Source: Oscillatoria princeps RMCB-10
Lineage (GTDB): Bacteria > Cyanobacteriota > Cyanobacteriia > Cyanobacteriales > Oscillatoriaceae
DNA: 64,000 nucleotides
NCBI GenBank assembly: GCA_019359235.1
Contig: JAHHHT010000036.1
Location: forward strand, 24,245 to 88,244
Direction of reading: 5' to 3'
Shown here: positions 1 through 64,000 of the stretch, one piece after another
Layout: every line of letters starts with the position of its first letter
Position numbering within the stretch: position 1 is the stretch's first letter
Notes under the pieces: model-generated
What the model saw: the letters and a program-made list of their open reading frames with translations, nothing else
Databases searched by the model: none
What the model was told of the DNA's origin: nothing
Program-made: the position numbers and the translations under genes

Positions 1-797
1 AGCTCGCCAAATCGCTCAGCCGGCACCCCCCCCACAGCTTCCAGCACCCGATTATTTTCCGCAACCACATGACAAGCGCGACGCCGCAGCGGTTCGGGCA
101 ACCCTCCCACAGCTTCAACCTCTGCGATATCTCTGAGCGCCCTCACTCCCAGCAGACGCGCCGCCTCCTCACAGTCAGCGCGGCGCTCGTTGTAGCCGCT
201 CGCTGCTAGGGTGCGGGGTGCGCCGCTATCTATCACCGCAACTTCCGCGCCTCTCGGAAAAGGCACCACCCGGCATTCCAGCGTGCGGGTGTCGAGAAAT
301 AGCATGTGTTCGGTGTCGGCTAAGCTCGACGCCATCTGGTCCATAATGCCGCACTGCACGCCGGCATAGTGGATTTCTGCCTGCTGCGCTATCTGGGCGA
401 TTTGCACGTCATCGAGAGGCAGATTCAGCAGGGCTCGCAGTCCCCTGAGCGTGGCAACTTCCAGCGCCGCACTGCTAGACAAGCCCGAACCTATCGGCAC
501 CGAAGATTGGACGTAAAGATTCAGATGCGGTACAGTATAACCTTGCCGCTCTAACATCCGCACGCACCCCAATATATAACTCGCGAACCCAGACGGCTTG
601 TGCTCGCTTTCCAAAACAGTCACCTGTTCGTTTAACTGTTCCGAGTAGAAGTGGTGCAGGGCGTCGGCACTCAAACCCAGCCGCACGGTTGTGCGTTGGG
701 AAATCAGCAATCTCAGAAATCGGCTGTCTTTTGACTCTCTCGGCGAGAAACGCTCCTGCAGAGCCACTTCAAATTGCGGTATCTCCAGACCCGCAAT
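1..797 (-). CDS. galK: galactokinase-like GHMP kinase, partial (C-terminus beyond the window start); the N-terminus looks truncated
   Basis: The minus-strand translation reads ...SVPIGSGLSSSAALEVA...GVQCGIMDQ...SGYNERRADCEEA...ALRD. This contains the GHMP PxGSGLSSSAA motif plus galactokinase-type GIMDQ and G-YNxRRxxCE signatures. The reading frame is closed by an in-frame TAG at 798-800. There is no ATG before Met ~90, and the expected N-terminal GEHTDY motif is absent. Confidence 0.7.
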   Translation of the reverse strand, partial: MAGLEIPQFEVALQERFSPRESKDSRFLRLLISQRTTVRLGLSADALHHFYSEQLNEQVTVLESEHKPSGFASYILGCVRMLERQGYTVPHLNLYVQSSVPIGSGLSSSAALEVATLRGLRALLNLPLDDVQIAQIAQQAEIHYAGVQCGIMDQMASSLADTEHMLFLDTRTLECRVVPFPRGAEVAVIDSGAPRTLAASGYNERRADCEEAARLLGVRALRDIAEVEAVGGLPEPLRRRACHVVAENNRVLEAVGGVPAERFGE

Positions 798-848
798 CTA
801 GCAATGGCAAGGGGTTCAGAACACTAATAGAATTAACAGCAGGTACGC

Positions 849-1055
849 TCAGTGACTGAGAATGGGAGTTAACTGCTGGAGTTTGGTGCCAAGCCAATTA
901 TAGCCCTTCGCTACGCACTGGGGACAGAGTTCCCCGTAGCTTTCACCCCTATCGTTGCAGACAATCAGTCTCGCTTTCCTCATCTGAAACAGCTCCTGGC
1001 ACAGCAAGCATGTTTCTTGATTAAAGCTGCCGTTACACTCAATCTGTAATTGCAT
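849..1055 (-). CDS. small Cys-rich hypothetical protein (zinc-ribbon-like, C-x8-C-x2-C ... C-x10-C-x2-C)
   Basis: 68-aa ORF with six Cys arranged as CxxC-like pairs (CLLCQE, CPQC). No homology is recognised, so the call is tentative. Confidence 0.3.
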   Translation of the reverse strand: MQLQIECNGSFNQETCLLCQELFQMRKARLIVCNDRGESYGELCPQCVAKGYNWLGTKLQQLTPILSH

Positions 1056-2106
1056 ATATTCTTCTCATTTTTCCAAAAATTGCGCTATTTGTTTGGAGCG
1101 TTTAACTGCCTTAATAAAACCTTAAAAAGCCTGAATATCTCACCATTTACTGGGCGGCTGCACTGATAAGAAGGGATAGTCTTGAACTCTGGATCTGTTA
1201 ACTTGTCCGTTCGATAAAGCTTAGAAATAGTCCAGACTTTAGATCCACGAGTAACTTTCCATTTTCGCATACTGAAAAGCAGAATGGAGGGGCATTCCCA
1301 TCCCTTTCAATTCCATCCTTGACCGCCAGCTAGAACTCCGCTCCCGGTTAGAAAGCTCGTCTCCTGTCGTCTAGATGACATGTTCGGAACGTTCTTTAGC
1401 CAGCTGGTATAGTTCAGGAGGGAACTCTGCCGTTGCCGGTCGGAGGAAGTATTGGAGGTGAGAGGAGTGCGAGAGCCGGTGCGGATGTAGCGCAATCCAA
1501 AGCGCCTTAATCAGTTTAAGTCAGCCGTTCAGAATCCAAGTGGCAAATTTTTGAAATTCACCATCTTTTACAGGCTAGTTTATCACGGTTTCTTTCTCTA
1601 TCCTTCTACCTTTGGGAATGATTTAGTGTTAAGCAGGGGTGTGATAATTAATACAAAAATACCTGAGAAGCGGTCGGTGGCGGCGATGGAGTGCCGGTGG
1701 TGGAAGCTATTTGTCCCTTCACTCTTCCTGAAGACGTAAACCCGGAGGTTATTGTCTCCTACCATTGGTCTGTGCAGTGCTATCTCTGTCAGATCAGTAA
1801 CAAAAATCCCTGGCCGGCAGGTGGCTGACCGGCACATCAAAAGGATGAAACTGTAGGGGCAATCCCCCCGTGGAGCTCCCCTGCACTTCTGAGGGGGCAG
1901 GCACGGGGGCCTGCCCCTACAGACACTTTACCCTCGTTCCCAGCTCATGCTGGGAAAGAGGCTCGGTCGGCTGTGCCTCCTTTGTCCAACCAGCAGATTA
2001 AAAGCCTGACAGCTTAGCAATCAATCAACCGTAAATTTTATGAGAGGGGCGAGGGGTCTAACCCACACACCGGCTCAGGCCAGTGTCCCGCTACTCGACG
2101 AACTCT

Positions 2107-3471
2107 TCAATTATAGGAACTCAAAGCTGCCTTTCGACTTTCAAAAAGTTGCAGCACTCCTGAGACGATCGTCTCCACCACACGAGCGTCGCACTCGGAG
2201 AGAAATTCTTCCGACGAAATCGTTCCTGCAAAAAAGTCCTTGGCCGGCTTCAGCAGATTCCTCACCGAGTTAAACCCGATAGATTTGATGATAAAAGTAG
2301 TAGTAGGTGAATTTTTAATATCGTAAGTGGATTCCCGGATTCTGCCCTTTGACAGCAGCTCTAACACTTCGCTTTCCAAGGCATTTGCCAGCTGGTGTCC
2401 GTTCGCTATATCGGGCAGAAGGCGTTCCAACGCTGCGACCTTTCCGCCGGAACCCGGCAGCTCTCCCATCATCGTTGAAAGGGGGATATCCCGTCCCATC
2501 CGATACGAAAGCGCCTCCAGTATCGCGATCGCGACCAGCTTGCTCCCCAAATACAGCTTCGCCACTTCTATGTTCTTTTTCGTTCGCGCCACCAGCCTTT
2601 CGTAAGTCGCATCATCCGGCTCCCCCATGAACTGCTGGAACACCAATTCAGGTTTGAGGAAGTTCATAAACCCTTCCATCTTTTGCAGCGACCTGCGGAA
2701 GTCACGAACCGTGTAAGAATTGGTATTTAACAGCTCGTGGTTGGTTTCGGGCAGCAGATTCCAGGTATTGTCCAAAAAATCCGCCGAAATGGCGCAGGCA
2801 AAATTTTCTACGTCCCGGTTCGCTAATCGCACTGAGCGCTTCACCGCCGCACAGATTTGGGCATCTGTCCAGCCAAAGTCGAACTGCTGGTTCGCTGAGG
2901 TCAAGCGCTGGTACAGCGTGTCGCAAGCGGTCAAACCGGACGGTAGCGCGGGACGGAAGGGAATCGTGGCTTCGATACAGGCGGCTATCTGAGCGATGAT
3001 ATCAGGCTTGAGAAAAGGCTCTAGGGACTTCGCAGCAATCACAGCGCTGAGAAATTCGTTTTGCCCTGCGAATGGAGAGAGGGTAAGACCTGCAGCAAAC
3101 CCAAAGACCGCCGCCACAATCTCGAACATGAGGTCTTTTGGCAGTGCGGCGGCGTCTCGAATCACCAGCTGTCCGCGCACCTCCTTGACAAAAGGAGCGA
3201 TGTAACTGCCGATGTTGAGACTCACGCCCTGATCGACTTGCACGTACACGAGGTCGTGAAACAAAGCCGCCAAGACTTCTATGGCATCTTTTGACCCGCC
3301 GACCTCGAAAATGTGATCCGGAGTGTGAAAATAGCGCCACGGGCCAGTCATTGTTTGGATAATCAGCTCAGCCGTCGTCTCCAGTTGAGCCGGCTCGACT
3401 TGACCCTGTAGCTGCTTGATGGCCCACACCAAACTGTCCAAGCACCGTTGGCGATCGGCTTCCAAATCCAC
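2107..3471 (-). CDS. conserved hypothetical protein, possible HD-domain phosphohydrolase fold
   Basis: 454-aa ORF with coherent amino-acid composition. YFHTPDHIFEV ... AALFHDLVYV resembles an H...HD metal-binding motif. No closer assignment is possible. Confidence 0.7.
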   Translation of the reverse strand: MDLEADRQRCLDSLVWAIKQLQGQVEPAQLETTAELIIQTMTGPWRYFHTPDHIFEVGGSKDAIEVLAALFHDLVYVQVDQGVSLNIGSYIAPFVKEVRGQLVIRDAAALPKDLMFEIVAAVFGFAAGLTLSPFAGQNEFLSAVIAAKSLEPFLKPDIIAQIAACIEATIPFRPALPSGLTACDTLYQRLTSANQQFDFGWTDAQICAAVKRSVRLANRDVENFACAISADFLDNTWNLLPETNHELLNTNSYTVRDFRRSLQKMEGFMNFLKPELVFQQFMGEPDDATYERLVARTKKNIEVAKLYLGSKLVAIAILEALSYRMGRDIPLSTMMGELPGSGGKVAALERLLPDIANGHQLANALESEVLELLSKGRIRESTYDIKNSPTTTFIIKSIGFNSVRNLLKPAKDFFAGTISSEEFLSECDARVVETIVSGVLQLFESRKAALSSYN

Positions 3472-3859
3472 CGCAAGACCTCCCTTATTCCCTGATTCTT
3501 CCTTCTGTTTTGTAGCATAGTATCAAAGCAATGTCTAAAAATTCCATATCTCGCGGCCCCGCGCACCCTCCTTTCCGGCTCAAGTCCGACCATTGGCCAG
3601 CATTGCCATCTCTGAACACCCCCTCGCTCTTTGCGGTAACTCCTCAAACAGAAGCCCGAACTGTAGCCACCGCCAGCTGCTCTCCCCTGCTGTGGCTTCT
3701 TGCCGGCCCGACTGAGGATATCACTTTCGGTTAATTCCCCCTAATTAATTTCTCTCCCCGCTCCCGCAGCGTAACGCTCCAGCGCCCACCGAAATAACAA
3801 GTATTCAACCGAAATTAATATCAGCCGCACCCCCGCCGGCAGTGGCCAGCCGAACTCTA

Positions 3860-4421
3860 CTATTTCGTAACCTCCGGTGCAAACGCTGGCGTTGCTTGCA
3901 AAACCTCTGCAGCAATCTCATGTCCGGTGTCAAATTCAAGGTACTTGACCGCCACCCCCAGAGCCATTAAACTGTCCCGCGCCTGGTGAGCGGCGCTAAC
4001 GGAACAGTGTCTCGAATGCCTGTGCGGGAGCAAAACAGGTGGAACAGTTTTGCTTGCGGCGAGTTTTGGCGATCGAGTGCCAGTAGCCACTCAGACACAC
4101 CAACCCAGCCAAAGGCAATCTCAATCCCACACCCTTGCGCCATCGCCCCACCCTGAGAAAACCCCATCAAAACTGTGCGAGACAGGGGAGTGCCGGCAGC
4201 ATTCAGCTGTTTTCTAGCCTGTCTTGCTGCTCCCACCCGATATAGAAGTGGTGCAGCAAGTCAGTCGTCTCGCGCTCCGCCGGCATGACAGCCGGCTCAA
4301 CGAAATCCCGCACCAGCAGGTAAGGTTCTCGGCGCTTGATTTCTAACGCCGCAAAGCAGGCTCTGGGTTTAGCTTGCTTTTCGATGGCAGAGGATTTGCT
4401 CAGCGTCAGGGATTGCACCAC
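3860..4421 (-). pseudogene. alpha/beta-hydrolase (phospholipase/carboxylesterase family) gene split over three reading frames
   Basis: Three consecutive minus-strand ORF pieces (4421-4203, 4236-3967, 4090-3860) lie in different frames. The middle piece carries the nucleophile elbow LMGFSQGGAMA (G-F-S-Q-G-G). The last piece carries a C-terminal ...YLEFDTGHEIAAEVLQ segment typical of the catalytic His region of PF02230-type esterases. Confidence 0.5.
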
Positions 4422-4797
4422 AATACACTCTATCGAATCTGGGTAGTCGCGCTTGAGCGCGGTTTACAGACGAGACTTCCGCTCTCGAAAATGACTTCAC
4501 CCAAGCTTCTGAGATCAGGATGACAGCAGCCGGTAAAACTTGCCGCCCCCATTGCCGGTGGAACTCAGCGCCAACATTGATTAATATCTGCCGCCTGCCA
4601 GATGACCGGTTAAACTCTCTGTCGGGCGACAGAGGAAACATTTGCAATTTTTTGGTAGAATCCCAGACTTTAAAAATCGGGTGAATATTGCTGGGTTTTT
4701 CGTCCTGGCAAAAGTCTTTCAGCAGGTCGATCTCACTCCTGATTAGAGAGAGCAGCTCGGCATCGGTGACCGTCGAATTGTTAATGTTTTCTAGCAT
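4369..4797 (-). CDS. hypothetical protein (N-terminal 65 aa plausible, C-terminal part looks out of frame)
   Basis: 142-aa ORF whose 3' half overlaps the hydrolase-pseudogene region and has an Arg/Gln-rich junk-like composition. It is possibly the N-terminal part of the same decayed gene. Confidence 0.3.
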   Translation of the reverse strand: MLENINNSTVTDAELLSLIRSEIDLLKDFCQDEKPSNIHPIFKVWDSTKKLQMFPLSPDREFNRSSGRRQILINVGAEFHRQWGRQVLPAAVILISEAWVKSFSRAEVSSVNRAQARLPRFDRVYCGAIPDAEQILCHRKAS

Positions 4798-4809
4798 AAC
4801 CGGCTCCCT

Positions 4810-6363
4810 TTACTGCACCCAGTGTTTTGCTCTCTCAACCGCTTGACGCCACACGGCGAAATTCGCCTGCGCCAGGGAAGCGCCGTCTCCTGGCTGGAAA
4901 ATCCGGTCAATCTGGCGGCGGGCGATTAGGGCGGAATAGTCTTGCCAAAAACCAGCCGCTAAGCCCGCCGCAAAGGCGGCTCCCTGTGCCGAGGCATCTT
5001 TAACGACTGGACGCTCAACGGGTATTCCCAAAACATCCGCCTGAAACTGCATCAAAAAATCATTCGGGCAGGCTCCTCCGTCCACCTTCAGCAAGGCGAT
5101 ATCGGTGCCGGTATCGCGGTTAATCGCCTCTACGACTTCCTTCACCTGGTATGCGATCGCCTCCAGCACGGCTCGCACCACGTGTTCCCGCCGCACGGAG
5201 CCGGTGAGCCCGAAAAATGCCCCCCGCGCACTCATGTCCCAGTGGGGCGCACCCAAACCGCTGAAGGCGGGGACAAAATAAACGCCGCCGGTGTCAGCCA
5301 CCCGCTGCGCCATCTGTTCGGTATCAGCCGCCGCCGCAATCAGCTGAATGCCATCCCGCAACCACTGCACGCAGGCTCCTGTTGTGAAAATGCTGCCTTC
5401 TATGGCATAGCCGGCTCGCACCGCACCGCTCTCAGCCGCCTGTGTCCAGGCAATGGTGGAGAGGAGCTGGTGGCGAGAGCGCTGCAAGGTATCGCCGGTG
5501 TGAGCGACCAGAAAGCAGCCAGTTCCGTATGTACACTTCAGCAAGCCGGGGCGGTCGCAGCCGTGAGCGAACAGCGAAGCCTGCTGATCTCCCAGGATAG
5601 CAGTCACCGGCACCGGCACGCCCAGCAATTCTGGCTCAGTGCTGCCAAAGAACCCCAAACTCGGCTGAATAGAAGGCATCATAAAAGCGGGAATCCCAAA
5701 AAGCTCCAGGAGTGACGCATCCCACTCTCGCGAAGCCAGATTCATCAGCATCGTGCGGCTGGCGTTGCTGCAATCGGTGGCGTGCACAGCCCCGCCGGTC
5801 AGCTTCCAGAGAATCCAGGTGTCAATGGTGCCGGCTAGGACATTATCCAGATCCGCCGGGGAGTCTTGCTTCTGGAGATACTCCAGCAACCAAGCGAGTT
5901 TCGTGGCAGAAAAGTAGGCGTCGAGCACTAAGCCGGTGCGCTCCGAGATGTCTGGGGCGCAACCGCGCTCGGTTAATTGATGGCACAGGGGGGCGGTGCG
6001 CCGGTCTTGCCAAACGATTGCATTGTGCAGGGGTCGCCCTGTGGTTTTGTCCCACAGCAGGCAGGTTTCTCGCTGCACCGAGAGCCCAATCGCCGCCACC
6101 TCCGCTGCAGCTATCCCCGCTTTCTGCAAAGCAGTCCGCATCGCCCAACAGGTGTCGCGCCAAATTTCTTCGGGATCGTGCTCTAGCCAGCCGGGCTGGG
6201 GGTAATATTGAGTCAGTTCTCTGTAAGCAGAGCTGACCGTCCTCCCTTCCGCATTGAACAGCATCGCCCGGTTGCCGGTGGTGCCGAGGTCTAGAGCGAG
6301 AATGTAGCCTTGAGTAAATCCACTCATCGTCCGAGCAGCGTCAGTTATTAGTTGCTCTACCAT
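4810..6363 (-). CDS. glpK: glycerol kinase
   Basis: 517 aa; FGGY kinase N-terminus ALDLGTTGNRAML, PGWLEHDPEEIW and NAIVWQDRRTA are near-identical to the E. coli GlpK motifs PGWVEHDPMEIW and NAIVWQCRRTA. The likely start is Met13 (MSGFTQGYILALD). Confidence 0.95.
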   Translation of the reverse strand: MVEQLITDAARTMSGFTQGYILALDLGTTGNRAMLFNAEGRTVSSAYRELTQYYPQPGWLEHDPEEIWRDTCWAMRTALQKAGIAAAEVAAIGLSVQRETCLLWDKTTGRPLHNAIVWQDRRTAPLCHQLTERGCAPDISERTGLVLDAYFSATKLAWLLEYLQKQDSPADLDNVLAGTIDTWILWKLTGGAVHATDCSNASRTMLMNLASREWDASLLELFGIPAFMMPSIQPSLGFFGSTEPELLGVPVPVTAILGDQQASLFAHGCDRPGLLKCTYGTGCFLVAHTGDTLQRSRHQLLSTIAWTQAAESGAVRAGYAIEGSIFTTGACVQWLRDGIQLIAAAADTEQMAQRVADTGGVYFVPAFSGLGAPHWDMSARGAFFGLTGSVRREHVVRAVLEAIAYQVKEVVEAINRDTGTDIALLKVDGGACPNDFLMQFQADVLGIPVERPVVKDASAQGAAFAAGLAAGFWQDYSALIARRQIDRIFQPGDGASLAQANFAVWRQAVERAKHWVQ

Positions 6364-6424
6364 TGTGCCGGTGGGAGTGTGCTTAGAGGGTGTTTATAAA
6401 GTAATTGTTAAGCCTGAGTGGGGG

Positions 6425-6496
6425 CCAGAAACCGGGGTTCTTCTGTAGGAAAGCATAATTTTCCCGCTTCCCCACCACAAGAAACCCGGTTTCTTC
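6425..6496. repeat. two copies of the palindromic GAAACCCGGTTTC (AGAAACCSGGKTTCT) hairpin repeat
   Basis: Perfect palindromes lie between the hspA 3' end and the glpK start. The same element recurs at 14772-14866, 25658-25692, 29177-29262, 37921-37954 and 48644-48720. Confidence 0.8.
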
Positions 6497-6550
6497 TGAC
6501 TTCACCCACTCCTTCCCCGCCCCCCTGGGAACGAAAAAAACCCCCCTCTC

Positions 6551-6590
6551 CCTTGGCGCTCTTGGCCTCTTGGCGGTTCGTTCGCTCAAA
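6551..6590. repeat. CTTGGCG heptamer tandem repeat (STRR-like)
   Basis: cttggcgctcttggcctcttggcggtt. The same heptamer array occurs at 8121-8185, 29291-29330, 38240-38282, 50769-50830 (reverse complement), 52900-52945 and 54140-54170. Confidence 0.75.
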
Positions 6591-6718
6591 AAATTATCCG
6601 CGAGCGCAGTTTCACCGGCTGCGCTCGCGGTTGTGCTCTCGTCTCAGGCAGAGACGCACGCTCCGTCACGTCTCTACCGGCTTTTTTAGGAGGAATGCAC
6701 CCAAACTCACGGAATTGC

Positions 6719-7285
6719 TCAGGATGCCGGAGCGGGCTCAGAGGCAGGAGTGGGTTCAGTGTGACTCACGTCAGGAGCGTGTTGCTTGACTCCTTGGCTC
6801 TGAGCTTCTAGAGTCGGCGAAACTTCTGCCCCAGGGATTGCGCCAGAGCTTTCACCGAAATTAATCCTCACCACTCGGCGCTGCGCTTCTTGCACCTTAG
6901 GCAGCCTCAGCGTCAAGATGCCATTCTTGTAATCGGCTTCCACCCGCTCGTTCTGAACCGGCACAGGAAGAGAAATCGTCCGCTCAAATTTCCCGTAACG
7001 GAATTCCGACCGGAAATAACCTTTTTCTTCCGCCTTGTGTTCGGATCGGTGCTCGCCGGCAATATAAACGGCGTCCCGAGTGACTCGGATATCCAAATCC
7101 TTCGCTTCCATACCGGGGATTTGCGCCCGCAGGAAGAGCTGGTCATCCGTATCTTGAAGTTCAACCGCAGGGGCCCAAGTCATCTCGTACTCCCGCCTGC
7201 CGCCTGACAGTTCCTCAAACAGTTCGTCAAACTGACGGCGTAACGTTTCTATTTCACTGAATGGTTGCCAACGTATTAATGCCAT
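6719..7285 (-). CDS. hspA: Hsp20/alpha-crystallin family small heat-shock protein with C-terminal Pro/Ala/Ser-rich tail
   Basis: 188 aa; N-terminal MALIRWQPFSEIETLRRQFDELF, alpha-crystallin core WAPAVELQDTDD...GILTLRLPK. Confidence 0.9.
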   Translation of the reverse strand: MALIRWQPFSEIETLRRQFDELFEELSGGRREYEMTWAPAVELQDTDDQLFLRAQIPGMEAKDLDIRVTRDAVYIAGEHRSEHKAEEKGYFRSEFRYGKFERTISLPVPVQNERVEADYKNGILTLRLPKVQEAQRRVVRINFGESSGAIPGAEVSPTLEAQSQGVKQHAPDVSHTEPTPASEPAPAS

Positions 7286-8032
7286 ACGTTCAGTTCCCTC
7301 CGTTACAGTTTATGGGTTCTCAATCTTTCAGGATTGCAGCAGTCTATCAGCTTACAGCCTATTTGGCTGTAAGCTCAATTTCGAGAAACCAATCGACCGG
7401 ACGCAAGAAAACCAGTTCAGCTGTGAGAGTGGCTGCAGAGAACTCACGGATCAGCGTTGCTGAGATGAGCGCTACTGGTTTCCTCGCTCACAATTTCATT
7501 ATGTCTCGCTGCACAGTGCATTCAGTGGGGGAAACCCTACTGTGTCAGTGGTATTGCCCGCACCTTTTGTGAGAGACACTTCCGGCGGCGGCTTGACGCA
7601 AATCTCGGGCTATTGTTGGGTTAGGCAAAGCGGAAACTTTTGCCGGAGTCTCAGCTTATCGCACCCGTTTCGATAAGCCAGACAGCCCTTGTGCGGGGTG
7701 AGTTGCGCCGCAACGCAACCAGCAGTGCGGGGAATATTTCTTGGGAGTTTAATCTGTTCAGTCGTCTGCTGCGCGAAAATAAAGGAACAGCTTGCCGGCA
7801 GCCAGAAGCCCGGTTTTCCCCCCCGCTAGCTGCTTCATATTTTTTGCGACATCTTGCTAACTTGCTTGACCGGCCTTTTTCAGTGCCGGCCTGGGAAGCA
7901 TTTCTGAGATAAAATACAGGCAAGGAATCCAGCAGCAGCGCGTTGCCTGCCGAGCCGGTTTGGTCGATTTAGCCCTTGAACTTGATTCAAAGAAGTGCCG
8001 CCAGAGCGAACAAAAGTAGGGGCGGGCTCACT

Positions 8033-8690
8033 ATAAATCTCTCGGAAAAGCCGAGAATTTTTATAAACCCGCCCCTGCTCTAGCAGTTCTAAATGATTTG
8101 TGCGAGTCTCTCTTTTCTTTGCTTGGCGCTCTACCCAAGGGGCGAGCCGCTAGCGCGTCTATGGCGTCTTGGCGGTTTATTAAAAAAAATAATACTCACT
8201 AGCAATCTCTCGGAGAAGCCGGGGAGATTTACAAACCGGCCCCTACCACAAGGGTTCACCCCGAGGGGCGGGTTAGCTAGCAATGTGTCGGGGAAGCTGA
8301 GGAGATTTATAGCAGTGGACAGCTCAGTAATGGACAAGGCCGGAACGCTGCCCTTACAAAGCCGCTGTAAGCGCTCCGCACTTCCGTAGATTGGAACAAC
8401 CAAGATGCCTGTCCTGCGAGGTATATCCGCAGCCAGTTAGGTTAGGACGTAGGACAGGCGTCTCGCCTGTCCCTATCCCTACTAGCAAGTGAGATGCCCT
8501 GTCCTTAACTGACTGTCCCTTGCTATATATCCGCAGGGACTGCGTTTGGCCTGCCCTCAATGTCTAATGTCCTAACCAATTTGGCTAGTGCTATATAAAC
8601 CGGCCCCTGCCACAAGGGTTCGCCCGCAGGGGCCGGTTCGCGAGAAATCTCTCGGGGAAGCGGAGGAGATTGATCAACCCGCCCCTACAG
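8033..8690. repeat. cluster of three copies of a composite hairpin repeat (AAATCTCTCGGrGAAGCsGrGGAGATT + ATAAACCsGCCCCTrC)
   Basis: Copies lie at 8033-8088, 8203-8325 and 8590-8690. Each carries two perfect inverted repeats, for example aaccggcccctgccacaagggttcgcccgcaggggccggtt. Related ATAAACCCGCCCC elements lie at 56740-56830 and 58985-59140. Confidence 0.7.
8436..8520. repeat. GGACAGGCGAGACGCCTGTCC-type palindromic repeat
   Basis: ggacaggcgtctcgcctgtccctatccctactagcaagtgagatgccctgtcc. Copies lie at 32283-32330, 38100-38200, 43900-43985 and 51838-51985. A derivative lies inside a coding sequence at about 40290-40350. Confidence 0.75.
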
Positions 8691-10187
8691 CTAGTGGCTG
8701 GACTTTTCTCCTAATTTGGGCGTCCTCGGAGTCAGGAGGCCATCTTTTAGGGCAGCTTTTGCTTTGTCCTTCTGGAGTTGAGCCGGCAGAGAAACGACAG
8801 GTTGGAACTGGTCGCAACGGACTTCAGAGCGCCAGTCGCCTCGCTGTGGCGGCCCAGCTGTGATGGGGGAAGAGGGATTTATTTTATAGCTTATCTGGAA
8901 TTCAATAATTTTAGTAAATCTAAAAATTGCCAGGGGGAGAAAGCCGAACGTGGAGCGGCAGTATGAACCGCCCTGCCGAACGCAGCAGCCGGGTGGCTCG
9001 CTCTGTGCTGAGATGCGAAAAATCCCAGAGGAGTCACAAGAAACCAGGTTTGTGGGGGTGGCTCAAAGGAGTCAGCTGGGTTGTGGACAAGCAGAGAGCC
9101 GGCAGGCACGCCGGTTCTGGCAAACTTGGAGAGCCGTGCGCCTGCCGCCTGAGGGCGGTGGGGAGGGATGGGGCCTGTAGCAAGTGAATTTGCGCAAAGC
9201 CCGGGGCTTGCCTTTCTGTGATTTTTGCCAGAAAATATTGCAGCCGGCCATCCCAACCTTTTTACAGGCTGCTGGCCGGCTAGACAGTTTTAAAGAGCAA
9301 ATCCGTTAGTTGCTGTTGATTGCCGTCTCTGCTGGCAGACGACCGGCTTTCTTCAGATTGGCACGATTGCTTGACTTTTTGCACTTTTTGCCCATTGCCG
9401 CCGGCAGCATCTCATGCGGCGGCAGCCGCTTGTGGCAAGCTGGCACAATCGTATAGAGCGGTTCTCAGTTGCACAAACCGCCGGGAAAGAAACTTAACCC
9501 CCCTAGCAAAAGCAGTTGCTCCCCTCCCCTTGAAGGGGAGGGGTTGGGGGAGAGGTCAATCTGTACCGCATCACACTAAAAATCCCTGTATGCAGCAGCT
9601 GCCTTTCAGCTGATGCCCGCAATCAGCCCGAGAAAACTTCACTTCACACCGGCTGAAAGCCAGAACAGCCGAGCTTGGAAAAAGCCGGCGCTCCGCACCT
9701 GTAATGCCGCGTTCATAAAAGAGTTGTTTGCCGCACTCTGTGCGAGTGCGGCTGTGCGCGGATAGCGCCCAAGGCAATACGGGTGAGAGAAAGCATCGGG
9801 TGTGCGGTTGAACAAACCGCCAGTATAGCAGAGAGAAGAGCGGATTCGGCATCTTTCTTCATGCGAGCTTCCGCCCACAGAACTAGCGCTCCTCTCTGAC
9901 CAGAAAGGTTTGATGTCGTTTGATGCCGCCAGAGGTGTGCCCAACTTTTCGGTTGGCGACACACTCCGGCCATCCTCCGCGCTCGCCGCCTGAACTTCTA
10001 GGGAACCGGGCTGACATCTGCAAGTGAGAATTGTCGCGGTTCCCTGACAGAGAGTTGCAATGGTTTAGAGGGCCCGTCTGAAAGCGGGGTGGGGGGAATT
10101 TTTTCATCTGTCTTCCTCCCGGTCGCCCCCCCTGACAGGCCATCGCCTTAACGGGAAAGGAAAGGGAAGGCAAGGCTCGGGCGCTTC

Positions 10188-10610
10188 TCAAGCAACAGCA
10201 GCGGTTTCTTCTCCGGATTCCGACTCGTCAGGCACAGCGGATTCACCTACGTAGATGAGGTGAATGTGTTTGTACCCCAGGCGGATTTCAAACTGATCCC
10301 CTGGCTTGAGTCCCATCTCTTTAGTATAATTTGACCCAATTACCAGCTGACCATTTTTGTGGACACTGACGCGATAAGTCGCTTCTCGGCCCCGGCCATC
10401 TTTGGTTCCCGTTGGGTCTAAGGCAATGCCCTTAGCCGCCAGCACCGCGTCGTAAAAATCGGTGAGATTGACTTTGACATTGCCACTCGAGCTGGTGCTG
10501 TAGTATCCGCAGCGCTTTGCTGTTTCCCGGCGCGGCAGGTGGGAAAGCTCTTTGACTTTTTGCAGGAGCGCCTTCCCGGTAAGGGTTTGGTATTCTTGTT
10601 CTGGTGCCAT
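10188..10610 (-). CDS. AbrB-family transcriptional regulator, cyanobacterial cyAbrB (CalA-like)
   Basis: 140 aa; C-terminal AbrB/SpoVT swapped-hairpin domain YRVSVHKNGQLVIGSNYTKEMGLKPGDQFEIRLGYKHIHL and N-terminal region typical of cyAbrB proteins. Confidence 0.85.
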   Translation of the reverse strand: MAPEQEYQTLTGKALLQKVKELSHLPRRETAKRCGYYSTSSSGNVKVNLTDFYDAVLAAKGIALDPTGTKDGRGREATYRVSVHKNGQLVIGSNYTKEMGLKPGDQFEIRLGYKHIHLIYVGESAVPDESESGEETAAVA

Positions 10611-12579
10611 AGGTTCTCCGAAAATTGTTCTTGGATCTCACGACAATCTAATTTAAGCAAAAATAGGTGCTGTTTGACAATAGGGTTTTTCGGGAAAAGC
10701 CAAAAAAGCAGCCAGCCTTGAGGGGCAACGGGTCAAGTCAGACTCAGATTGCCCCCCTTTGCTTTCGCTGGCGGGGCATCCCAGGACTTATGCCGAGGAA
10801 AGTTGCGGCGGTTTTGCGTCCCCTCCCTGTTTTCAGCTCTCGCAACCAGGAGTTGCGCTTGTCCGGGGTTGCCGGAAGGAATTGTGAAGAAATTCTCGCT
10901 GTTTTAAACAAAGGCGCTCTCATGGGGAGCCCCTAAACTGTTGAAGTTGTCTGGAAGCGGTCGCCTTTTTAGGGGATGGAGAGCGCCACGCCTTTACCAG
11001 TGGCTTCAAGGGCGGGTTTACCCAATCGGGTGCGGGCCGGTGCGTGCGAAGTGGAGATGGGGTCTTGCCGCACGCCGGGCTCCTTGGAATTCCGTCGGGG
11101 GCGAGCCAACTGCTGCGCAGAGTGCCGGCGAGACTAGACTGTCCAAAAAAGGCTCCCCTTCCGCAATATCACGTCCAGTTGATTGTCCGGCGAGCGGGAT
11201 TGAGGGCGAGAGGGCGGCAGGGGGGAAGAGGATTGAGGGGCAGTGGCTGAGAGGGGGAGAGCAATTAATTGCGGTCAATTGACCGGACACTATATAAACG
11301 AGATAAACGAGCAATTCCGGGGAGACGGGGGAATGGGGGAGGAGAAATTTTCTTCCATTCCTGGCACGCTCAGACGCTTCCAACCCTGTCCTCCAGACGC
11401 GGCTATCTCAGGACAACTCCGGTTTCGGCACTCCCCACCGGCTCGCCACCTCCCCCGGAAGGCAGGTTTTTTTCCCCTTCAACAGCGCCCAAACAGCACC
11501 GATTGAGGGAGCCGAAAGGCAAGCGCCACAACGGCTGAATCCGCACAGCTTGCAGCGCACCGGCAGGGGATTGTCAGCCGGTGCTGACGCCCGCTCCCAG
11601 TCAGGTGCCGGTCAGACAATTCAAAGCAAGCAACGCGCTCACCTCGCAACGCGCAACCCCACGGGCAGCAAGCGTACTGGCTCCTGTTTAGCCGCACAGA
11701 AATGCCACATTTGAGGTGAGCTTCACCCGCCATACTGCCTCGCACACCCGGGCGGCACCGCTGGCAAAACTGGCTTTAAAAATCGCCTGCGTGGCCACGC
11801 TGTTCTATCGTCTCAGGTGAATTGACCTTAAAAAAGACCCTCACGCCCATCCCCATCCCCAAAATGGGAGAGGGGAGAAAAAATCCTGTCTTTTTCTCAC
11901 TCCCCCTCACCCCAAGTGGGAGAAGGGGGCTGGGGGTCCCCTCTGGGGATGGGGAGAGAGGGGGGTGTTGCAGTGTGAAGTGCCGGTCTGCCAGAGACAT
12001 GATATTAGATGAGTATTTTTTCTCGACGCTCCTCCCGTCAAGCGCCAAAGGAAATTGCTCTTGTGAAGCACGCAAAACTGGCAAGCGCTGTCGCCCCACA
12101 CAGGAGGCGATTTTGTCAGCCGGCAACAGACCGGGCCTTTCAAACGGTATCGAGCGCCGGCTTTGAGGATATCCTTTTTGCTAAAGTGCAGATTTAGGCT
12201 CCTCAGTCAGGCCGGCACTGTCGGGCCAGCAGCACTAATAATAGCAGCCGGTCACGCTGGCACCGGCATAAAGAAAGTCTTTATCTTAAGAAGTCACAGG
12301 CGCATATAATATTGATTGCGCCAACCGCTGCGCGCGCCCGAATGCGGCATTGCTCGCACAGGGGAATTCGCTCGCCACAGGGCGCAGATGTCCTGTTTCC
12401 ATTCAGCCGGTGTCGCAGACGGGCAGCACTTTCTGCGAGCCCCTGTTCCCGCAGGTGCGGCTTTTGCCACTGGCGAGCCCCCAAACGGGGAGAAAGCCCG
12501 TTTGGGTGGGGAGCGCTGTTGGATATCGCCCGCGCTCGCCGAAGGCTCGGGATCTCTGTGGTTTATATTTGGACTGGAG

Positions 12580-13164
12580 TCAGCCAGCCTGCGCTTTGCC
12601 CCCCTTTCCAGAGGTGGCTGCAGTCTTTTTCTCCGGTTCAGAATCGGCAAACGCCGGTTTGAGCAATTTCCAAGCCTCTTCTGCCTCTGGCAGCAACCTG
12701 TCGAAGTCTACTTTGGCCGCTGCCAAGCTACATAAGGTTTTAGCAAAAGCCTTATCTTGAGCTAGCTGGATTTGTTCAGGGGTTAAAGGAGTCATCGAAA
12801 AGACGGCTTCAATTAGCGCGATATATTCGCTCGCCTTTTTCTGCTGATCTTGCAAATCCGCTCTCTTTAAGGCGAATTCAGCTACGGTTCTGGCGGCCTT
12901 CTCTATAGGTGACAAGTCCTCGCCAGCATCGGCCTGCTGATTTGATGCGGTTTTCGGTGACTCTACGACGATCAGATCCTTGGCTCCCAGTCCGTCAGGA
13001 AAACTATTGCTGTCGATTTCAGAAGTCTCTTCGCTCATCATGCGCATCACCTCATCTAGCGCTAGCGCCCGCGTTTTTTCGCTATCTTCTTTACCCGGAA
13101 CCGTAATGGTTAGACCGGGATGGTCTTTGACTGTGTAGGTTACCGTTAATTTACGCCGGCCCAT
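12580..13164 (-). CDS. hypothetical protein (acidic, Ala/Lys-rich)
   Basis: 194-aa ORF with protein-like composition, and no competing long ORF on the other strand apart from GC-rich shadow ORFs. No domain is recognised. Confidence 0.45.
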   Translation of the reverse strand: MGRRKLTVTYTVKDHPGLTITVPGKEDSEKTRALALDEVMRMMSEETSEIDSNSFPDGLGAKDLIVVESPKTASNQQADAGEDLSPIEKAARTVAEFALKRADLQDQQKKASEYIALIEAVFSMTPLTPEQIQLAQDKAFAKTLCSLAAAKVDFDRLLPEAEEAWKLLKPAFADSEPEKKTAATSGKGGKAQAG

Positions 13165-14771
13165 AAGTTATCCTCGGGTTAGACTATTTGGTATTTTACA
13201 TTCTAACAAATTCTCTCGCAGGAAGTGCGCGTGTGAGTGGAAATCCGGGCTCGGTATCGGGTTGGTAAATGGTGGGGAACGCTTCCAGGATTCCGGAGGC
13301 CGGCCTCCTTTGTCAAGCACTTCCAGAAACTGCCGCCTATTTGATGCTAAGGCGATCGGGAGCATTCCATTTTTACATCTCCGGCACAGGCGGGACGCCT
13401 GTTGCGGGAGGCCCGGAACGCACGCGACTGCAAGCTTCTGTAAATTTTATCGCTTTTGGCCGGGCCCCTAATTTTATAATGGCTCTCTCAGAACCTGGTC
13501 TTTAGGCTTTGAGCGAGTCAAACACTGAGAGCGCCAGCGCTCCCTCCCAGCCTCTAGGCGTGCAGTCTTTTTCACCCCCCTCAAAAACCTGCCTAAAGCC
13601 ACTTTTAATGCTTGCTTCTGCAACGGGTGCCGGAAATTCCGGGATGACTCATGCTGCCGGTGCGTCGCCTGTCTTCCCGATTCCACCGGCACCAAAAACT
13701 GGCCCTTATCTACCCTCAACTGCGGATGTTTACCGCTCGACAAAGCAAGCCAGATGTGGGAATTCCTCTGTGAGTTCAAGCGGTTGAAATTGCGCCTCCT
13801 TAAAAGGCGCTTCCAGAAACACAGTGATGCCGGCGCTGCCCCGAATTCGTTGGGCGCAAGCCTTATCTTCCAGAACACTTGACCGTTCAAGGGTGGCGCG
13901 ATAGCCGCTGGTCTTCATCCAAAGCTTCGGCGAGGAAGCCAGTGAGAGCGTCAGCTAGCGCGCGCAGGTCAACGATTAAACATCAGCTGAATAACGCGGG
14001 TTTCTGTGCCTGGAAACACCGGTTTCTGGGATTGCCCCGAGCGGTTCTGTAGCGTGAGAGCCTGTCGAAAGGCGGCATGAGCTGCGCTCCTGAGAGCTGC
14101 CACCCACAAGTCACTAACCGAGCGCCAGCCTTGGGCGGGCGACTCTTCTGCGCCAGTCTTCTATGCCGGTGAGGGCACCGGCTACAGCCTCAACACTGAC
14201 CCGCCGAATTTTACCCCGATACCGGGCGGTTGCAACAGTAGCAACCCCGGTGGCAATCCAAGTCATCCTCAATCTGCGGTCAGCGATGCTCGTCTGAGGT
14301 TGAATGCCACACAGGAGAGCCCCGGTTGAAATCCTCACAGTTTGTCGCCCCACCGGCTCGGACAGTGGCACTCCGATCATTTTTGCTTGAACAATCATAA
14401 TATCTCTGAGGCGGGGCACTTGGCATTGGGCCTCGCGCATTGCCCATCCGCACCGCCCCGGCCATACTATAGATTAATCAACCGGACATAGTATCAGATA
14501 GCGCGGCGAGACATACCCCTCCCTCACCCGATGCCGGTGCATTTCCTTCCCCGCCCGGTCGCTCGGATTGCAGCACAAGCCGGTGGCTCCAGGGTTTTAT
14601 TATAAGCAATCTACAGGATTTTATATAATTTATTTAAAGAGAAAGAGTTGTGAAAGTGCCGGCTAGAGCGCCGGTCAAGTATTCTTCTGAAGCGGTGAGA
14701 AACCGGGGGCAGTCTCCGTGCCGGTAGCCGCCCTACGGCTATAAGACCCGAATTTAGGTGCTCCCATTCTA

Positions 14772-14866
14772 AGAAACCCGGTTTCTGGGAGAATAAGAAA
14801 CCGGGTTTCTTTGGGCTGAAACGCCCGAATTTACAGGCTCCCCTCCCAAGAAACCCGGTTTCTGGC
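14772..14866. repeat. three copies of the GAAACCCGGTTTC palindromic repeat
   Basis: aagaaacccggtttctgggagaataagaaaccgggtttctttgg...caagaaacccggtttctgg, immediately downstream of the recG 3' end. Confidence 0.8.
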
Positions 14867-15030
14867 ACAGCTGGGTTAAAAAGTTTAAAATTCGGTTAAT
14901 TGCTTATCATGTATCTCGGTCGGGGCGTCCTGCCGCACGGAAATTAGGGGCGCTCAACCGAACTGGATATGGCGCTGGCAGGGCCAGCGCCAAGCTGCAA
15001 AACCCCCACAAAAAACGTGGGGAGCCGCCG

Positions 15031-17565
15031 TCAAGTCCAAAGCGCCCCACCCATTAACTTTTGGTAGTGCAGCTCCAGATCCGCCTTCATCTGCGGCCAG
15101 CTGTCCAGCGTTGCGTCCACCTCCATCACCTTCTCAGCGGCATCCCTAGCCAAGATCAAAACCTCCTGATCGTCCACTAAACTGGCCAGCATAAAATCAG
15201 GCAAGCCCGACTGGCGAGTGCCCAGCACCTCACCGGGCCCGCGCAGGCGCATGTCCATCTCGGCAATAAAAAAGCCATCTTGCGACTGCGCCATTACATT
15301 TAGCCGGTGGCGGGCGTCCGCTGACGCCTTGGGACTGGCCAGCAGCAAGCAGTAGGACTTGTCAGCGCCGCGACCGACGCGCCCCCGCAGCTGGTGCAGC
15401 TGGGACAGCCCGAATCTCTCCGCATTTTCAATGAGCATGACTGTAGCATTGGGCACATCCACACCCACTTCCACCACCGTAGTTGCCACGAGAATTTGAG
15501 TCTTGCCAGAGCGGAATTTGCCAATAGCCGCCTCTTTCTCAGCTGAAGTCAGGCGTCCGTGGAGCAGCCCCACCTGGAATTCCGGGAAAACCACGTCCTG
15601 CAGCCGCTGGTACTCCTCAATGGCAGATTTCAAATCCAGCTTTTCCGATTCTTCCACCAGGGGCAGCACCACATAAACTTGACGGTTGCTGACAACTTCC
15701 CGGCGGATCAAGTCGTAGGCGTGGGTGCGCTCTTGACCCGAAAGTACCGTTGTTTGAATCGGTTTCCTTCCCGGCGGCAACTCGTCAATTTGACTGACAT
15801 CCAAATCGCCGTGCAGCGTCAGCGCCAGCGTTCGAGGGATGGGAGTGGCCGTCATCGTCAGCACGTGGGGCACCCCGTCAACGCCTTTTTGCTGCAATTT
15901 CGCCCGCTGCTCGACGCCAAACCGGTGCTGCTCGTCGATGACGATCAATCCCAGTTTGTGGAAGCTAACGGTTTCTTGAATCAGGGCGTGAGTGCCGACT
16001 AACACCGGCAGCTCTCCAGTTTGCAGCCCGGCGTGGATTTGCCGGCGCTTCGAGACTTTGGTCGAGCCGGTGAGCAGCTCCACCGGCAGGTGTAGCAAAT
16101 TTAACCAAGACACCAACTTTTTGTAGTGCTGCTCTGCCAGCACCTCAGTGGGAGCCATGAGCGCCGCCTGGTAGCCAGATTGAATCGCCGCCAGCATAGC
16201 CACCACAGCCACCACCGTCTTGCCGGCACCCACATCCCCCTGCACGAGCCGGTTCATCGGTTCCGGCTTTTGCAAGTCACTGAGGATTTCGTTAACCACC
16301 CGCTGCTGGGCATTAGTCAGCTTAAAAGGCAGCAGCTTGTAGAACTTGTCAATCAGCTTGCCTTTGGAGCGAAGCTTGCTGCTATTCTGGGCAGAGCGCT
16401 GGCCGTAGCGGCGGCTGAGCAGTCCCAGCTGCAGGTAGAAAAACTCGTCGAAGACCAGCCGGCGTCTCGCCTCTTGCAGGACTTCGCGCTCAGGTGGGAA
16501 GTGGATATTGGCGATCGCCTCGTGTAAGTTCATCAGCCCATAGCGATCGCGCACTTCCGCAGGCAGGGGGTCTTTGATGTGGCTGGCGGAGGGCAGCGCT
16601 GCGGAAATCGCCTTTCTCACCACCTCCGCCCCCACCCCTTCCGTCAGGGAGTAAACCGGCAGCAACCGCCCCACTGCCATCGATTCTATAGCGCCGTCGG
16701 CGTCGTCAAGGACTTCCAGTTGCGGGTCGTCCAGCGTTGTGCCGTATTTATTTTGTTTCACCAAGCCAGACGCCGCCACCGTAGCGCCGATTGGGTACAG
16801 GCGTTTTTGTTCCTCAAGCCAAGCGCGAGAGCTAAAGCGACCGGCGAAAAAGCGGCTTATTTTAAGTTGACCCGTGCGGTCGGTCAGAACCACCTCTAGA
16901 ATGGTTAATTTCTTATTGCGCGGGCTAGTAAAGCAGTTGCATCGCTTCACCGTTCCCACAACCGTCACCGTCTCTCCAGGCTCCAACTCGCGAATATTAA
17001 CCTGGCGGGCGTAGTCAACATGGTCGCGGGGGTAGTAGAAAAGCAGGTCGCGCACACTCAACAGCCCTAATTTGGCCAGACGCTCCGCATTCCTTGGCCC
17101 CACACCGGGCAAGCGGGTCAGGGCTTGCTCGAGGGTCACGGTCGGAGTGCAGCCTACCGGACTCAGGGGCGCAGTTCGCGGCTGTTTCCCATTGGAGGTT
17201 GGGGATTGAGGGTTGCTGCCGTTCTCCTCCGCTTTTGTGCTCTGCGGCTCCTTCTGTGCCTCAGAGCGGTCGCAAACCCGCTGCATCTGGAGGAGGAACA
17301 TGCGAGCGTCTGCTATCAAGCTCTCTCGCTCATCGAGATTCAGCTCGGGATAATTGGCAAATTGCGCCGCCATTTGTTGCCACCTGCGCCGGTAATGCGG
17401 CGACAGCCCGGAGGGCGGTCGGCTAAAGCTTTCGCCAAGAAACTCACTAAAGCGCTTTTCTTTGCCTACCAAATCCTTAAAGCCGCGTTCGGCTTCAATG
17501 GACAGCGCTTTTTGCAATCGCACCCAATCTGGTAATTCTGTTCCCACAGCGTTTCTCCTACACAA
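15031..17565 (-). CDS. recG: ATP-dependent DNA helicase RecG
   Basis: 844 aa; superfamily-2 helicase motifs LVQGDVGAGKT, DEQHRFGV and the TATPIPRT/QLHQLRGRVGRG C-terminal domain. The size and wedge-domain N-terminus fit cyanobacterial RecG rather than Mfd. Confidence 0.92.
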   Translation of the reverse strand: MCRRNAVGTELPDWVRLQKALSIEAERGFKDLVGKEKRFSEFLGESFSRPPSGLSPHYRRRWQQMAAQFANYPELNLDERESLIADARMFLLQMQRVCDRSEAQKEPQSTKAEENGSNPQSPTSNGKQPRTAPLSPVGCTPTVTLEQALTRLPGVGPRNAERLAKLGLLSVRDLLFYYPRDHVDYARQVNIRELEPGETVTVVGTVKRCNCFTSPRNKKLTILEVVLTDRTGQLKISRFFAGRFSSRAWLEEQKRLYPIGATVAASGLVKQNKYGTTLDDPQLEVLDDADGAIESMAVGRLLPVYSLTEGVGAEVVRKAISAALPSASHIKDPLPAEVRDRYGLMNLHEAIANIHFPPEREVLQEARRRLVFDEFFYLQLGLLSRRYGQRSAQNSSKLRSKGKLIDKFYKLLPFKLTNAQQRVVNEILSDLQKPEPMNRLVQGDVGAGKTVVAVVAMLAAIQSGYQAALMAPTEVLAEQHYKKLVSWLNLLHLPVELLTGSTKVSKRRQIHAGLQTGELPVLVGTHALIQETVSFHKLGLIVIDEQHRFGVEQRAKLQQKGVDGVPHVLTMTATPIPRTLALTLHGDLDVSQIDELPPGRKPIQTTVLSGQERTHAYDLIRREVVSNRQVYVVLPLVEESEKLDLKSAIEEYQRLQDVVFPEFQVGLLHGRLTSAEKEAAIGKFRSGKTQILVATTVVEVGVDVPNATVMLIENAERFGLSQLHQLRGRVGRGADKSYCLLLASPKASADARHRLNVMAQSQDGFFIAEMDMRLRGPGEVLGTRQSGLPDFMLASLVDDQEVLILARDAAEKVMEVDATLDSWPQMKADLELHYQKLMGGALWT

Positions 17566-17580
17566 CTTTAAAATCCACCA

Positions 17581-17624
17581 TTAAAAATTAAAAATGCGCC
17601 GCTTATAACATTTTTAATTTTTAA
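17581..17624 (-). terminator. AT-rich perfect inverted repeat (TTAAAAATTAAAAATG-loop-CATTTTTAATTTTTAA), likely intrinsic terminator
   Basis: 16-bp perfect stem with a 12-nt loop, located between the 3' end of the hypothetical gene (17639) and the recG start. Confidence 0.5.
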
Positions 17625-17638
17625 TCTTTACTTGTTAA

Positions 17639-18463
17639 TTATTCATCCGCCCAGCTAGATCGCCACGCCGACTCAGCTTCAGCAACTGCCCGCTCCCGCT
17701 GCTTTTTCTGATACTCGCGCACAAGCTTGCTAACCCGGACTGAAAGCTTGCGAATCTGCGAGCGCCACGAGCCCAGCTGCGAGTCGGAAAATTCAATCTC
17801 AGACAAGCGCAGATGTATGGCGAGCAACTGAGTTACGGTCGAGCCTGAGGAATCCTCAGAACCCTCGGTTTCGATCAATAAGTTTAATAGGTTGGGCGGT
17901 CCTGGCACAGTCTCTGCGGCGGCTTCTGCTTTTGCCGCCGCTTCCAGAACTTGTTCTGGCAATTTTTTCGGTAAAATGCCAGTTTGTTGCAATAAGCGAT
18001 TCGCTCGGCGAGAGGCTGCTTGCAGGATTTTTGCCAGCGACAAATCCAGGTTTTCCTGCCACTGCGCCAGTTGCTCTGGGTTATTCAGCTGGCTGCTTTG
18101 AGCGTCTTCCTGCCGGGTGCGCCCCAGTCGGAGCTCTGACTCCGGACTCTCCAACTGCAACTGTTGGGCTTTCGGCTCCGCATGTCCTCCGCCCGGTGAG
18201 TGCAGCATTTCCTGCAGCTGTTGCTGAGCAGAAGTTGCGAGGAGCCGCAGCTCTTGCTGCAGCTGTTTCCGCTGGCTGTAAGACAGCTTGAGAAACGACT
18301 CCGGATACCCCTGGCTGCAAATATGATAGCTGGCCAAGATTAGCTGCTGCCGCATCGCTTGCCCCAAGGCGGTCAAATAACTGGAGTAGGTGCTGTGTAA
18401 TTCTTGGGCTAGCGCTAATGTCTCCCGCTCCAGACCTGCAATTTCCTGCTCAATTTTCTTCAC
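17639..18463 (-). CDS. hypothetical coiled-coil protein (Gln/Leu-rich)
   Basis: 274-aa ORF framed by the two AT-rich inverted-repeat terminators. Heptad-like QQLQ/LAQEL repeats are present. Confidence 0.55.
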   Translation of the reverse strand: MKKIEQEIAGLERETLALAQELHSTYSSYLTALGQAMRQQLILASYHICSQGYPESFLKLSYSQRKQLQQELRLLATSAQQQLQEMLHSPGGGHAEPKAQQLQLESPESELRLGRTRQEDAQSSQLNNPEQLAQWQENLDLSLAKILQAASRRANRLLQQTGILPKKLPEQVLEAAAKAEAAAETVPGPPNLLNLLIETEGSEDSSGSTVTQLLAIHLRLSEIEFSDSQLGSWRSQIRKLSVRVSKLVREYQKKQRERAVAEAESAWRSSWADE

Positions 18464-18484
18464 GGCGATGCCCCACTTTCTATC

Positions 18485-18546
18485 GGGAAAAATTAAAAAT
18501 TAAAAATCAACAGTATTGCCTGCTAATTTTTAATTTTTAATTTCCC
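18485..18546 (-). terminator. AT-rich inverted repeat (GGGAAAAATTAAAAATTAAAAAT-loop-AATTTTTAATTTTTAATTTCCC) downstream of tsf
   Basis: About 22-bp stem lying 9 nt after the tsf stop codon. It is a sequence relative of the 17581-17624 element. Confidence 0.5.
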
Positions 18547-18554
18547 GGTTTTAA

Positions 18555-19214
18555 TTATTTGCTACCCATCTGTGCGGCTACTTCCTCGGCAAAGTTGCTC
18601 TCTTGTTTTTCAATCCCTTCGCCCAACACAAACCGCACGAAGCGACGCACCTGGATGTTTTCACCCAGCTGGGCGATGGCTTGCTTCACCAACTCCTCAA
18701 CCGTGATATTTTGATCGCGAATGTAGGGCTGATCAATCAGAGACAGCTCTTTCAAACGCTTCTCAATCCGCCCTTGCACGATCTTTTCCCGGATGTTCTG
18801 GGGCTTGCTAGCCAGGTCATCCCGCCCCATTTCAATCGCTTTTTCCTTTTCGACGATTTCAGCTGGGATGTCTGCAACCTTCACGTACTCCACATTCGGG
18901 CAAGCCGCAACTTGCATGGCAATATTCCGCACCAGAGCGTGGAACGCTTCATTGCGGGCAACAAAATCGGTTTGGCAGTTCACTTCTACCAGCACGCCAA
19001 TTCGCCCGCCGGTGTGAATGTAGCTATCCACCAACCCTTCTGCTGTCACCCGCCCCGCTTTTTTCTCCGCCGAGGTGATCCCCTTTTGCCGCAGCCATTC
19101 CGTAGCTTTGGTCATGTCACCGTCGTTTTCCGCGAGTGCCTTTTTGCAGTCCATCATCCCCGCGCCGGTTTTGTCGCGCAGCTCTTTGACAGCTTTTGCA
19201 GATATTTCCGCCAT
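18555..19214 (-). CDS. tsf: translation elongation factor Ts
   Basis: 219 aa; [27 protein letters not shown]...TEWLRQKG is the canonical EF-Ts N-terminus. The gene lies directly downstream of rpsB. Confidence 0.95.
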
Positions 19215-19349
19215 CTTGCCTTATTCCTTCCTTGAATCAGTTTACAGGTGCCTCAATCCTCGGAAAGTCTGAAGTATGAAGTCTGCTGTGCGAACTGTAA
19301 AATTAGTTTCCCCAACATGCCTTCATCCTTCATCCTTTCTGACTACTTT

Positions 19350-20150
19350 CTATTCCTCAGTTGGCTCGTCGTCGGTATACGAGTCGCTGTCATCCATCTC
19401 CTCGTAGTCGAACTCCTCTTCAGCAGCTTCGTACTCTTCGTAGTCTTCTTCAGATACGGCGTCGAGTTGACCGTGACGCCCTTCATAAATGGCATCAGCC
19501 AGTTTCCCCAATATTAGCTTAATCGAGCGGATGGCATCGTCATTCGCCGGAATCGGGATATCCACCAAATTGGGATCGCAATTGGTGTCCAGCAGCGACA
19601 CGATTGGAATATCTAGCTTCTGGCACTCTTGCACCGCGTTGTACTCCCGCCGCTGGTCTACGATGACCACTATATCGGGCACTTTCCGCATGCTTTTAAT
19701 GCCGCCTAAATATTTTTGCAGTTTGCTCATCTCGCGGCGCAGCATTGAGCCTTCTTTTTTGGGCCGCAGCTCCAGAGCGCCGGTTTCCTCCATGCGCTCC
19801 AGTTCTTTCAACCGCTCCACCCGGCTTTTGATCGTGGCCCAGTTCGTCAGCATTCCGCCCAACCAGCGCTGGTTGACGTAGTAGGCACCGCACCGCAGCG
19901 CTTCTTGCGCGATAATGCCAGCGGCTTGGCGCTTGGTGCCGACAAACAGAACCTTCTTGCCCTGCTCAGAGGCTGTCCGCATGTACTCATACGCCTCCTC
20001 CATCAGCTGGGCGGTCTGCACCAAGTCGATGATGTGAACGCCGTTGCGTTCCGTGAAGATGTACCGGGACATCTTGGGATTCCACCGGCGGGTCTGGTGA
20101 CCGAAGTGTACCCCTGACTCCAAAAGCTGAGCCAATGAAACAACTGGCAT
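19350..20150 (-). CDS. rpsB: 30S ribosomal protein S2 with acidic C-terminal extension
   Basis: 266 aa; [19 protein letters not shown]...[10 protein letters not shown] is the classical S2 sequence, followed by an Asp/Glu-rich tail. Confidence 0.95.
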
Positions 20151-20307
20151 ATTTTTCCTTCTCCTGATTCGGGTTACCCTTCCATCCAGGCGTATTTCCC
20201 TGCGGAAACACCCGAACCCCTGGATGTGTGAGTTTAGACAACTTTACTAGAGTAGCACAAGTGCGCCCCTTGCAAGCAGAAAATTTTCCCTCGCTAGGGC
20301 AAGCGTT

Positions 20308-20841
20308 TCAGGTTCCCAGGCGGCGCTCGCTCTCCGCAATCCCACCGGCTCTCAGCCATTCTATCGGTTCCTCCTCTGGTCTATCTGGGTTGACCCACAC
20401 AATATCTCGGATTTCCAGCACATGTCCGGCAGCTTGGCCAAAAAGTCTCCTCACTCTCTCATCCAGAGAGATTACGGTCTTGTCTGTTGCCAGTGCCGCC
20501 TCAATCAGGCGGAAATCCTTAAACATCGCTTCCCTCTCGCTGTCGCTAGCGGCAGTGCCTTCGATTTGCTTCCATAATTCTTCATTTGTTTCAATACCAG
20601 CTTGATATTCCAGCTTCTTCTTTGCGACCATACGGCGTCGCCATGTACGAGCAAAGTTTGATTCGTGTTCAGTCCACTCATCTCTGATATCGGGTGTCAT
20701 AACAACTCTGTGACATATATCCAGGACAGCTAGGAGAAAATCGCGGCAGCGTTTCGATGTTGGGTGCGTTGCTTCCTCTCCACCTGCTGAATGCGCAACA
20801 GAAGCATCTATCACTAAAAGTTGGGAAACTTTTGCTGCCAT
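20308..20841 (-). CDS. PIN-like domain protein (putative nuclease partner of the upstream ATPase)
   Basis: 177 aa. Its start codon lies 1 nt after the stop of the ATPase gene. It has an N-terminal hhhDxS strand (LLVIDASVA, D12), acidic E55/E58 and ALATDKTVISLDE (D120, D127), matching the four-acidic-residue layout of PIN folds. Confidence 0.55.
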   Translation of the reverse strand: MAAKVSQLLVIDASVAHSAGGEEATHPTSKRCRDFLLAVLDICHRVVMTPDIRDEWTEHESNFARTWRRRMVAKKKLEYQAGIETNEELWKQIEGTAASDSEREAMFKDFRLIEAALATDKTVISLDERVRRLFGQAAGHVLEIRDIVWVNPDRPEEEPIEWLRAGGIAESERRLGT

Positions 20842-20842
20842 A

Positions 20843-22222
20843 TCAGCCGTTTAACAGGCGAGCCTCCGCAGCGTCCAAATAGCGGCTTTCTAGTTTCAAA
20901 GACACATCCCCAAAGTCTTCAGGCCAGTCTCCAAACGCTCCCGCCTCATCCAGATCCGCGCTGCTGACTTCTGTAACACCATCCTCTCGCCGTGTGAACC
21001 AATGAAGTTTTACTTCCTCTGGCAATATCTTCCCCTCTGCGACTAGAGATTGAACCGCCAGCAGCAGCACTTCGCTGTGGGTTTCCAGAACGACTCGCAC
21101 ACCCCGAGAAGCCGCCTCGGCTAATACCTCTGCCAAAGCAGCTTGAGCGCGAGGATGCAGGTGAATTTCTGGCTGTTCTATGTAAACTAATTGCCCTGGT
21201 TCCGCTACGAGAAGGGCAACAAGCACCGGCAAAACCTGAGACACTCCGAACCCAACGTCAGCAATACTCACCATATCTATTACCCCACCGCGACGTGGCA
21301 AACGACCCACCTGCAGTTCAACTTGCGTGTCATCTACCTGTTTGGCCCCCACTTTACAAGTCAGTCCCAGCGTTTCCAGAAAACGGCCCAAGTCTTGCAG
21401 ACGGTTATCTTTATTTTTTTGCCATTGATTGACCACACTAGCAACGTAATTTTCAAACGTTCCCTGAAAGTCGCTGCCAACCGCTGTTATTTTGTAAGTT
21501 CGTTCTGGATTCCCTCGCAGTCCGGGAACGTGTATTACCTTGCGTATGTGATGTTCAAACAACTCAGATGGACTGCTATTAATGAGGCTCACTGACGGCT
21601 CGGCAAACTTTTCTTTACCTGTGCCTAATGCAAATTCCAAAAAACACCGATTTCTCCTCACACACCACTGGATTTCACTTTTTATTTCTTCGGAAACATT
21701 AGATTTTTCTATAAAGGTTAATAAGCTTGTATAAAATACTCCAAGCCTCGTCGGTTTGAGAAAATTTCTAATATCCTCCTGAGTCATATCCTCCGAAATA
21801 TTAATAGATTTACCCTCCTTATTATACGCCATCTCAACGAGTTCAATCTTTTTGGTTGGACGCTTCTTAAAAACATTGCTGATAGATTGATGCTTGTGGA
21901 TTTCAATTTTAACAGTAAAGCTATCACTACTGTTCTTCTCAGACAGCCGAGAAAATAACTGTCCCGCTAAAGTAAACCGAACATTGGGCCCGTCCAGCAG
22001 CAGCGGGCCCGGATCGTAAGTCGCTTCCAACGTTTGCTTGAGTAACAGCAGCGGCTGCATGATGCTAGATTTACCGGAACTGTTGGCACCGGCAAGAATC
22101 GTCAGCGGACGGATTTCCACACTGCACTCTTCGTACAGAGACTTGTACCCCCGTACTGAAATGCCCGTAATTCCTTGGGCAGAATCTTTCTTCTGACTTT
22201 TGGCATAGGTAGCTTTACTCAT
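20843..22222 (-). CDS. ABC/AAA_21-type ATPase with a DUF3696-like C-terminal module
   Basis: 459 aa; Walker A LTILAGANSSGKSS, Walker B/D-loop VYIEQPEIHLHP, H-loop LETHSEVLL and a C-terminal ...GDWPEDFGDV tail. A large insertion separates Walker A and Walker B, as in OLD/AAA_15/AAA_21 ATPases. The local GC is far below the genome average. Confidence 0.8.
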   Translation of the reverse strand: MSKATYAKSQKKDSAQGITGISVRGYKSLYEECSVEIRPLTILAGANSSGKSSIMQPLLLLKQTLEATYDPGPLLLDGPNVRFTLAGQLFSRLSEKNSSDSFTVKIEIHKHQSISNVFKKRPTKKIELVEMAYNKEGKSINISEDMTQEDIRNFLKPTRLGVFYTSLLTFIEKSNVSEEIKSEIQWCVRRNRCFLEFALGTGKEKFAEPSVSLINSSPSELFEHHIRKVIHVPGLRGNPERTYKITAVGSDFQGTFENYVASVVNQWQKNKDNRLQDLGRFLETLGLTCKVGAKQVDDTQVELQVGRLPRRGGVIDMVSIADVGFGVSQVLPVLVALLVAEPGQLVYIEQPEIHLHPRAQAALAEVLAEAASRGVRVVLETHSEVLLLAVQSLVAEGKILPEEVKLHWFTRREDGVTEVSSADLDEAGAFGDWPEDFGDVSLKLESRYLDAAEARLLNG

Positions 22223-22262
22223 GGTCTTGGCTCCGGCTCATCTCCTCTCAGCATATCAATTT

Positions 22263-23216
22263 TTACGCCTGCAGTTCAGCATAAGCTGAGTATACTCCCC
22301 TCACATTATACCAGTTCAGGAAAATTCGCGCAATCTCCAGAGCTAACTGAGATTTACCCCTGTCAATCAGCCACTGTAACAGAGGAGCCATTGTCCGCTC
22401 GTTCAGTCTTCCCCCCAGGGAGAGCGCCCCCCAAAGCAGCCGGTGCAGCCAAGTCATTTGAATCATCATTCGCACCTCCCAGGTGGGATGCTTTTGGTAG
22501 AACAGCACCCCCATGCGACCGCGCTGAATTTCTTTATCAATCAGCGCCGGCAGCTGCTCCAAGTCAAAGGGGGGATGCCAGTGGTAGCCGGCAGCTGCTG
22601 GGCATTTAATCAGTTTCAGCCCCAGCTGCTTTAGCCGCACGCCCAGTTCCAGGTCTTCCCAGCCGTAAAGTTGAAACCTCGTGTCAAACAGACCGGCTTT
22701 TTCTAACCATTTGCGGGGAATAGCGACATTCCCTGTAGCGAAATAAGCCGCTGAAAAATCGGTGATCTTGTAGGGCTCAGCCGTGGGGTTATCGAAGTTC
22801 GCCGTGTTGATAACGCGACCGTATGTGAACACCCGATCCCCTCCCCACTCCTGAAATCCCCGCAGCAGCGCCTCCGCGTGCGCCCCGATAAAATTCTCCG
22901 TGACAACTAGATCGCTGTCAATAAAAATAATAGTGTCACCGGCAGCCTTTTGTATTCCTAGATTCCGGGCGGCAGCTGGCCCAGTGTGGTCTTGACAGAA
23001 CCGGCGCAGGTGGGGAAACTCAGCTGAGTGTTCCTCCAACCACTCCATCGTACCATCCGTAGAGCCATCATCCACCAGCACCACCTCGTAGCCGGTGACG
23101 GCGCTCTCACCCCCCAGCTGCTGGCGTTCCAGCGCTCGGAGGCACTTTTCCAGAATCGCCCTGCGATTGTAAGTTGGAATCACGACACTGAAAAACACTT
23201 CTTCCCCCCGCAGCAA
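22263..23216 (-). CDS. family 2 glycosyltransferase
   Basis: 317 aa; VVIPTYNRRAILEKCL...VVLVDDGSTDGT and a DxD-type motif FIDSDL. Confidence 0.85.
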   Translation of the reverse strand: MLRGEEVFFSVVIPTYNRRAILEKCLRALERQQLGGESAVTGYEVVLVDDGSTDGTMEWLEEHSAEFPHLRRFCQDHTGPAAARNLGIQKAAGDTIIFIDSDLVVTENFIGAHAEALLRGFQEWGGDRVFTYGRVINTANFDNPTAEPYKITDFSAAYFATGNVAIPRKWLEKAGLFDTRFQLYGWEDLELGVRLKQLGLKLIKCPAAAGYHWHPPFDLEQLPALIDKEIQRGRMGVLFYQKHPTWEVRMMIQMTWLHRLLWGALSLGGRLNERTMAPLLQWLIDRGKSQLALEIARIFLNWYNVRGVYSAYAELQA

Positions 23217-23497
23217 ACCTTCTGAGCGGACGCACTTGACATCAAACCGCTAAATCGACTATTTAGTTGAATATTCTTGAGAGAGTTAATCTTCGCGCTT
23301 CTCACTGTGAACCCTCCAGCCAAAGTTCCCACACACGCCCTCGATCGGGCTGCCCACACCTGCGCTTCCCTTGACTGTCGGGCGGAGGGGATACTTTCCT
23401 CCGCCTCTCCGCACCGGGTGGGGGAGTTGGGGGGGGTGAGGTTTGTTCCCTTGTTAAGCTGACAGCCTCGTTTTTCCAGGCAATGGAAGTGTGCGAC

Positions 23498-24400
23498 TCA
23501 AGGCGTGCCATCTCTGCCATCCCGTACCGCCCGCACAAAGCAGTCAAGTTCTTTCTCAAGGCATAGTAACCTATTTCGGCGCTGCCCAGCAGTGGGCGGA
23601 ACCCCACCCCCAACCCCCTTCCCGCTTGCGGGGAGGGGGCTAAGAGTGGGGTGTGGTTGGAAAACGTTTGAATCGTCCCGGTGCGATGCCGGTATGTCGC
23701 TCAAGTTATGGTTAAAGTTCAGGTTATTTCGCTCCACCGGCTTGATTCCCTGTTTCCACTCCGGATTGCCACCGAAACCGCCCTTGACAGTCGAGTTAGA
23801 AAGGCAGCTCTTAATGATGTAGCGCTCAGTTTTATTCAAGCTGTCTCTCCCCGGCGCTCTGTTCCAGTTTATACCCAGCCGTTTCAAAGGCTCAGCAATT
23901 CCTTTAATTTTCGGCTTTACCTTGACTGACAGCCCTCTCCCCTTCTGGGAATTATTCCACTCTTTGAGAGCTTTTAAAAGTTTGTCATTGCGACTCAAAT
24001 ATCCCCCCTTACTTCCAGCGCCCATCCCCAAATTCTCCCGCCTTAAATCGAGTGCTAACGCCATGTTTGTGCCTGACTGCTTTGGGTGAACTGAGCGCTC
24101 ACAGACCTCTCCTCCGATTTCGGCTCTCCTGTACTTGACGTGGAAAACCCCGTTTTTTGGGCGCAGGGCACAGGTGCTAGGGGAGACAAAACACCGGCCA
24201 CCGCATGCCTTTGAGTCAATTAATAAGTTTCGCTTATCGCCAGAAGTCAGGGAGTTTTCCATTTTTAATAAATGAACCTTGTCTGTGGGGCGTTGCGGCG
24301 CGTAAGGGTTTTTTGCTATTCTTGCCATCGGCGGAGTGGGAGCCGGCGGGGATGAATCGCCCCTGGTGGGTGGAATTCTGTCAGACATTATAGAATACAA
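23498..24400 (-). CDS. orphan Lys/Gly/Asn-rich hypothetical protein
   Basis: 300-aa ORF with no competing ORF over 130 aa. The N-terminal part contains CGGRC...C...C. The composition is odd (Pro-rich N-terminus, then K/G/N-rich), and the region is dotted with small hairpins. The gene may be decayed. Confidence 0.35.
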   Translation of the reverse strand: MYSIMSDRIPPTRGDSSPPAPTPPMARIAKNPYAPQRPTDKVHLLKMENSLTSGDKRNLLIDSKACGGRCFVSPSTCALRPKNGVFHVKYRRAEIGGEVCERSVHPKQSGTNMALALDLRRENLGMGAGSKGGYLSRNDKLLKALKEWNNSQKGRGLSVKVKPKIKGIAEPLKRLGINWNRAPGRDSLNKTERYIIKSCLSNSTVKGGFGGNPEWKQGIKPVERNNLNFNHNLSDIPASHRDDSNVFQPHPTLSPLPASGKGVGGGVPPTAGQRRNRLLCLEKELDCFVRAVRDGRDGTP

Positions 24401-24978
24401 GATTGCACAGGTTTTTGCAGAGGCGACAGATTACTCTTATGCCCCCGACATTCAGAGGCGGCTAAGCCTCTCAAGCGGTTTTTGGGAGTGGGGAGCATTG
24501 AATTCTGGAATCCATTGGCGTCATTATACCACAGACTTGGGCATTCATCTCTCACCGGCAGATATTGTGAGAGTGTCCTGCCGGATGCAGGAGCTAACGA
24601 CGGCTTCCCCAGCGGCGAGCGCGAGGGAAGGGCGAGGCCGGTGCCGCCGGCGCAGAAGTTTTCCGCCTGAAAACTCTCTATTTTGCTTTTCCCCCTCTCC
24701 GTCTATCTATTAACCGCATCGCTCAGCTATCCAGACTTCTTTGAGCGGAAGTATTTTTCGGGCGTTGCAGGTTGGCGGGATGATCGTGCAGGTAGGGGCA
24801 GGCCACCCACGGAGACTGCCCTGTCCGAAGTGCGAGGGAGCCCCACGGGGGGATTGCCCGTGCAGTTTCATGCCAGCACTGTGCAACGCCATTTTTCGAG
24901 TGGGGGCGGGCTGATTGCGCTGCCCAGTGTGCTGGCCTATCCGGCTCGCCCGCCCCGGAGCGCCGGCGAGCCGGAACC

Positions 24979-25596
24979 TCACAGCTTTTTAGGGGCAGCA
25001 CGCCCCAGCAAGCGAATCAGGGCAACGCCGGTCAGAGCGGAAACGGCAAGCCAGGTCACAGCCAAACCCACTAACTCGCCGAGGAACAGGCGCGTGGACA
25101 GGCGAACAGCCCAGCCCACAGCCCAGCCCAGGGGCAGCCCCAACGCCCAGCTGGCGGCACTGGCAAAGATCCAAGTCCCATCTTTGGCGACCTGCTTTTG
25201 GATGGTCAGCCACTGCGCCAGTCCAGTCAAAGCCCCCACTAGCGCCCCGTCGAAAACCCCATGCACCAGCCTGAATGCGATATTTTCGTTTGTTGGTGCC
25301 ATCCAGCCCAGGGCACCCAGGCTGCTCGCCCCGATTAAGCCCCAGCTGAGGGCACTCGCTAATATCCACCGGCTCGCTTGGGGGAAGAGCTGTCTGAGGA
25401 CAGCCCACTGCGCCAAGCCAATCGCCGCACCGCCGGCCAACCCCTGCACCACCCCCACATAAGGTCTGACACCGATTTCAATAAACAGCAGACTCACCAA
25501 AAAGCCCACCAGCGTGAGAAACACCCACTGCAACCAGAAACTCCGTTCCTTGCTGGCGAGTTTTACAGGGGCATAGTAATAGAACGTTGCTGACAT
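24979..25596 (-). CDS. hypothetical integral membrane protein with internal duplication
   Basis: 205 aa with about 6 hydrophobic segments. It contains the repeated motifs GxAxGLAQWxxL and WxxxxALSWGLIG / WIFASAASWALGL. Confidence 0.6.
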   Translation of the reverse strand: MSATFYYYAPVKLASKERSFWLQWVFLTLVGFLVSLLFIEIGVRPYVGVVQGLAGGAAIGLAQWAVLRQLFPQASRWILASALSWGLIGASSLGALGWMAPTNENIAFRLVHGVFDGALVGALTGLAQWLTIQKQVAKDGTWIFASAASWALGLPLGWAVGWAVRLSTRLFLGELVGLAVTWLAVSALTGVALIRLLGRAAPKKL

Positions 25597-25657
25597 TGGC
25601 GTTAAAAAAGTTCCGGGTAAAAGTGACGCAATCGAATGTGAGACCTCTGTGCGGGGC

Positions 25658-25692
25658 CAGAAACCGGGTTTCTTTCAGAAACCCGGTTTCTA
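25658..25692. repeat. two copies of the GAAACCCGGTTTC palindrome
   Basis: ccagaaaccgggtttctttcagaaacccggtttcta, located at the 3' end of the GHL10-like gene. Confidence 0.8.
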
Positions 25693-25726
25693 CGCTCTCA
25701 CAACTCAAATATAAACGCTATAGATT

Positions 25727-27076
25727 CTATCCCGCAGTCGCTGACTTTTGCAAAAGCTTCGGTCGTGTGGCACGGTCAGAAAAAATTTCCTGGAATGCCG
25801 CTCGGCGCTCCGGTGGCGACTCGGGTGCGATATAGCCCCACAAGCTCTCCCAGTAAAAGAAAGAGACGCCGTTAAAGCCGCGCTCGCGAGCCACCTGCAC
25901 TTGCTTCTCGATCTGCTCGATAGCAACAGGACGCCCCCAGGTTCCGGTTGATATCCCCACGCCCACTGGAATCTTGCTGCGAGCCGCCGCCAGAGCCGGT
26001 TTTTGCAATTCAGCCAGAAAAGTTGTGATGTCATCTCGATACACCTGCACCACCAATTCCTCTACCAAACCGCGCTGCACCCACGTCTGCCAGTCTTGCA
26101 GATAGAGTCTGTAGGAAAAATCTTGCGAGTTGGGAGACAGGGATATAACGCAGTTGGGGCTGACTGTTTTGACAGCCTGGTAGACCTTTTGCATGAAATC
26201 CGTAATTTTGTCGGCTCGCCAGCGCATCCACTCGGCGTCTCTGGGATTGTCCGGAGGGCTTTTTCCAGCGTGCTCTTGCTGGTAAAGCCGGACTGTGAAG
26301 GGATCGTAACCGAATTCCACCGGCATGGCAAAGTGATCGTCGAGCTGAATGCCGGCGACTCCATATTTACTGACAACTTCCACCATCAAGTCGAGCATGA
26401 ACTTCTGCACTTCCGGGTGGAGAGGGTTGAGCCAGACTTGGTTGCTGGCAACCTGCTTGAGGATGAACTGCCTCACGTTTTGCCAGACCGGCTTGCCGGT
26501 GGAATCGCCAGAGTCGATGCCGTTCTGTTCGTCGGCAATCTCCTTGAGAATCTGGCTGTTGTTGCGGCGAAAAGTCAGCCACTCCGGGTGCCGGCGAACC
26601 AGTTCTGAAGTAGCAGGTGCCATGAAGCCATACTCAAACCACGGGATGACGTCCATCTGGTAGCGGTATCCCTGTTTGATGATCTCCGCCAGCGAATCCT
26701 GCCCCAGCCGCATCAGCCCCAGCAGTGGCGCTCGATCTCGCCCCGTCACCTGTTTCGCCACCTCGCTCGGGTAAAAGGTGTGCCCCCGGTTCCACACGAC
26801 CGGATATACGGTGTTAAAGTTTAGTTGCGACAGCTGCCGCATCGCTCGGTTCACGCCCCACGGGGCAAATAGGACTCCGCTGGCAACATTGGTCAGCCAC
26901 ACGCCCCGCACCTCCGCTCTAGCCGGCGCGGCTGGGGAACGGACTTGCACCGGGCTGCCAAACCCTGAGAGCGCGTTGGGGTTGCGAACGCTAACTTGCC
27001 ACAGCGCCGCCAGCAGCGCCAGTCCCAGGCATAGCAGGTACACCAGCCATCTCTTCTCAAATTTCTTCTTGCCCAT
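25727..27076 (-). CDS. glycoside hydrolase-like family 10 (GHL10/YddW-type) secreted protein
   Basis: 449 aa; signal/anchor MGKKKFEKRWLVYLLCLGLALLAAL, then GVWLTNV...FNTVYPVVWNRGHTFYPS and a (beta/alpha)8-like layout characteristic of the YddW/GHL10 family. Confidence 0.7.
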   Translation of the reverse strand: MGKKKFEKRWLVYLLCLGLALLAALWQVSVRNPNALSGFGSPVQVRSPAAPARAEVRGVWLTNVASGVLFAPWGVNRAMRQLSQLNFNTVYPVVWNRGHTFYPSEVAKQVTGRDRAPLLGLMRLGQDSLAEIIKQGYRYQMDVIPWFEYGFMAPATSELVRRHPEWLTFRRNNSQILKEIADEQNGIDSGDSTGKPVWQNVRQFILKQVASNQVWLNPLHPEVQKFMLDLMVEVVSKYGVAGIQLDDHFAMPVEFGYDPFTVRLYQQEHAGKSPPDNPRDAEWMRWRADKITDFMQKVYQAVKTVSPNCVISLSPNSQDFSYRLYLQDWQTWVQRGLVEELVVQVYRDDITTFLAELQKPALAAARSKIPVGVGISTGTWGRPVAIEQIEKQVQVARERGFNGVSFFYWESLWGYIAPESPPERRAAFQEIFSDRATRPKLLQKSATAG

Positions 27077-27782
27077 CGTCCCTCAATAGCTGTGTTTACT
27101 GCTGTCAGAACGTTTGAGTAACTCACCCCGCCTTTGGTTCCAAGTCTCGCTTACCTGTCCGGCAGGCACCCAGGCGGTAAAAGCGCTTTCAAACCGGGCG
27201 CTTCTGGAATTCTAGGGCGTTCGCCCTATTACCTAAATCCCCCACTTGTCCCCTCTTTTTATAAATTTTGTTAATCTCCCTGGCCGGTCGAAAACAAGCT
27301 TGTCAATCGGTGAAATTATAAAACGCGCTCTCAATCCGCTGCAACTGCGAGCGCGGCACCCTGAACCGGCACCGGCTTGAAACGCTGAAAGAATCCCCGC
27401 CAGAGCCTGACTTCCCGCCCCTCGACCGGCTGGCAGCGCCGCTTTCTTAAACAAACCTCACTTTCCCCGCTCCCCCACTCGCGTTTTTTAAACAAAATCT
27501 TAACAATCGCTCCTCGCGCCAGACTCACAGCTATTTCCACTGGCCGGTCGCGACAGTTCGTATCCCGCCCGCCAAGCCGCGCACTTCTCTAAAAACTTGC
27601 CTGCCCTCTAAAGAATGGTGCGGAAATTAGCTGCCTAACCTTTAATTTTTTTTTTCGGTTACACTGGCGCAGTTTGTCCCCGGCTTCTCTTGACGCGCAT
27701 CCGGAGCGTTTTGTACAATTAAGAGCTTTCCTCCCTCTCCCGCTCCCTCAAAAAGAAGCAAGAAAGAAGAAAAGTTGACCTT

Positions 27783-27835
27783 GGCTCCAGAAGCTCCCCT
27801 GCTCCAGAAGCTCCCCTGCTCCAGAAGCTCCCCTG
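27783..27835 (+). repeat. 3 x 17-nt perfect tandem repeat (GCTCCAGAAGCTCCCCT)
   Basis: ctccagaagctcccctgctccagaagctcccctgctccagaagctcccctgc, about 130 nt upstream of the argG start. Confidence 0.85.
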
Positions 27836-27961
27836 CCGCGCTCGGCGCTGACCTTGCAGCCCGGAGGAGCAAATCGTTAAGAATATCGGTAATTTTTGCT
27901 GTCCCTTGGGGAAAAGGGGTTAATAATACAAGCTTGGTAGTTTTAGGAAATATACATATCA

Positions 27962-29164
27962 ATGGGTCGCGCTAAAAAAGTTGTTCTGGCATATTCCGGC
28001 GGAGTCGATACCTCGGTCTGCATTCCCTACCTGAAGCAGGAGTGGGGTGTTGAGGAAGTGATTGCCCTGGCCGCCGATCTCGGGCAAGGAGAAGAACTCA
28101 AGCCGGTACAGGAAAAAGCGCTCAAATCGGGTGCTGTTGAATCCCTGGTGGTGGACGCCAAGGAAAGCTTTGTCAAAGACTACGGATTTCCAGCGATTCA
28201 GGCGAACGCCCTCTACGAAAATCGCTATCCGCTCTCGACTTCCCTCGCCCGCCCGCTGATTGCCAAGCTTTTAGTAGAAGCCGCTGAGAAATACGGCGCT
28301 GATGCGGTGGCTCACGGCTGCACCGGCAAGGGCAATGACCAAGTGCGCTTCGACGTTTCGATTGCGGCGCTCAACCCCAACCTGAAAGTCCTGGCACCGG
28401 CACGGGAGTGGGGGATGAGCCGGGAGGAAACCATCGCCTACGGGGAGAATTTTGGCATTCCCGCGCCGGTGAAGAAATCTTCTCCCTACAGTATAGACCG
28501 CAACCTTTTCGGGCGCAGCATTGAGGCTGGCCCGCTGGAAGATCCGGCGACGGAACCGCTCGAAGAAATTTATGCCATGACTAAGGCAATCGCCGACACT
28601 CCTGACGAGCCTGAATACGTGGAAATTGGCTTTGAGGGCGGCATCCCGGCCAGCCTCAATGGCCAAGTCCTGCCGGCGGTGGCGCTCGTCGAGCAGCTCA
28701 ACCAGGTGGTTGGCAACCACGGCTTCGGGCGCATCGATATGGTGGAAAACCGGCTCGTGGGCATCAAATCCCGAGAAATCTACGAAACACCGGCACTGCT
28801 GGTGCTGATCCTGGCTCACCGCGACTTGGAGAGCCTCACCCTCACCGCAGATGTCACCCACTACAAGCGCGGTCTGGAAGAAACCTATGGCCAGCTAGTT
28901 TACAATGGCCTTTGGTACAGTCCCCTCAAGGCTGCTTTGGACGCTTTCATTCAGCAAACCCAACAGCGGGTGTCGGGGACAGTGCGGGTTAAGCTGTTCA
29001 AAGGCAGCGCCACGATCGTCGGTCGCCGGTCTGACTATTCCCTGTACAGCCCCGATTTGGCCACCTACGGCGCTGAAGACCAGTTTGACCACAAAGCCGC
29101 TGAAGGCTTTATCTATGTCTGGGGGCTGCCCACTCGCGTCTGGTCGCAAAAAACTAGGGGCTAG
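27962..29164 (+). CDS. argG: argininosuccinate synthase
   Basis: 400 aa; N-type ATP-PPase motif [13 protein letters not shown], then ...[14 protein letters not shown]... and a canonical ArgG C-terminus. Confidence 0.95.
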
Positions 29165-29176
29165 AACGCCTGTGAC

Positions 29177-29262
29177 AAAAAACCGGGGTTCTTGAAAACC
29201 CGGTTTCTTAGAGGTGACAAGAAACCGGGGTTCTTGAAGAACCCCGGTTTCTGGCCCCCATT
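29177..29262. repeat. four copies of the GAAACCCGGTTTC-family palindrome directly after the argG stop
   Basis: aaaaaccggggttcttgaaaacccggtttctt...gaaaccggggttcttgaagaaccccggtttctgg, followed by a CTTGGCG heptamer array at 29291-29330. Confidence 0.8.
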
Positions 29263-29384
29263 CCATGACTTTGTTTGTGAGAGCCCTCTCTTTTTTCTTT
29301 TCTTGGCGCTCTTGGCGTCTTGGCGGTTTATTTAAGAAGTAATTTTCACAAATCAAATAGAACCGCCACAGCACCCCGCAACCG

Positions 29385-30014
29385 CTAATCCCCACTCTCC
29401 AGTTCCTTGTTGCGAGACTCCAGCCACAGGGGAACGGCAATCCACGCTGTTGCCAGAAGTAAGGCAACAGCAGCAAATCTGGCTGCTAAGCTGACTAACT
29501 GCTCCAGCGGCAAAATTCGCCCCGCAAAGAAGGACAGCGTGACCATCACTGACGCCCACGCTGCAGCCCCTGCCAAGTTGTAGGCCGTAAATTTGAGGTA
29601 GGGCATTTCCGCAACGCCGGCTAGGGGGCTAGCAAAAATCCGCAGTAAGGCAATGAACCTGCCCACAAATACGGTCTTGCCAGCGTTTTCGCTAAACCGA
29701 GTTTTGAGTTTTTGGAGCTGTTCTTCCGGAACGCGGAAAATTCGCCCCGCACTCAGCAGAAAGGGCCAGCCGCCATACCTGCCTATCCAATAGCCGAAGT
29801 TCCCGCCCAAGGCTGCGCCCAGGATGGCGCTCCCCAGGACGAACCAGTAACTCAGCTCGCCGCTACCTGCCAGAAAGCCCCCGGCTAGGGTGATGGTCTC
29901 ACCGGGTAGCGGCACTCCCAGGTTTTCTAGCAAGATTCCCAGAAACACTGCCCAGTAGCCGTATTGATGGGCAAGTTCCTGAATGGTATCCAGCGATACA
30001 AATTCCAATGACAT
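29385..30014 (-). CDS. DedA/SNARE-associated (TVP38-like) membrane protein
   Basis: 209 aa; AVFLGILLENLGVPLPGETITLAGGFLAG and GRFIALLRIFASPLAGVAEMPY are the conserved DedA motifs. Confidence 0.88.
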   Translation of the reverse strand: MSLEFVSLDTIQELAHQYGYWAVFLGILLENLGVPLPGETITLAGGFLAGSGELSYWFVLGSAILGAALGGNFGYWIGRYGGWPFLLSAGRIFRVPEEQLQKLKTRFSENAGKTVFVGRFIALLRIFASPLAGVAEMPYLKFTAYNLAGAAAWASVMVTLSFFAGRILPLEQLVSLAARFAAVALLLATAWIAVPLWLESRNKELESGD

Positions 30015-30367
30015 TTAACACTGCCTTTATAATGCCTTAGTATTTTGTAACATATTGGCGTGCCGGTGGGAGTGGCGTCAGCCGGTGCGGCTTTAGGCCA
30101 ACGGCAGCCCGTGGGGCTAAAAGCCCAGCTGCAACCGGCCCACCGGCACATCCGCTGCCGGTGCCGGTGCTCTGGCGGCGGGGAGAGCCGAAAAGCGTTT
30201 CCGGCAGAATGGCACCTTTTCCACCTGTTTTGCAGTTACATTAATAACACCGCCCCCACACCCAAACGGGGAAACTTATTTCTTCCCTGGAGCATCTGAA
30301 TAATGTTACTGTTTTGTTTCATTAAGCAGCAATCCGCACTTGCAAGTCTATTCAGTGAAAACCGATT

Positions 30368-30727
30368 ATGATGGCCAGACAAGTCAGTCAACTCATCCTG
30401 CTTCAGCCCAAACAGCGTCTGGATTCAGAAGGCGGCTGCGCCCTCCAGCAAGAGATTGCTGCCATCGCTCCTCAGTCCCACCAGGTCTGGGTCATTGATA
30501 TGAGCCACGTCGATTTCCTGGACAGCTCGGGGCTTTTTGCCCTGGTAGCCGGTCTTTCTAGCGCTCGCCAGCACGGATGTCGCCTGGTTCTGTGCAATCT
30601 CAAAGCTACGGTCAGGCTGGTCTTTGAAATCTCTCAGCTCGATACGGTCTTTGAAATTTTTGACAGGTACGATACCGTTTTAGTTTCCCTGGATCGAGAT
30701 GCCGCCTCCTTCATGAAGGCGGCTTGA
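30368..30727 (+). CDS. STAS-domain anti-sigma-factor antagonist (SpoIIAA-like)
   Basis: 119 aa; VIDMSHVDFLDSSGLFALVAG... is the typical STAS phosphorylatable-Ser region (DSSGL). Confidence 0.8.
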   Translation: MMARQVSQLILLQPKQRLDSEGGCALQQEIAAIAPQSHQVWVIDMSHVDFLDSSGLFALVAGLSSARQHGCRLVLCNLKATVRLVFEISQLDTVFEIFDRYDTVLVSLDRDAASFMKAA

Positions 30728-30821
30728 GTTTATTTATTCTTGACTGAAAGCGCCCACTGTGCTAAGGGGTGCATTTGTTGAGTTCAAAATTGAAAGTTAA
30801 AAAAAGGGCTTTCCCCTCGCT

Positions 30822-31601
30822 CTAGGAATGCAGCTGGCACTCTGCTGAGTGAGGAACTGTCAAATCCAAGATCGGTCTGCCGGTCAGGCAGTACCAGTGA
30901 CAGCTAAATAAATCCGGATCTTGCACGCCGATGCTGGCCACCGCCGGCTCGGCTGGATATGGCCACAAACGGTCAAAGCAAATCAGCTCCCCTTGAAATC
31001 CAAATTGCACCAAATAGGCCGCCGGCGGGGCGTCTAGGGAGCGCAGCAGCCGGTACGCAAACTCGTACAGCTGCTGCCGCCAACTGTCCGAGACGTGCGC
31101 CGGCTGCCTGTATTTTTTACAATCTCCGGATATAGCATTTATTCTCTCGCCTCCTGCTTGCTGGGGTTGTGGCGATATTTTTGCTGAGTAATAATCCGGA
31201 TTGCATATCACTTCGCCATACAGGGGCCCCCTGGCGGTGAGGACAGCCGGCAGCCAGTGCTCGCCGGCACCCGTGGCATATCCCAGTTGCTCGACGTGCC
31301 GGCGAAGTCCGGGGACATCGCGGCAAGTTTGGTAGGTGCGCTGAGCGGGAAATGAGACAGTATCCGGCAAATTAAGGGTTAAAGGGCAGAGGAGCGCCTC
31401 ACCGGCACGGAGGGCGCTGGCAATTCCCGGTTGCGTGAGGGAACTGGCGGAAATAGCGCGGACGGGTGCCGGTGGGGCGGGGGGTGAAGCGGAGATAGCC
31501 TGCGTGAGAGCAGAAACCATTTGAGCTGTCGCCGGCGATGCGAGGGTGAGTTCGCCAGAGTTCTCAGCTTCAGCATCGATTGCGATCAGGATTTCAGGCA
31601 T
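30822..31601 (-). CDS. hypothetical protein
   Basis: The ORF 30822-31667 is probably initiated at the internal Met (MPEILIAIDAEAEN), which limits the overlap with the upstream coiled-coil gene. No domain is recognised. Confidence 0.45.
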   Translation of the reverse strand: MPEILIAIDAEAENSGELTLASPATAQMVSALTQAISASPPAPPAPVRAISASSLTQPGIASALRAGEALLCPLTLNLPDTVSFPAQRTYQTCRDVPGLRRHVEQLGYATGAGEHWLPAVLTARGPLYGEVICNPDYYSAKISPQPQQAGGERINAISGDCKKYRQPAHVSDSWRQQLYEFAYRLLRSLDAPPAAYLVQFGFQGELICFDRLWPYPAEPAVASIGVQDPDLFSCHWYCLTGRPILDLTVPHSAECQLHS

Positions 31602-32175
31602 TGCCAAACGAGGGCAAGTTGATAGGAGAGTTAGAAGGGGAGAAGCTGGGCAGATCCAGCTGGCCATTCCCGCGACGGGTGCGGACGGCGAGCCGGTAGT
31701 TGAGACTTTGCAGTTCGGCGTGAAGCTGGCGATTTTCGCGCTGCAGCATGGCCACTTTCTCTTTCACCGGCTCCATGCGCTCAGCAAACTTCTCGCGATA
31801 GACGATCGGCAGTTCTTGCACGACTTGTTCCAGCATGCGGCTGCGGTCAGTCAATTCTTGCACGGACTGGCGCAGCTGGAAAAGCTCGGCATCGCGCTGG
31901 CCAACTTGCTCTTGGTAGAAGGCCAGCTGCTGCTCCAGACCTTCTAGCTGTTCGCGTATCGCCTTCATTTGGGCGGTGTTGCGTTCAGGCGCAGCCGGCT
32001 GCTGGGGCGGGACAAAGTTATTATTTTTGCCCTTGACCAGGCGGAACAGTTCCTGAGACAGCTGCTGGACGAGTTGGTCTTTCATCAGCAGTTCTTCCCG
32101 CAGCTGGGCGTTTTCGCTTTGCACGGATTGGAGGGATGGGAGTTCTGTTTGGCTCACGGTGGGTTGCAGCTCCAA
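31594..32175 (-). CDS. hypothetical coiled-coil protein
   Basis: 193 aa with long heptad-like LxxELxxL segments and a Pro/Ser-rich tail. Confidence 0.5.
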   Translation of the reverse strand: MELQPTVSQTELPSLQSVQSENAQLREELLMKDQLVQQLSQELFRLVKGKNNNFVPPQQPAAPERNTAQMKAIREQLEGLEQQLAFYQEQVGQRDAELFQLRQSVQELTDRSRMLEQVVQELPIVYREKFAERMEPVKEKVAMLQRENRQLHAELQSLNYRLAVRTRRGNGQLDLPSFSPSNSPINLPSFGNA

Positions 32176-32282
32176 AGATCAATAATGATTATGCCAGGAA
32201 TGGGAGGCGGCGGCTGCCGGCTCTTCTATTCCTTATATTAGTTTTTCGGCTAATTTACCACTGGTGGCGGGTTTTGACCATT

Positions 32283-32400
32283 CTGACGCCGGACAGGCGT
32301 CCCGCCTGTCCTCCCGCCTGTCCGGTGCGCAGGCGGGTGCGCAGGCGAGTGCGCAGGCGAGTGCGCAGGCGAGACGCCTGCGCTACGCCTTTTTGGGGCT
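32283..32400. repeat. GGACAGGCG-family palindrome followed by 4-5 x 12-nt tandem repeat (GCGCAGGCGRGT)
   Basis: ggacaggcgtcccgcctgtcc...gtgcgcaggcgggtgcgcaggcgagtgcgcaggcgagtgcgcaggcgagacgcctgcgc, lying right where the Uma2-like gene loses its 3' end. Confidence 0.8.
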
Positions 32401-32458
32401 TCTGAGGCTCTGTTTCAATCCCGTTGCCGGGATTCAGCTGGCCAAAAATCTTCTCCTC

Positions 32459-32917
32459 CTACCCCCTGCTGAAGTCATTGTCGCATTCTTTTGGGCTTCT
32501 TTGCACAACCGGGATGCTCTCTTCCGGTGCGCCTTCCACATACCCGTCATCGCTGAGCCGCGACTGTCCGCCGGCACTGGGTTCCAGTCGCAGGAGGGCA
32601 TCTGGTTGGGGTTCGTTGTCCACATCCAGGCGCACTGTGGCATTGTCGCCCAACCGAACGCCTGGTGTGGCAGTACGGTAGACCCACAGCCAGCCGATTA
32701 TAGTGCTGTGCGGTTCAGCGTGAGGCTCAAAACGTAACGGCGACGCCATATGCACCACTCCTTCAATCAGTTCAGCTTTCTTAATGTGCGGCATAGCTTG
32801 GTAGCGCCGCTCGAATTCATATCGAGTCAGCCGATCTCCATTCTCTAGGGGCGGCAATTTTTTTGGATCTCTCGCCGGCAATTGCTCTGGGTTGCGCACT
32901 AATTTTTCGACTGTCAT
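32459..32917 (-). pseudogene. Uma2/DUF820 family (putative restriction-endonuclease-like) protein, 3'-truncated
   Basis: The N-terminal 125 aa match the DUF820 layout (LTRYEFERRYQAMP...KAELIEGVVHMASP...NEPQPDALLRLEPSAGGQSRLSDDGYVEGAPE). No frame supplies the expected continuation of roughly 60 aa. The gene instead abuts the repeat block at 32283-32400. Confidence 0.55.
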
Positions 32918-33049
32918 AAGATATTCCCTTTGCCTACCTGCTTCCAGTTTACCGGCTGGGGGGGAAACCGGGAGATGTCACCTCCTGTAGAGACGCGACA
33001 CCGGCATTCGCACAGCAGGGGCGGTGAGCGGGGCCGCCGGCTCTAAATG

Positions 33050-33900
33050 TGCCGGTTGTGTGTGACAGAAATTTTCGCAAAAATTGCACAAATTTCTGGA
33101 TTTATGCTAACCTAAGGATAATGGAAAAGGTGCGGCAATATCAGGTCACTAATGGGCCACATTCCATCAACTTCCTTCCCCGACAATCGCCTCGCATTCC
33201 CGTGGTATTCCCCTTGTTCCCAGCATCTGTAGGGTGCGTTCCGCGTGAGTGTACTCCTTATTTGTGTGCGTAAATTGATAAGGCGGAACGCACCCCCCGG
33301 TTGCGGTGCGTTCCGCGTGCGAGCCGGCACCATTCTGCGTGCGAGAATGGATTACGCGGAACGCACCCTACTTTCTACAGCTAGTTCCCCGGCGATTAGC
33401 CAGGTTCCTGGCGATTGGAAAGATGTTGTTGGCGCTCTCCGTGAGGGGTTAGACCTACAGCTAGTTCCTCCGAGATTAGCTAGGTTCCTGGCGATTGGAA
33501 AGATGTTGTTGGCGTTCTCCCTGAGGGGTTAGACGTTCTCTCTGGGAAGTAAAGAACGGCGTTGCATTGGCGAAGCGAAATTTCGGGCGCAGTCGTAAAG
33601 ATCCGCGCCGCCAATGCTTCGCCCCTACATCGGATCTTGTGTAGGGGCGAAGCATGAGCGCGACTGTTTCTGCAATCGGTGAAAAGATTACATCCGCTCA
33701 TGCTTCGCCCTTCCCCCTAGCGCTAGCTACATATAACCTTTAAAAAACCAAGCCAAAAAGGGGGTATAGGGTGGGTAAGACCCTACATCAATTCGCCAAC
33801 AGCTTCTTTCCAATCGCCGGAGAACTAGCAAAATCGCCTGGGAACTAGCTGTAACAGCTGAATATGCAACGCCATCCTCAATGCGCTCAAATGCGCTCAT
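33050..33900. repeat. non-coding repeat island (TAGGGTGCGTTCCGC hairpins, 2 x ~75-bp tandem unit, GGGGCGAAGCATGAGCG hairpins)
   Basis: 33225-33370 carries inverted gtagggtgcgttccgc/gcggaacgcaccctac units. 33360-33540 carries two tandem copies of ctacagctagttcc..gattagc.aggttcctggcgattggaaagatgttgttggcg.tctcc.tgaggggttagac. 33590-33720 carries cgaagcatgagcg palindromes also found at 62290-62430. Confidence 0.75.
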
Positions 33901-36284
33901 GCAAACCACCGGCGAATTAACTCGACCTGGAAGCGGAAACCGTCACCGGCATGTTCAATGAGTTCGCGGCGCAAAAGCAGGTTGAGGGTGCTGTCGAGGC
34001 TGTCGGGAAACTGGCGGGAGAGAAATTGCCGGCTGGCTGTTGCGCGTTCCCCCTGTGCGGCGATGCGGCGCAATACGGCTAACCCACCGGCATCTATTTG
34101 GTTGCGTTCGATGTCGGAGAAAAAGAAACTGCCACTTTCTAAAGCACGCGGCACTGCAGCTTCTATATCGGCCAAGGTGGCAAACCGGCGCACCGAGGGA
34201 TCTTGCTCGTTTTTGAGAATCACAATCTCGTTGCAGAGGAGTTGCACCAAAAAGGGGTGATGGCGGGTTAAATCTAGAACTCGCTGAACCGCATCGGGTT
34301 CATAGCGCAGGGTAAAATCTTTGATGGGGCGCTCTATCAGCTGACGCGCTTCGGGTTCTCTCAGGTAGCTGATATGCACGACTTGCACGTTGATCAGGTA
34401 GCTCGCCCAGCGCTGAAATTCCTCTATCGTGTGGGAGCCGGCTAGCAGCACTTTGAAGCGGGGGCGGTGCTGGATTAAGTGGCGCAGCATTCCCAAAATG
34501 CGCTCTTCATCAAAGCGTCCTTTCCTGATGGCGCTGTCTAAAGCCTCGAATTCATCCAAGGCAAGCAGGGCGGTATTTTGTTCGAGTGTCTTTTCGACCT
34601 GATCTAGCCATTCGTCGAAGCCGGTGAAGGGATCTGCTGCTAGGGTTTCGCGGGGGAGGGGCGGCAGATTCAATTCGCTTTTTCGCTTGGCTGAGTTGAT
34701 CATGCCTTTAGCGAGGTTGTAGAGAAAACCTGCCGGGTCACTCGCCTGTGATGCCGGTCCTTGCAAGTCCACAAACATGGGGATGATACTGTTGGGGAGC
34801 AGGCGTCCGAGGTTGTTGAGAAGGGAGGTTTTGCCCATGCGCCGCTGACCGTAGAGTAGCAAAGGGGGGCGACGCCGGTCTAGCAGTAATTGCTCGATGC
34901 GCTTGCCGATCTCAGTGCCGCTGATATCAGCGGGTTTAACAAAGATTTGCTGCTGCTCATTCAGGGGAATGCCAGTGATGTAGGGGTTGTCAATCTCTTG
35001 GCGGAGTTCAGCTTCTTTTGCCAGTTCGGACACACGCTCGGCAAGAATTTGATGCCAGCGGAGGGCGATGGGCTGAAACCGAACCGCGTATTTGTCGCTG
35101 CTGCGGGTTAAGTCCTGCAACTTAACATATAAATGAGTTGCAACAGCGCTGAGCGCTAGACGCTGGTTATAAGCACTTTCCTGATTGAGAGCAGCGTCTG
35201 CATCCTCGCTGGTGCCACTGAAGATGCGCAGCACTGCGCGGGCTGGGCTTTGCAGTTCGCTAACAACCAGAGTGCGGTGAGCGTTACGGATGGCTTCCAC
35301 ATCCGAACAGCGTTCTAAACTCCATGCGTCCAGTTCAATTTGTGTCGGCTGTGCCGCCCAGCGCTGCCGGCTGGCGATCAGGTATTCGATGGCAGCTTTT
35401 CCCTCAGTTGGGTTGCGCTCCATCACTAAGAGGAGGTGCTTGTCCAAGTCATATAGGGGAATGCGCTGCCACTTATACCAAAAGGCAGAATGCCAGCGCA
35501 ACAGACTGGGTTGAGTGCCTGTACGTTTTTTGTCCAGTTCATACAGGAGGATATTCCATACGGCTAGGAAGGGATAGAGTACCGCTGGCAGCCACAAGTT
35601 TACAGTTACTGCCACGCCCGACGCCACGCCGAACGCCACGCCGAACGCCACGCCCCACACCACGCCCCACACCACGCCCCACACCACGCCGAACGCCACG
35701 CCGAACGCCACGCCCAACGCCACGCCCCACGCCACGCCGAACGCCACGCCGAACGCCACGCCGAACGCCACGCCCAACGCCACGCCCCACGCCACGTCCG
35801 ACGCCACGCCCCACGCCACGCCCCACGCCACGCCCGACACCACGCCCAACGCCACGCCCACCCCCACGCCCCACGCCACGCCCGACACTACGCCCAACGC
35901 CACGCCCAACTCCACGCCCAACGTCACGCCCCCCGCCACGCCCCCCGCCACGGCCCACGCCACACCCCACGCCAGGGCAGGAAAAATTTTGTCAGCTGAC
36001 TCGCCTAAGCCCCACAGTACCAATCCGAGAAGTGAGTTAACTAAGATAGGCGAGAGTAGATATCCTTGGAACAGCAGCCGCCACACAGCGGGGTTCCGCC
36101 AGCGCCCCTGTCTCATCAACAAAATCAGAGAGGAGTCAGGCTTCAAATTGGGGTGAATCCTGGTTAGGTGATTGCGGAAAGCTGTGGGGCGGAAGAAAAC
36201 CCAGAACAGCAGTTGCAGCGTGCCCAGAATTAGGTTGGGGTGCTGCTTAGGTGCGTGGGTGTAGGCGTTGCGCGGGACGTTCAT
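33897..36284 (-). CDS. three-domain protein: N-terminal glycine-zipper (GxxxG-repeat) membrane domain, conserved middle domain and C-terminal AAA-like (NPYITG...GKTSLL) ATPase
   Basis: 795 aa. Residues ~100-230 read ...GVAWGVALGVAFGVAFGVAFGVAWGV...GVVWGVVWGVVWGV... Then comes a middle domain shared with the 494-aa paralog. The C-terminal ATPase has NPYITGIPL, Walker A LLLYGQRRMGKTSLL and Walker B LALDEFEALD. Confidence 0.85.
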   Translation of the reverse strand: MNVPRNAYTHAPKQHPNLILGTLQLLFWVFFRPTAFRNHLTRIHPNLKPDSSLILLMRQGRWRNPAVWRLLFQGYLLSPILVNSLLGLVLWGLGESADKIFPALAWGVAWAVAGGVAGGVTLGVELGVALGVVSGVAWGVGVGVALGVVSGVAWGVAWGVASDVAWGVALGVAFGVAFGVAFGVAWGVALGVAFGVAFGVVWGVVWGVVWGVAFGVAFGVASGVAVTVNLWLPAVLYPFLAVWNILLYELDKKRTGTQPSLLRWHSAFWYKWQRIPLYDLDKHLLLVMERNPTEGKAAIEYLIASRQRWAAQPTQIELDAWSLERCSDVEAIRNAHRTLVVSELQSPARAVLRIFSGTSEDADAALNQESAYNQRLALSAVATHLYVKLQDLTRSSDKYAVRFQPIALRWHQILAERVSELAKEAELRQEIDNPYITGIPLNEQQQIFVKPADISGTEIGKRIEQLLLDRRRPPLLLYGQRRMGKTSLLNNLGRLLPNSIIPMFVDLQGPASQASDPAGFLYNLAKGMINSAKRKSELNLPPLPRETLAADPFTGFDEWLDQVEKTLEQNTALLALDEFEALDSAIRKGRFDEERILGMLRHLIQHRPRFKVLLAGSHTIEEFQRWASYLINVQVVHISYLREPEARQLIERPIKDFTLRYEPDAVQRVLDLTRHHPFLVQLLCNEIVILKNEQDPSVRRFATLADIEAAVPRALESGSFFFSDIERNQIDAGGLAVLRRIAAQGERATASRQFLSRQFPDSLDSTLNLLLRRELIEHAGDGFRFQVELIRRWFA
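35611..35973 (-). repeat. intragenic 12-nt minisatellite (about 30 copies of GCCACGCCSMAC) encoding the GV(A/V)(W/F) glycine-zipper units
   Basis: Near-perfect tandem 12-mers gccacgccgaac/gccacgccccac/gccacgcccaac lie on the plus strand inside the 795-aa gene. A more degenerate version lies at about 38950-39500 inside the 494-aa paralog. Confidence 0.9.
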
Positions 36285-36300
36285 GCTAATTCTTTACCTG

Positions 36301-37392
36301 TCACTCCAACAAATGTTTGAAGGGCTGTATCTGCTGTAACCCTTCTTTGCGCCAGCCGTCTCCAGTTTGCCCATGTTCAAAACTAACCCATCGCTCTTGA
36401 CAGAGGATTTGCACCAGAAGTGGCCATCGTCCGCTTTGGGTCAAAATCCACTCTACATCCTCATCTGGGAAGGTCATCGGCGAACCGGCAATCAACTCAC
36501 GCGCCTCTGCCTCTGTCAGCGGCCCCAAAGTCGCGCTATATCCGAAAATGTTGAAAAAGGGAGAACTGTGCCCGGTGTTGTGAGCCAGTTCAACCGGCGA
36601 TTCCGGCGCTGCCAGCACAAACGCCAGATTTCCACCGGCATAATTGGTTGCCCAAGATCGCAAGCACTCCCAGAACCCATCATCTAATTCTGGACAGCGT
36701 TGCAGTGCGACGCCTATCTCATCCAGCAGGATAACTGTGGGCGAGTGCAGCTTGTCGCCAACCGCATCCATGAAGCGATCCAAATCGCAGGGGTTGGGCA
36801 CCGGCACACCCAGGCACTCTAATATATAGCGCAGCAGCCCCTCCCGGCTGTGCCGGCGGGTATCTTGGAAGTCTGCGAAAATCCAGCGATAGCGTTCTGG
36901 ATGCGGCAGCCAGTCGGACTTTTGGCCAGGGCGCAACTCTGCCGGTGGGGTGGTGGTGATGTTTTTCAGGTAGTGCAGCAGGGAAGTCTTGCCGGTGCGC
37001 TTCTTGCCGATAATGGCGGCGTTTTGCAGCGGGTGGCGTTTCAGCAAGCCGAAAATGCGTTGAAGTTCGTAGTTGCGCCCAAAGAAGTGGCGAGGGTGGG
37101 TGATGGGGTTGCCGGTGATGAAGGGCGAGAGTTCCTCAATGGGTGCCGGTGGAGGTTGTGGATCTTCCTCTTCTTTACAGGCGATTTCTTGCCAGTCAAA
37201 CCCCAGTTTCTTGCTGAGTTCTACAAAATTCAGATAATCAACGGGTTGGCCATTGAGGAAGTTCTTGACGGTAGACAGAGATGGTTCTACTGCGTCAGCC
37301 AAAGCTTGCTGGCTGGGATAGCCGTTACGCTTGAGGGCCAATTTTACTTTATTGATGTACTCTGGGGCAACCCTGATCGACCGCGACATCAC
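36301..37392 (-). CDS. XRE-type HTH domain fused to AAA-like ATPase (paralog of the ATPase domain of the downstream 795-aa gene)
   Basis: 363 aa; N-terminal HTH QQALADAVEPSLSTVKNFLNGQPVDYLNFVELSKKLG, then SPFITGNPITHPRHFFGR...AIIGKKRTGKTSLLHYL (Walker A) and VILLDEIG (Walker B). The C-terminal WPLLVQILCQE parallels HPFLVQLLCNE in the 795-aa protein. The stop lies 17 nt before the next start. Confidence 0.85.
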   Translation of the reverse strand: MMSRSIRVAPEYINKVKLALKRNGYPSQQALADAVEPSLSTVKNFLNGQPVDYLNFVELSKKLGFDWQEIACKEEEDPQPPPAPIEELSPFITGNPITHPRHFFGRNYELQRIFGLLKRHPLQNAAIIGKKRTGKTSLLHYLKNITTTPPAELRPGQKSDWLPHPERYRWIFADFQDTRRHSREGLLRYILECLGVPVPNPCDLDRFMDAVGDKLHSPTVILLDEIGVALQRCPELDDGFWECLRSWATNYAGGNLAFVLAAPESPVELAHNTGHSSPFFNIFGYSATLGPLTEAEARELIAGSPMTFPDEDVEWILTQSGRWPLLVQILCQERWVSFEHGQTGDGWRKEGLQQIQPFKHLLE

Positions 37393-37545
37393 TGTTCCCA
37401 GGAAGGACTATCCGATTATAGAGCTTTTTTCCAGCCCAACCACAAGTCATCCCTAAGTCATCTCAAAGTCACCTGTTTCCCACCCCGCATCTCAACCTGC
37501 GCCAGGTTTAGATGGAATTGTAGAGTTCAAACCGACTAAAACGCC

Positions 37546-37866
37546 ATGTTGAATGAAACCCAAAACACCAACCAGACGTTACCCTCTACTTCTGAACCTG
37601 ATGGCGCTGTTCTGGACATGGAGCGAGAGTTCATGGAAGAACGCTTTCGTCAAGCTCGTCTCAGCTTCAACCTGACTCTCGGACTGACAGCAGTGAGTGC
37701 TTTCATCAGTGTTGTGGGTGTCGGACTTTTGTTTGCGGGGAAAGTTCCAGAAGGAAGCGTCACGACAGCTGGGGGGTTGAGTTCAAATCTTGTCAGCGTG
37801 CGCTTATTAAGGCTGACTAAGGAAACCAATGACCGGCTGGACAAAATGGCTCACGAGAGAATGTAG
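37546..37866 (+). CDS. small hypothetical protein with one predicted transmembrane helix
   Basis: 106-aa ORF divergent from the HTH-ATPase gene. It has a hydrophobic segment LTLGLTAVSAFISVVGVGLLFAG and is followed by GAAACCCGGTTTC palindromes. The call is tentative. Confidence 0.3.
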   Translation: MLNETQNTNQTLPSTSEPDGAVLDMEREFMEERFRQARLSFNLTLGLTAVSAFISVVGVGLLFAGKVPEGSVTTAGGLSSNLVSVRLLRLTKETNDRLDKMAHERM

Positions 37867-38290
37867 GGTGGGTTCCGCGCTATCTATTATCGCACATAAT
37901 GGGTTGGGTGAGAAACCGGGTTTCTTGAAGAAACCCGGTTTATTGGGGGCAGGGGGGTGGGTTCCGCCTTATGGATTTCCGCACACAAATCAGGGGTGCG
38001 GTCAGGCGGAACCCACCCTACTTACTATTGTAACCTGTATCGCGTGCCGGTGGCAAGAAAGCCGATTATTATAGCAATAGACAGTCAGTTTAGGACACTG
38101 GGACACGAGATACAAGGTATAGGCGTAGGGCAGGCGTCTCGCCTGCCCTTAAGGTCTCTGGGACAGGCGAGACGCCTGTCCTACGTCCTAACCTAAGTGG
38201 CTGCTGCTATATAGATTTTAGGAGGCAGAGCCTCCTTATTGGCGCTCCCAACCTTGGCGTCCTTGGCGTCTTGGCGGTTCCTCATTAATC
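37861..38290. repeat. intergenic cluster of dispersed repeats (GGGTGGGTTCCGC hairpin pair, GAAACCCGGTTTC palindromes, GGACAGGCG palindromes, CTTGGCG heptamers)
   Basis: Inverted gtagggtgggttccgc (37865) pairs with ggcggaacccaccctac (38005). The other elements are agaaaccgggtttcttgaagaaacccggttt (37921), gggcaggcgtctcgcctgccc / ggacaggcgagacgcctgtcc (38130-38190) and ccttggcgtccttggcgtcttggcggtt (38250). Confidence 0.8.
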
Positions 38291-38317
38291 CCAAATCACT
38301 CCCAAATTTCCTGCCAC

Positions 38318-39802
38318 TCATTCAGCGCCTGTGATGTGGGGGCTGCCGGCTTGTTGTTCAACTTCTGCCGCCAGTTCGCGGACACAACCGGCTACAATGT
38401 CATACCAGCGAAGGGCAATGGGGTAAAAACGAAGGGCGTCTTTATCGCCACAGGCGGTTAACTCCCGCAAGAAGTTATCCAGATTCTGCGCGACAGCGCT
38501 GAGGGCTAGCAGCCGGTTAAAGGCACTCTCCTGACTCACACCGGCATCTACTTCTTGGCTAATCTGGCCAAAGCTGATCAGCCAAATACCGGCAGGGCTT
38601 TCTAAATCACCGGCACCCAATTTTTGGTGTGCGTTACTGATATCTCGCACGCCGGCACAGTTTTCTAAACTCCTGGCGTCTATTTCAATCTGCGCCGCCA
38701 GCGCCGCCCAGCGCTGCCGGCTGGATTTCAGGTAGTTAATTGCGGCTTTGGCTTCATCGGGATTGCGCTCCAGTATCAAAATCAGGTGCTTGTCTAATTT
38801 AGGGAAAGGCAAAAACTGCCACTCATGCCAGAATGCAGAGTGCCGGTGCAACAAACTGAATTGACTCCCTGCAAATCGTTTGTCCAGTTGATAGAGGAGG
38901 ATATTCCACACTGCTAACAGAGGATAAAATACCACCGGCAGCCAATAGTTGACAGACACTCCCAGAGCGAACGCCACCCCCGACGCCACCCCCGACGACA
39001 GGCCAAATGCTAGACCCAAGGTGACAATCGACGCCAAGCGCCACCCGACGCGCCACGCGATGTCGGGCGAGACGCCGGGAACCACGCCCGACACCACGCC
39101 CAACACCACGCCCAAGGTGACGCCGGACATCACGCCCAACACCACGCCCAAGGCAAGACCGGATGCCAAACTGGACACCAGACCGGAGGCCACGTGAAAC
39201 GCGACGCCCAGCCCGACGCCAAACACCACGCCCAATCCGACGCCCCACCCCACACTCCGCTTGGCGCTAAACCCCGGACTCAAGGTGACGCCCAGGACTG
39301 CGCCCGACGCCGCGCCCAACCCGACGCCCCACCCGACGCCCCACGCGAACCCCAACGCCAAATTGAGCGCCACGCCCAGCGCCGCAGTCAGCCCGACGCC
39401 CAAGGTGACAGCTAGGGCCACGCCTGAGGCCACACCCCACTGCACGCCCGACGCCACCCACGATGTCAGCCCCCACCGCACGCCCGACGCCACGCGCCAG
39501 AAAATGATTTCTTTTGACTCGCCCAGTACCGACAGCACTAAACCCAGGATTGAAAATGCCAGGAAAGGTAAGATCAAATATTCCTGTATTAGCAGTCGCC
39601 ACAAAGCGCAGTTGCGCCACCGCAAACGGGTGCCCTGTTGCCCATTGGGGGTTAAGGCGGGGTCAATGCGGGTGAGGTGATTGCGCCATGCTGAGGGGCG
39701 GAAGAAAAGCCAGAACAGCAGTTGCAAACTGCCCAGAATAATATTGGGGTGCTGTTCGGGCGCATCTGTGTAGCTGTTGGGTGGAACAGTGGGAGAGGTC
39801 AT
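38318..39802 (-). CDS. paralog of the 795-aa gene with glycine-zipper membrane domain and middle domain but no ATPase domain
   Basis: 494 aa. The N-terminal 95 aa are highly similar (NIILGSLQLLFWLFFRPSAWRNHLTRI vs NLILGTLQLLFWVFFRPTAFRNHLTRI). The GxxxG-rich region is degenerate. The middle domain is conserved (WLPVVFYPLLAVWNILLYQLDKR...). The protein ends at ...PHITGAE, exactly where the ATPase starts in the paralog (NPYITGIPL). Confidence 0.8.
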   Translation of the reverse strand: MTSPTVPPNSYTDAPEQHPNIILGSLQLLFWLFFRPSAWRNHLTRIDPALTPNGQQGTRLRWRNCALWRLLIQEYLILPFLAFSILGLVLSVLGESKEIIFWRVASGVRWGLTSWVASGVQWGVASGVALAVTLGVGLTAALGVALNLALGFAWGVGWGVGLGAASGAVLGVTLSPGFSAKRSVGWGVGLGVVFGVGLGVAFHVASGLVSSLASGLALGVVLGVMSGVTLGVVLGVVSGVVPGVSPDIAWRVGWRLASIVTLGLAFGLSSGVASGVAFALGVSVNYWLPVVFYPLLAVWNILLYQLDKRFAGSQFSLLHRHSAFWHEWQFLPFPKLDKHLILILERNPDEAKAAINYLKSSRQRWAALAAQIEIDARSLENCAGVRDISNAHQKLGAGDLESPAGIWLISFGQISQEVDAGVSQESAFNRLLALSAVAQNLDNFLRELTACGDKDALRFYPIALRWYDIVAGCVRELAAEVEQQAGSPHITGAE

Positions 39803-39914
39803 TTCTCTTCTGGTTGATTCACCTTAATAATGAACCGCCAAGAGGGTAGGGTGCGTTCCGCTAAGCGGAACGCACCCTACTCAATTTTAAAGGAGGGAAA
39901 GGGAGAAAGGGCTG

Positions 39915-41738
39915 CTAAGCGCTGACAAAGGAAACGGCGACGCGAAATCCGAAGCGGTTATTGCGAATTTCCGGCACTACTCTGCAGCGGAAAGCGGAAC
40001 GGCAATCCCTGGGGTTGCTGAACCAAGAACCCCCGCGCAGCAACCGGCGATATTGATTTCCACCGGCATCCCAAACACCCCCATCAGCTAGCGCACCTGT
40101 GTAATTATCATGCCACGGATCGGCGCACCACTCCCAGACATTCCCGTGGGTGTCGTACAAACCAAAAGTGTTGGCTGGAAAACTCCCCACATCCGCTGTC
40201 TGTTTGCTATAGATTCCTTTGGGTTCAGAAGCGTAAATATAGTGACCGTGATAATTAGCTAATTCAGTCGTAACTGTCTCGCCAAAGTGGAAAGGTGTAG
40301 TGCAGGCGTCCTCGCCTGTACCTATTTTATAGGCGTCCTCGCCCGCACACGCGCGACAGGCGTATTCCCATTCCGCCTCGCTGGGTAAGCGGTAGTTGCG
40401 CCCGGTTGCTTGGGACAGTCGCGCACAAAATTCGGCAGCCTCGTTCCAGGATACATTCTCCACCGGCCTGTTTGCGCCTTTGAAATAAGACGGATCGGGA
40501 TTTAAATCCAGGTACACCTTGGGTAAAGCTGCGACAGCTTTCCACTGCGCCTGAGTTATGGGATATTTCCCCATAAAAAAGGGTTGCACTTTTACCAGGT
40601 GCTGCGGGCTTTCCTCATTATATCGCCCTGACTCAGTTTTTGGGGAACCCATCAGGAAAGTTCCCCCCGGAATTGACACCATTTCCAGGTTCAACCCGCC
40701 TCCCAAGTCATGGGCAAAGTATTCCGCTTGCCGGCGCGTGCGGTTGATTTCTCGCCCGTGCGCGTCTACCGTGATTGCGTCGAAGGCAAAAAACTGCAAG
40801 GGTGTTTTGCCTGAGGGGGGAGAGGTGCTAACCGAAATGGGCAATCCCGACGTGACGAATCCAATCCCGACAAAACCGGCTGCTTTAAAAAGTTGCCGGC
40901 GCGTTGGGGAATCCTCTTTCATCAGGGAGGAAACAGCTTGCAGCGCTTCCACTGCAGACGGGTAGCGCAGGCGAGAGTCACAGCGCACCATTGTGTCTAA
41001 AATCTTTGCCAGCTGGGGGCTAACTTGCACTTTGTTGCGCCAGATAATGTCACCCGTCTGGGGATTTTCTGGCAATCGCCGGGGAAAGATGCCGGTGAGC
41101 GCTTGTATTGCAGTCATTCCCAGCGCGTAAACATCGCTGCTAAACTGGGGTTTGCCCTTCGCTTGCTCACCCGGCATGTATCCGGGGGTGCCAATCCCAA
41201 CGGTCAAACTCGTCTGAGCTGGCGCATTTGCCACTTGGGTGCAGACTTGCTTAATTGCGGCAAAGTCTATCAAGACGATTTTACCATCTTGGCGGCGTCG
41301 GATTAAGTTTGCCGGTTTGATATCGCGGTGGATGACACCTTCTTTATGCGCGTGAGAAAGGACTGTCAGCACATCCAGCAAAAAGGCAATCGTCCGTTCT
41401 TCAGTCCACCGGCATCCCGGTTTGATTTCCGCAGACAGGTTCTCTCCTTCTATAAATTCTCGCACGAGATAGAACTCTTGATTCTCCTCGAAGTGAGCCA
41501 AAAATCCGGGAATTTGGTCGTGTTCGCCCAATTTCTGGAGGAGTTTAGCTTCCGTGTCGAATAGGGTTCTGGCAATCTCCAACGCGGACAGATTGTTGGA
41601 CAGGGGTTTGAGCTGTTTGACGACGCACGCAGGACTATCTGGTAACTGGGTGTCTGAGGCGAGGAAAGTTGACCCAAATCCTCCGCCTCCCAAGTGTTTG
41701 ACGATCTTATAGCGCCCCGCAAGGGTTGTTCCCAACAT
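39915..41738 (-). CDS. Ser/Thr protein kinase fused to C-terminal FGE-sulfatase (formylglycine-generating-enzyme-like) domain
   Basis: 607 aa; kinase subdomains GGGGFGSTF...VVKQL, HRDIKPANL, DFAAIK. The C-terminal FGE fold has RLPSEAEWEYACRA, HGNVWEWCADPWH and RGGSWFSNPRDCRSAFR. Confidence 0.9.
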   Translation of the reverse strand: MLGTTLAGRYKIVKHLGGGGFGSTFLASDTQLPDSPACVVKQLKPLSNNLSALEIARTLFDTEAKLLQKLGEHDQIPGFLAHFEENQEFYLVREFIEGENLSAEIKPGCRWTEERTIAFLLDVLTVLSHAHKEGVIHRDIKPANLIRRRQDGKIVLIDFAAIKQVCTQVANAPAQTSLTVGIGTPGYMPGEQAKGKPQFSSDVYALGMTAIQALTGIFPRRLPENPQTGDIIWRNKVQVSPQLAKILDTMVRCDSRLRYPSAVEALQAVSSLMKEDSPTRRQLFKAAGFVGIGFVTSGLPISVSTSPPSGKTPLQFFAFDAITVDAHGREINRTRRQAEYFAHDLGGGLNLEMVSIPGGTFLMGSPKTESGRYNEESPQHLVKVQPFFMGKYPITQAQWKAVAALPKVYLDLNPDPSYFKGANRPVENVSWNEAAEFCARLSQATGRNYRLPSEAEWEYACRACAGEDAYKIGTGEDACTTPFHFGETVTTELANYHGHYIYASEPKGIYSKQTADVGSFPANTFGLYDTHGNVWEWCADPWHDNYTGALADGGVWDAGGNQYRRLLRGGSWFSNPRDCRSAFRCRVVPEIRNNRFGFRVAVSFVSA

Positions 41739-42019
41739 GTGTTTTATGCAGTTTATGGCAAGTTTCTATCCAGGATAGAGCCTTTGGGCACAAATGTCAA
41801 TCCCCCTGGGTTTTCTAATTTTGTTTATCTCGCTACATTTAGGGTTTATTATACTGCATATCGGCGCGGATAAATGCAGCCGTTTCTGAAAATTATCGGC
41901 GTCCATCTGCGTTCATCTGCGGTTAAACTTTCTAAAAAAAAAATCGCGGTTCGCTTACGCGAGAGTGAAGAGGGAAGAGGGAAGAAGGGTAAAGGGCAAA
42001 AGGGGAAGAAGATAAAGGG

Positions 42020-43873
42020 TTAAGGAGTCCTCGCCAAAGAAAAGGCTACGCGAAAACCGCAGTTATTCTTGCGATGGTCTGGCCCAACCCCGCTACGGTA
42101 AGCCGAACGGCAACGCCAGGGTATGTTCTCCCAAGAAGCTCCAGGCGCCACAAAATGTTTTAGATCGGCTTCCCAGACACTCCCATCAGACGGCGCACCA
42201 ATATAATTACCGTGCCACGGATCGGCGCACAATTCCCAGACATTCCCGTGCATCTCGTATAGCCCAAAGGCGTTCGGCGGAAACCTGCCCACATCTGTTG
42301 TCCCTCCGTTATTGTGTAAATAGTTAGCCAAATCGGGGGTAATCGTCTCGCCGAAGTGGAATGGAGTTGTGGTTCCTGCGCGACAGGCGTATTCCCACTC
42401 CGCCTCGCTGGGGAGTCGGTAGTTGCGCCCGGTTGCTTGGAAAAGTCGGGCACAAAATTCCACCATCTCGTTCCAGGATACTTGCTCCACCGGCCTATTT
42501 GCGCCTTTGAAATAAGAAGGTTCGGGATTTAAGTCGCGGCTGACTTTGGGTAAAGAGGCGACAGCTTTCCACTGCGCCTGAGTTACAGTATATTTGCCCA
42601 TAAAAAAGGGTTTCACTGTTACCCAGTGCTGTGGTTTTTCACGGTTTTCGTCGTCTTCGCTTGGCGGGGAACCCATCAGAAAGGTTCCCCCCGGAATCGA
42701 CACCATTTCTAAAATCACTCCGTCTCCTACGTCATGGGGAAAGAATTCAGCTTGCTGGCGCGTGCGGTTGATTTCTCGCCCCCCCGCGTCTACTGTGATT
42801 ACATCGAAGGTAAAAGTTTGCAAAGGGGAAACCTCAACAATTGTGGAAGAGGGAGAAGTCGTGAAAACCTGACGGGCGAATACCGACGCCACAAATCCCC
42901 CACCGGCAAATCCCGCCAGCTTGAAAACTTGCCGGCGCGTCAGGGGGGAATTCGGTTTTGTCAAAGAAGAAACCGCTTGCAGCGCCTCAGATGCTGACGA
43001 GTAGCGCTGGCGGTAATCATAGCGCACCATTTTATCTAAAATGTTTGCCAACTTCGGACTAACTTGCGCCCTGTTGCGCCAGAGAATTTCACCCGTCTGC
43101 GGATCTTCTGGCAATTGCCTCGGGGGGATGCCGGTGAGGGCTTGAATTGCCGTGATTCCCAGGGCGTAAACATCGCTGCTCAACTGGGGTTTGCCCTGAG
43201 CTTGCTCACTCGGCATGTATCCGGGGGTGCCAATCCCAACTGTCAAACTCGTCTGACTCTGCTGCGCATTGGGCACCTGCGTGCTGACTTGCTTAATTGC
43301 CCCAAAGTCTATCAAGATGATTTTCCCATCTTGGCGGCGTCGGATTAAGTTTGCCGGTTTGATATCGCGGTGGATGACACCCTCCTGATGGGCGTAAGAA
43401 AGGGCTGTCAGCACCTCCAGCAAAAAGGCAATCACCCGTTCTTCTGCCCACTTGCATCCCGGTTTGATTTCCTCGCACAGACTGTCGCCCTCGATGAATT
43501 GCTGCACTAGATAGAATTCTTGATTTTCCTCAAAGTGAGCCAAAAGGCTGGGAATTTGGTCGTGTTCGCCCAATTTCTGGAGAACCCTAGCTTCGGTGTT
43601 GAATAACCGTCTGGCAATCTTCAGGGTAGACGGATCGTTCGACTGGGGTTTGAGCTGTTTAACGACGCACACAGGATTGTCTGGTAGCTGCGTGTCTGAG
43701 GCTAGGAAAGTTTGGCCAAATCCCCCGCCTCCCAGATATTTGACGATTTTATAGTGCCTCTTAAGGGTTCGTCCCAACATGGCTTTGATGCAGTGTCTGG
43801 CAAGTTTTTCTCCAGCATACAGCCTTTTGCCACAAATGTCAATCCCCTTTTTGGCAAAAGTTTTCACCCTCAC
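42020..43873 (-). CDS. Ser/Thr protein kinase::FGE-sulfatase fusion, tandem paralog (likely start at internal Met, coordinate 43780)
   Basis: 617-aa ORF. The sequence from MLGRTLKRHYKIVKYLGGGGFGQTF onward is collinear with the downstream paralog (about 70% identity by eye). The 31 aa before it are probably not translated. Confidence 0.9.
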   Translation of the reverse strand: MRVKTFAKKGIDICGKRLYAGEKLARHCIKAMLGRTLKRHYKIVKYLGGGGFGQTFLASDTQLPDNPVCVVKQLKPQSNDPSTLKIARRLFNTEARVLQKLGEHDQIPSLLAHFEENQEFYLVQQFIEGDSLCEEIKPGCKWAEERVIAFLLEVLTALSYAHQEGVIHRDIKPANLIRRRQDGKIILIDFGAIKQVSTQVPNAQQSQTSLTVGIGTPGYMPSEQAQGKPQLSSDVYALGITAIQALTGIPPRQLPEDPQTGEILWRNRAQVSPKLANILDKMVRYDYRQRYSSASEALQAVSSLTKPNSPLTRRQVFKLAGFAGGGFVASVFARQVFTTSPSSTIVEVSPLQTFTFDVITVDAGGREINRTRQQAEFFPHDVGDGVILEMVSIPGGTFLMGSPPSEDDENREKPQHWVTVKPFFMGKYTVTQAQWKAVASLPKVSRDLNPEPSYFKGANRPVEQVSWNEMVEFCARLFQATGRNYRLPSEAEWEYACRAGTTTPFHFGETITPDLANYLHNNGGTTDVGRFPPNAFGLYEMHGNVWELCADPWHGNYIGAPSDGSVWEADLKHFVAPGASWENIPWRCRSAYRSGVGPDHRKNNCGFRVAFSLARTP

Positions 43874-43899
43874 CCCCTACCTCTTTCTCCCTAGTTCGG

Positions 43900-43985
43900 A
43901 TAGGGTGTCCTTGGGTTAAGACGTAGGACAGGCGTCTCGCCTGTCCCTATCCTTACTAACAAGTGAGATGCCTTGTCTGGGAAGG
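43900..43985. repeat. GGACAGGCGAGACGCCTGTCC-family repeat
   Basis: gacgtaggacaggcgtctcgcctgtccctatccttactaacaagtgagatgccttgtctgg is near-identical to the copy at 8436-8520. Confidence 0.8.
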
Positions 43986-44005
43986 TGTTCCCTTCTGCAA
44001 TAAAT

Positions 44006-45649
44006 CTACAGGCTCTTAATGCTCAAATCCACATCTGCCGGGGTAAAATATAACTGGGCGCTGCCCTCGCTCAAGGCGGCAATGGCATCCTGTTTCCGCA
44101 AAGTATTAAAAATCGCCAGCTTGTCCGATTTTGACATGCCATTACCCAACCCGTCAAAGAACGCCCTGACGCGAATTGCCTCCGCCTCACCGGCAGTTAG
44201 CGCTTCGGTTTGCGCGTGCTCCCGGCGCAAGTCCAGCAGCTGTCCCTTCTGCCGCTCAACTTCAATCTCCCCCTCTATCTCCTTAAGTTTAACATCATTA
44301 TCGCCCTCCTGTTTCTGCAGCCGGTTCAGCCGGTTCGTCGTCTCCTGAATAATCTCTATCAAAATCCGCTGCGTGTCCGGATCTTTGCAAGCGACTGAGC
44401 GCACTTCCACCGCATGAAGCGCCACCCCACGATCGGCATAAAAGCTGTCCTCCACCCCCAGCACCGCTTGTCTGACTATGGCATTAAACCCCGCCAGAAA
44501 TCTTTCCAGCGATACCTGCGATACGGACTGAATAATCAGGCTGCGGACGTGGGCGCAAATCGCGCCGCTGGTATCGTCTGTCGCCTGCACCATCGCCGCC
44601 ACATCCACAATCTGCCAGAAGAAGGTCAAGCCGATAATTAATTCTACATTATCCTGCGTTCGCGTTTCAAATTCGTACCACATAAACTTGGGTCGCCCGT
44701 CAATGTGGGTGAAGATGAGATTTTTCTCGTCTTTGTGCAGCCCGCTGGCCCACCGGAATTCCACCAGCTCCTCATACGGCTGCAAAAAGAAAGACCGTTC
44801 GGCGTCAGTTCCCTGTTTTATGCTATAATCGCCAAAGCGGTCTTTGACGACGACCGTTTCGTGATTCTCCAGCAAGATGCGCCGGCGCACTTCTACGATT
44901 TTTTGATTCGCCTCCGGAGAGAAAACCTGCGGTTCTGTTATCAATTCTAGGGTGCCGGTTTGCGTGTCTCGCACCAGCACTGCCGTGTGTTCGTCAATAT
45001 TGACCCCTTCCCCGATGCTGCCTAAAATCTCTTCCGCCGGATTGAGGTAGAAACTCCTCTCGCCCCGCTCAACGCGAATCATGCCGGTGCTTTTATCAAT
45101 CACCTTGACATATTGATTTTGCTGCAGTAAAATAGGCTTGCGGAGTTCGACAATTTCCTGATTGGCAGCTGGAATGAACACTTGGGGTTGGGAAATCAGC
45201 TGCAGCTGGCCGGTGGAAATATCTCGCACCAGCACCGCTGTTTGCTCATCAATATTGACTCCCTCCCGCACCGGCTCCAAAATCTCTTCAGTGGGGTTGA
45301 GACAGACACTGCGATCGCCCCTTTCCACCCGAATCGCGCCGGTGCGCTTGTCAATCAGCCGGATGTACTGGTTGCTCTTCAGGGGAATGGCGGACCGCTG
45401 TTCCAGGATTTCCTCACTCGCCGCCGGGAAGAACAGCTTGGGGCCAAATTCGTTGCGCAACTCGCCGGTGAGGGTGTCGCGCAGGCGCAGGTAGTCCGTA
45501 GGGCCAAGGGTTTTGGCCTTGCGGCGCTGCACCCGCCACCAGGGCTGGGAGTAAAACACGGCGGGTCCATTCACTGTCCACCGGCGCGTGAAGCCCTCGA
45601 CGATCAGCTGTTCGTCTTCTTTGAGATAATAGATCCAGGGCAAAAACAT
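44006..45649 (-). CDS. major-vault-protein (MVP) repeat / SPFH (band-7)-like domain protein
   Basis: 547 aa. It has three tandem repeats of about 55 aa (QYIRLIDKRTGAIRVERGDRSVCLNPTEEILE.. / QYVKVIDKSTGMIRVERGERSFYLNPAEEILG.. / ETVVVKDRFGDYSIKQG..ERSFFLQPYEEL), as in MVP shoulder repeats. These are followed by an SPFH-like core and a coiled-coil tail. Confidence 0.65.
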   Translation of the reverse strand: MFLPWIYYLKEDEQLIVEGFTRRWTVNGPAVFYSQPWWRVQRRKAKTLGPTDYLRLRDTLTGELRNEFGPKLFFPAASEEILEQRSAIPLKSNQYIRLIDKRTGAIRVERGDRSVCLNPTEEILEPVREGVNIDEQTAVLVRDISTGQLQLISQPQVFIPAANQEIVELRKPILLQQNQYVKVIDKSTGMIRVERGERSFYLNPAEEILGSIGEGVNIDEHTAVLVRDTQTGTLELITEPQVFSPEANQKIVEVRRRILLENHETVVVKDRFGDYSIKQGTDAERSFFLQPYEELVEFRWASGLHKDEKNLIFTHIDGRPKFMWYEFETRTQDNVELIIGLTFFWQIVDVAAMVQATDDTSGAICAHVRSLIIQSVSQVSLERFLAGFNAIVRQAVLGVEDSFYADRGVALHAVEVRSVACKDPDTQRILIEIIQETTNRLNRLQKQEGDNDVKLKEIEGEIEVERQKGQLLDLRREHAQTEALTAGEAEAIRVRAFFDGLGNGMSKSDKLAIFNTLRKQDAIAALSEGSAQLYFTPADVDLSIKSL

Positions 45650-45963
45650 GGTAAAATCTGTTAAAGAACTACAGATATTCTGCCCGTTTGCTTGCCGCCA
45701 GTTTGCAGCGCCGTCACCGGCACAGGGGAAACCAGCCGGTGGGGGCGCAGAATTTTCAAGCGCTGTTGCGGCGCGATACTAAAATAGCCAAGTTCCCAGT
45801 TACAGGTCATTGCAATCCAGATCCCCCCAAACCCCCCTTAAAAAGGGGGGCTTTGACGGTGTTCCCCCCCTTTTTAAGGGGGGGCTAGGGGGGGATATCG
45901 CCTGAGTCACTTGTATCTAGCAACTTAAGTTAAAATGTAGAGGGTTTAAGGTTTTGTGAGAAT

Positions 45964-46584
45964 TTGATGATGATTTCCGGGTTGCGGTTGGTGAAAAGTT
46001 TTGTCGCGGGTGCGGGATCGGGCTGCCGGTGGCGGCGGGCTGTGTCGAGCTTCCTGCTGGCGCTCGTCGCGGCGGTGAGTTTCCTGCTGCTGGTGGGCGC
46101 ACCGCCGGCACTGGCCGGTATAAACGATGACAAATTCGACGGCAATATTTTCGTTCTCTATGCCGGCAATGGCTCTCTGGTGCCGCCGAGAGTGAAGCTG
46201 GCAGATTCCCTCAAGCAAAGCAAGCCGGCCATCCTGACATTCTATGTCGATGACAGCAGCGACTGCAAGAAATTTGCCACCGTCGTCTCCCGACTGCAAG
46301 AGTTCTACGGGCGGGCGGCTGACATTATCGCCGTGAATGTGGATGCCATTCCGCCCAAATCCAGTTATGATAAGACGGAACCGGGCTATTACTACGAAGG
46401 CGTCGTCCCCCAAACCGCGATAATTGACCAGTCGGGCAACGTGGTGTTTAACGCCAAGGGGCAAGTGCCCTATGAGGAAATAGACGACGTATTGCGGAAA
46501 GTATTTGATTTGCTGCCCCGTTCCGAATCCGCTGAGCTGAAGCGGCGGTCGTTCAACGAGTTTAACAGCGAGTTGAGTAAGTAG
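45964..46584 (+). CDS. thioredoxin-fold (TlpA/TxlA-like) membrane-anchored protein without CxxC
   Basis: 206 aa; N-terminal anchor AVSSFLLALVAAVSFLLLVGA, then ILTFYVDDSSDCKKFATVV...TAIIDQSGNVVFNAKG, a thioredoxin-like beta-alpha-beta layout. Confidence 0.55.
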   Translation: MMMISGLRLVKSFVAGAGSGCRWRRAVSSFLLALVAAVSFLLLVGAPPALAGINDDKFDGNIFVLYAGNGSLVPPRVKLADSLKQSKPAILTFYVDDSSDCKKFATVVSRLQEFYGRAADIIAVNVDAIPPKSSYDKTEPGYYYEGVVPQTAIIDQSGNVVFNAKGQVPYEEIDDVLRKVFDLLPRSESAELKRRSFNEFNSELSK

Positions 46585-46708
46585 GCAGAAAAAAAAGCCC
46601 TTCCGGGCACCCCTTCCTTCCCCGCCGGCTGTGAAAAATCAGCATTTCCTGACAGCCGGCGCTTAATTGTGCGCTCGCAGACAGAATTGAAAATCTCCCC
46701 TGCCGATA

Positions 46709-47392
46709 ATGTCCGGAACTTACATAGCAGCCACCGGCATACAGAGGTTAAACTATCCGAAACTGCGACCAGATGGTGTTCTGATGACAAAATACAGCAC
46801 GCAGGAGCTAATCAAAATCTTGGCTGACGAGCGCCGCGCCTGCCTGAAGGGACAGCGCCTTAACCTGGCTGCGGCTCCTTCTACAGGCAACCCTGTAATC
46901 GACAAGTTTCTCAAAGCGGAGGGGTTCCAAAAGTTCACAGCCTATCAAGATTTTAAAGCCACCGTCCACCGCTACCAGATCGAGCATCAGGTATCGGGGA
47001 TTGTCTGGCGTCAGCTGACGCTCAAGGGCAAGACTGTGGGCATCCCCCAAGTGGACGACCAGCTGATTGCCCTCCCCAGCGACATCCAGACGCTGAAGAA
47101 GGCTAAGCCTAAAATCCTGGCATTCTGGAATCAAGTGACAGCGGGGATGGACTTGTACCTGAGCGTTCACGGCGGCAAAGATTACCGGCAAGTCCAGCTG
47201 GCTGATGTAGACCAGATAGCCCTGGGCACGGAATGGGCCTGCTTGTGCGCGTGGGAGAACAGACATTTCCTGGAAATCGTCTTGCAGCTGGCATGGGGAA
47301 AGCCAGAGGAAGCCGCTTACCGGCGGGGGTGGCCAGATTCTGGCAGCGAGTATATCCATGCCGTAAATCCAGGCTGCCGGCCCATTTGTTAA
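46709..47392 (+). CDS. hypothetical protein (likely start at internal Met, coordinate 46784)
   Basis: 227-aa ORF with coherent composition (MTKYSTQELIKILADERRACLKGQ...). No domain is recognised. Confidence 0.5.
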   Translation: MSGTYIAATGIQRLNYPKLRPDGVLMTKYSTQELIKILADERRACLKGQRLNLAAAPSTGNPVIDKFLKAEGFQKFTAYQDFKATVHRYQIEHQVSGIVWRQLTLKGKTVGIPQVDDQLIALPSDIQTLKKAKPKILAFWNQVTAGMDLYLSVHGGKDYRQVQLADVDQIALGTEWACLCAWENRHFLEIVLQLAWGKPEEAAYRRGWPDSGSEYIHAVNPGCRPIC

Positions 47393-47491
47393 TATCAATA
47401 TTTAACTCTCTCGTTCCCAGAGGTAGGGTGCGTTCCTTGAGTCCCGCATAGAATCACGGTGCGGAAAAAGCGCGGAACGCACCCTACTCCA

Positions 47492-48535
47492 TCAGGACAA
47501 ACGCTGGCACAGCAGCACGCCAAACCACCGCTGCGGGTCAGTCCAAACTCGCACCGGCACCAACCCTCGCCCTTCCAGGTACTCCTGCATCTCATCCAAA
47601 TCGAACTTGCGCGAAATTTCTGTTAAAATCGTCTCCCCGGCACCCAACTCAACACTTAAATCCAGAGCCCGTAAATAAACCGTTTGCTCTCCCAAACTCC
47701 GCAAGTGCATCTCAATTTGGCGCTGAACTTCATTATAAAAAGCCCAGTGCTCAAATTGCGAAGTATCGAAATTTCCCTCAAAGCGCCAGTTCAGGTGGCG
47801 CAGCATATTCAGATTAAACTCAGACGTCACCCCTTGAGCGTCACTGTAAGCCGGCTCCAGCACCTCCTTTGATTTGTGCAAGTCAATCCCCAGCAGGAAA
47901 AAATCGCCCGCCTGCAGAGCGCCGGCAATTTGCGAGAAAAACACATCGCACTCCTGGCGGTTCAGATTCCCCAAAGTGCTGCCGAGAAAACAAATCATCC
48001 GCGCCGCCAGGGGCGAAGGAGTCAGTTTTGACAGCGCCAGCTCGTAAGTGCTCACCAACCCGTGAACCTCCAGCGACGGATAATCCGCCAGCAGTTCGCG
48101 TGCGCTACTTTCCAGGATGCCGGCACTGACATCAATTGGCAGATAGCGCAGCGGGCAGCCCAACTCGCTGTAAGCGTCCAAAATAATCCGAGTTTTCGTC
48201 GAACTTCCGCTGCCCAGTTCCGCGATTTCGCACTCGCCTGTCAGTTCGGCAATCTCGCCGGCACACCGGCGCAAAATCGCCGCCTCCGTGCGCGTCAAGT
48301 AATATTCCGGCAACTCGCAAATCCGCTCGAACAGCATCGAGCCCCGGTCATCGTAAAAATAGCGCGGCGGCAGAGATTTCGGACTCTCACTAAGCCCGCT
48401 GACGATATCGCTGCCCAGGGTCAATTCTGTTTCCAAAAGCGCAGTCGGACTGAGCAGATGCTCTATGCGCAAACGTTCCTCAGTGGTGCCCGGTTTGCGG
48501 ATACCGGTAGAAGTTAAATTGTTTGGCGATTGCAT
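47492..48535 (-). CDS. egtD: L-histidine N-alpha-methyltransferase (ergothioneine biosynthesis)
   Basis: 347 aa; EgtD hallmark YFYDDRGSMLFERICELPEYYLTRTE plus the SAM-binding GSGSSTKTRIIL. Confidence 0.9.
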   Translation of the reverse strand: MQSPNNLTSTGIRKPGTTEERLRIEHLLSPTALLETELTLGSDIVSGLSESPKSLPPRYFYDDRGSMLFERICELPEYYLTRTEAAILRRCAGEIAELTGECEIAELGSGSSTKTRIILDAYSELGCPLRYLPIDVSAGILESSARELLADYPSLEVHGLVSTYELALSKLTPSPLAARMICFLGSTLGNLNRQECDVFFSQIAGALQAGDFFLLGIDLHKSKEVLEPAYSDAQGVTSEFNLNMLRHLNWRFEGNFDTSQFEHWAFYNEVQRQIEMHLRSLGEQTVYLRALDLSVELGAGETILTEISRKFDLDEMQEYLEGRGLVPVRVWTDPQRWFGVLLCQRLS

Positions 48536-48643
48536 GATAATTCTGCTAGACGCACCAGCGGCTATACAACACAGCCTTTCCCGTCACCCTCACAAGCGTG
48601 ATTTTCCAGGCTGCTCTATTCTCCCACACCGTAATGGGGATTC

Positions 48644-48720
48644 TACAGAAACCCGGTTTCTTGGAGAAACCGGGTTTCTTGGCTGGTTTCTTGGCAGTTT
48701 CTTGGCAGCCCTCCTACCTA
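48644..48720. repeat. GAAACCCGGTTTC palindromes followed by GGTTTCTTGGC tandem units at the egtB 3' end
   Basis: cagaaacccggtttcttggagaaaccgggtttcttggctggtttcttggcagtttcttggcag. Confidence 0.8.
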
Positions 48721-50039
48721 GCGCAGCGAAAACCGGCAAAAAGCTGCCTCACCCAAGGCTGATACCAGTTGCGGAAGCTCCCTCGCAGCGCCCTGGGGCG
48801 AGTCGCCCAGCTCCCCCCTTTGAGAACCCGGTGCTGCCGGTCAAAATACGCCTGGGAATAACCGGCATAGGGGTAGAGCTCAAACCCCTCATACCCCTCA
48901 AACCAGCTGGATGTCCACTCCCAAACATTCCCCAAAGCGTCGCACACGCCCCAAAAGCTCGCCCCCGCAGGGAAAGCACCGGCTGGCGTCGTCTGAGCGT
49001 ACAGATTGTCGTGATTGCACCGGCTGGCGTCGGGAGGCTCTTCCCCCCAGGGGTAGGTGCGCCGGCTTCCAGCACTCGCATCCCAGCAGACGGCTTTTTC
49101 CCACTCCGCCTCCGCCGGCAGTCGCTTGCCGGCAAACCGCGCAAAGGCGTCCGCTTCGTACCAGCTCACCCCGCACACGGGATGGCTGTCGAAACGCGAG
49201 TCATCCGACCAATATAAAGGCTGCCTTATCGAATTATTTTGCCGCCACTCCCAGCCCTCGCTTGACCAAAAGCTGGAATTGTGATATCCTCCCGCCGCGA
49301 TAAACTGCCGGTACTGCCCGCAAGTGACGGGATAGCGGTCAATCCAGTAGGTGTCCAAATAGTGCCGGTGAGCCGGTCGCTCGTTGTCGAGGGCGTCGGT
49401 GGAGTCGGAACCCCGCTCAAACTCGCCTGCTGGGATTTCAATCATTTCGCTAAGGGCACCGGGCACTGGGCGTGGGGCATCGGGTGCGAGAATTCTCCCC
49501 TGTTGCGAAGAAATCCCCTGCCAGCCGGCCAGCCTGCTCAGGAAAGTAACCGTTTCGCAGTGCTGGCTTTCGTGCTGGACAATAAAGCTCCAAAGGCGTT
49601 CTTGCTCCTGAACCGGCGCGATTTCCAGATAGTCCAGCACTTTTTCGCGAACCGTGTCCTGATAGTGGCGCAGCTCAGCCAGATTTGGCAGACGCACCCG
49701 TTCCGCTTTGGGCAAGCCATCCGCTGCCAACAGCCTGTGATATTCTGGAAACACCGGCGGATAGCCGGCGCTGCGCTGCAGCAACCAAAGCGCCTCCGTA
49801 TAGGCGATGTGCCCCAAATGCCAGCCGGGGGGGCTGAAGTCGGGATGGGCTTGCTGGCGGAAGGTGGCGTCATCCATGCCTTCAAACAGTTTTAGGGTGC
49901 CCGTGCGGCACTCCTGCAAGGCGTTGCGGATGGCGTCTCTAGAGTTGATAGATTTGAATGTCAAGGTTCTCTCCCACACTGATAATACTCTGTTCTGGGC
50001 AGCGGTTCCAGCTGCCGGCGAACAAAGGTTCAGAAGCAA
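48714..50039 (-). CDS. egtB: ergothioneine sulfoxide synthase (DinB_2 + FGE-sulfatase domains)
   Basis: 441 aa; N-terminal DinB-like [13 protein letters not shown]...HESQHCE iron-binding motifs and a C-terminal FGE fold ([24 protein letters not shown]). The first ~33 codons overlap the egtC 3' end. Confidence 0.9.
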
Positions 50040-50721
50040 TTATGACGGCATTCGGGAAAGTTGGGTCATCGCGCAGCCAGTATAAAGAAGGCACCGCCGC
50101 CCGAGTGGCAAACCTGCTGGCAACCAGCTTGTGTCCGTCACTGAGGAGCAGGTTTGCTGAAACGCATGTTTGATGGTATTTTGCCAATTCTCCCAGGACT
50201 TTCAGTGTTTCTCGCAAGGCGTTTTCTAGGGTGCCGGCGGCTGTTAATTCGTCAGTCAGCAAGGCGAAAATGTGCTCCGAATCGGTAGTGCCCTCAATCC
50301 GCTGGTAGGCTGTCTCGCTGAGACGCTCGCGAATTGGCCGGTAAAGACTAAAGCGGAAGTTTTGAATGAAGCCGTTGTGAGTGCCTAATATCTTGCCGTG
50401 GCGAAAGGGCTGGCAGTTGCTCAAATCTACTGCTTGTCCGGGGGTGGCGCTGCGGACATTAGCGATCGCGCACCCTGACTCAATGTACCGGCTCAGTTGG
50501 GGAAGGTTAATATCGCTCCAGATGGGCAGGGTGTTTTTGTAGGTAAAGGGATCTGTGTCTCGCTGGGGGTGATACCAGCCTATGCCAAAGCCATCGGCGT
50601 TGAGCAAGCCGGCTGTCATTTCGCGGGGCTGGTAGCTTTGGGCGATCAGGGAGTGTTCGGGTTTGTACAGCAGATAGTCTAGCTGGATGGGCGGGCCAAG
50701 GTAGCCAAGTAAGCGGCACAT
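49939..50721 (-). CDS. egtC: class II (Ntn) glutamine amidotransferase, EgtC-like
   Basis: The mature N-terminus [11 protein letters not shown] has Cys2 as nucleophile, and the upstream in-frame 21 codons are unlikely to be translated. [10 protein letters not shown] and HNGFIQNF motifs are present. Confidence 0.8.
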
Positions 50722-50962
50722 GTTTTGGGGGTTTGTTTGTGGGTTTTGTATCCGTGTTATTTGGGATTTTATTTTAACCGCCAAGACGCCTTAGACGCGC
50801 CAGCGGCTTCCCGCTTTCTTAGAGCGCCAAGGAATAAGATGTGGCTGCTTTTGTGGTGCGGTGCTAGTTTTGCTGTCTATTTCTGGAGATAGATGCCAAG
50901 TTTATAACTGTAGCAGTTATCATAGGATTAGTCAAGTAATTTCCGGTTTAGCGGAGGAAAAA

Positions 50963-51301
50963 ATGAGAAGCTTTCTCAGCCAGATTTTCCCCAAGTTTCC
51001 TAGAAGCTCAGCACAGGCGCTGACAGGAGTTGCGCTACTGTGTGTCGCCACCTCGGCAATCCCGCCCCAGCGATCGATCAACGGCTTGTATTATCCGACA
51101 AGCGCCCAATACTTTTTTAGGGAAGGACAGCAGAAGTTTGACAGGGAAATTGAAACGCTCACCCAGCGCCGGCTTTCCTCTCCCGAGCGTCTGCTTGAGA
51201 TTAATGAGGAACTGCGGAAACATAAAGATATATTGCAACTGGAACATCCCGAGCGCCCACCGGGGGGTGCCGGGAAATCTGGCTCGCAGGAATACAGGTG
51301 A
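50963..51301 (+). CDS. small secreted hypothetical protein
   Basis: A Met inside ORF 50861-51301 begins a signal peptide MRSFLSQIFPKFPRSSAQALTGVALLCVATSA, giving about 112 aa. No domain is recognised. Confidence 0.4.
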   Translation: MRSFLSQIFPKFPRSSAQALTGVALLCVATSAIPPQRSINGLYYPTSAQYFFREGQQKFDREIETLTQRRLSSPERLLEINEELRKHKDILQLEHPERPPGGAGKSGSQEYR

Positions 51302-51393
51302 GGTGTCAGGTGGTGGGGTGTTTTTTCGTAACGCCGATTGGGTGCGTTGGGAGCATCCTGAAGTTAGGTGGGTGACGCTTCGCGTCACCCACC

Positions 51394-51775
51394 CTACTTG
51401 AAACTGAAAGCTGCAGCCGCCAGACAGCCCCAGCCAATCATAAATGCGGCTCCCCCCACCGGCGCGAGCGCACCCAGCCACTTGATGCCGGTGAGGCTGA
51501 GAGCGTACAAACTACCCGAAAAAATCGCCACACCGGCAATAAAAGCAACCCCCGCCGCTACGAGGGCCGGCGGTGCCGGCGATGAGCGTGCGAGTTAACA
51601 GCAAAGCTACGGCTAGCAGGGCTAAGGCGTGGTACATTTGATAGCGAGCGCCGGTTTCAAAAATGGACAGCTCGCTAGCAGTGAGCTTTTCCTTCAAAGC
51701 GTGAGAGGCAAAAGCACCGCCAGCCACAGACAGTCCGCCGAGAATTGCCGCAATTGCCAAAAAAATCCGCATCAT
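51394..51775 (-). pseudogene. DUF423 family membrane protein with a frameshift near 51545
   Basis: MMRIFLAIAAILGGLSVAGGAFASHAL...YQMYHALALLAVALLLTRTLIAG is DUF423-like. A shifted frame continues with ALVAAGVAFIAGVAIFSGSLYALSLTGIKWLGALAPVGGAAFMIGWGCLAAAAFSFK*, the expected C-terminus. The annotated frame instead ends in ...GTAGPRSGGGCFYCRCGDFFG. Confidence 0.55.
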
Positions 51776-51837
51776 ATTGCCAATTTCCAAAGAATTGTAG
51801 GGTGCGTTACGCTTCGCGTAACGCACCCCAGAAACTG

Positions 51838-51985
51838 TCTGAAAGGGACAGGCGGGACGCCTGTCCTACGTCTCTATGGCGTAGCACAGGCGTCTCGCCT
51901 GTGCCTGGATGTCCAGCGTCTCTATGGCGTAGCACAGGCGTCTCGCCTGGGAGGTCTGGGGACAGGCGGGACGCCTGTCCTACGC
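51838..51985. repeat. four tandemly arranged GGACAGGCG/GCACAGGCG palindromic units
   Basis: gggacaggcgggacgcctgtcctacg...ggcgtagcacaggcgtctcgcctgtgcc...ggcgtagcacaggcgtctcgcctgg...ggacaggcgggacgcctgtcctacg, between the DUF423 gene and chlM. Confidence 0.8.
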
Positions 51986-51996
51986 CTGGAAAAGCT

Positions 51997-52686
51997 CTAG
52001 CGGCGAGTTGCTTCCAGAAGGCGCGAGAAATAAAAGCGAGTGCTGGTCATCGAATGCCGGCCAATGGAAAAACCATTGCTTTCCAGAATTTTGACAATAT
52101 CGGCTTCGCGATGCTGGTAGGCGCGGGTTGCTTTGCTCGGTCCGGGGAAAAACTCCCCGACTTTCTTGAGCAAACTCAGAGCAAAAGTCTTCGGCGCAAA
52201 ACTGAGAATCACGCGCGACTCCGCCATAGAGCAGAGGTGCCCGATCATCTCAGCAGCCTTATCTTGCGGGTAGTGAATCAGCACGTCCAGGCAAATCACC
52301 GTGTGGTAGCGACCGCTTAAGGTTTCCAAATCCTGCGCCATGAACGTGACATTATTATTAGCGCCCAGAACTCCCCGCGCTCTCTGGTAGGCTTCTGCAA
52401 CCATCTTTTCCGAAATATCGCTCCCGTAGACGATTGACCCCGCTTGAGCCAGGGGAATGCTCAGACTGCCAACACCGCAACCGGCGTCACACACCGACAG
52501 CCCCCGCAAATTGCCATCAGCACTCAGCCAGCTGATGACCGTATCTACCGTCCGCTGGTGTCCGGAACGGATGTCCAGCTGGACTTTATTCACCTCGCCA
52601 TCGCCATAAATCCGCCGCCAGCGCTCAAAGCCGGTGGCGTTGAAATACTCCCTGACGATGCTTTTGTCATCAACTGCGTTCATCAA
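51997..52686 (-). CDS. chlM: magnesium-protoporphyrin IX O-methyltransferase
   Basis: 229 aa; FNATGFERWRRIYG and the SAM-binding VCDAGCGVGSLSIPLA are ChlM/BchM signatures. Confidence 0.9.
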   Translation of the reverse strand: MMNAVDDKSIVREYFNATGFERWRRIYGDGEVNKVQLDIRSGHQRTVDTVISWLSADGNLRGLSVCDAGCGVGSLSIPLAQAGSIVYGSDISEKMVAEAYQRARGVLGANNNVTFMAQDLETLSGRYHTVICLDVLIHYPQDKAAEMIGHLCSMAESRVILSFAPKTFALSLLKKVGEFFPGPSKATRAYQHREADIVKILESNGFSIGRHSMTSTRFYFSRLLEATRR

Positions 52687-52934
52687 TCTGCCTGCGGTTC
52701 AACTGTTTCCAACTTTTCAACTTACCACGTCCAGTCCCCTTTCCCCTCAGACGCCGGTGAAACCCACCCGGCTTCCCCTCTTTGTTGGCGCTCCTTCACG
52801 GGGGCGGTTAGGCTAATAATGCTGCTTGTTGAAGAAAGGAGGCTCTGCCTCCAGAGCAGCGTTCCCAGCCTGAGGCTGGGAACGAGGGGACAACCGGCTT
52901 CCCCTGTTTCTTGGCGTCCTTGGCGTCTTGGCGG

Positions 52935-54116
52935 TTATAATTTCAACCTCTGCCAGCTCAACTCTCCTGTCGCCTCATCCAAATGCCAGCGCAACAAATG
53001 AGCCGGCTGCCCTGCAGCCATTGCCGGCAAGCCAATCGCGCGTCTGGGCGCTTCCGTAGCGAGCGCAATCGCACGCTCCGCCCCACAAATGCCCCACTTT
53101 ACCAGATTTTCGACCCCAGCCAGCAGAGGTAAGGCCGTGCCGGCAAGGGTTCCGTCCTCCAGCCGGCAGGTGCCGCCCCGAACCTCCATCTGCCTGGTGT
53201 CCCAAGGATAAACCCCATCCGGCAATCCCACCGGCGCTAGGGCGTCGCTGACCAGAAACACCCCTTTCTCGTAGAAACTCGCCCGCAGCAGCAAATCCAT
53301 CACGGTCGGGCAAACGTGCTCCCCATCCGCAATCAAGCCGCACCAGACATCCGGATGGACAATTGCCGCACCCAGCAATCCGGGGTGCCGGTGGTGCAGC
53401 GCCGGCATGGCATTAAAAGCGTGAGTCACCATCGACGCCCCCCGCGCAAAGGCTTCCCCGGCTCCCTCAGCTGTGGCCATAGAGTGGCCCAGACTGACCG
53501 TAATTCCCAGAGAGCGCAAATAGGAAATCGCCTCGCCGGTGGGATCTAGTTCCGGCGCTAGGGTGACGACTTTCACAATGCCGGCGTAATCTCCCAAAAC
53601 CCTCTTGACGTTTTCAACGGTAAGCGGTAAAATGTACTCCGCCGGGTGAGCGCCGCGCTTTTCAGGATTGAGAAAAGGCCCTTCCAGGTGGACGCCGAGA
53701 ATCCTGGCTGCCGGTGCGCCGGCACGCTGCGACGCGGCAAAATCAGCCAAGACAGCGAGGGCGCGGTGAATCTTCCCCACAGAAGTGGTGACAAGAGTGG
53801 GCAAAAATCCATCCACACCCTGATTCCAGAGGAACTCGCAGATTGCCGGCAGCCGGTGGCCACTGTCGGGGCCGAGGTCGGGAAAGGCCAAACCCAGCGC
53901 CCCATTAATTTGAACATCCACCCCACCGAGAGAAATCCAGTCCCCCGCAACATCCACAGCCGCAGACGGTGCGGGCTCTTCCGATTGCCCGCCGGCATTG
54001 CCAGCCGGCGCTATCGACCGAATCACCCCAAGGGCATCAATCCGAATGCGGTGCCTGCCTTCCCAACCGGGCACCCGAGCGTTGATAATATCCATCGCAG
54101 CAGCAACTAATGGCAT
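52935..54116 (-). CDS. nagA: N-acetylglucosamine-6-phosphate deacetylase
   Basis: 393 aa; [28 protein letters not shown] and HAFNAM metal-binding motifs of NagA amidohydrolases. Confidence 0.88.
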
Positions 54117-54177
54117 AGTTAATCAAGTCAATTATTCCTTCTTGGCGCACAGGCGCGTCTTGGCGGTTCAAATCCAG

Positions 54178-54696
54178 ATGACTCAACCAGAAATCGGCAT
54201 CATCATGGGCAGCGACTCCGACTTGCCCACCATGCAGGGCGCGATCGCCATCTGCGAAGAATTCCAAATCCCTTGCGAAGTGGCGATCGTCTCCGCCCAC
54301 CGCACGCCCGAACGCATGGTGGAATACGCCCAGCAAGCCCACCTGAGGGGCATCAAAGTAATTATTGCCGGTGCTGGCGGGGCAGCCCACCTGCCCGGGA
54401 TGGTGGCTTCCCTGACGCCCCTGCCTGTGATTGGAGTGCCGGTGCCCAGCCGCCACCTCCAGGGTGTGGATTCGCTCTATTCGATTGTGCAAATGCCCGC
54501 AGGGGTGCCGGTGGCTACCGTGGCCATCGGCAGCGCCACCAATGCTGGACTTTTAGCCGTGCGGATTCTGGCGACTCATAAGCCAGACTTATTAGAGCGC
54601 GTGCGGGTGTATCAGGCTTCTTTAGCTGAATCTGTAATGCAAAAGCAAGCGCGTCTCGACAGTTTGGGGTATAAGGAATACTTATCACAGATGTGA
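54178..54696 (+). CDS. purE: N5-carboxyaminoimidazole ribonucleotide mutase
   Basis: [19 protein letters not shown]...[13 protein letters not shown]...[16 protein letters not shown] is the classical PurE sequence. The ORF-track entry starts 180 nt upstream, inside nagA, and is trimmed here to the conserved Met. Confidence 0.92.
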
Positions 54697-54777
54697 CTCG
54701 CATCCGTACCGGCAGCCGCTGCCGGTCGGGCGTGCGGACGGCAACTTTGTTAAAACAATTGGAAGGCGGCGGCTAAC

Positions 54778-54793
54778 TGTAGTCTGGTATACA
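54778..54793 (+). promoter_or_regulatory. NtcA-type binding motif TGTA-N8-TACA upstream of the first amt gene
   Basis: tgtagtctggtataca matches GTA-N8-TAC with the flanking T/A, about 215 nt upstream of the amt start. The downstream -10 spacing is not canonical. The perfect palindrome ttgttaaaacaa lies at 54748-54759. Confidence 0.4.
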
Positions 54794-55009
54794 GAAAGGT
54801 TATTTTATTCTTGCTGGAATCGTTGTGAATCCTAGCTGGTTGATCTATATGTAGTCTTTTGCGCAATTGCCGGGCATGGGGCATGGGGCATTGGGCATGG
54901 GATTTTCATGCTTTCGTTGCGCCCAATGGGGTGTGGGGGGCTGACTGGCAGTTTCTCAAATAGAACCGTTTGGTTGTGTTTGGAGCGTCGGGGGAAAATC
55001 ATCGAGGTT

Positions 55010-56674
55010 ATGTCTAATCTAACGCAAAAAAAGTTAAAAGGTAGAAACAAGCGGCTGTATCCCAGGTGGGGCGCTGCGACAAACCTGGCGTTCCGAACTG
55101 TCAAGCGGTTGAAAATTGCTATTGGCCGGCTTTCTCCGAGCTGGCAAGCTTGCGTACCCCTGGCGACGCTAATTTTGCTGGCTTGGGGTTGCGCAGCAGT
55201 TGCCCAGATGGAGAGCGCACCTGCTCCGCTACCGGCACCGATTCCGGAAGCTGTGCCGGCACCGGCAGCGGCAGCAGTACCGACGGTGGCAGAGCTAAAA
55301 GTAGCGCTGGACACGTTGTGGGTAACGATTGCCGCCTTCCTGGTGTTCTTTATGAACGCTGGGTTTTGCATGCTGGAAACGGGGTTGTGCCGGCAGAAAA
55401 ACGCCGTCAACGTGCTGTCAAAGAACTTAATTGTGTTCGCTCTCGCCACCGTCGCCTTCTGGGCGATTGGGTTTGGCTTGATGTTCGGAGATGGGAATGA
55501 TTTAATTGGGCTGAATGGGTTTTTTCTGACCGGCGCGGACAACAGCCCCGCCACAGGATCGGCTTACGATGGGGTTTTTGACGCGCTCAACTGGACGGGC
55601 GTGCCGCTGAGCGCCAAGTTTTTGTTCGAGCTGGTTTTTGCCGGCACTGCAGCCACAATTGTGTCTGGGGCGGTGGCGGAGCGAATTAAGTTTGTTAACT
55701 TCTTAATTTTCAGCCTTTTACTGGCGGGGATTTCCTACCCGATCACCGGTCACTGGATCTGGGGCGGTGGCTGGCTGCACAAAGCGGGATTCTACGATTT
55801 TGCCGGCTCAACTGCGGTACACTCAGTCGGTGGCTGGGCGGCTTTGATGGGAGCAGCTTTCCTGGGTCCCCGCTTGGGCAAGTATGAAGACGGGCAGTCT
55901 TTTGCCATGCCCGGGCACAACATGAGTATTGCCACTTTGGGCTGTTTGATTCTGTGGTTTGGCTGGTTTGGCTTCAATCCGGGCTCGGTAATGGCGGCCA
56001 ATCCGGGGGCGATCTCCCACATCGCTCTGACAACTAACATGTCGGGTGCGGTGGGCGGAATTGCTGCTACGATTGCATCTTGGCTGTATCTTGGCAAGCC
56101 GGATCTTTCGATGATTATCAACGGCATTTTGGCGGGGCTGGTTAGCGTCACAGGTTCCTGCGCTTACATTAAGATTGGCAGCGCTTTTGCGATTGGCTTG
56201 ATTGCCGGTATTCTGGTCGTTTTCGCCGTGACTTTCTTTGACCGGCTGAAGATTGATGACCCAGTGGGGGCTACTTCGGTTCACCTCGTCTGCGGCATCT
56301 GGGGCACTCTGGCTGTGGGTCTTTTCAGTGTTGGCCCGGGTGGGTTTCCTTGGATGTTTGACCTGGAGGGCAAGCCAATTGGTCCGCACGGTTTGTTTAT
56401 GGGGGGTGGTTTGGAAACCCTGCTCGCTCAGATTGTTGGCATTGTATCAGTGGGAGGCATGACTGTTCTGCTGAGCACTCTGTTTTGGCGGGGGCTGAAA
56501 GCGACTCTCGGTATCCGAGTTTCTCCACAGGAGGAATTCGCAGGTTTGGATATTGGGGAGCACGGGATGGAAGCTTACAGCGGGTTCGTTAAGGAAGCCG
56601 GTGCGGGCGGTTTTATTCCCGAACGCCCCAGTGGGATAGGGGGTAGCAGTGGGGGAATGGCTAAACGTCCTTAG
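55010..56674 (+). CDS. amt: ammonium transporter (Amt family)
   Basis: Amt signatures DTLWVTIAAFLVFFMNAGFCMLETG, VFAGTAATIVSGAVAERIKF, GGWAALMGAAFLGPRLGKY and an N-terminal signal-like segment. The start was chosen at MSNLTQ within ORF 54908-56674. Confidence 0.9.
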   Translation: MSNLTQKKLKGRNKRLYPRWGAATNLAFRTVKRLKIAIGRLSPSWQACVPLATLILLAWGCAAVAQMESAPAPLPAPIPEAVPAPAAAAVPTVAELKVALDTLWVTIAAFLVFFMNAGFCMLETGLCRQKNAVNVLSKNLIVFALATVAFWAIGFGLMFGDGNDLIGLNGFFLTGADNSPATGSAYDGVFDALNWTGVPLSAKFLFELVFAGTAATIVSGAVAERIKFVNFLIFSLLLAGISYPITGHWIWGGGWLHKAGFYDFAGSTAVHSVGGWAALMGAAFLGPRLGKYEDGQSFAMPGHNMSIATLGCLILWFGWFGFNPGSVMAANPGAISHIALTTNMSGAVGGIAATIASWLYLGKPDLSMIINGILAGLVSVTGSCAYIKIGSAFAIGLIAGILVVFAVTFFDRLKIDDPVGATSVHLVCGIWGTLAVGLFSVGPGGFPWMFDLEGKPIGPHGLFMGGGLETLLAQIVGIVSVGGMTVLLSTLFWRGLKATLGIRVSPQEEFAGLDIGEHGMEAYSGFVKEAGAGGFIPERPSGIGGSSGGMAKRP

Positions 56675-56971
56675 GCGTTGGGAAGGAAAGGGGGAGAGGG
56701 GGAGAGAAAAAATGTTGACGCGAGATTTATACCGGTCTGCTGTAGGGGCGGGTTCACCCGACATATTTGTGGCATTGCCAAGGGTATTAATAAACCCGCC
56801 CCCGCCCCACCCCTAATAAATACCACATAGGGCCGCAATTATATGAGGGGTGAGCGAAAGTTTTTCAGGTGATTTGCAAGGATTTGCAGTGAATTGTTCG
56901 AGCTGCATCTCAAGATGATAAATTGCTGTAATGGCATTCATTGATTTGTTGAAATCAGAGGGCAAAATTAA

Positions 56972-58660
56972 GTGCTGAAGAAAGTTCTGATTGCCGGGAT
57001 AGTATCGCTGTGTCTGCTGAGTGGCCTGCTGATGGGCAGGGTGGTGGCTCAAGACGAGTCCCCTTCCCCAGCTCCTTCTCCTGAACTGAGCGCACCGGCA
57101 GAGGTTGCTCCCGAGGGGGCTGCGCCGGCAGAGGGTGCTGGGCAACCGGCTGCGCCGATAGAGGTTTCTCCGCAACCGGCTGCGCCGATAGAGGTTTCTC
57201 CGCAGCCGGTTGCGCCACCGGCAGAGATGTCTCCGCAACCTGTCGCGCCGGCAACGGGTGTGTCTCCGCAACCGGTGGCTCCCGCACCGGTGTCTCCGGA
57301 ACCTTTCGTTGCACCGGCAACAGGGGAAGATACGGCTGCAGCGGCTGCGGTTTCTGCGATTGACACCGGCGATACCGCCTGGATGCTGATCTCGTCAGCG
57401 CTGGTGCTGCTGATGACTCCGGGGCTGGCATTCTTCTACGGGGGATTGGTGCGATCGCGCAACGTCCTCAACACGATGATGATGAGTTTGATTTTGATGG
57501 CGGTTGTCGGCGTCATCTGGGTGCTGTGGGGCTACAGTCTGGCTTTTGCGCCGGTTTCAGTAACGCCGCCTGCGGCTCCGGGAGAACCGGCGACCTTCGA
57601 TGCCAATCCGATTATTGGCAGCTTGAACTGGATGTTTTTGAACGGCGTCGCTTTTGACCAGCCCGATCCGGTGGGCTACGCCCCAACGATTCCCCACGAG
57701 GTGTTTATGGTTTACCAGATGATGTTCGCCATCATCACACCGGCGCTGATCTCTGGGGCGATCGTGGAGCGGATGAGCTTTAAGGCGTATTTCTGGTTCA
57801 TCCTGATTTGGGCGACGTTTATCTACGCCCCCCTGGCGCACTGGGTTTGGGGCAAGGGCTGGATTCAGACGATGGGAGCGCTGGACTTTGCCGGCGGCAC
57901 GGTTGTCCACATCAGTGCTGGGATTTCGGCTGTGGTAGCGGCTTGGATGATTGGCCCGCGCAAGACGTTCATGGTGCAGCCGGCGGCTCCCCACAATGTG
58001 CCCTATGTGTTGCTGGGGATTGGCGTGCTCTGGTTTGGCTGGATGGGCTTCAATGCCGGCAGCGCTTTGGGCGCGGGCTCTGTGGCGGCGGTGGCGTTTG
58101 TGGCCACAACGGTGTCTCCAGCGGCAGGGGGTCTGACTTGGGTGATTTTGGAGTGGGTGCTCCGGGGCAAACCAACAGCGATTGGCATTGCTAGCGGCTT
58201 CCTCGCCGGTTTGGGAAGCGTTACCGCCGCAGCGGGATTCGTGACTCCCATCGGGGCGCTCCTGATCGGATCGATCAGCTCTGTGTGCTGTTTCTTTGCG
58301 GTGAGCTGGCGAGCCAAACTGCAGTTTGACGATTCGCTGGACACCTTCCCCGTCCACGGCGTCGGCGGTACGGTGGGGATGCTTCTCACCGGCATCTTTG
58401 CCACGAAAGAGGTCAACGCGTTGGGGAATAATGGTTTGCTGTTCGGCAACTCGTCGCTATTGCGATCTCAAATCGTCGCTGTGGTTGCTACCTACATTTT
58501 TGCAGGGGCGGGCACGTTTATTATCCTGAAAGCCCTCGGAGCGATTATGGACCTGCGTGTGAAGCCGGAATCGGAAGACCAGGGTTTGGATATCAACGAG
58601 CACGGCGAAGAGGGTTACGGCGAGGAGTTCGCTTCTGGGCTGAGTTTTCCTGGGAAGTAG
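56972..58660 (+). CDS. amt: ammonium transporter with signal peptide and Pro/Ala-rich repeat linker
   Basis: 562 aa; GTG start; [62 protein letters not shown]. The linker has [10 protein letters not shown] repeats. Confidence 0.93.
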
Positions 58661-58736
58661 GGGTAGCTTGCCGGTTCGAGGGAGGGAGAGTCCCGGCACC
58701 CCAACTCCCTCCCCGCTTTTCGGCTGCCGTTTACAA

Positions 58737-58913
58737 GCAACTCTCGGCATCCGCGTTTCGCAACAGGAGGAATTTGCCGGTTTGGATATTGGCGAACACG
58801 GGATGGAAGCTTACAGCGGGTTCGCTCTGTTGCCGGTGCAGGCGGTTTTATTCCCGAGCGCCCCAGTGGGATGGGGGCGGGCAGTGGGGGAATGCCTAAA
58901 CGTCCTTAGACGT
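58737..58913 (+). pseudogene. duplicated 3'-end fragment of the first amt gene
   Basis: 58737-58825 reads ctcggcatccgcgtttcgcaacaggaggaatttgccggtttggatattggcgaacacgggatggaagcttacagcgggttcg, which encodes ...[27 protein letters not shown]. It matches 56497-56590 of amt1, then diverges with an indel. Confidence 0.6.
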
Positions 58914-59298
58914 TCGCTTCGCAGAGGGGAAGAGAAAAAATGCTCGCCCGATATCTGCCGGTGTGCTGCCTGGGTTCCCCCAACCTATTGGTGCAGCACC
59001 GGCAAGGGGATTAATAAACCCGCCCGCGTGCCGGCAGCATGGGGCCAAGGTGAGTGGGGGCCGGCTCACCGGACATATTTGTCGCATAGCGAAGGAGATT
59101 AACAAACCCGCCGCCGCCCCCGCATGAGCGCAAACCGCCTGGAAGAGTATCACCTATTGCTGCAATTTTATCAGCGTTGAGCGAAAGTTTTTAACGGGAT
59201 TGGCGAGGATTTGCAGTGAATTGTTCAAGCTTCATCTCAAGATGATAAATTTTTCTAATGGCATTCATTGATAGTTTCAAATCAGAGGGCAACAAGAC

Positions 59299-60951
59299 GT
59301 GCTGAAGAAAGTTCTGATTGCCGCGATTGTATCGCTGTGTCTGCTGAGTGGCCTGCTGATGGGCAGGGTGGTGGCTCAAGACGAGTCCCCTTCCGCAACT
59401 CCCTCTCCTGAACTGAGCGCACCGGCAGAGGTGTCTCCGCAACCGGCTGCACCGGCAGAGGTTTCTCCGCAACCGGCTGCGCCGATAGAGGTTTCTCCGC
59501 AACCGGCTGCACCGGCAGCAGTTTCTCCGCAACCCGTCGCGCCGGCGGGTGCGTCTCCTCAACCTGTTGCGCCGGCGGCGGGTGCGTCTGGGCAACCCGT
59601 GACTCCCGCACCGATGTCTCCGGAACCTTTCGTTGCACCGGCAACAGGGGAAGACACGGCGGCGGCTGCTGCAGCTTCTGCGATTAAAGACGGCGATACC
59701 GCCTGGATGCTGATCTCGTCAGCGCTGGTGCTGCTGATGACTCCGGGGCTGGCATTCTTCTACGGGGGATTGGTGCGATCGCGCAACGTCCTCAACACGA
59801 TGATGATGAGTTTGATTTTGATGGCGGTTGTCGGCGTCGTCTGGGTGCTGTGGGGCTACAGTCTGGCTTTTTCGCAGGCGTCTGATATCAATGTCAATCG
59901 GATTATTGGCAGCTTGGACTGGATATTTTTGAACGGCGTCGCTTTTGACAAGCCCGATCCGGTGGGCTACGCCCCAACGATTCCCCACCAGCTGTTTATG
60001 GTTTACCAGATGATGTTCGCCATGATCACACCGGCGCTGATCTCTGGGGCGATCGTGGAGCGCGTCAGTTTTAAGGCTTATTTTTGGTTCATCATCATTT
60101 GGGCGACGTTTATCTACGCCCCCCTGGCGCACTGGGTTTGGGGCAAGGGCTGGATTGGGGCGATGGGAGCCTTGGACTTTGCCGGTGGCACTGTTGTCCA
60201 CATCAGTTCTGGGGTTTCGGCAGTGGTAGCGGCTTGGATGATTGGCCCGCGCAAGACCTTCATGGTGCAGCCGGCGGCTCCCCACAATGTCCCCTATGTG
60301 TTGCTGGGGATTGGCATGCTCTGGTTTGGCTGGATGGGGTTCAATGCCGGCAGCGCTTTGGGCGCGGGATCTCTGGCGACTGTGGCGTTTGTGGCCACAA
60401 CGGTTTCTGCAGCAGCAGGAGGTCTAACCTGGGTGATTTTGGAGTGGGTGCTTAGAAGCAAACCAACGGCGATTGGCATTGCTAGCGGCTTCCTGGCCGG
60501 TTTGGTGGGCGTTACCCCCGCAGCGGGATTCGTGACTCCCATCGCGGCGATTCTGATTGGGTCAATTACCTCGGCGTGCTGTTTCTTTGGGGTTAGCTTG
60601 CGAGCCAAACTGCAGTTTGACGATTCGCTGGACACCTTCCCCGTCCACGGTCTCGGCGGTACGGTGGGGGCGATTCTCACCGGCATCTTTGCCACGAAAG
60701 AGGTCAACGCGGCGGGGAATAATGGCTTGCTGTTCGGCAACCCGTCGCTATTGGGAGTTCAAATCGTCGGTGTGGTTGTCACCTACATTTTTGCGGCGGT
60801 GGGCACTTTTATCATCCTGAAAGCGCTGGGAGCGATTATGGAGCTGCGGGTGAAGCCGGAATCGGAAGACCAAGGGTTGGATATCAACGAGCACGGCGAA
60901 GAGGGTTACGGCGAGGAGTTCGCTTCAGGGCTGAGTTTTCCTGGCAAGTAA
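59299..60951 (+). CDS. amt: ammonium transporter, near-identical tandem paralog of the preceding gene
   Basis: 550 aa; collinear with 56972-58660 at roughly 90% identity by eye. It has a longer PQPAAPAEVS repeat linker, and its upstream 110 nt (59190-59298) match 56860-56971. Confidence 0.93.
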   Translation: MLKKVLIAAIVSLCLLSGLLMGRVVAQDESPSATPSPELSAPAEVSPQPAAPAEVSPQPAAPIEVSPQPAAPAAVSPQPVAPAGASPQPVAPAAGASGQPVTPAPMSPEPFVAPATGEDTAAAAAASAIKDGDTAWMLISSALVLLMTPGLAFFYGGLVRSRNVLNTMMMSLILMAVVGVVWVLWGYSLAFSQASDINVNRIIGSLDWIFLNGVAFDKPDPVGYAPTIPHQLFMVYQMMFAMITPALISGAIVERVSFKAYFWFIIIWATFIYAPLAHWVWGKGWIGAMGALDFAGGTVVHISSGVSAVVAAWMIGPRKTFMVQPAAPHNVPYVLLGIGMLWFGWMGFNAGSALGAGSLATVAFVATTVSAAAGGLTWVILEWVLRSKPTAIGIASGFLAGLVGVTPAAGFVTPIAAILIGSITSACCFFGVSLRAKLQFDDSLDTFPVHGLGGTVGAILTGIFATKEVNAAGNNGLLFGNPSLLGVQIVGVVVTYIFAAVGTFIILKALGAIMELRVKPESEDQGLDINEHGEEGYGEEFASGLSFPGK

Positions 60952-61071
60952 AGGAAGCTTGCCGGTTTTAACCTCGACGGCGCAGGCACCGGCGTCGAGC
61001 CTGCGCACACCTGCCGGTTTTCAGCCGGATGCTCCGCAGCGGAGATTGCCGGCGAGCGTTCGGAATTAAGA

Positions 61072-61917
61072 TTGGATTCAAACACTGTTGAATTTGATCT
61101 CGTGCTGACTCGCTTTAAGACTGTTCCGGCTTGGGCGTTAGTTGCCCTGGCTTCCAACGTGTTACTGATGCTGGCAGTTTTCGTGGTGCTGCAGCGGGAG
61201 GAAAGGTTGCTGGGGGCTGCCCGAGCCGGTGCCACGGCGGCGCAGCCAACACCGGCACCCACCTTAGGGCCACGCCTCCAGTGGTCTTACGACCAGTGGG
61301 TGGCTCAGCTGAAGCGGGAGGCGGATGCTGCAGCCGAGAAGAAACCCCAGCGGTTGAGCGTCCTCGCTGGGGATTCCATCAGTCTGTGGTTTCCGCCGGA
61401 ACTGTTGCCCCCGGGGCGCGTTTGGCTGAACCAGGGGATTTCTGGAGAAACGTCCGAGGGGCTGCTCAAGCGGCTGACGCTGTTTGACCGCACTGATCCG
61501 GAGACGGTTTTTGTGATGATTGGGATTAATGACTTGATCCGGGGGGTGGGGGATGATACGATTCTCAATAACCAGCGGCTGATTATTCAGGATTTGCGCT
61601 CGGTTCATCCCTACACGCAGATCGTAGTCCAGTCGATTTTGCCCCACAGTGCCAGTAAGGCAACCTGGGAGGGGCGAGAGCGTTTGCTGGCAATTCCTAA
61701 CGAGCGCATTCGCCGGCTGAACAAGGAGCTGGCTGCGATTGCGGCGGAACAAGGTGTGGAGTATTTGGATTTGTATCCTTTGTTTGCCGACGCCCAAGGC
61801 AATCTGCCGATGTCATTCAGTACGGATGGCTTGCATTTGAATTCTCAAGGCTATTTGGTCTGGCGTTCGGCGCTGCTGCTTTTCAGCCAGCTGAGGCTGG
61901 AGGAGCCGGCTTTTTAG
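61072..61917 (+). CDS. SGNH/GDSL-family hydrolase, membrane anchored
   Basis: 281 aa; N-terminal anchor, block I VLAGDSISLW, block III GINDL, block V DGLHLNSQGY. Confidence 0.8.
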   Translation: MDSNTVEFDLVLTRFKTVPAWALVALASNVLLMLAVFVVLQREERLLGAARAGATAAQPTPAPTLGPRLQWSYDQWVAQLKREADAAAEKKPQRLSVLAGDSISLWFPPELLPPGRVWLNQGISGETSEGLLKRLTLFDRTDPETVFVMIGINDLIRGVGDDTILNNQRLIIQDLRSVHPYTQIVVQSILPHSASKATWEGRERLLAIPNERIRRLNKELAAIAAEQGVEYLDLYPLFADAQGNLPMSFSTDGLHLNSQGYLVWRSALLLFSQLRLEEPAF

Positions 61918-61929
61918 GGGTTGACAAAT

Positions 61930-62910
61930 TGTAATTTCTATGCTAATAAGACTAGGCAAATTAGGTTAGTTTCCAGGCGATAAGCTAGTTTCCGGGCGAT
62001 TGGAAATCGCGGCTATACAAACGAAGTCCGCCTGCGCGGACTTAAGAGCTAAAAGTAGGGTGCGTTCCGCGTGCTTCTGACTGCTACTTCTAGGGAATAC
62101 TGTGAACGCGGAACGCACCACCGGCACTCGTTGGGGCGGGTTTATTCAGATGTTGAGTTGTGTGGCTTTGAGTTCGGGCGAATCCGCCCCCACCGGCATT
62201 ATATCACGGAGGTGCCGGTGCGTGCGAGATGCCGGCTGCGCGCGGTGCCGGGCGGGTTTTTTGGAGGTTGTCTGTGGGTGGCACAGGTGTTAGGGCGAAG
62301 CATGAGCGTTAGCGAAGCGGCTGCGTCAGCAGCTATATAATCCTTCCTTGGGTGGCAAAAATAGTCGCGCTCATGCTTCGCCCCTAAGCTGGAATTCCTC
62401 TAGGGGCGAAGCATGAGAGTGAGGAGCTTTCCTGGGCATTCCTGGTGCCGGGCGGGTTTATTCAGATGTTGAGTTGTGTGGCTTTGAGTTCGGGCAAATC
62501 CGCCCCCACCGGCATTATATCACGGAGGTGCCGGTGCGTGCTTTGATGCCGGGTTTCGTGGGGTGGGGGCGGGTTTATTCAGATGTTGAGTTGTGGGGCA
62601 AATATTTCGGGCAAATCCTCCCCTACAGGCATTCTATCACAGAGGTGCCGGTGCATACAAGACACCGGCACTCGCGGGGCGCTAAAAGTAGGGTGCGTTC
62701 CGCGTGCTTCTGACTTCTACTTCTAGGGAATACTCTGAAGGCGGAACGCACCCCCGGCACTCGTAGGGGCGGGTTTATTCAGATGTTGCGTTGTGTGGCA
62801 AAGATTTCGGGCGAACCCGCCCCTACAGGCATTCGTGGGGGCGCTGGGAACACGGTGCGTTCCGCAGAAGCGCGACTTCTACTTCTGCGGAATCCTCTCA
62901 AGGCGGAACG
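61930..62910. repeat. repeat island: four copies of a ~95-bp composite MITE-like unit (GGGCGGGTTTATTCAGATGTTGAGTTGTGTGGC...GAATCCGCCCC + CACCGGCA..TGCCGGTG), TAGGGTGCGTTCCGC hairpin pairs and GGGGCGAAGCATGAGCG palindromes
   Basis: Units start at about 62136, 62451, 62567 and 62768. Inverted gtagggtgcgttccgc / gcggaacgcaccctac pairs lie at 62055-62125, 62690-62760 and 62850-62920. cgaagcatgagcg palindromes lie at 62290-62430. The interval has no credible ORF. Confidence 0.75.
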
Positions 62911-62914
62911 CACC

Positions 62915-64000
62915 CTACTCTTCGAGCAAGCGCTTCAGTTCCTCATCCGTGAAGGGATTATTCCCCGCTTTCAGGGCGTCAACCCAGCGCTGCCTTTGCG
63001 ATTTTTCCTTCTTATAAAAATCCTTACTCCCAGAAGGTAGATTGTCAATCCAAGCGATGTATGCCTGAAAGTCCTCAATCGCGCCTTTTGGGTTGCCGGT
63101 GAGCGCCCGGGCAATGCCGCGACTGTCGCGATACCTTTCATTATAAGGAGCGAGGGCTACGGCTTTCTCGCAGGCAAACATCACGTCTTTGGCGTGCCGG
63201 TGCAAACTGCCGTACCTGCAGAGAGTATTCCAAGACTCCGCATAAATCTCAAAGTTTGGGTCGAGCTTTTGGGCTTGTGCGTAAGCGGCGATGGCTTCCC
63301 TCACCTTGCCTTCCTTGACAAGCTCTTCTCCCTTTTTCACTATAACGGTTGCCGGCTCAACGTTAGGGTCGAGTTGCAATGCCTTCTGAAATTCCGCCAC
63401 CGCAGCTTCAATATTGCCCTCTTCGGCAAGCTGTTCGCCCTTCTTAATTCGTTCGGAAGCTTCTGCTAATTGCTTGGCTTTGGTTTCTGGATTGAGGGGT
63501 AAGCTGGGATTCCACTTTAAGGCGGTGCGGAAAGTAGCAACTGCTCCATCAACATTGCCTCCTCTCGCTTCCTCCTCCCCTTCCTTAACCAGAAATGGCG
63601 CGGCGTCCCGCCGATTGGATTGGGTTTGGCACACTTCTAGTTTTTCCAAGTCTTTGGGATGGGTGATAAGGTAATCGTTGAGCCAGTTGCAACCCCTCAC
63701 CAGCAGTTCGTCTAAGCTGTAAACCCGCCACACCCGGGCTGTCATATCAGAGGAGGCGGTGACGATGCGCTTTCCGTCGGGGCTGAAACTGGCGCTGTAG
63801 ACAGGACTCTGATGCCCTTTTAGCTCGTACAGCTGCTTGCCGGTGCTGTCCCACACCCGGGCTGTATTGTCAAAGGAGGCGGTGACGATGCGCTTTCCGT
63901 CGGGGCTGAAACTGGCGCTGTTGACAGCATCCTGATGCCCTTTTAGCTCGTACAGCTGCTTGCCGGTGCTGTCCCACACCCGGGCTGTTCTGTCAGAGGA
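62915..64000 (-). CDS. WD40-repeat protein with C-terminal TPR-like domain, partial (N-terminus beyond window end)
   Basis: Repeated ...DSTGKQLYELKGHQDAVNSASFSPDGKRIVTASFDNTARVW units are present. The reading frame stays open to position 64000. The C-terminal half has TPR-like AxxxFxxALxxNP repeats. Confidence 0.8.
   Translation of the reverse strand, partial: SSDRTARVWDSTGKQLYELKGHQDAVNSASFSPDGKRIVTASFDNTARVWDSTGKQLYELKGHQSPVYSASFSPDGKRIVTASSDMTARVWRVYSLDELLVRGCNWLNDYLITHPKDLEKLEVCQTQSNRRDAAPFLVKEGEEEARGGNVDGAVATFRTALKWNPSLPLNPETKAKQLAEASERIKKGEQLAEEGNIEAAVAEFQKALQLDPNVEPATVIVKKGEELVKEGKVREAIAAYAQAQKLDPNFEIYAESWNTLCRYGSLHRHAKDVMFACEKAVALAPYNERYRDSRGIARALTGNPKGAIEDFQAYIAWIDNLPSGSKDFYKKEKSQRQRWVDALKAGNNPFTDEELKRLLEE

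Follow-up and report, generated by a model that had tools for sequence, protein, structure and literature searches.

A probable untagged REP/REPIN-type family of intergenic hairpin pairs in Oscillatoria princeps and other filamentous cyanobacteria

The question raised by this locus of Oscillatoria princeps RMCB-10 is what kind of element is formed by a 15-bp palindrome, AGAAACC(C/G)GGTTTCT, that recurs between its genes, and whether the copies are best understood as transcription terminators, mobile DNA, protein-binding sites or extragenic repeats of the REP type. The palindrome family proposed in an earlier note on this DNA is real: the window, by which we mean the whole 64-kb stretch that was analyzed, contains 15 units in six clusters when up to 2 mismatches are allowed, and a degenerate 13-mer gives 21 strand-matches at 12 positions where 0.02 are expected from dinucleotide shuffles. 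The description of a perfect palindrome did not extend to the G/T variant, as GAAACCGGGGTTC is not itself perfectly palindromic. All 15 units are intergenic and none (0/15) lies in a credible gene. A further 118 loci from other genomes contributed about 326 units, few of them inside ORFs, and those few are mostly at ORF ends or are chance matches in non-cyanobacterial sequence; the coding fraction is about 74-78%, yet the units are essentially missing from coding DNA. The window repeats matched no Rfam family at the gathering thresholds, and below threshold only eukaryotic miRNA-precursor models appeared, as any generic long hairpin would give. The 15-mer motif did not occur in the literature full texts searched.

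The units occur in two pair forms, a tight doublet with a 3-nt loop and a long form of about 66 nt whose spacer, about 36 nt long (34-38 nt), is variable. Cluster 1 (6427-6494) is a long-form pair, AGAAACCGGGGTTCT (6427-6441) and AGAAACCCGGTTTCT (6480-6494) on either side of a 38-nt spacer, with a predicted inter-unit stem of -31 to -41 kcal/mol; it is located 225 nt from the stop codon of hspA (6719-7285, minus strand) and 64 nt from the start of an FGGY kinase gene (4810-6363, minus strand). Read by eye, hspA probably has a hairpin-plus-T-run terminator of its own, which the terminator scan did not list, and cluster 1 is beyond it. Cluster 2 (14772-14863), downstream of recG (15031-17565, minus strand) and 168 nt from its stop codon, has three units, at 14772 (center C), 14796 (G) and 14849 (C); the last two are a long-form pair 53 nt apart, and a decayed half-unit is present near 14687. 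Cluster 3 (25659-25691) is a hairpin doublet of a G-unit, a 3-nt loop and a C-unit (-28 to -30 kcal/mol) between the GHL10 gene (25727-27076, minus strand), whose stop codon is 36 nt away, and a gene of 205 aa (24979-25596, minus strand), whose start is 63 nt on. The four units of cluster 4 (29178-29252) make two doublets, the second of which (29220-29252) reads AGAAACCGGGGTTCT tga AGAACCCCGGTTTCT; they lie between the convergent argG (27962-29164, plus strand, stop codon 14 nt away) and a gene for a VTT-domain protein (29385-30014, minus strand), and ARAGORN miscalls the stretch as a tRNA-SeC. Cluster 5 (37911-37943) is the doublet AGAAACCGGGTTTCT tga AGAAACCCGGTTTAT, 45 nt past the stop codon of the ORF at 37546-37866 (plus strand) and nested between copies of a GTAG-tagged repeat, GGGTGGGTTCCGC. 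Cluster 6 (48647-48705) consists of a doublet (48647-48679; C-unit, 3-nt loop, G-unit) and, after it, tandem half-units GGTTTCTTGGC as far as 48705, and it separates egtB (48714-50039, minus strand, stop codon 35 nt away) from egtD (47492-48535, minus strand, start 112 nt on), two genes that probably form an operon. The cluster positions given in the earlier note hold for five of the six, cluster 5 having been placed about 10 nt off at 37921-37954, and its gene names were upheld (HSP20, RecG, GHL10, ArgG, a CyanoTRADDas_TM ORF and an EgtB-like protein with DinB_2 and FGE-sulfatase domains).

The working and persisting element is the inverted pair of units and not the single palindrome. Among the 118 loci, neighboring units alternate in their center base (142 GC or CG pairs versus 17 GG or CC), with a preferred start-to-start spacing of 18 nt for C then G and of 49-53 nt for G then C, and all window clusters fold into stems of 15-16 bp at -19 to -51 kcal/mol. 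In the stem of the 18-nt doublets, 7 of the 15 pairs have changes on both sides (18 cells), a number that none of 500 shuffles reached; the long forms likewise have 18 both-side-change cells, also reached by 0/500 shuffles, and the partner unit matches at about 20 of about 87 mutated positions. Because covariation is seen in the stem of the pair and is little or none in single-unit hairpins, the inter-unit stem is favored. Two inverted units thus form one hairpin and evolve together, as defines a REPIN. The flanks of the units are weakly conserved, with no single base exceeding 37% at any position; GT precedes AGAAACC in 9.5% of inner and 3% of outer flanks, and neither a GTAG nor a CGTC tag was found in the flanks of the units across the 118 loci. 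The long form has A-run/T-run signals at a set position, about 7-8 bp inside each unit. Mismatches of the G.U and A.C types number 14 and 11, respectively, with no transcribed-strand asymmetry; enrichment on the transcribed strand is in any case uninformative because units and pairs read nearly alike on both strands.

These last features, together with an exactly conserved sequence between nearly random spacers and a 49-53 bp spacing close to five helical turns, would also suit paired sites at which a dimeric protein of the host, such as a nucleoid-organizing or topology-related one, binds double-stranded DNA, with the potential to form hairpins as a by-product. We consider this decidedly unlikely, since independent sites do not predict compensated changes in the partner unit and the 18-nt spacing breaks the helical phase; in addition, the family is patchy among related genera and no candidate protein was found.

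The earlier note had also placed every cluster within about 100 nt of a stop codon, which is so for only 4/6, as clusters 1 and 2 lie farther away. Divergent spacers make up 10% of the intergenic bases of the window, and their avoidance by 6/6 clusters has P = 0.52 under random intergenic placement, so the window alone is uninformative about 3' ends. The 118 loci provide a sample that is independent of the window. In their same-strand spacers 38 of 48 multi-unit clusters are nearer to the upstream stop codon (p = 6e-5), the same bias is found where the flanking ORFs have at least 200 aa (23/29), and clusters are found at a median of 43-58 nt past the stop; the occupancy of convergent spacers is 2-3 times that of divergent ones (p = 0.003). 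Divergent spacers still hold 9-16 clusters, and one unit (locus L060) abuts a start codon. The 3'-end bias of the family is therefore real but non-exclusive, a tendency where an almost exclusive position at gene 3' ends had been claimed.

Such a position invites the explanation that the hairpins are dedicated, orientation-independent terminators or 3'-end mRNA stabilizers, one design being reused and each copy selected at its own gene. The strong 15-bp hairpins, the distance past stops in same-strand spacers, the preference for convergent spacers and the doublet after the GHL10 gene kept in four relatives all agree with it, and the hairpins could weigh more in transcript ending, as Cyanobacteria are not known to have Rho. 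The family is not, however, an ordinary hairpin-plus-U-run terminator: the stable hairpin is present, the immediate U-run is absent, and no T-run follows the hairpins, which the terminator scan left unnoticed except for marginal partial matches at 29186-29201 and 48660-48682. Like intrinsic terminators, the units place a GC-containing hairpin soon after a stop codon; unlike them, one sequence recurs at many genes, with copies also inside a probable operon (cluster 6, egtB-egtD) and past a probable separate terminator (cluster 1). Conservation of the exact sequence goes beyond what structure alone would ask for, elements are missing from orthologous spacers (cluster 1 in Oscillatoria sp. PCC 10802, cluster 6 at L117), and the copies in divergent spacers or at a start codon and the lack of G.U strand asymmetry also count against selection at each gene, which leaves this explanation unlikely.

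Comparison of orthologous sites shows that the pairs stay for a long time at the same intergenic positions and change locally, from singlet to doublet, by tandem amplification, by decay and by loss. In close relatives the clusters remain at orthologous positions, with units gained, lost or decayed. Cluster 1 is missing from the orthologous spacer of PCC 10802, where the 53-nt pair in the ortholog of cluster 2 shows G->A compensated by C->T and the third unit has decayed. Cluster 3 is present in 4/4 relatives with exact units and different loops (ttc, ttg, gaa and ttc). The site of cluster 4 holds 4, 2+2, 2 and 4 units in relatives; of the orthologous doublet there, the window copy carries G-C for T-A, a compensated change, and the Prado101 copy has its two center bases swapped. 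At the site of cluster 5, PCC 10802 has one unit, a clean 18-nt singlet/doublet difference. For cluster 6, the orthologous spacer of a distant cyanobacterium (L117) is free of units. Conservation between O. princeps and PCC 10802 is 90% in the units and 85% in the rest of the spacer, a difference that is not significant (p = 0.14). Tandem arrays were seen in Planktothricoides and Lyngbya.

On the larger scale, many Oscillatoriales and Nostocales and some Chloroflexota have the family, which is patchy among genomes; about 22 kb from each of three genomes (Nostoc MG11, O. acuminata PCC 6304 and Microcoleus FACHB-672) contained no units, and viral contigs have single copies only, at chance level. 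The Chloroflexota contigs with the family have 51-69% GC and almost no HIP1 sites. When dispersed copies of one genome are compared, their spacers are 57% alike versus 53% between genomes, and only tandem copies have similar spacers (69%). Being hardly more alike within a genome than between genomes, the spacers give no sign of recent dispersal; nor did we find, in any one genome, the population of closely similar full-length copies that characterizes replicating REPINs.

Patchy cross-phylum distribution, which suggests horizontal spread, and the presence or absence of a cluster at an orthologous site would be expected of a MITE, as would conserved ends around an interior that varies in sequence and has a fixed length of 34-38 nt. 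On this view, a DDE insertion sequence would have supplied the 15-bp ends of the long form as its terminal inverted repeats, and the tight doublets would be deletion products or junctions of adjacent copies. We regard this as quite unlikely. Neither a transposase nor a parent element was present near any of about 160 clusters, where the flanking genes are ordinary, and no target-site duplication was visible in the filled and empty sites compared, the alignments of which were poor. Each end is itself palindromic, which is unusual for terminal inverted repeats, the interiors of dispersed copies in one genome are almost unrelated, and the element is shorter than the 70-300 bp given as typical of MITEs in PMC3733652.

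The best explanation is probably that the repeats are an untagged REP/REPIN-type family of extragenic hairpins common to many filamentous cyanobacteria. The likeness to REP/BIME elements that had been pointed out stands: high-copy short extragenic palindromes form clusters and inverted pairs in which the orientation alternates and the linkers fall into two classes, each pair evolves as one, its arms changing in concert, and stays at orthologous sites, and convergent or same-strand spacers are preferred. REPINs are REP doublets that form hairpins (Bertels and Rainey 2011, PMC3116915). The 15-mer family differs from both in having no GTAG or CGTC tag, in a unit of only 15 bp that is itself palindromic, and in an exact 15-mer that spans cyanobacterial orders and Chloroflexota, a REPIN family being as a rule confined to one lineage. 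No associated RAYT gene was found near the clusters, and a scan of about 1.2 Mb for the Y1-transposase motif gave nothing either; this weighs little, since genes of this type tend to be present once per genome. REP/RAYT systems are known from Cyanobacteria, where the REP-associated transposases belong to subclasses 2.4, 2.7 and 2.8 (Quentin et al. 2018, PMC6006769), and PMC3733652 and PMC6006769 place GTAG-tagged REPs also in Chloroflexi and Planctomycetes, so that the phyla (Cyanobacteria, Chloroflexi) overlap with the hosts of the 15-mer family. In the dimers described by Di Nocera et al. (2013, PMC3733652), tagged REPs are separated by 1-5 bp or 20-100 bp. The window itself holds a GTAG-tagged family, GTAGGGTGCGTTCCGC, which has pair spacings of 18 nt and 48-54 nt and matches the 15-mer family in pair geometry and spacer types; the tag is what the latter does not have. 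The missing tag, the feature by which they were compared here, also argues against identity with families GTAG-12, -15 and -16.

The claim that the repeat is neither HIP1 nor STRR was borne out by sequence and organization alike. HIP1 is the 8-mer GCGATCGC, common inside genes, and STRRs are tandem heptamers; all are abundant short repeats typical of cyanobacterial genomes, but the 15-mer family is restricted to intergenic DNA and organized as inverted pairs. HIP1 counts are independent of the presence of the 15-mer, and the Chloroflexota loci carry it with almost no HIP1. Similar in kind are SDR1-8 of Nostoc punctiforme, which Elhai and colleagues are said to have described in 2008 as very short, hairpin-forming dispersed repeats nested in other repeats. 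Compared by description only, these eight consensuses of 21-27 nt share with our family the hairpins, the filamentous cyanobacterial hosts and the nesting (as in cluster 5). In PMC3733652 the SDRs are cited as untagged REP-like repeats. Inverted pairs after genes and one short sequence common to several genera also recall the DNA uptake signal sequences for natural transformation of Neisseria and Haemophilus, which often lie downstream of genes as inverted pairs. Genes themselves frequently contain known uptake sequences, our units are essentially missing from coding DNA, and the stretches covered of several related genomes do not have the family, so a function in uptake is hardly credible.

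In an untagged REP/REPIN-type element of this kind, the two blocks of the pair would anneal into a 15-bp stem in single-stranded DNA or RNA. Its placement 10-60 nt after stops and in convergent spacers most likely reflects where hairpins are tolerated, as opposed to promoters or 5' leaders. The hairpins may also serve as orientation-independent 3'-end RNA structures that slow exonucleases or reduce read-through, effects that have been shown for REPs of E. coli. An exact 15-mer kept across orders and into a second phylum, amid nearly random spacers, implies recognition by a sequence-specific protein, and the recognizer may be a REP-associated transposase-like enzyme or another DNA-binding factor. 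It is possible, though unlikely, that the 15-mer is the recognition site of a protein common to filamentous cyanobacteria and Chloroflexota other than a GTAG-dependent REP transposase. Such a protein would preserve the palindromes where they stand even as the intervening sequence becomes nearly random, and the whole would amount to a hairpin-repeat system that spans two phyla and stands apart from the known REP/RAYT systems, whether as a replicator of long standing or as a host function derived by domestication.

Since untagged REP-like repeats are already recognized, in cyanobacteria included, the family opens no new category. If our reading is correct, it would be a very widespread REP-like hairpin family of filamentous cyanobacteria and some Chloroflexota, of which O. 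princeps could carry about a thousand or more units (a number extrapolated from the density in the window and not counted). It would be unusual for mobile DNA in having no GTAG tag and in the preservation of an exact 15-mer across orders and a second phylum with spacers that are almost unrelated. Such a repeat would break short-read assemblies and yield false gene and tRNA calls, here the tRNA-SeC call and an ORF of 81 aa, and it would probably shape mRNA 3' ends and expression within operons such as egtB-egtD.

The palindrome that the earlier note reported as a repeat family is a real one. Its core, GAAACCSGGKTTC, occupies 12 positions in the window and gives 21 strand-matches where 0.02 would be expected from dinucleotide-preserving shuffles. 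The conserved unit of this AGAAACC family is 15 nt long, AGAAACC(C/G)GGTTTCT, and when two mismatches are tolerated the window contains 15 units in six clusters: cluster 1 at 6427-6494 (near hspA), cluster 2 at 14772-14863 (recG), cluster 3 at 25659-25691 (the GHL10 gene), cluster 4 at 29178-29252 (argG), cluster 5 at 37911-37943 (ORF 37546-37866) and cluster 6 at 48647-48679 (egtB-egtD). The coordinates first assigned to these clusters were correct for five of them and about 10 nt off for cluster 5, and the names first given to the flanking genes were borne out. The tRNA-SeC called by ARAGORN on the minus strand at 29178-29272 is almost certainly not genuine and is treated as an artefact, because it coincides exactly with the four stacked units of cluster 4. 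The 81-aa gene called by JGI on the plus strand at 37829-38074 has no Pfam match and is made of repeats (cluster 5 and GTAG repeats); it is probably spurious, since no gene is called in the orthologous spacer of Oscillatoria sp. PCC 10802, which is much shorter.

The arrangement of the units was analyzed in a sample of 118 eight-kb loci among the matches listed by an exact-match scan with one genome per species; these loci and the window together contain about 326 units. The centre base gives each unit a slight asymmetry, and adjacent units are nearly always complementary at this position, with 142 complementary pairs and only 17 pairs of like centres (GG or CC) in the 118 loci and the window. 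In the same set, G-then-C pairs are mostly 49-53 nt apart from start to start, which corresponds to a spacer of about 36 nt (the long form), while C-then-G pairs are mostly 18 nt apart, leaving a 3-nt loop (the doublet). In every cluster of the window, neighbouring units are predicted to fold onto one another, forming a 15-16-bp stem of -19 to -51 kcal/mol. This inter-unit stem is supported by covariation. Among 40 distinct tight doublets, changes on both sides occur in 7 of 15 pairs and in 18 cells, a level that none of 500 shuffles reaches; the 46 long forms likewise have 18 both-side-change cells (0 of 500 shuffles), and the separate small hairpins that single units could form show little or no covariation. 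Most of the covarying cells come from the centre pair. There is covariation at further positions as well, as in AGAAACCGGGTTTTT with its partner AAAAACCCGGTTTCT, a combination that recurs in several genomes. A structured spacer was ruled out: the folding of the 36-nt spacers is no stronger than that of shuffles or adjoining sequence (mean z -0.17, against -0.19 for the neighbours). In the long form the stem therefore closes a loop that has no structure of its own. These spacers do carry weak A-run and T-run signals at set positions.

The units of the window are significantly restricted to intergenic DNA. Four of the six clusters lie between same-strand genes and two between convergent genes; none falls between divergent genes, which has a P of 0.52 because divergent spacers account for just 10% of intergenic bases in the window. 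In the multi-genome sample of 118 loci among the matches listed, where genes are crude ORF-based calls, clusters of several units are found in 27-29% of convergent, 16-18% of same-strand and 10-14% of divergent spacers, a difference that is significant when all ORFs of 100 aa or more are used (p = 0.003) and not in the stricter ORF sets. Within same-strand spacers the clusters are closer to the upstream stop in 38 of 48, 30 of 40 and 23 of 29 cases (minimum ORF of 100, 150 and 200 aa, respectively), with median distances of 43-58 nt to the stop and 150-181 nt to the next start. The 3' tendency is thus real but not exclusive, given exceptions such as a unit in Trichormus lying immediately against the start codon of a D-Tyr-tRNA deacylase gene, and the proposal that the repeats sit almost exclusively at 3' ends was overstated. 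The distance claimed in that proposal, within about 100 nt of a stop, holds for clusters 3 to 6, whose nearest units are 36, 14, 45 and 35 nt past the upstream stop, and fails for clusters 1 and 2, at 225 and 168 nt.

The suggestion that the clusters are terminators also went too far. Terminator scans of the window did not pick up the clusters, no T-run follows their hairpins, and canonical terminators were ruled out. Terminator-like sites in the window as a whole do not exceed shuffle levels. Cluster 1 lies beyond a hairpin-plus-T-run that was read by eye after hspA and is conserved in PCC 10802. Cluster 6 is a doublet between the EgtB-like gene and the EgtD (histidine methyltransferase) gene, which places it inside a probable ergothioneine operon; this operon, on the minus strand at 47492-50784, encodes a class-II glutamine amidotransferase (EgtC-like), an EgtB-like protein (DinB_2 and FGE-sulfatase) and EgtD. 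Selection at the RNA level was not supported by the mismatches, as G.U on the sense strand (14) and A.C (11) do not differ significantly and reveal no strand bias relative to transcription. Known RNA families were rejected as well, the Rfam search giving nothing at gathering thresholds and only generic hairpin matches below them. The exact sequence, beyond mere structure, is conserved across orders and phyla, which argues that a protein recognises it and speaks against terminators that arose independently. E. coli REPs have been shown to act as 3' RNA hairpins, and by analogy an orientation-independent role of this kind is plausible.

We compared the sites by synteny with three relatives: PCC 10802, L125 (a metagenome genome) and Oscillatoria sp. 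Prado101. ArgG is 96-97% identical at the protein level, and third codon positions of argG are 91.5% identical to those of PCC 10802. Cluster 1 is missing from PCC 10802, where the spacer is about 110 nt shorter. Cluster 2 is present there, with a G-C to A-T change compensated across the 53-nt pair and a decayed third unit. The doublet of cluster 3 is found in all four genomes, with exact units and a variable loop. Cluster 4 holds 4, 2+2, 2 and 4 units in the different genomes, with a compensated T-A to G-C change in the window and swapped centre bases in Prado101. Cluster 5 is a single unit in PCC 10802 and a doublet in the window, a clean 18-nt difference. Directly after the doublet of cluster 6, at 48672-48705, the right half-unit and its flank (GGTTTCTTGGC) stand in about three tandem copies, which suggests replication slippage at the hairpin; the argG spacer of Prado101 has a comparable duplication of a half-unit. 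Units are amplified in tandem in a Lyngbya locus (L021), and a Planktothricoides locus (L165, CP159837.1) contains sixteen units in 1.3 kb at 4836-6123, some of them in a tandem array of five copies of a unit of about 100 nt (C-unit, 34-nt linker with a HIP1 site, G-unit, 36-nt spacer) that resembles BIME-2-type amplification. Purifying selection on the units was not supported between O. princeps and PCC 10802, where 90% of unit positions and 85% of the remaining spacer are conserved (p = 0.14, not significant), and the dispersed long-form spacers are 57% alike within one genome and 53% between genomes. From these two comparisons we see persistence with local turnover rather than recent bursts of transposition. 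Conservation of position across genera was rejected, as the egtB-egtD spacer of a distant cyanobacterium (L117) lacks the motif. The motif is shared by two spacers that precede the D-Tyr-tRNA deacylase gene, and both come from close relatives.

The overwhelming majority of carriers among the matches listed, with one genome per species, are filamentous cyanobacteria, including Microcoleus, Lyngbya, Okeania, Trichodesmium, Aerosakkonema, Hormoscilla, Laspinema, Calothrix, Scytonema, Brasilonema and Stigonema. At least nine loci are labelled Chloroflexota, and the occurrence of the family in this phylum is probably genuine, since these loci have a GC content of 51-69% and hardly any HIP1 sites, and 7 of 9 among the matches listed carry correctly alternating pairs. 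At least one Planctomycetaceae contig has a doublet. The distribution is patchy: the approximately 22 kb around recG contain 16 units in Planktothricoides and none in Nostoc sp. MG11, O. acuminata PCC 6304 or Microcoleus sp. FACHB-672. A search of 2.9 million viral contigs gave 30 matches, all single copies and at chance level, and no doublet was found in the PLSDB plasmids searched.

The search for a mobilising enzyme gave no candidate transposase. Ten single genes bracketed by clusters are all housekeeping genes, and a scan of about 1.2 Mb for the Y1 transposase motif (HUH motif and catalytic tyrosine) found nothing. Recurrent neighbours of the clusters include Uma2, D-Tyr-tRNA deacylase, signalling proteins and similar. 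Genes of the Uma2 family (PF05685, putative endonuclease) adjoin clusters in four unrelated loci (L018 520-1083, L052 1404-1997, L058 2587-3207 and L118 432-1049), and the window has one at 32459-32917. Uma2 expansions occur in both motif-carrying phyla, Cyanobacteria and Chloroflexota. The adjacency is nevertheless probably due to chance, because these genes show no consistent geometry and belong to a greatly expanded family.

Other repeats share the window. A GTAG-tagged family, GTAGGGTG(C/G)GTT(C/A)CGC, also written (G)TAGGGTG(C/G)GTT(C/A)CGC, has 19 copies against 0.4 expected (33230-33370, 37864-38020, 39847-39879, 47424-47486, 51382-51396, 51798-51830, 62056-62070 and 62689-62917). Like the AGAAACC family it forms inverted pairs, at 18 nt or 48-54 nt, and shares the preference for convergent genes, between which it mostly lies; it is probably a canonical cyanobacterial REP, and cluster 5 is nested within one of its repeats. 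A further family of GTAG-tagged hairpin repeats, beginning with GTAGGRCAGGCG, has 12 copies against 0.6 expected (8449, 32303-32386, 38125-38184, 40297, 40962, 43923 and 51858-51983), forms inverted pairs (for example 38125/38173) and is found in PCC 10802 too. A 27-nt repeat, CTTGGCGnnCTTGGCGTCTTGGCGGTT, has four copies, all on the plus strand (6552-6578, 29302-29328, 38253-38279 and 52910-52936), each close behind the 3' end of a gene on the minus strand (0-141 nt past the stop), and three of them in spacers that also hold an AGAAACC cluster; a strand-specific 3'-UTR element is a possible reading. The region 7300-14400 downstream of recG is gene-poor, with many repeats and only short ORFs, one of which (10188-10610) encodes an AbrB-like regulator; its counterpart in PCC 10802 is comparably sparse in genes.

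The analogy with REP/BIME elements drawn in the earlier note is sound. Like these and like REPINs, the AGAAACC family is built of inverted pairs with linkers of two classes, forms mosaics, shows covariation between partner units and persists at orthologous sites (PMC3116915, PMC3733652). Published work documents REP systems with their tyrosine transposases for Cyanobacteria; GTAG-tagged REPs are known also in Chloroflexi and Planctomycetes (PMC3733652, PMC6006769). Unlike tagged REPs, the AGAAACC family has no GTAG/CGTC tag, and a hidden GTAG tag was rejected on a test of the flanks. Because neither a tag nor an associated transposase was found, we file it as an untagged REP-like family. Such untagged repeats are a recognised kind, cyanobacterial examples being Elhai's small dispersed repeats (cited in PMC3733652); the motif string itself, whether written as DNA or as RNA, occurs nowhere in a relevant context in the searchable literature. 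What is unusual in the AGAAACC family is that it has no tag and that an identical 15-mer recurs across orders and in a second phylum.

Follow-up and report, generated by a model that had tools for sequence, protein, structure and literature searches.

A minus-strand ATPase-PIN gene pair beside rpsB in Oscillatoria princeps, a probable anti-phage module of the HEC-03 kind

The gene pair between rpsB and a glycosyltransferase gene

The window analysed here is a 64,000-nt stretch of a contig of Oscillatoria princeps RMCB-10. In it, two open reading frames on the minus strand are flanked by rpsB (19350..20150) and a GT2 glycosyltransferase gene (22263..23216), so that both the pair and its location stand as originally predicted. 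The upstream gene (20843..22222, minus strand) encodes a 459-aa ABC-type ATPase of the OLD/AAA_15 clade that is similar to NsnB and to the ATPase of HEC-03 and ends in a DUF3696-like C-terminal tail, and the downstream gene (20308..20841, minus strand) encodes a stand-alone 177-aa PIN-fold protein, a putative Mg-dependent ribonuclease effector from a family outside Pfam. The genes meet in a TGA-t-ATG junction (20839..20845, minus strand; ...GGC TGA t ATG GCA...), with the stop codon at 20845-20843, a single spacer base at 20842 and the start codon at 20841-20839, an arrangement that is consistent with translational coupling. Spacing is similarly tight in 77 homologous loci, where the genes are 1 nt apart in 29 cases, overlap by 11 nt in 18, and fall between -11 and +15 nt in 74.

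Upstream of the pair (22223..22313, minus strand) lie a 40-nt intergenic spacer that follows the glycosyltransferase stop codon and the extended -10-like element TGGTATAAT (22305-22313), which falls within the glycosyltransferase gene, at its 3' end. Because a promoter scan reported no full -35/-10 site upstream of the cassette, this element is best treated as a promoter lead only. No convincing promoter or terminator was found at the cassette, nor were there flanking direct repeats around it that might indicate a mobile element, or a tRNA or Rfam RNA nearby.

The ATPase matches the Pfam families AAA_15 (2.7e-26) and AAA_21 (2.5e-25), and its proposed motifs hold up across orthologues. The Walker A motif or P-loop GANSSGKS (aa 45-52; 22067..22090, minus strand) is conserved at 97% or more at G45, N47, S48, S49, G50, K51 and S52 in 75 orthologues, and the same level is reached by the signature-like DVGFGVSQ, the Walker B motif YIEQPEIHLHP and the H-loop ETHS, which together span aa 322-383 (21074..21259, minus strand). 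The Walker B motif carries EQ instead of the usual DE, a substitution suggesting that ATP hydrolysis may be weak or absent. The presumed DUF3696-like tail is also present, with a Pfam match at aa 399-437 (E 4e-4) that is borderline because its 21.0 bits fall short of the cut-off of 22; NCBI names close homologues of the ATPase DUF3696 proteins. The tail as a whole (aa 399-459, HWF...GAFGDWPEDF...RYLDAAE; 20846..21028, minus strand) has a conservation of 0.68-0.85, and the PIN protein is predicted to dock there, by analogy with AlphaFold 3 models of NsnB-NsnC (PMC12065111). Between Walker A and the signature lies a hypervariable insert (about aa 85-225; 21548..21970, minus strand), with a mean column conservation of 0.15-0.55 as against 0.8-0.97 for the catalytic core. 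This insert coincides with an AT-rich trough and is proposed, by analogy with the work of Payne et al., to sense the trigger of the system.

The 177-aa protein was identified as a PIN protein solely by fold comparison, which yielded a single domain of Rossmann-like alpha/beta/alpha PIN fold with no additional domain, closest to VapC toxins, in agreement with the nuclease fold that had been proposed for it. Searches with the single sequence and with a profile returned only chance-level matches in Pfam, NCBIfam, PHROGs, PADLOC and PDB sequences; none of the Pfam PIN models detects the protein, and no model in PADLOC 2.0.0 matches it. The putative catalytic acidic residues, together with a conserved D120, span 20461..20808 on the minus strand (D12, 20806-20808; E55, 20677-20679; D109, 20515-20517; D127, 20461-20463). 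In 266 relatives D12 is retained in 261, E55 in 265, D109 in 266, D120 in 253 and D127 in 258, and the putative catalytic positions occur where a PIN fold would place them, namely after the strand at 8-11, in the helices at 50-59 and 100-117, and after the strand at 122-124. The original choice of acidic residues was therefore right for D12, E55, D120 and D127 and wrong for E58, which is mostly K or R in relatives, and it overlooked the invariant D109, likely the third catalytic Asp. The family, which comprises 2269 clusters at 50% identity, has conserved motifs of its own in W149-x-N151-P152 and W162.

Kinship with HEC-03 and Menshen

ATPase-plus-nuclease defence pairs are well known, and the original prediction held that this particular combination matched no named system. 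That claim does not survive comparison with HEC-03 (Hma-embedded candidate 3), an experimentally validated system in which the gene for a DUF3696-annotated ABC ATPase precedes that for a VapC-like PIN protein (Payne et al. 2024 preprint, bioRxiv 10.1101/2024.01.29.577857). HEC-03 was discovered embedded in Hma systems of Proteobacteria, and in the tested pair from Pseudomonas cichorii ATCC 10857 (WP_025259138.1 and WP_025259137.1) phage defence requires both genes and induction is toxic (bioRxiv 10.1101/2024.01.29.577857). As in the cassette, the HEC-03 ATPase gene comes first and the PIN gene second, with the HEC-03 genes overlapping by 14 nt, and the partner is likewise a small stand-alone VapC-like PIN protein. 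The PADLOC model of the HEC-03 ATPase matches the cassette ATPase over nearly its full length (2.6e-43), and the tested HEC-03 ATPase is 30% identical to it (E 3e-27), sharing the Walker A sequence NSSGKSS, DVGFGVSQ and EQPEIHLHP, and carrying ESHSE.

Relatedness of the two PIN families is more remote. In profile-profile comparison with hhalign the cassette family aligned with the HEC-03 PIN family over 88 columns at 95% probability (E 3.6e-8), a match that is significant for the N-terminal half only and that needed larger local alignments, given that E was 0.044 for the single sequence and the probability 37% for small alignments. In a global profile alignment the acidic positions D12, E55, D109 and D127 of the cassette protein are paired with D/E5, E52, D110 and D129 of the HEC-03 PIN family, and the next-best matches of an HMM built from the window's PIN family, after the family itself, are HEC-03 PIN proteins. 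The PADLOC HEC-03A (PIN) model did not match the cassette protein at E values up to 10; the positive control P0390 scored 9.4e-86 and the family member P0268 0.0047. Both proteins of the cassette are homologous, by these alignments, to those of the HEC-03 pair, remotely so in the case of the PIN protein, the cassette PIN family differing in being about 20 aa longer, with its W149-x-N151-P152 motif and W162. The settings differ as well, since HEC-03 resides in Hma systems of Proteobacteria whereas the cassette clade is mainly cyanobacterial and is found among housekeeping genes; in the window the cassette, between the glycosyltransferase gene and rpsB, is neither embedded in nor adjoining another defence system. 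The cassette is distantly related to HEC-03 and has so far escaped annotation; it adds a further member to a known kind of system and does not represent a new kind.

The best PADLOC match of the cassette ATPase is to NsnB of Menshen (4.3e-58, aa 18-440), a system composed of NsnA, NsnB and NsnC (Millman et al. 2022, as cited in PMC12065111). In NsnB, GxG replaces SGG and the DE dyad is lost, with EN as the Walker B dyad of the S. silvestris protein, and NsnC begins with an inactive PIN-like domain that is fused to a C-terminal nuclease or toxin domain and is predicted, in AlphaFold 3 models, to bind the DUF3696 tail of NsnB (PMC12065111). The cassette ATPase shares with NsnB the ABC head and DUF3696 tail, the GxG signature and an altered Walker B (EQ in the cassette, EN in S. 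silvestris NsnB), and both systems pair the ATPase with a PIN-fold partner. The partners differ, however, in that NsnC joins an inactive PIN domain to a C-terminal toxin whereas the cassette protein is a stand-alone PIN with conserved DEDD residues, and none of the NsnC models matches it. The NsnA sensor (ParB-DUF262 plus ParBDB) has no counterpart in the cassette; the NsnA model matched one of 145 immediate neighbours in 80 genomes, and the sole DUF262 gene found lies 3.5 kb from the cassette on the opposite strand in a Dolichospermum locus. Membership in Menshen was rejected on these grounds: NsnA is missing, the PIN protein keeps its acidic residues, and it bears no toxin domain.

PADLOC AriA models match the cassette ATPase at 9.6e-28, and PARIS (AriAB) was rejected, the partner being a PIN protein and not the Toprim/DUF4435 protein AriB, with no match to any AriB model. 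The effectors of PARIS (AriA-AriB), Septu (PtuA-PtuB) and Gabija (GajA-GajB) are Toprim, HNH or helicase proteins that are unrelated in sequence to the cassette PIN, and their ATPases differ from that of the cassette, which has the DUF3696 tail and a different insert; Gabija was rejected for want of its defining parts. A classical VapBC module was rejected because the upstream partner is a 459-aa ATPase, with no small conserved ORF that could be a VapB antitoxin. The PDC-M55 ATPase model also matches the cassette ATPase, and a literature search found no description of that system.

Distribution, linkage and base composition

Scanning 185,579 species genomes yielded 194 stretches that encode relatives. 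The co-occurrence of the two genes that had been anticipated is borne out: in 79 of the 80 genomes with a PIN gene, the gene immediately before it encodes the ATPase, both ORFs being full length in these 79, and the sole exception is a locus cut by the end of a contig. Intact pairs span at least six phyla. Pairwise identities of the ATPase and PIN proteins correlate (r = 0.81); the two genes are strictly linked and co-evolve, and no third conserved gene, whether NsnA or an antitoxin, accompanies them across 80 loci. The clade is mainly cyanobacterial, with orthologues in Trichormus variabilis ATCC 29413 and Nostoc sp. PCC 7524, and the cassette also occurs in Acidobacteriota, Planctomycetota, Chloroflexota, KSB1 and Poribacteria and on one prophage-like contig. 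Co-occurrence in defence islands had been suggested as a check. Among the 145 immediate neighbours in the 80 genomes, housekeeping genes predominate (Hsp70-like, GT2, CAAX protease, S2), and only a handful match defence models, so that there is no defence-island signal. Two loci stand apart: on the prophage-like contig the cassette is found beside an Abi_alpha gene, an integrase gene and a gene for a small terminase subunit, and in the Dolichospermum locus a DUF262, HEPN and AAA_15 cluster adjoins it. No homologues of the family were detected by tblastn in PLSDB plasmids or INPHARED phages, and in IMG/VR the family is present on only one of 2.9 million contigs.

The cassette had been described as a strongly AT-rich island, and its low GC content had been taken as an argument for horizontal acquisition. 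The trough is real, as no 600-nt segment of the 64 kb is lower in GC than the one starting at 21401, whose 0.395 is about 4 sd under the mean. Values of 0.36-0.42 are confined, however, to about 21450-22050, the insert-coding part of the ATPase gene (0.413 for aa 58-258), and the whole cassette has a GC content of 47-50% against a mean of 55% for the window. At third codon positions (GC3) the cassette stands at 0.455-0.457 and neighbouring genes at 0.61-0.69, a difference that recurs in 71 of 72 homologous loci regardless of host GC; the low GC of the cassette is a family-wide trait. The cassette occupies the identical position between the glycosyltransferase gene and rpsB-tsf in Oscillatoria, Symplocastrum, Coleofasciculaceae and Nostocales, where it has diverged (57-62%) about as much as flanking recG (about 66%) and a hypothetical gene (about 48%), and the cassette tree roughly tracks taxonomy. 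The argument from low GC to horizontal acquisition is doubtful, given the family-wide low GC3, the shared site, the flank-like divergence and the taxonomy-like tree, and conservation of synteny across three cyanobacterial orders argues specifically against recent acquisition. The cassette has probably been resident for a long time instead of having arrived recently. It is at the same time an accessory gene pair, because the site between the glycosyltransferase gene and rpsB lacks it in 29 of 71 related metagenome contigs, and it is found at other sites in Microcoleus, Floridaenema and Pseudanabaena. The junction was considered as a defence hotspot and rejected as such, its alternative occupant being a GAF histidine kinase.

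A probable role in phage defence and its rivals

We consider it probable that the cassette is a two-gene anti-phage module of the abortive-infection type and of the HEC-03 kind, which accords with the defence logic first proposed for it. The folds and conserved motifs of the two proteins are evident from the comparisons above, as are the strict linkage and co-evolution of their genes and their homology to the HEC-03 pair. What is known of HEC-03, Menshen, PARIS and Septu suggests, by analogy, that the cassette acts in defence, that the tail sequesters the PIN protein, that the insert is the sensor and that RNA is the target. The ABC ATPase would form ATP-dependent head-to-head oligomers, and its conserved DUF3696 tail would keep the PIN nuclease inactive until the hypervariable insert recognises a phage-derived trigger. 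Recognition would alter the ATPase in its nucleotide state or conformation and release or activate the PIN protein, which would cleave RNA, most likely tRNA, rRNA or mRNA, in the manner of VapC-type PINs. Translation would then halt in the infected cell and phage multiplication would be blocked. Favoring a defence role are the two-gene architecture, the homology to the tested HEC-03 pair, the linkage and co-evolution of the genes, the accessory status of the pair, the defence-type neighbours at the prophage-like and Dolichospermum loci, the resemblance of the ATPase fold to ATPases of Septu, retron, PARIS and Gabija systems and the presence of a hypervariable insert beside a conserved core and tail. 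Against it count the missing match to the PADLOC HEC-03 PIN model, the restriction of the profile-profile signal to the N-terminal half, the altered Walker B motif, the absence from PLSDB and INPHARED, the single IMG/VR contig, and the lack of a defence-island context. Defence genes usually turn over fast, and the long synteny across three cyanobacterial orders is unusual for them.

Some of these same observations would suit an addiction module of toxin-antitoxin type with no dedicated phage role, in which the VapC-like PIN protein is the toxin and the ATPase an unconventional protein antitoxin, the pair persisting because its loss is harmful or because it stabilises a chromosome region. A PIN fold nearest to VapC toxins, tight coupling of the genes, the toxicity of HEC-03 on induction, retention at one chromosomal site across orders and the lack of defence-island context in 80 genomes all point that way. 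We nevertheless judge such a module unlikely, in view of the missing VapB-like small DNA-binding antitoxin, a gene order opposite to that of vapBC, a hypervariable insert that suggests recognition of a ligand or trigger, and the phage defence provided by the homologous HEC-03 pair; the two readings overlap, because toxin-antitoxin and abortive-infection functions are not mutually exclusive. Retention of the cassette directly upstream of rpsB-tsf could alternatively mean that it is no immune system at all and has been domesticated as a cyanobacterial RNA-processing or stress-response complex, for example one that controls translation components. The conserved order of glycosyltransferase gene, cassette, rpsB-tsf and recG in Oscillatoria, Symplocastrum, Coleofasciculaceae and Nostocales, the taxonomy-like tree, divergence resembling that of flanking vertically inherited genes, and strong purifying selection on the motifs of both proteins are in keeping with this idea. 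It is made improbable by the patchiness of the family (194 stretches in 185,579 species genomes, and an empty site in 29 of 71 contigs), by the other sites in Microcoleus, Floridaenema and Pseudanabaena, by the occurrences in Acidobacteriota, Planctomycetota, Chloroflexota, KSB1, Poribacteria and the prophage-like contig, by GC3 values below those of the flanks in 71 of 72 loci, and by homology to a validated defence pair.

The NsnB match (4.3e-58), along with the predicted binding of the PIN-like domain at the start of NsnC to the DUF3696 tail (PMC12065111), raises a further alternative, namely that the cassette is what is left of a Menshen system, decayed and non-functional after the loss of NsnA and of the NsnC toxin domain. 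This reading is very improbable and close to refuted: 79 of 80 genomes have the intact two-gene layout with full-length ORFs, no conserved NsnA or DUF262 gene is nearby, the PIN protein keeps the DEDD residues that NsnC PIN-like domains lack, and NsnC models do not match it.

A defence module of the HEC-03 kind is also the starting point for a wider reading in three parts, which, taken jointly, we offer as a tentative and rather doubtful proposal. Under it, at least some 2,000 clusters (50% identity) of active stand-alone PIN effectors would have escaped the domain and defence databases. The core of PIN protein and NsnB-like ATPase, HEC-03 included, would be ancestral to Menshen; there the PIN domain would have lost its activity and come to serve as an adaptor for other toxins, with a DUF262 sensor joining the system. 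The cassette, finally, would already have lain beside rpsB-tsf before Oscillatoriales, Coleofasciculales and Nostocales diverged, and would have stayed at that site in cyanobacteria; if true, such retention would be unusually long for an immune module.

The gain over existing knowledge is incremental, as the exact architecture has already been validated in HEC-03. The cassette is nonetheless a likely defence system of filamentous cyanobacteria that is invisible to present annotation, of which PADLOC 2.0.0 sees only the ATPase, as NsnB, while neither PADLOC 2.0.0 nor Pfam models the PIN protein. Because orthologues occur in strains with genetic tools, it is directly testable against cyanophages. 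It also connects HEC-03 naturally with Menshen: the DUF3696-tailed ATPase is paired with an apparently active PIN protein in the cassette, whereas Menshen pairs it with a PIN adaptor that is inactive, a contrast that could help to show how the tail controls its effector.

The ATPase and PIN genes beside rpsB

Two ORFs lie on the minus strand between a family-2 glycosyltransferase (GT) gene and rpsB, one encoding a 459-aa ATPase (20843..22222) and the other a 177-aa protein (20308..20841), separated by a single nucleotide at a TGA-t-ATG junction, as originally predicted. The ATPase shows 100% identity to an Oscillatoria princeps RMCB-10 protein. The GT gene is 40 nt upstream of this cassette, with rpsB, tsf, a hypothetical gene, and recG downstream, and no repeats were found flanking the cassette. 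An extended -10-like element, TGGTATAAT, is positioned at 22305-22313 within the 3' end of the GT gene, ~85 nt before the ATPase start; a consensus scan gave no full promoter at this position.

The ATPase matches the Pfam families AAA_15 (2.7e-26) and AAA_21 (2.5e-25), with a borderline match to DUF3696 (21.0 bits vs a cut-off of 22). Strong conservation across 75 orthologues marks the P-loop, GFGVSQ signature, Walker B motif YIEQPEIHLHP, H-loop, and C-terminal tail; residues ~100-220 are hypervariable (column conservation 0.15-0.45). In the Walker B stretch LVYIEQPE (21167-21190, aa 345-352), EQ replaces the usual DE of ABC ATPases, a motif that is at least 97% conserved in the orthologues and identical in the ATPase of HEC-03, a phage-tested two-gene system. 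Substitution of glutamine for the catalytic glutamate of ABC proteins permits ATP binding but slows hydrolysis. Judging from its Walker B sequence, the cassette ATPase may likewise bind ATP without efficient hydrolysis and may act as a nucleotide-binding switch.

The small protein matches nothing in Pfam, NCBIfam, PHROG, PADLOC or the PDB sequences, whether searched alone, as a profile, or with 29 family members. The original prediction of a PIN fold agrees with a structural model (pLDDT 92.2, from a 29-sequence alignment), in which acidic residues are placed after strand 1, in helices 50-59 and 100-117, and after strand 122-124, the placement expected for a PIN acidic tetrad. Among 266 aligned sequences, the proposed residues D12 (261), E55 (265), D120 (253), and D127 (258) are conserved; E58, also proposed, is not, and D109, present in all 266, had been overlooked. 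The family comprises 2269 clusters at 50% identity (E up to 1e-3), and nearly all of the best 150 are stand-alone proteins of ~170-200 aa.

Elsewhere in the window, positions 7300-15030 form a gene-poor stretch of ~7.7 kb in which no ORF reaches 200 aa and no Rfam family matches; small plausible ORFs in or near it are Hsp20-like (6719-7285), AbrB-like (10188-10610), and one at 12580-13164. Between the GT gene and a membrane-protein ORF, ~1.7 kb (23217-24980) holds solely low-complexity overlapping ORFs on both strands, with no Rfam or tRNA match. The sole tRNA gene found in the window by ARAGORN is a selenocysteine tRNA (anticodon TCA, 29178-29272, minus strand), which immediately follows a 400-aa ORF (27962-29164).

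Relationship to HEC-03 and Menshen

The best PADLOC matches of the ATPase are NsnB of Menshen (4.3e-58), HEC-03B (2.6e-43), and PDC-M55A (1.6e-38), with lower scores for the AriA, HEC-01A, and GajA models. HEC-03 consists of an ABC ATPase and a VapC-like PIN protein; phage defence in E. coli depended on both genes, and inducing the system was toxic (Payne et al., bioRxiv 10.1101/2024.01.29.577857). The pairing had been thought to match no named system, a view that HEC-03 overturns, as its ABC ATPase plus PIN architecture is already known and validated against phage. The tested HEC-03 ATPase (WP_025259138.1), annotated as a DUF3696 protein and encoded by a gene that shares 14 nt with the PIN gene, is 30% identical to the window ATPase (E 3e-27), and the two have NSSGKSS, DVGFGVSQ, and EQPEIHLHP in common. 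In contrast, the PIN proteins are far diverged: the PADLOC HEC-03 PIN model scores 9.4e-86 against its control, 0.0047 against one family member, and does not match the window protein. Profile-profile comparison of the window family (266 sequences) with HEC-03 PINs (120) gives a probability of 95% (E 3.6e-8) across 88 N-terminal columns, and in the global profile alignment D12/E55/D109/D127 line up with D(E)5/E52/D110/D129. With the window-family HMM, HEC-03 PINs are the next-best matches, above ~900 unrelated control ORFs from the fetched loci.

In PADLOC-DB 2.0.0 (PDLC04147/PDLC04148) the PIN model is named HEC-03A and the ATPase model HEC-03B, opposite to the preprint, where HEC-03A is the ATPase; this reversal could confuse annotation.

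Menshen combines NsnA, a ParB-DUF262 sensor; NsnB, a DUF3696-tailed ABC ATPase; and NsnC, in which an inactive PIN-like domain is joined to a toxin domain. AlphaFold 3 models place this PIN-like domain on the DUF3696 tails (Li et al., PMC12065111). The window ATPase is NsnB-like, but NsnA is absent, and the PIN protein stands alone and keeps its acidic residues, so the defining features of Menshen are lacking and membership was rejected. The analogy suggests that a contact between tail and PIN domain, as predicted for Menshen, may be common to both.

Distribution and history of the cassette

With one genome scanned per species, 194 stretches were found to encode a relative, and the analysis retained the best 80. 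Most are cyanobacterial, with others in Acidobacteriota, Planctomycetota, Chloroflexota, KSB1, Poribacteria, and one proteobacterial MAG. The proposed co-occurrence of the two genes is borne out in 79 of these 80 loci, where the small gene is immediately preceded, in the same orientation, by that of an ATPase orthologue (47-84% identity); the remaining locus is cut there by a contig end. In 29 loci a single nucleotide separates the genes and in 18 they overlap by 11 nt; the pairwise identities of the two proteins are correlated (r = 0.81), and no third conserved gene occurs among the 80 loci. Neither PLSDB plasmids nor INPHARED phages yielded a homologue. The sole viral-contig match, prophage-like (L081, IMGVR_UViG_2925334634_000004, 4650-8344; PIN 41% identical), adjoins genes for Abi_alpha, a phage-integrase-family protein, and a small terminase subunit, and resembles prophage accessory cargo.

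Across the 80 genomes, housekeeping genes make up most of the neighbours (Hsp70-like, 17; GT2, 13; CAAX protease, 11; S2, 9), and few match defence models. Besides L081, an exception is Dolichospermum sp. LEGE 00240 (L044, 8952-13123), where a cluster directly downstream on the opposite strand, encoding GmrSD_N/DUF262, HEPN (MAE_28990/RiboL-PSP), an AAA_15/AAA_21 ATPase, and a 318-aa protein that matches no Pfam family, looks like a separate defence system.

The AT-rich island of the original prediction is real, the lowest-GC 600-nt window of all 64 kb beginning at 21401, but a GC of 0.36-0.42 is confined to ~21450-22050, which coincides with the hypervariable ATPase insert, and the cassette overall is 47-50% GC vs a window mean of 55%. 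It had been taken as a sign of horizontal acquisition. GC3 is 0.455-0.457 in both genes vs 0.61-0.69 in their neighbours, and lies below the flanks in 71 of 72 loci (mean difference 0.12) regardless of host GC; the bias is thus a family trait and no mark of recent arrival in the window.

The gene order GT-cassette-rpsB-tsf-hypothetical-recG is conserved across Oscillatoria, Symplocastrum, Coleofasciculaceae, and Nostocales, and a neighbour-joining tree of the pair roughly tracks taxonomy. In 71 metagenome contigs with a GT orthologue and enough downstream sequence, the GT|rpsB junction is empty in 29 (rpsB directly after GT), holds the cassette in 3, and a histidine kinase in 5. The kinases (L083, L085, L116, L140, L156) are ~470-510-aa sensor proteins on the opposite strand, their GAF type called by eye from sequence rather than by HMM, and L111 holds a kinase fragment. 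The pair is therefore accessory. Its history is better explained by descent with repeated loss than by recent transfer, with repeated insertion at one site a possible alternative to such descent.

Role of the pair

The pair is best read as a divergent and so far unannotated HEC-03-type combination of ABC ATPase and PIN protein, with an NsnB-like ATPase, and probably serves in defence. By analogy, the PIN nuclease would be held sequestered on the ATPase tail, sensing would proceed through the variable ATPase insert, and RNA cleavage would arrest the infected cell. A toxin-antitoxin-like role without phage specificity is unlikely, and a domesticated cellular role more improbable still. To a known architecture the pair adds a large hidden PIN family, a link between HEC-03 and Menshen, and a long cyanobacterial synteny.

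Follow-up and report, generated by a model that had tools for sequence, protein, structure and literature searches.

Genes A and B of Oscillatoria princeps RMCB-10 appear to encode a paired STAND (NLR-like) NTPase signaling module in which A is the membrane component and B carries a variable N-terminal head, a reading to which we assign a probability of roughly 55%. Together with a third, related gene, C, they lie in the 64,000-nucleotide stretch of DNA that was analyzed (the window). The list of open reading frames (ORFs) contained all three on the minus strand, where the original prediction, made from the sequence alone, had placed them, but two details of the layout needed correction. B is upstream of A with a gap of 16 nt, not 17 nt, and C is not adjacent to B, since a plus-strand gene (37546..37866) and approximately 450 nt of nested inverted repeats intervene. 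That divergent gene, encoding a protein with two transmembrane segments (2-TM; PF20712), and three TGACTT repeats phased at 11 bp had been overlooked. The features are as follows, in window coordinates.

33897..36284, minus strand: gene A, predicted membrane-anchored STAND-like NTPase, 795 aa, apparent constant partner of the pair
36003..36284, minus strand: A residues 1-94, conserved N-terminal segment NAYT.AP.QHPNLILG.LQLLFW.FFRP.A.RNH (alignment A1)
35611..35974, minus strand: 12-nt coding minisatellite of A, unit GGC GTG GCG NNN on the coding strand (TRF)
34980..35600, minus strand: A residues 229-435, final hydrophobic helix NLWLPAVLYPFLAVWNILLY plus the all-helical, predicted cytoplasmic middle domain
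33900..34979, minus strand: A residues 436-795, NTPase module (from motif positions, near-invariance across orders, and fold matches)
34824-34850, minus strand: A Walker A, GQRRMGKTS
34545-34568, minus strand: A Walker B, LLALDEFE
34233-34259, minus strand: A GxP-like motif, HPFLVQLLC
36301..37392, minus strand: gene B, putative HTH plus paralogous STAND-like NTPase, 363 aa, GTG start, apparent variable-head partner
about 37183-37392, minus strand: B putative HTH
37111-37128, minus strand: B SPFITG
37063-37086, minus strand: B FFGRNYEL
36982-37008, minus strand: B Walker A
36712-36732, minus strand: B Walker B
36400-36426, minus strand: B WPLLVQILC
37444..37471, minus strand: three TGACTT direct repeats in 11-nt phase, in the region between B and the 2-TM gene
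37546..37866, plus strand: small membrane-protein gene, 106 aa, CyanoTRADDas_TM 2-TM domain, divergent from B
38318..39802, minus strand: gene C, NTPase-less truncated paralogue of A, 494 aa

The NTPase modules of A and B

The three genes share paralogous modules, as had originally been claimed. The N-terminal halves of A and C match in BLASTP (50% identity, A 2-438 with C 5-492, E = 8e-132). The NTPases of A and B, whose similarity in pairwise BLASTP is weak (E = 1e-4; 27% over 93 aa), are homologous by profile-profile alignment with hhalign (97.7%, E = 1.8e-12, 291 columns, A 360-688 to B 14-335), and the aligned span includes the (S/N)P(F/Y)ITG motif, Walker A, Walker B, and HPFLVQLLC/WPLLVQILC. 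The Walker A and B motifs are intact in both proteins (GQRRMGKTS and LLALDEFE in A; GKKRTGKTS and ILLDEIG in B); they are invariant in alignments A1 and A2 and intact in most pairs elsewhere. The best Pfam matches of the NTPase modules are AAA_22, which matches A at E = 1.4e-7, and AAA_16. The suggested link to PF14516 (AAA_35) did not hold up: of the window's proteins B alone matches, weakly (E = 0.011, 15.0 bits against a gathering threshold of 27 bits), and weak matches were seen in 4 of 24 B orthologues.

STAND NTPases are recognized by a Walker A motif of the form GxxxxGK[ST], a Walker B motif of the form hhhhD[DE], an hhGRxxE helix before the P-loop, and a GxP-type helical domain followed by a winged helix; a C-terminal repeat sensor is typical but not universal. 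The class is reportedly defined in Leipe et al. 2004. The pre-Walker hhGR motif is FFGRNYEL in B and has the consensus IFTGRTDI in the A family, the window's own A reading IFVKPADISGTE at this point, with the GR lost (IFVKPADISG). The GxP-type motif is in the expected position in both A (HPFLVQLLC) and B (WPLLVQILC). The model of A ends in a winged-helix-like unit of helix and strand, and B ends before any winged helix. Foldseek matched A to plant NLRs, ORC/Cdc6, RuvB, MalT, and Avs3, and the NTPase folds of the pair to NLR resistosomes, ORC/Cdc6, MalT, Avs3, and archaeal ATPase_2 proteins, at E values of 1e-5 to 1e-3 and with matches that fit STAND and ORC-like AAA+ proteins alike. Against Pfam nSTAND1 (PF20703; gathering threshold, 27.1 bits), A scored 22.7 bits and B 14.4 bits, both below threshold; many homologues carry precomputed PF20703 matches, and some are named nSTAND1 by NCBI. 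Neither Pfam nor the models revealed a repeat domain (TPR, WD40, or LRR) in A or B, TPR being seen only in P0399, an unusual protein and the sole fusion found, which joins two A-type modules and not B to A. Because A and B have no C-terminal repeat sensor of the kind typical of STAND proteins, any sensing step proposed for them is a guess.

The membrane region of A and its truncated paralogue C

In gene A, for which the search returned 1930 homologues, the hydrophobic GxxxG array is followed by a helical middle domain, then by a P-loop NTPase, and last by a winged-helix-like unit ending in ELIRRWFA; the AF2 model of A has a mean pLDDT of 73. The N-terminal motif (residues 1-94) is kept in distant homologues at roughly 40% identity, and hydropathy analysis marks residues 75-94 as the first transmembrane-like helix. 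All of the hydrophobic segments (Kyte-Doolittle) lie before residue 250, with Walker A at residue 479, and A is predicted to be an integral membrane protein. The middle domain is conserved and is modeled at a pLDDT of about 85-95. A profile search with it returned 495 clusters (50% identity) at E <= 1e-3, and in the full-length hits examined it always lies between a membrane region and an A-type NTPase.

The long GxxxG arrays reported in the original prediction are real. In A residues 95-235, the G-G spacing is 4 in 23 of 30 cases, in a hydrophobic context (134 residues of the tract are approximately 90% G/V/A/L/F/W, and the hydrophobic tract is continuous over approximately 135 aa), and in C it is 4 in 17 of 38. 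No Pfam glycine-zipper family, proposed as a check, matched A or C at E <= 0.1. The (G-V-A-x)n tract itself, at approximately residues 104-225, is encoded by the 12-nt minisatellite (30.3 copies, 87% identity by TRF), and arrays whose period is a multiple of 12 nt were present at 56 of the 72 A-homologue loci scanned, in 2-49 copies. Across 68 A homologues the glycine tract varies in length from 50 to 283 aa, and its Gly fraction ranges from 0.08 to 0.29 and its GxxxG regularity from 0 to 0.91; distant homologues have a conventional polytopic domain of 6-12 hydrophobic segments in its place. Residues 130-230 of A are modeled as helical at low confidence (pLDDT 33-64 per 10-residue block). Judged from these sequence comparisons, the array appears to be a lineage-specific minisatellite rather than a conserved pore module, and it seems to be dispensable in some homologues, such as P0100, where the tract is down to 50 aa.

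Gene C consists of the N-terminal segment, a degenerate Gly-rich hydrophobic tract, and the middle domain, with no NTPase. It halts at the NTPase boundary, as had been noted, its last residues, SPHITGAE, lying opposite NPYITG of A and being followed directly by the stop codon. As a member of a conserved system, however, C did not stand, being restricted to two Oscillatoria genomes (the second is that of Oscillatoria sp. PCC 10802, L001), apart from a partial copy in a Rivularia genome (L069). Its reading frame is open in both Oscillatoria genomes, and dN/dS against the L001 orthologue is 0.23. MITE-like inverted repeats follow C.

Linkage of the pair, the head of B, and the intergenic repeats

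The pair was counted in 295 species genomes and 246 metagenome loci. The best 80 of the 295 genome loci come nearly all from filamentous cyanobacteria, with others from Anaerolineae, and 70 of these 80 have B directly upstream of A, both on the same strand. Among 80 metagenome loci, 58 contain a B-type ORF, which was scored as directly upstream of A in 51; in 12 metagenome loci the stop of B and the start of A overlap by 4 bp. Small genes (TA, GIY-YIG, and others) lie between B and A at some loci, and the pairing persists. The HTH-NTPase and TM-NTPase genes are tightly and widely linked, as the original prediction would have it. The inspected upstream DNA of five metagenome loci (L108, L113, L122, L125, and L128) held no B-type ORF; since some A-type genes have no B neighbor, A can stand alone.

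In cyanobacteria, the A1 alignment has a mean column identity of 58%, with the NTPase near-invariant, and the value for B is 79%. Both genes are highly conserved across Oscillatoriales and Nostocales, mostly at one copy per genome. The Nostocales pair occupies a stable chromosomal site in synteny with housekeeping genes, having aldehyde-dehydrogenase-like and TPP-enzyme-like ORFs upstream and an aminotransferase-like ORF downstream, all named from their sequences. No close relatives were found in 72,556 plasmids, 50,697 phage records, and 2.9 million viral contigs, and PADLOC gave no significant match. Such high conservation and synteny, with neither mobile-element relatives nor a PADLOC match, are atypical for defense genes, and a fixed core signaling module describes the cyanobacterial pair no worse than a mobile defense island does.

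The XRE-type HTH that had been assigned to B is supported in its orthologues and by modeling, but the window's own B has no Pfam HTH match at E <= 0.1. B orthologues (68-75% identity) match HTH_24 (12 of 24, best E = 5.4e-6), HTH_3 (7 of 24, best E = 2.8e-6), HTH_19 (6 of 24), and Phage_CI_repr (2 of 24), and residues 10-70 of B give a confident model of four to five short helices (pLDDT 83-91); we call the domain an HTH because of these orthologue matches and the helical model. Across orthologous pairs, this one position is filled, as in conflict systems, by many unrelated effector and adaptor domains: TIR_2 at E = 1e-22 to 1e-25 (L059, L081, L083, L090, and L116), Mrr_cat (L084), Pkinase (L088, L092, and L149), BTAD (L096, L099, L101, L136, L150, and L127, the last with Trans_reg_C as well), HTH with EAD1 (L118), TCAD9 (L135), CHAT (L155), and XRE HTH (L131 and cyanobacterial loci). 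Transcriptional heads (HTH and SARP) are the commonest, and several heads are domains that have no assignment. In published comparative analyses, TIR, Mrr nuclease, CHAT, EAD1, and TCAD9 mark conflict and cell-death systems (PMC7159879, PMC8195603). A keeps its membrane region, middle domain, and NTPase whatever head its B carries; the N terminus of B appears to be a variable slot and A its constant partner. Because the effectors vary on B and A is constant, the output arm would be B, not A, and the original assignment of roles, with the zipper of A as effector and B as regulator, is probably reversed.

The three TGACTT repeats between B and the 2-TM gene are followed by CTCTATAAT. The phased array is unique in the window and was reproduced in 0 of 100 shuffles. 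Upstream of B at 58 loci, the spacing of motif pairs peaks at 11-12, 22-23, and 33-34 nt (B strand only), and phased repeats co-occur with the 2-TM gene (Fisher p = 4e-6). The repeats are a candidate operator for the HTH of B. Phased direct repeats beside a -10-like box presumably resemble SARP and MalT sites, which we take as a lead only. The 2-TM gene aligns with the whole PF20712 (CyanoTRADDas_TM) profile (positions 1-68 of 68, E = 1.6e-20; score 73.4 bits, gathering threshold 24.3), and 19 of 66 genome loci have it in this divergent arrangement. Elsewhere its place is taken by other small membrane ORFs, which have one TM segment in 26 Nostoc loci and two in two Anaerolineae loci. PF20712 is a TRADD-N-associated family.

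Proposed mechanism, alternatives, and related systems

If A and B form a paired STAND module, the hydrophobic N-terminal region and middle domain of A would, as a guess, sense a membrane- or envelope-level cue, which would trigger nucleotide-dependent oligomerization of the NTPase module of A. Soluble B, probably co-translated from the same operon, would be recruited through NTPase-NTPase contacts, and its N-terminal heads would cluster and become active. The Oscillatoria head, a putative Cro/C1-type HTH, would give a transcriptional output: oligomeric B may attach to the TGACTT repeats, phased at 11 bp, that lie between its operon and the 2-TM gene, and there control the 2-TM small membrane protein, itself, or both. 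The glycine-zipper tract would be a slippage-prone hydrophobic membrane segment and no conserved pore, and C, a lineage-specific NTPase-less copy of the sensor half of A, may modulate A. Any immune or cell-death role can only be inferred, because the cyanobacterial pair is highly conserved and syntenic and has no copies in the plasmid and phage collections. More tentatively, and with less confidence than we place in the module itself, the pair may represent a widespread, undescribed "paired NLR" immunity in which membrane-bound A detects envelope invasion or damage and activates a B with an exchangeable head, cyanobacteria having fixed a transcriptional version in which the minisatellite diversifies the sensor tract fast.

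In the original prediction, the zipper of A was a membrane-permeabilizing pore, assembled through NTPase oligomerization, with B as an HTH-NTPase regulator, the two serving abortive infection. The long GxxxG array and continuous tract of approximately 135 aa suit such a pore, as does the usual N-terminal position of STAND effectors, but the tract is unconserved (50-283 aa, GxxxG regularity 0-0.91), is encoded by a minisatellite, matches no glycine-zipper Pfam family, and gives way to a conventional 6-12-segment domain in distant homologues. Pore-forming plant NLR resistosomes are among the best Foldseek matches, though through the NTPase module, and A-type genes without B suggest that A can act alone; against this, the classical effectors sit on B across orthologous pairs while A is constant, and we consider the pore unlikely. 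The conflict-system logic behind it fared better, since the family context, with TIR, Mrr, kinase, and CHAT among the heads of B, has conflict-system features, but signs of mobility or of a defense island were not found.

Those same negative results also suit a domesticated housekeeping pair of filamentous cyanobacteria, in which A senses envelope, septum, or membrane stress, B is a transcription factor, there is no conflict role, and the resemblance to conflict systems reflects ancestry only. Very high conservation of A and B in Oscillatoriales and Nostocales, mostly single copies at a fixed chromosomal site in Nostocales, the lack of plasmid, phage, and viral copies and of a significant PADLOC match, the prevalence of HTH and SARP heads, and a conserved promoter-proximal repeat array all agree with this. 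It accounts poorly for TIR, Mrr nuclease, CHAT, EAD1, and TCAD9 heads on orthologous pairs elsewhere, for a small neighboring gene of a TRADD-N-associated family, for TA and GIY-YIG cassettes accumulating within the operon, and for a hypervariable membrane tract, and we give it a low probability. That the paralogy is incidental, the product of local duplication with no functional coupling, leaving decaying duplicates and C as a pseudogene fragment, is very improbable. C, lineage-restricted, lacking the NTPase, and followed by MITE-like inverted repeats, would suit this idea, but its frame is open in both Oscillatoria genomes with a dN/dS of 0.23, the catalytic motifs are intact in both NTPases, and the B-A linkage across two phyla and hundreds of loci, often with overlapping stop and start, contradicts it for A and B.

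As a paired STAND module, A and B are closest to the STAND/NLR conflict systems of multicellular bacteria, including nSTAND1 (PMC7159879, PMC8195603), with which they share a P-loop NTPase that leads into a helical domain and winged helix (a winged-helix-like unit in A), the pre-Walker FFGRxxEL motif (in B), an N-terminal position open to TIR, REase, kinase, caspase-like CHAT, EAD, and HTH domains, and common hosts in filamentous cyanobacteria and Chloroflexota. Unlike those systems, the pair has no C-terminal repeat sensor, is a fixed combination of two paralogous NTPases with active motifs, and includes A, whose membrane domain is of polytopic or glycine-zipper type and whose middle domain is peculiar to the family. 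It is not among the systems catalogued in Kaur et al. 2020 (PMC7159879) or 2021 (PMC8195603), and we found no published description of it in the literature. nSTAND2 (Kaur et al. 2021, PMC8195603, GT4 section) is a two-gene operon in which a STAND module is the core of both products, variable effector modules occur on one partner, and a hetero-multimer is predicted; it is described as mobile, NTP-binding motifs have eroded in one partner, and its usual effectors are GT4 or HEPN. The A-B pair is likewise a two-gene STAND operon with variable modules on one partner, but the Walker A and B motifs are retained in both partners, a membrane location is predicted for A, the heads differ, the cyanobacterial pair is chromosomally fixed, and Pfam nSTAND2 matches are marginal only. 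The combination of a P-loop NTPase with transmembrane segments has been implicated in conflict systems (PMC8195603). Membrane-associated KAP family P-loop NTPases resemble A in this respect. KAP NTPases have their transmembrane helices inserted inside the NTPase domain, and membership of A was rejected because its hydrophobic segments all precede residue 250, well ahead of Walker A at residue 479.

AfsR/SARP-type regulators and MalT resemble B in fusing a DNA-binding head to a STAND NTPase, and some B orthologues carry a SARP head (Trans_reg_C plus BTAD), but B has none of the TPR or sensor domains of those proteins and is always paired with a membrane paralogue. Both NTPase modules find their best structural matches among plant paired or helper NLRs and resistosomes (ZAR1, NRC2/3/4, and Sr35), whose logic is similar: of two related NOD proteins, one senses and the other executes, and oligomerization brings the N-terminal domains together at a membrane. 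Only the NTPase fold is in common, at 12-15% identity, which makes this an analogy and not membership; moreover, the plant proteins are soluble, have LRR sensors, and insert only upon activation, whereas integral membrane location is predicted for A. With glycine-zipper channel formers (GxxxGxxxG motif), A and C share long GxxxG runs in a hydrophobic context, but the array of A is a hypervariable DNA minisatellite.

In animals, plants, and bacteria alike, STAND/NLR proteins serve as central immune receptors, and to our knowledge each bacterial example characterized so far is a single soluble protein with a C-terminal sensor. If the paired reading is correct, bacteria would gain a sensor-and-helper arrangement resembling that of plant paired NLRs, and the pair would give them a means of sensing membrane events. 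The pair is common and has simple parts, namely Walker motifs, TIR or nuclease heads, and a candidate operator, and cyanobacterial A is a natural example of a putative membrane domain that contains a coding minisatellite. Should A and B instead be a housekeeping envelope-signaling pair, they would still constitute a core uncharacterized regulator of filamentous cyanobacteria.

The locus and its NTPase modules

The ORF listing of the window contains the three minus-strand genes that the original prediction had described as adjacent carriers of shared modules, namely gene A, encoding a putative membrane-anchored STAND-like NTPase, gene B, encoding an HTH and a paralogous NTPase, and gene C, an NTPase-less paralogue of A. 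Their adjacency does not hold, because B and C are separated by a plus-strand ORF that had been overlooked (the 2-TM gene) and by about 450 nt of nested inverted repeats, and the spacing from the B stop to the A start is 16 nt rather than 17 nt.

Features of the locus
33897..36284, minus strand: gene A, 795 aa
35611-35974: 12-nt tandem repeat, 30.3 copies, 87% identity, encoding in frame the Gly-Val-Ala-x tract of A
36301..37392, minus strand: gene B, 363 aa, GTG start
37444-37471, minus strand: three TGACTT repeats in exact 11-nt phase, in the 153-nt region between B and the 2-TM gene
37546..37866, plus strand: 2-TM gene, 106 aa, PF20712, between B and C and divergent from B
37853-38194: nested inverted repeats of MITE-like appearance, filling the gap between gene C and the 2-TM gene
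37853-38031: inverted repeat with 26-nt arms
38115-38194: inverted repeat with 34-nt arms
38318..39802, minus strand: gene C, 494 aa

The inverted repeats also include perfect 14- to 15-nt palindromes, and an Rfam scan of 33000-40500, which covers them, found no RNA family. A scan for sigma-70 promoters and terminators, the yield of which was not above the shuffled expectation, found no canonical promoter upstream of B and a terminator-like hairpin at 33765-33787, past gene A. A protein of Oscillatoria princeps RMCB-10 matches B at 100% identity, and the locus is syntenic with that of Oscillatoria sp. PCC 10802.

A and C share 50% identity (A 2-438 and C 5-492; E 8e-132), and the C terminus of C, SPHITGAE, aligns with NPYITG at the start of the NTPase module of A, so that C does stop where the NTPase would begin. 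Pairwise similarity between A and B is weak. When a profile of 22 A-family sequences is compared with one of 24 B-family sequences, the two align with a probability of 97.7% (E 1.8e-12; 291 columns) over a stretch that starts at (S/N)P(F/Y)ITG, takes in Walker A and Walker B, and reaches HPFLVQLLC/WPLLVQILC, bearing out the prediction of shared modules. In Pfam, both NTPases fall among AAA_22, AAA_16, ATPase_2, and nSTAND1, the sole threshold-passing match of the window copies being AAA_22 on A. Foldseek searches with predicted structures (the A model with a mean pLDDT of 73, the B model with 66) returned plant NLR resistosomes, ORC/Cdc6, RuvB, MalT, Avs3, and the archaeal ATPase_2 proteins 2qen and 2fna, all with E values of 1e-5 to 1e-3; matches to the whole A model were dominated by the NTPase, and the B model, which is moderate overall and poor around the P-loop, served only to judge the HTH region and the broad class of fold. 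On the basis of the Pfam placement and the Foldseek matches we call A and B STAND-like, a class that here is not cleanly separable from ORC-like AAA+ proteins. For A, B, C, and the 2-TM gene, neither NCBIfam nor PADLOC gave a significant match, and their hits stayed at the P-loop level with E ~1e-3. Run against PDB sequences, the A-family profile returned only noise (aquaporin via the hydrophobic tract and an RFC P-loop). A KAP-NTPase identity for A was rejected, since its hydrophobic segments lie outside the NTPase domain.

Matches of B orthologues to HTH_24, HTH_3, HTH_19, and Phage_CI_repr support the HTH assigned to B, as does a confident helical model; the window B itself has no Pfam HTH match, and its HTH region alone found no match in the PDB sequence search. 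At 34932-34946 (residues 447-451), the window A reads IFVKPADISGTE, which includes 5 inserted residues, where the family consensus is IFTGRTDI, and the conserved Gly-Arg before the P-loop is therefore lost; the variant is common to the Microcoleus homologue P0002. An unusual fusion was seen in the representative library (P0399, 1111 aa), in which an A-type NTPase with a winged helix is followed first by a TPR and then by transmembrane segments, with the middle domain and another A-type NTPase after them.

Beyond the window, gene C was found among the loci compared in PCC 10802 and, as a partial copy, in one Rivularia genome, and nowhere else. Its dN/dS relative to the PCC 10802 copy is 0.23, which shows C to be maintained in the Oscillatoria lineage; we rejected the view of C as a decaying pseudogene on this ratio and because PCC 10802 preserves both its reading frame and the point where it stops. 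Upstream, next to C, two paralogous genes stand in tandem (39915-41738 and 42020-43873, both minus strand), each encoding a Ser/Thr kinase with a fused FGE-sulfatase (FGS) domain; published work has tied the FGS domain to diversity-generating retroelements in cyanobacteria. These kinase genes were rejected as members of the system, because they adjoin the locus only in the two Oscillatoria genomes and are not conserved neighbours. Compared with PCC 10802, genes A and B have a dS of 0.06-0.09, below that of gene C and the adjoining kinase (~0.20), and a dN/dS of 0.4-0.7, higher than that of C and the kinase. Farther along on the minus strand, 44006-45649 encodes a 547-aa protein matching the major-vault-protein repeat, MVP shoulder, and SPFH/Band 7, and a Methyltransf_33 histidine-specific methyltransferase gene (47492-48535) adjoins one for a DinB_2 and FGE-sulfatase protein (48714-50039), which resembles an EgtD/EgtB ergothioneine pair.

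Linkage of B to A and variability of the B head

Scanning genomes for A yielded 295 relatives, and the best 80 of these loci belong nearly all to filamentous cyanobacteria (Nostoc, Calothrix, Microcoleus, Tychonema, Brasilonema, Scytonema, and others), with four or five from Anaerolineae besides. In 70 of these 80 loci, A is directly preceded on its own strand by a B orthologue (55-75% identity), and most of the others lack upstream DNA; a linkage of HTH-ATPase and TM-ATPase genes is what the original prediction had proposed as a check. Between B and A lie 18 to 3156 nt, and the two genes stay paired despite inserted genes. Many Nostoc gaps hold a PIN-like and small antitoxin-like pair, a GIY-YIG-like gene, or a 203-aa ORF (named from N-terminal sequences only), and mobile-looking insertions were seen at loci L005, L008, L011, L012, L022, L031, L062, L075, L076, L078, and others. 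In Nostocales the cluster occupies a conserved site, with aldehyde-dehydrogenase-like and TPP-enzyme-like ORFs upstream and a 360-aa ORF and an aminotransferase-like ORF downstream, all of them named only from their sequences. Two loci on scaffold KB217480.1 of Calothrix sp. PCC 7103 (L038 and L039) have identical match statistics and ORF patterns, and the whole B-A region thus appears to be duplicated there. Searches of plasmids, phage records, and viral contigs found no close relatives of the pair; the sole plasmid match to A (NZ_MH220285.1 from Acinetobacter ursingii, 199623-200891; 26.6% identity over A 414-795) is distant, involves the NTPase module, and falls at a position annotated as N-6 DNA methylase.

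A profile of the A middle domain matched 495 clusters (50% identity; E<=1e-3), and among the full-length matches examined this domain always lies between the membrane region and the A-type NTPase. Scanning metagenomes with distant A-type proteins gave 80 further loci, 58 with a B-type NTPase ORF (300-575 bits against the B-NTPase HMM), which was scored directly upstream of A in 51 and shares a 4-bp stop/start overlap with it in 12. No B-type ORF was detected in five metagenome loci with upstream DNA inspected (L108, L113, L122, L125, and L128). The N-terminal extension of B varies from ~40 to 535 residues and carries very different domains.

N-terminal heads of B-type proteins (Pfam)
TIR_2: L059, L081, L083, L090, L116 (E 1e-22 to 1e-25)
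Mrr_cat nuclease: L084
Ser/Thr kinase: L088, L092, L149
SARP-type BTAD: L096, L099, L101, L127 (also Trans_reg_C), L136, L150
HTH and EAD1: L118
XRE HTH: L131 and the cyanobacterial loci
TCAD9: L135
CHAT: L155
No Pfam assignment: several other loci

Across these loci the architecture of A is constant, and in most pairs neither partner has lost Walker A or Walker B. Comparative studies of conflict systems in multicellular bacteria take a single slot filled by many domains to be the hallmark of an effector or output position (PMC7159879, PMC8195603). At these loci, the variability marks B as the probable output arm and leaves A as the constant arm, presumably sensing.

The membrane region, phased repeats, and small membrane genes

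Residues 95-235 of A are ~90% G/V/A/L/F/W, with a Gly spacing of 4 in 23 of 30 cases. The GxxxG array of the original prediction is therefore present as Gly at every fourth residue; it did not hold up as a conserved pore module, being a variable minisatellite that is replaced in distant homologues, and no Pfam glycine-zipper family matched. Most A homologues have the GGC-GTG-GCG-NNN unit or 24- to 96-nt multiples, and an array with a 12-nt-multiple period occurs in 56 of the 72 loci scanned, with 2 to 49 copies; the codon unit and the repeat character are common across genera and the copy numbers very different. Tract length varies from 50 to 283 residues among 68 homologues, the Gly fraction from 0.08 to 0.29, and the share of spacings equal to 4 from 0 to 91%, and in all of them the tract is ~80% hydrophobic or Gly. 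In distant homologues (~900-960 aa), a 350- to 450-aa region of 6-12 hydrophobic segments with ordinary charged loops replaces it. We conclude that what is conserved is membrane anchorage, itself predicted from hydropathy and a low-confidence model segment only, and that the regular zipper is a slippage-prone, lineage-specific elaboration.

The TGACTT triple repeat upstream of B is unique in the window and was not reproduced in 100 shuffles; CTCTATAAT comes after the repeats, and a TATAAT-like box adjoins. In 58 loci, the spacings between related motifs upstream of B peak at 11-12, 22-23, and 33-34 nt for the B strand, with essentially no peaks for the other strand. A distance of one helical turn between repeats fits a regulator that oligomerises, as at SARP and MalT sites, and we infer that the HTH of B binds these repeats. 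The divergent 2-TM gene is a clear member of PF20712 ("cyanobacterial TRADD-N associated 2-TM domain"; E 1.6e-20), and all 19 homologues from a word search are short stand-alone proteins of 83-149 aa. Of 66 loci, 19 have a PF20712 gene transcribed divergently from B, and strict triple repeats co-occur with this gene (15/20 versus 5/38 loci; Fisher p 4e-6). Its position is taken in 26 Nostoc loci by an unrelated 78-aa 1-TM ORF, rejected as a diverged PF20712 protein at an hhalign probability of 1%, and in two Anaerolineae loci by yet another small 2-TM ORF. Nostoc loci with the different small ORF have, by eye, a degenerate 11-nt-periodic array abutting TATAAT.

Proposed mechanism and alternatives

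Among described systems, the closest are conflict systems based on STAND proteins, nSTAND1 among them; the two-gene STAND-STAND operon nSTAND2, which is mobile and has one inactive partner and GT4 or HEPN effectors; and STAND transcription factors (AfsR/SARP and MalT), with plant paired and helper NLRs alike by analogy only. None of these joins an integral-membrane STAND protein to an active paralogous partner with a swappable head. Literature searches on nSTAND1, glycine zipper with STAND, two-gene transmembrane STAND, and Oscillatoria princeps found no description of the pair, nor is it mentioned in the searched passages of the 2026 Nature STAND survey.

The cyanobacterial HTH version could instead be a domesticated core signalling pair. 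The strong conservation of A and B across orders, the syntenic locus in Nostocales, the lack of close relatives on plasmids, in phage records, and in viral contigs, and the PADLOC scan without a significant match all speak against an immune role in cyanobacteria and for this reading, which we nevertheless consider improbable. It is likewise unlikely that the glycine zipper of A is the pore effector of an abortive-infection system and B its HTH-NTPase regulator, as originally proposed: the Gly periodicity fits such a role, and the variability of the tract and the domains exchanged on B do not.

We favour a paired receptor, a proposal that starts from what the data support directly, namely homology, operon linkage, head variability, motif integrity, repeat arrays, and conservation. 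The membrane and middle domains of a membrane-anchored A would respond to an envelope-level cue, upon which its NTPase module would oligomerise; B would join A through its paralogous NTPase module, and the B heads would cluster. At the window locus, clustered HTH heads may bind the phased repeats and regulate the divergent 2-TM gene, their own operon, or both, and at other loci clustered TIR, nuclease, kinase, or CHAT heads may act directly.
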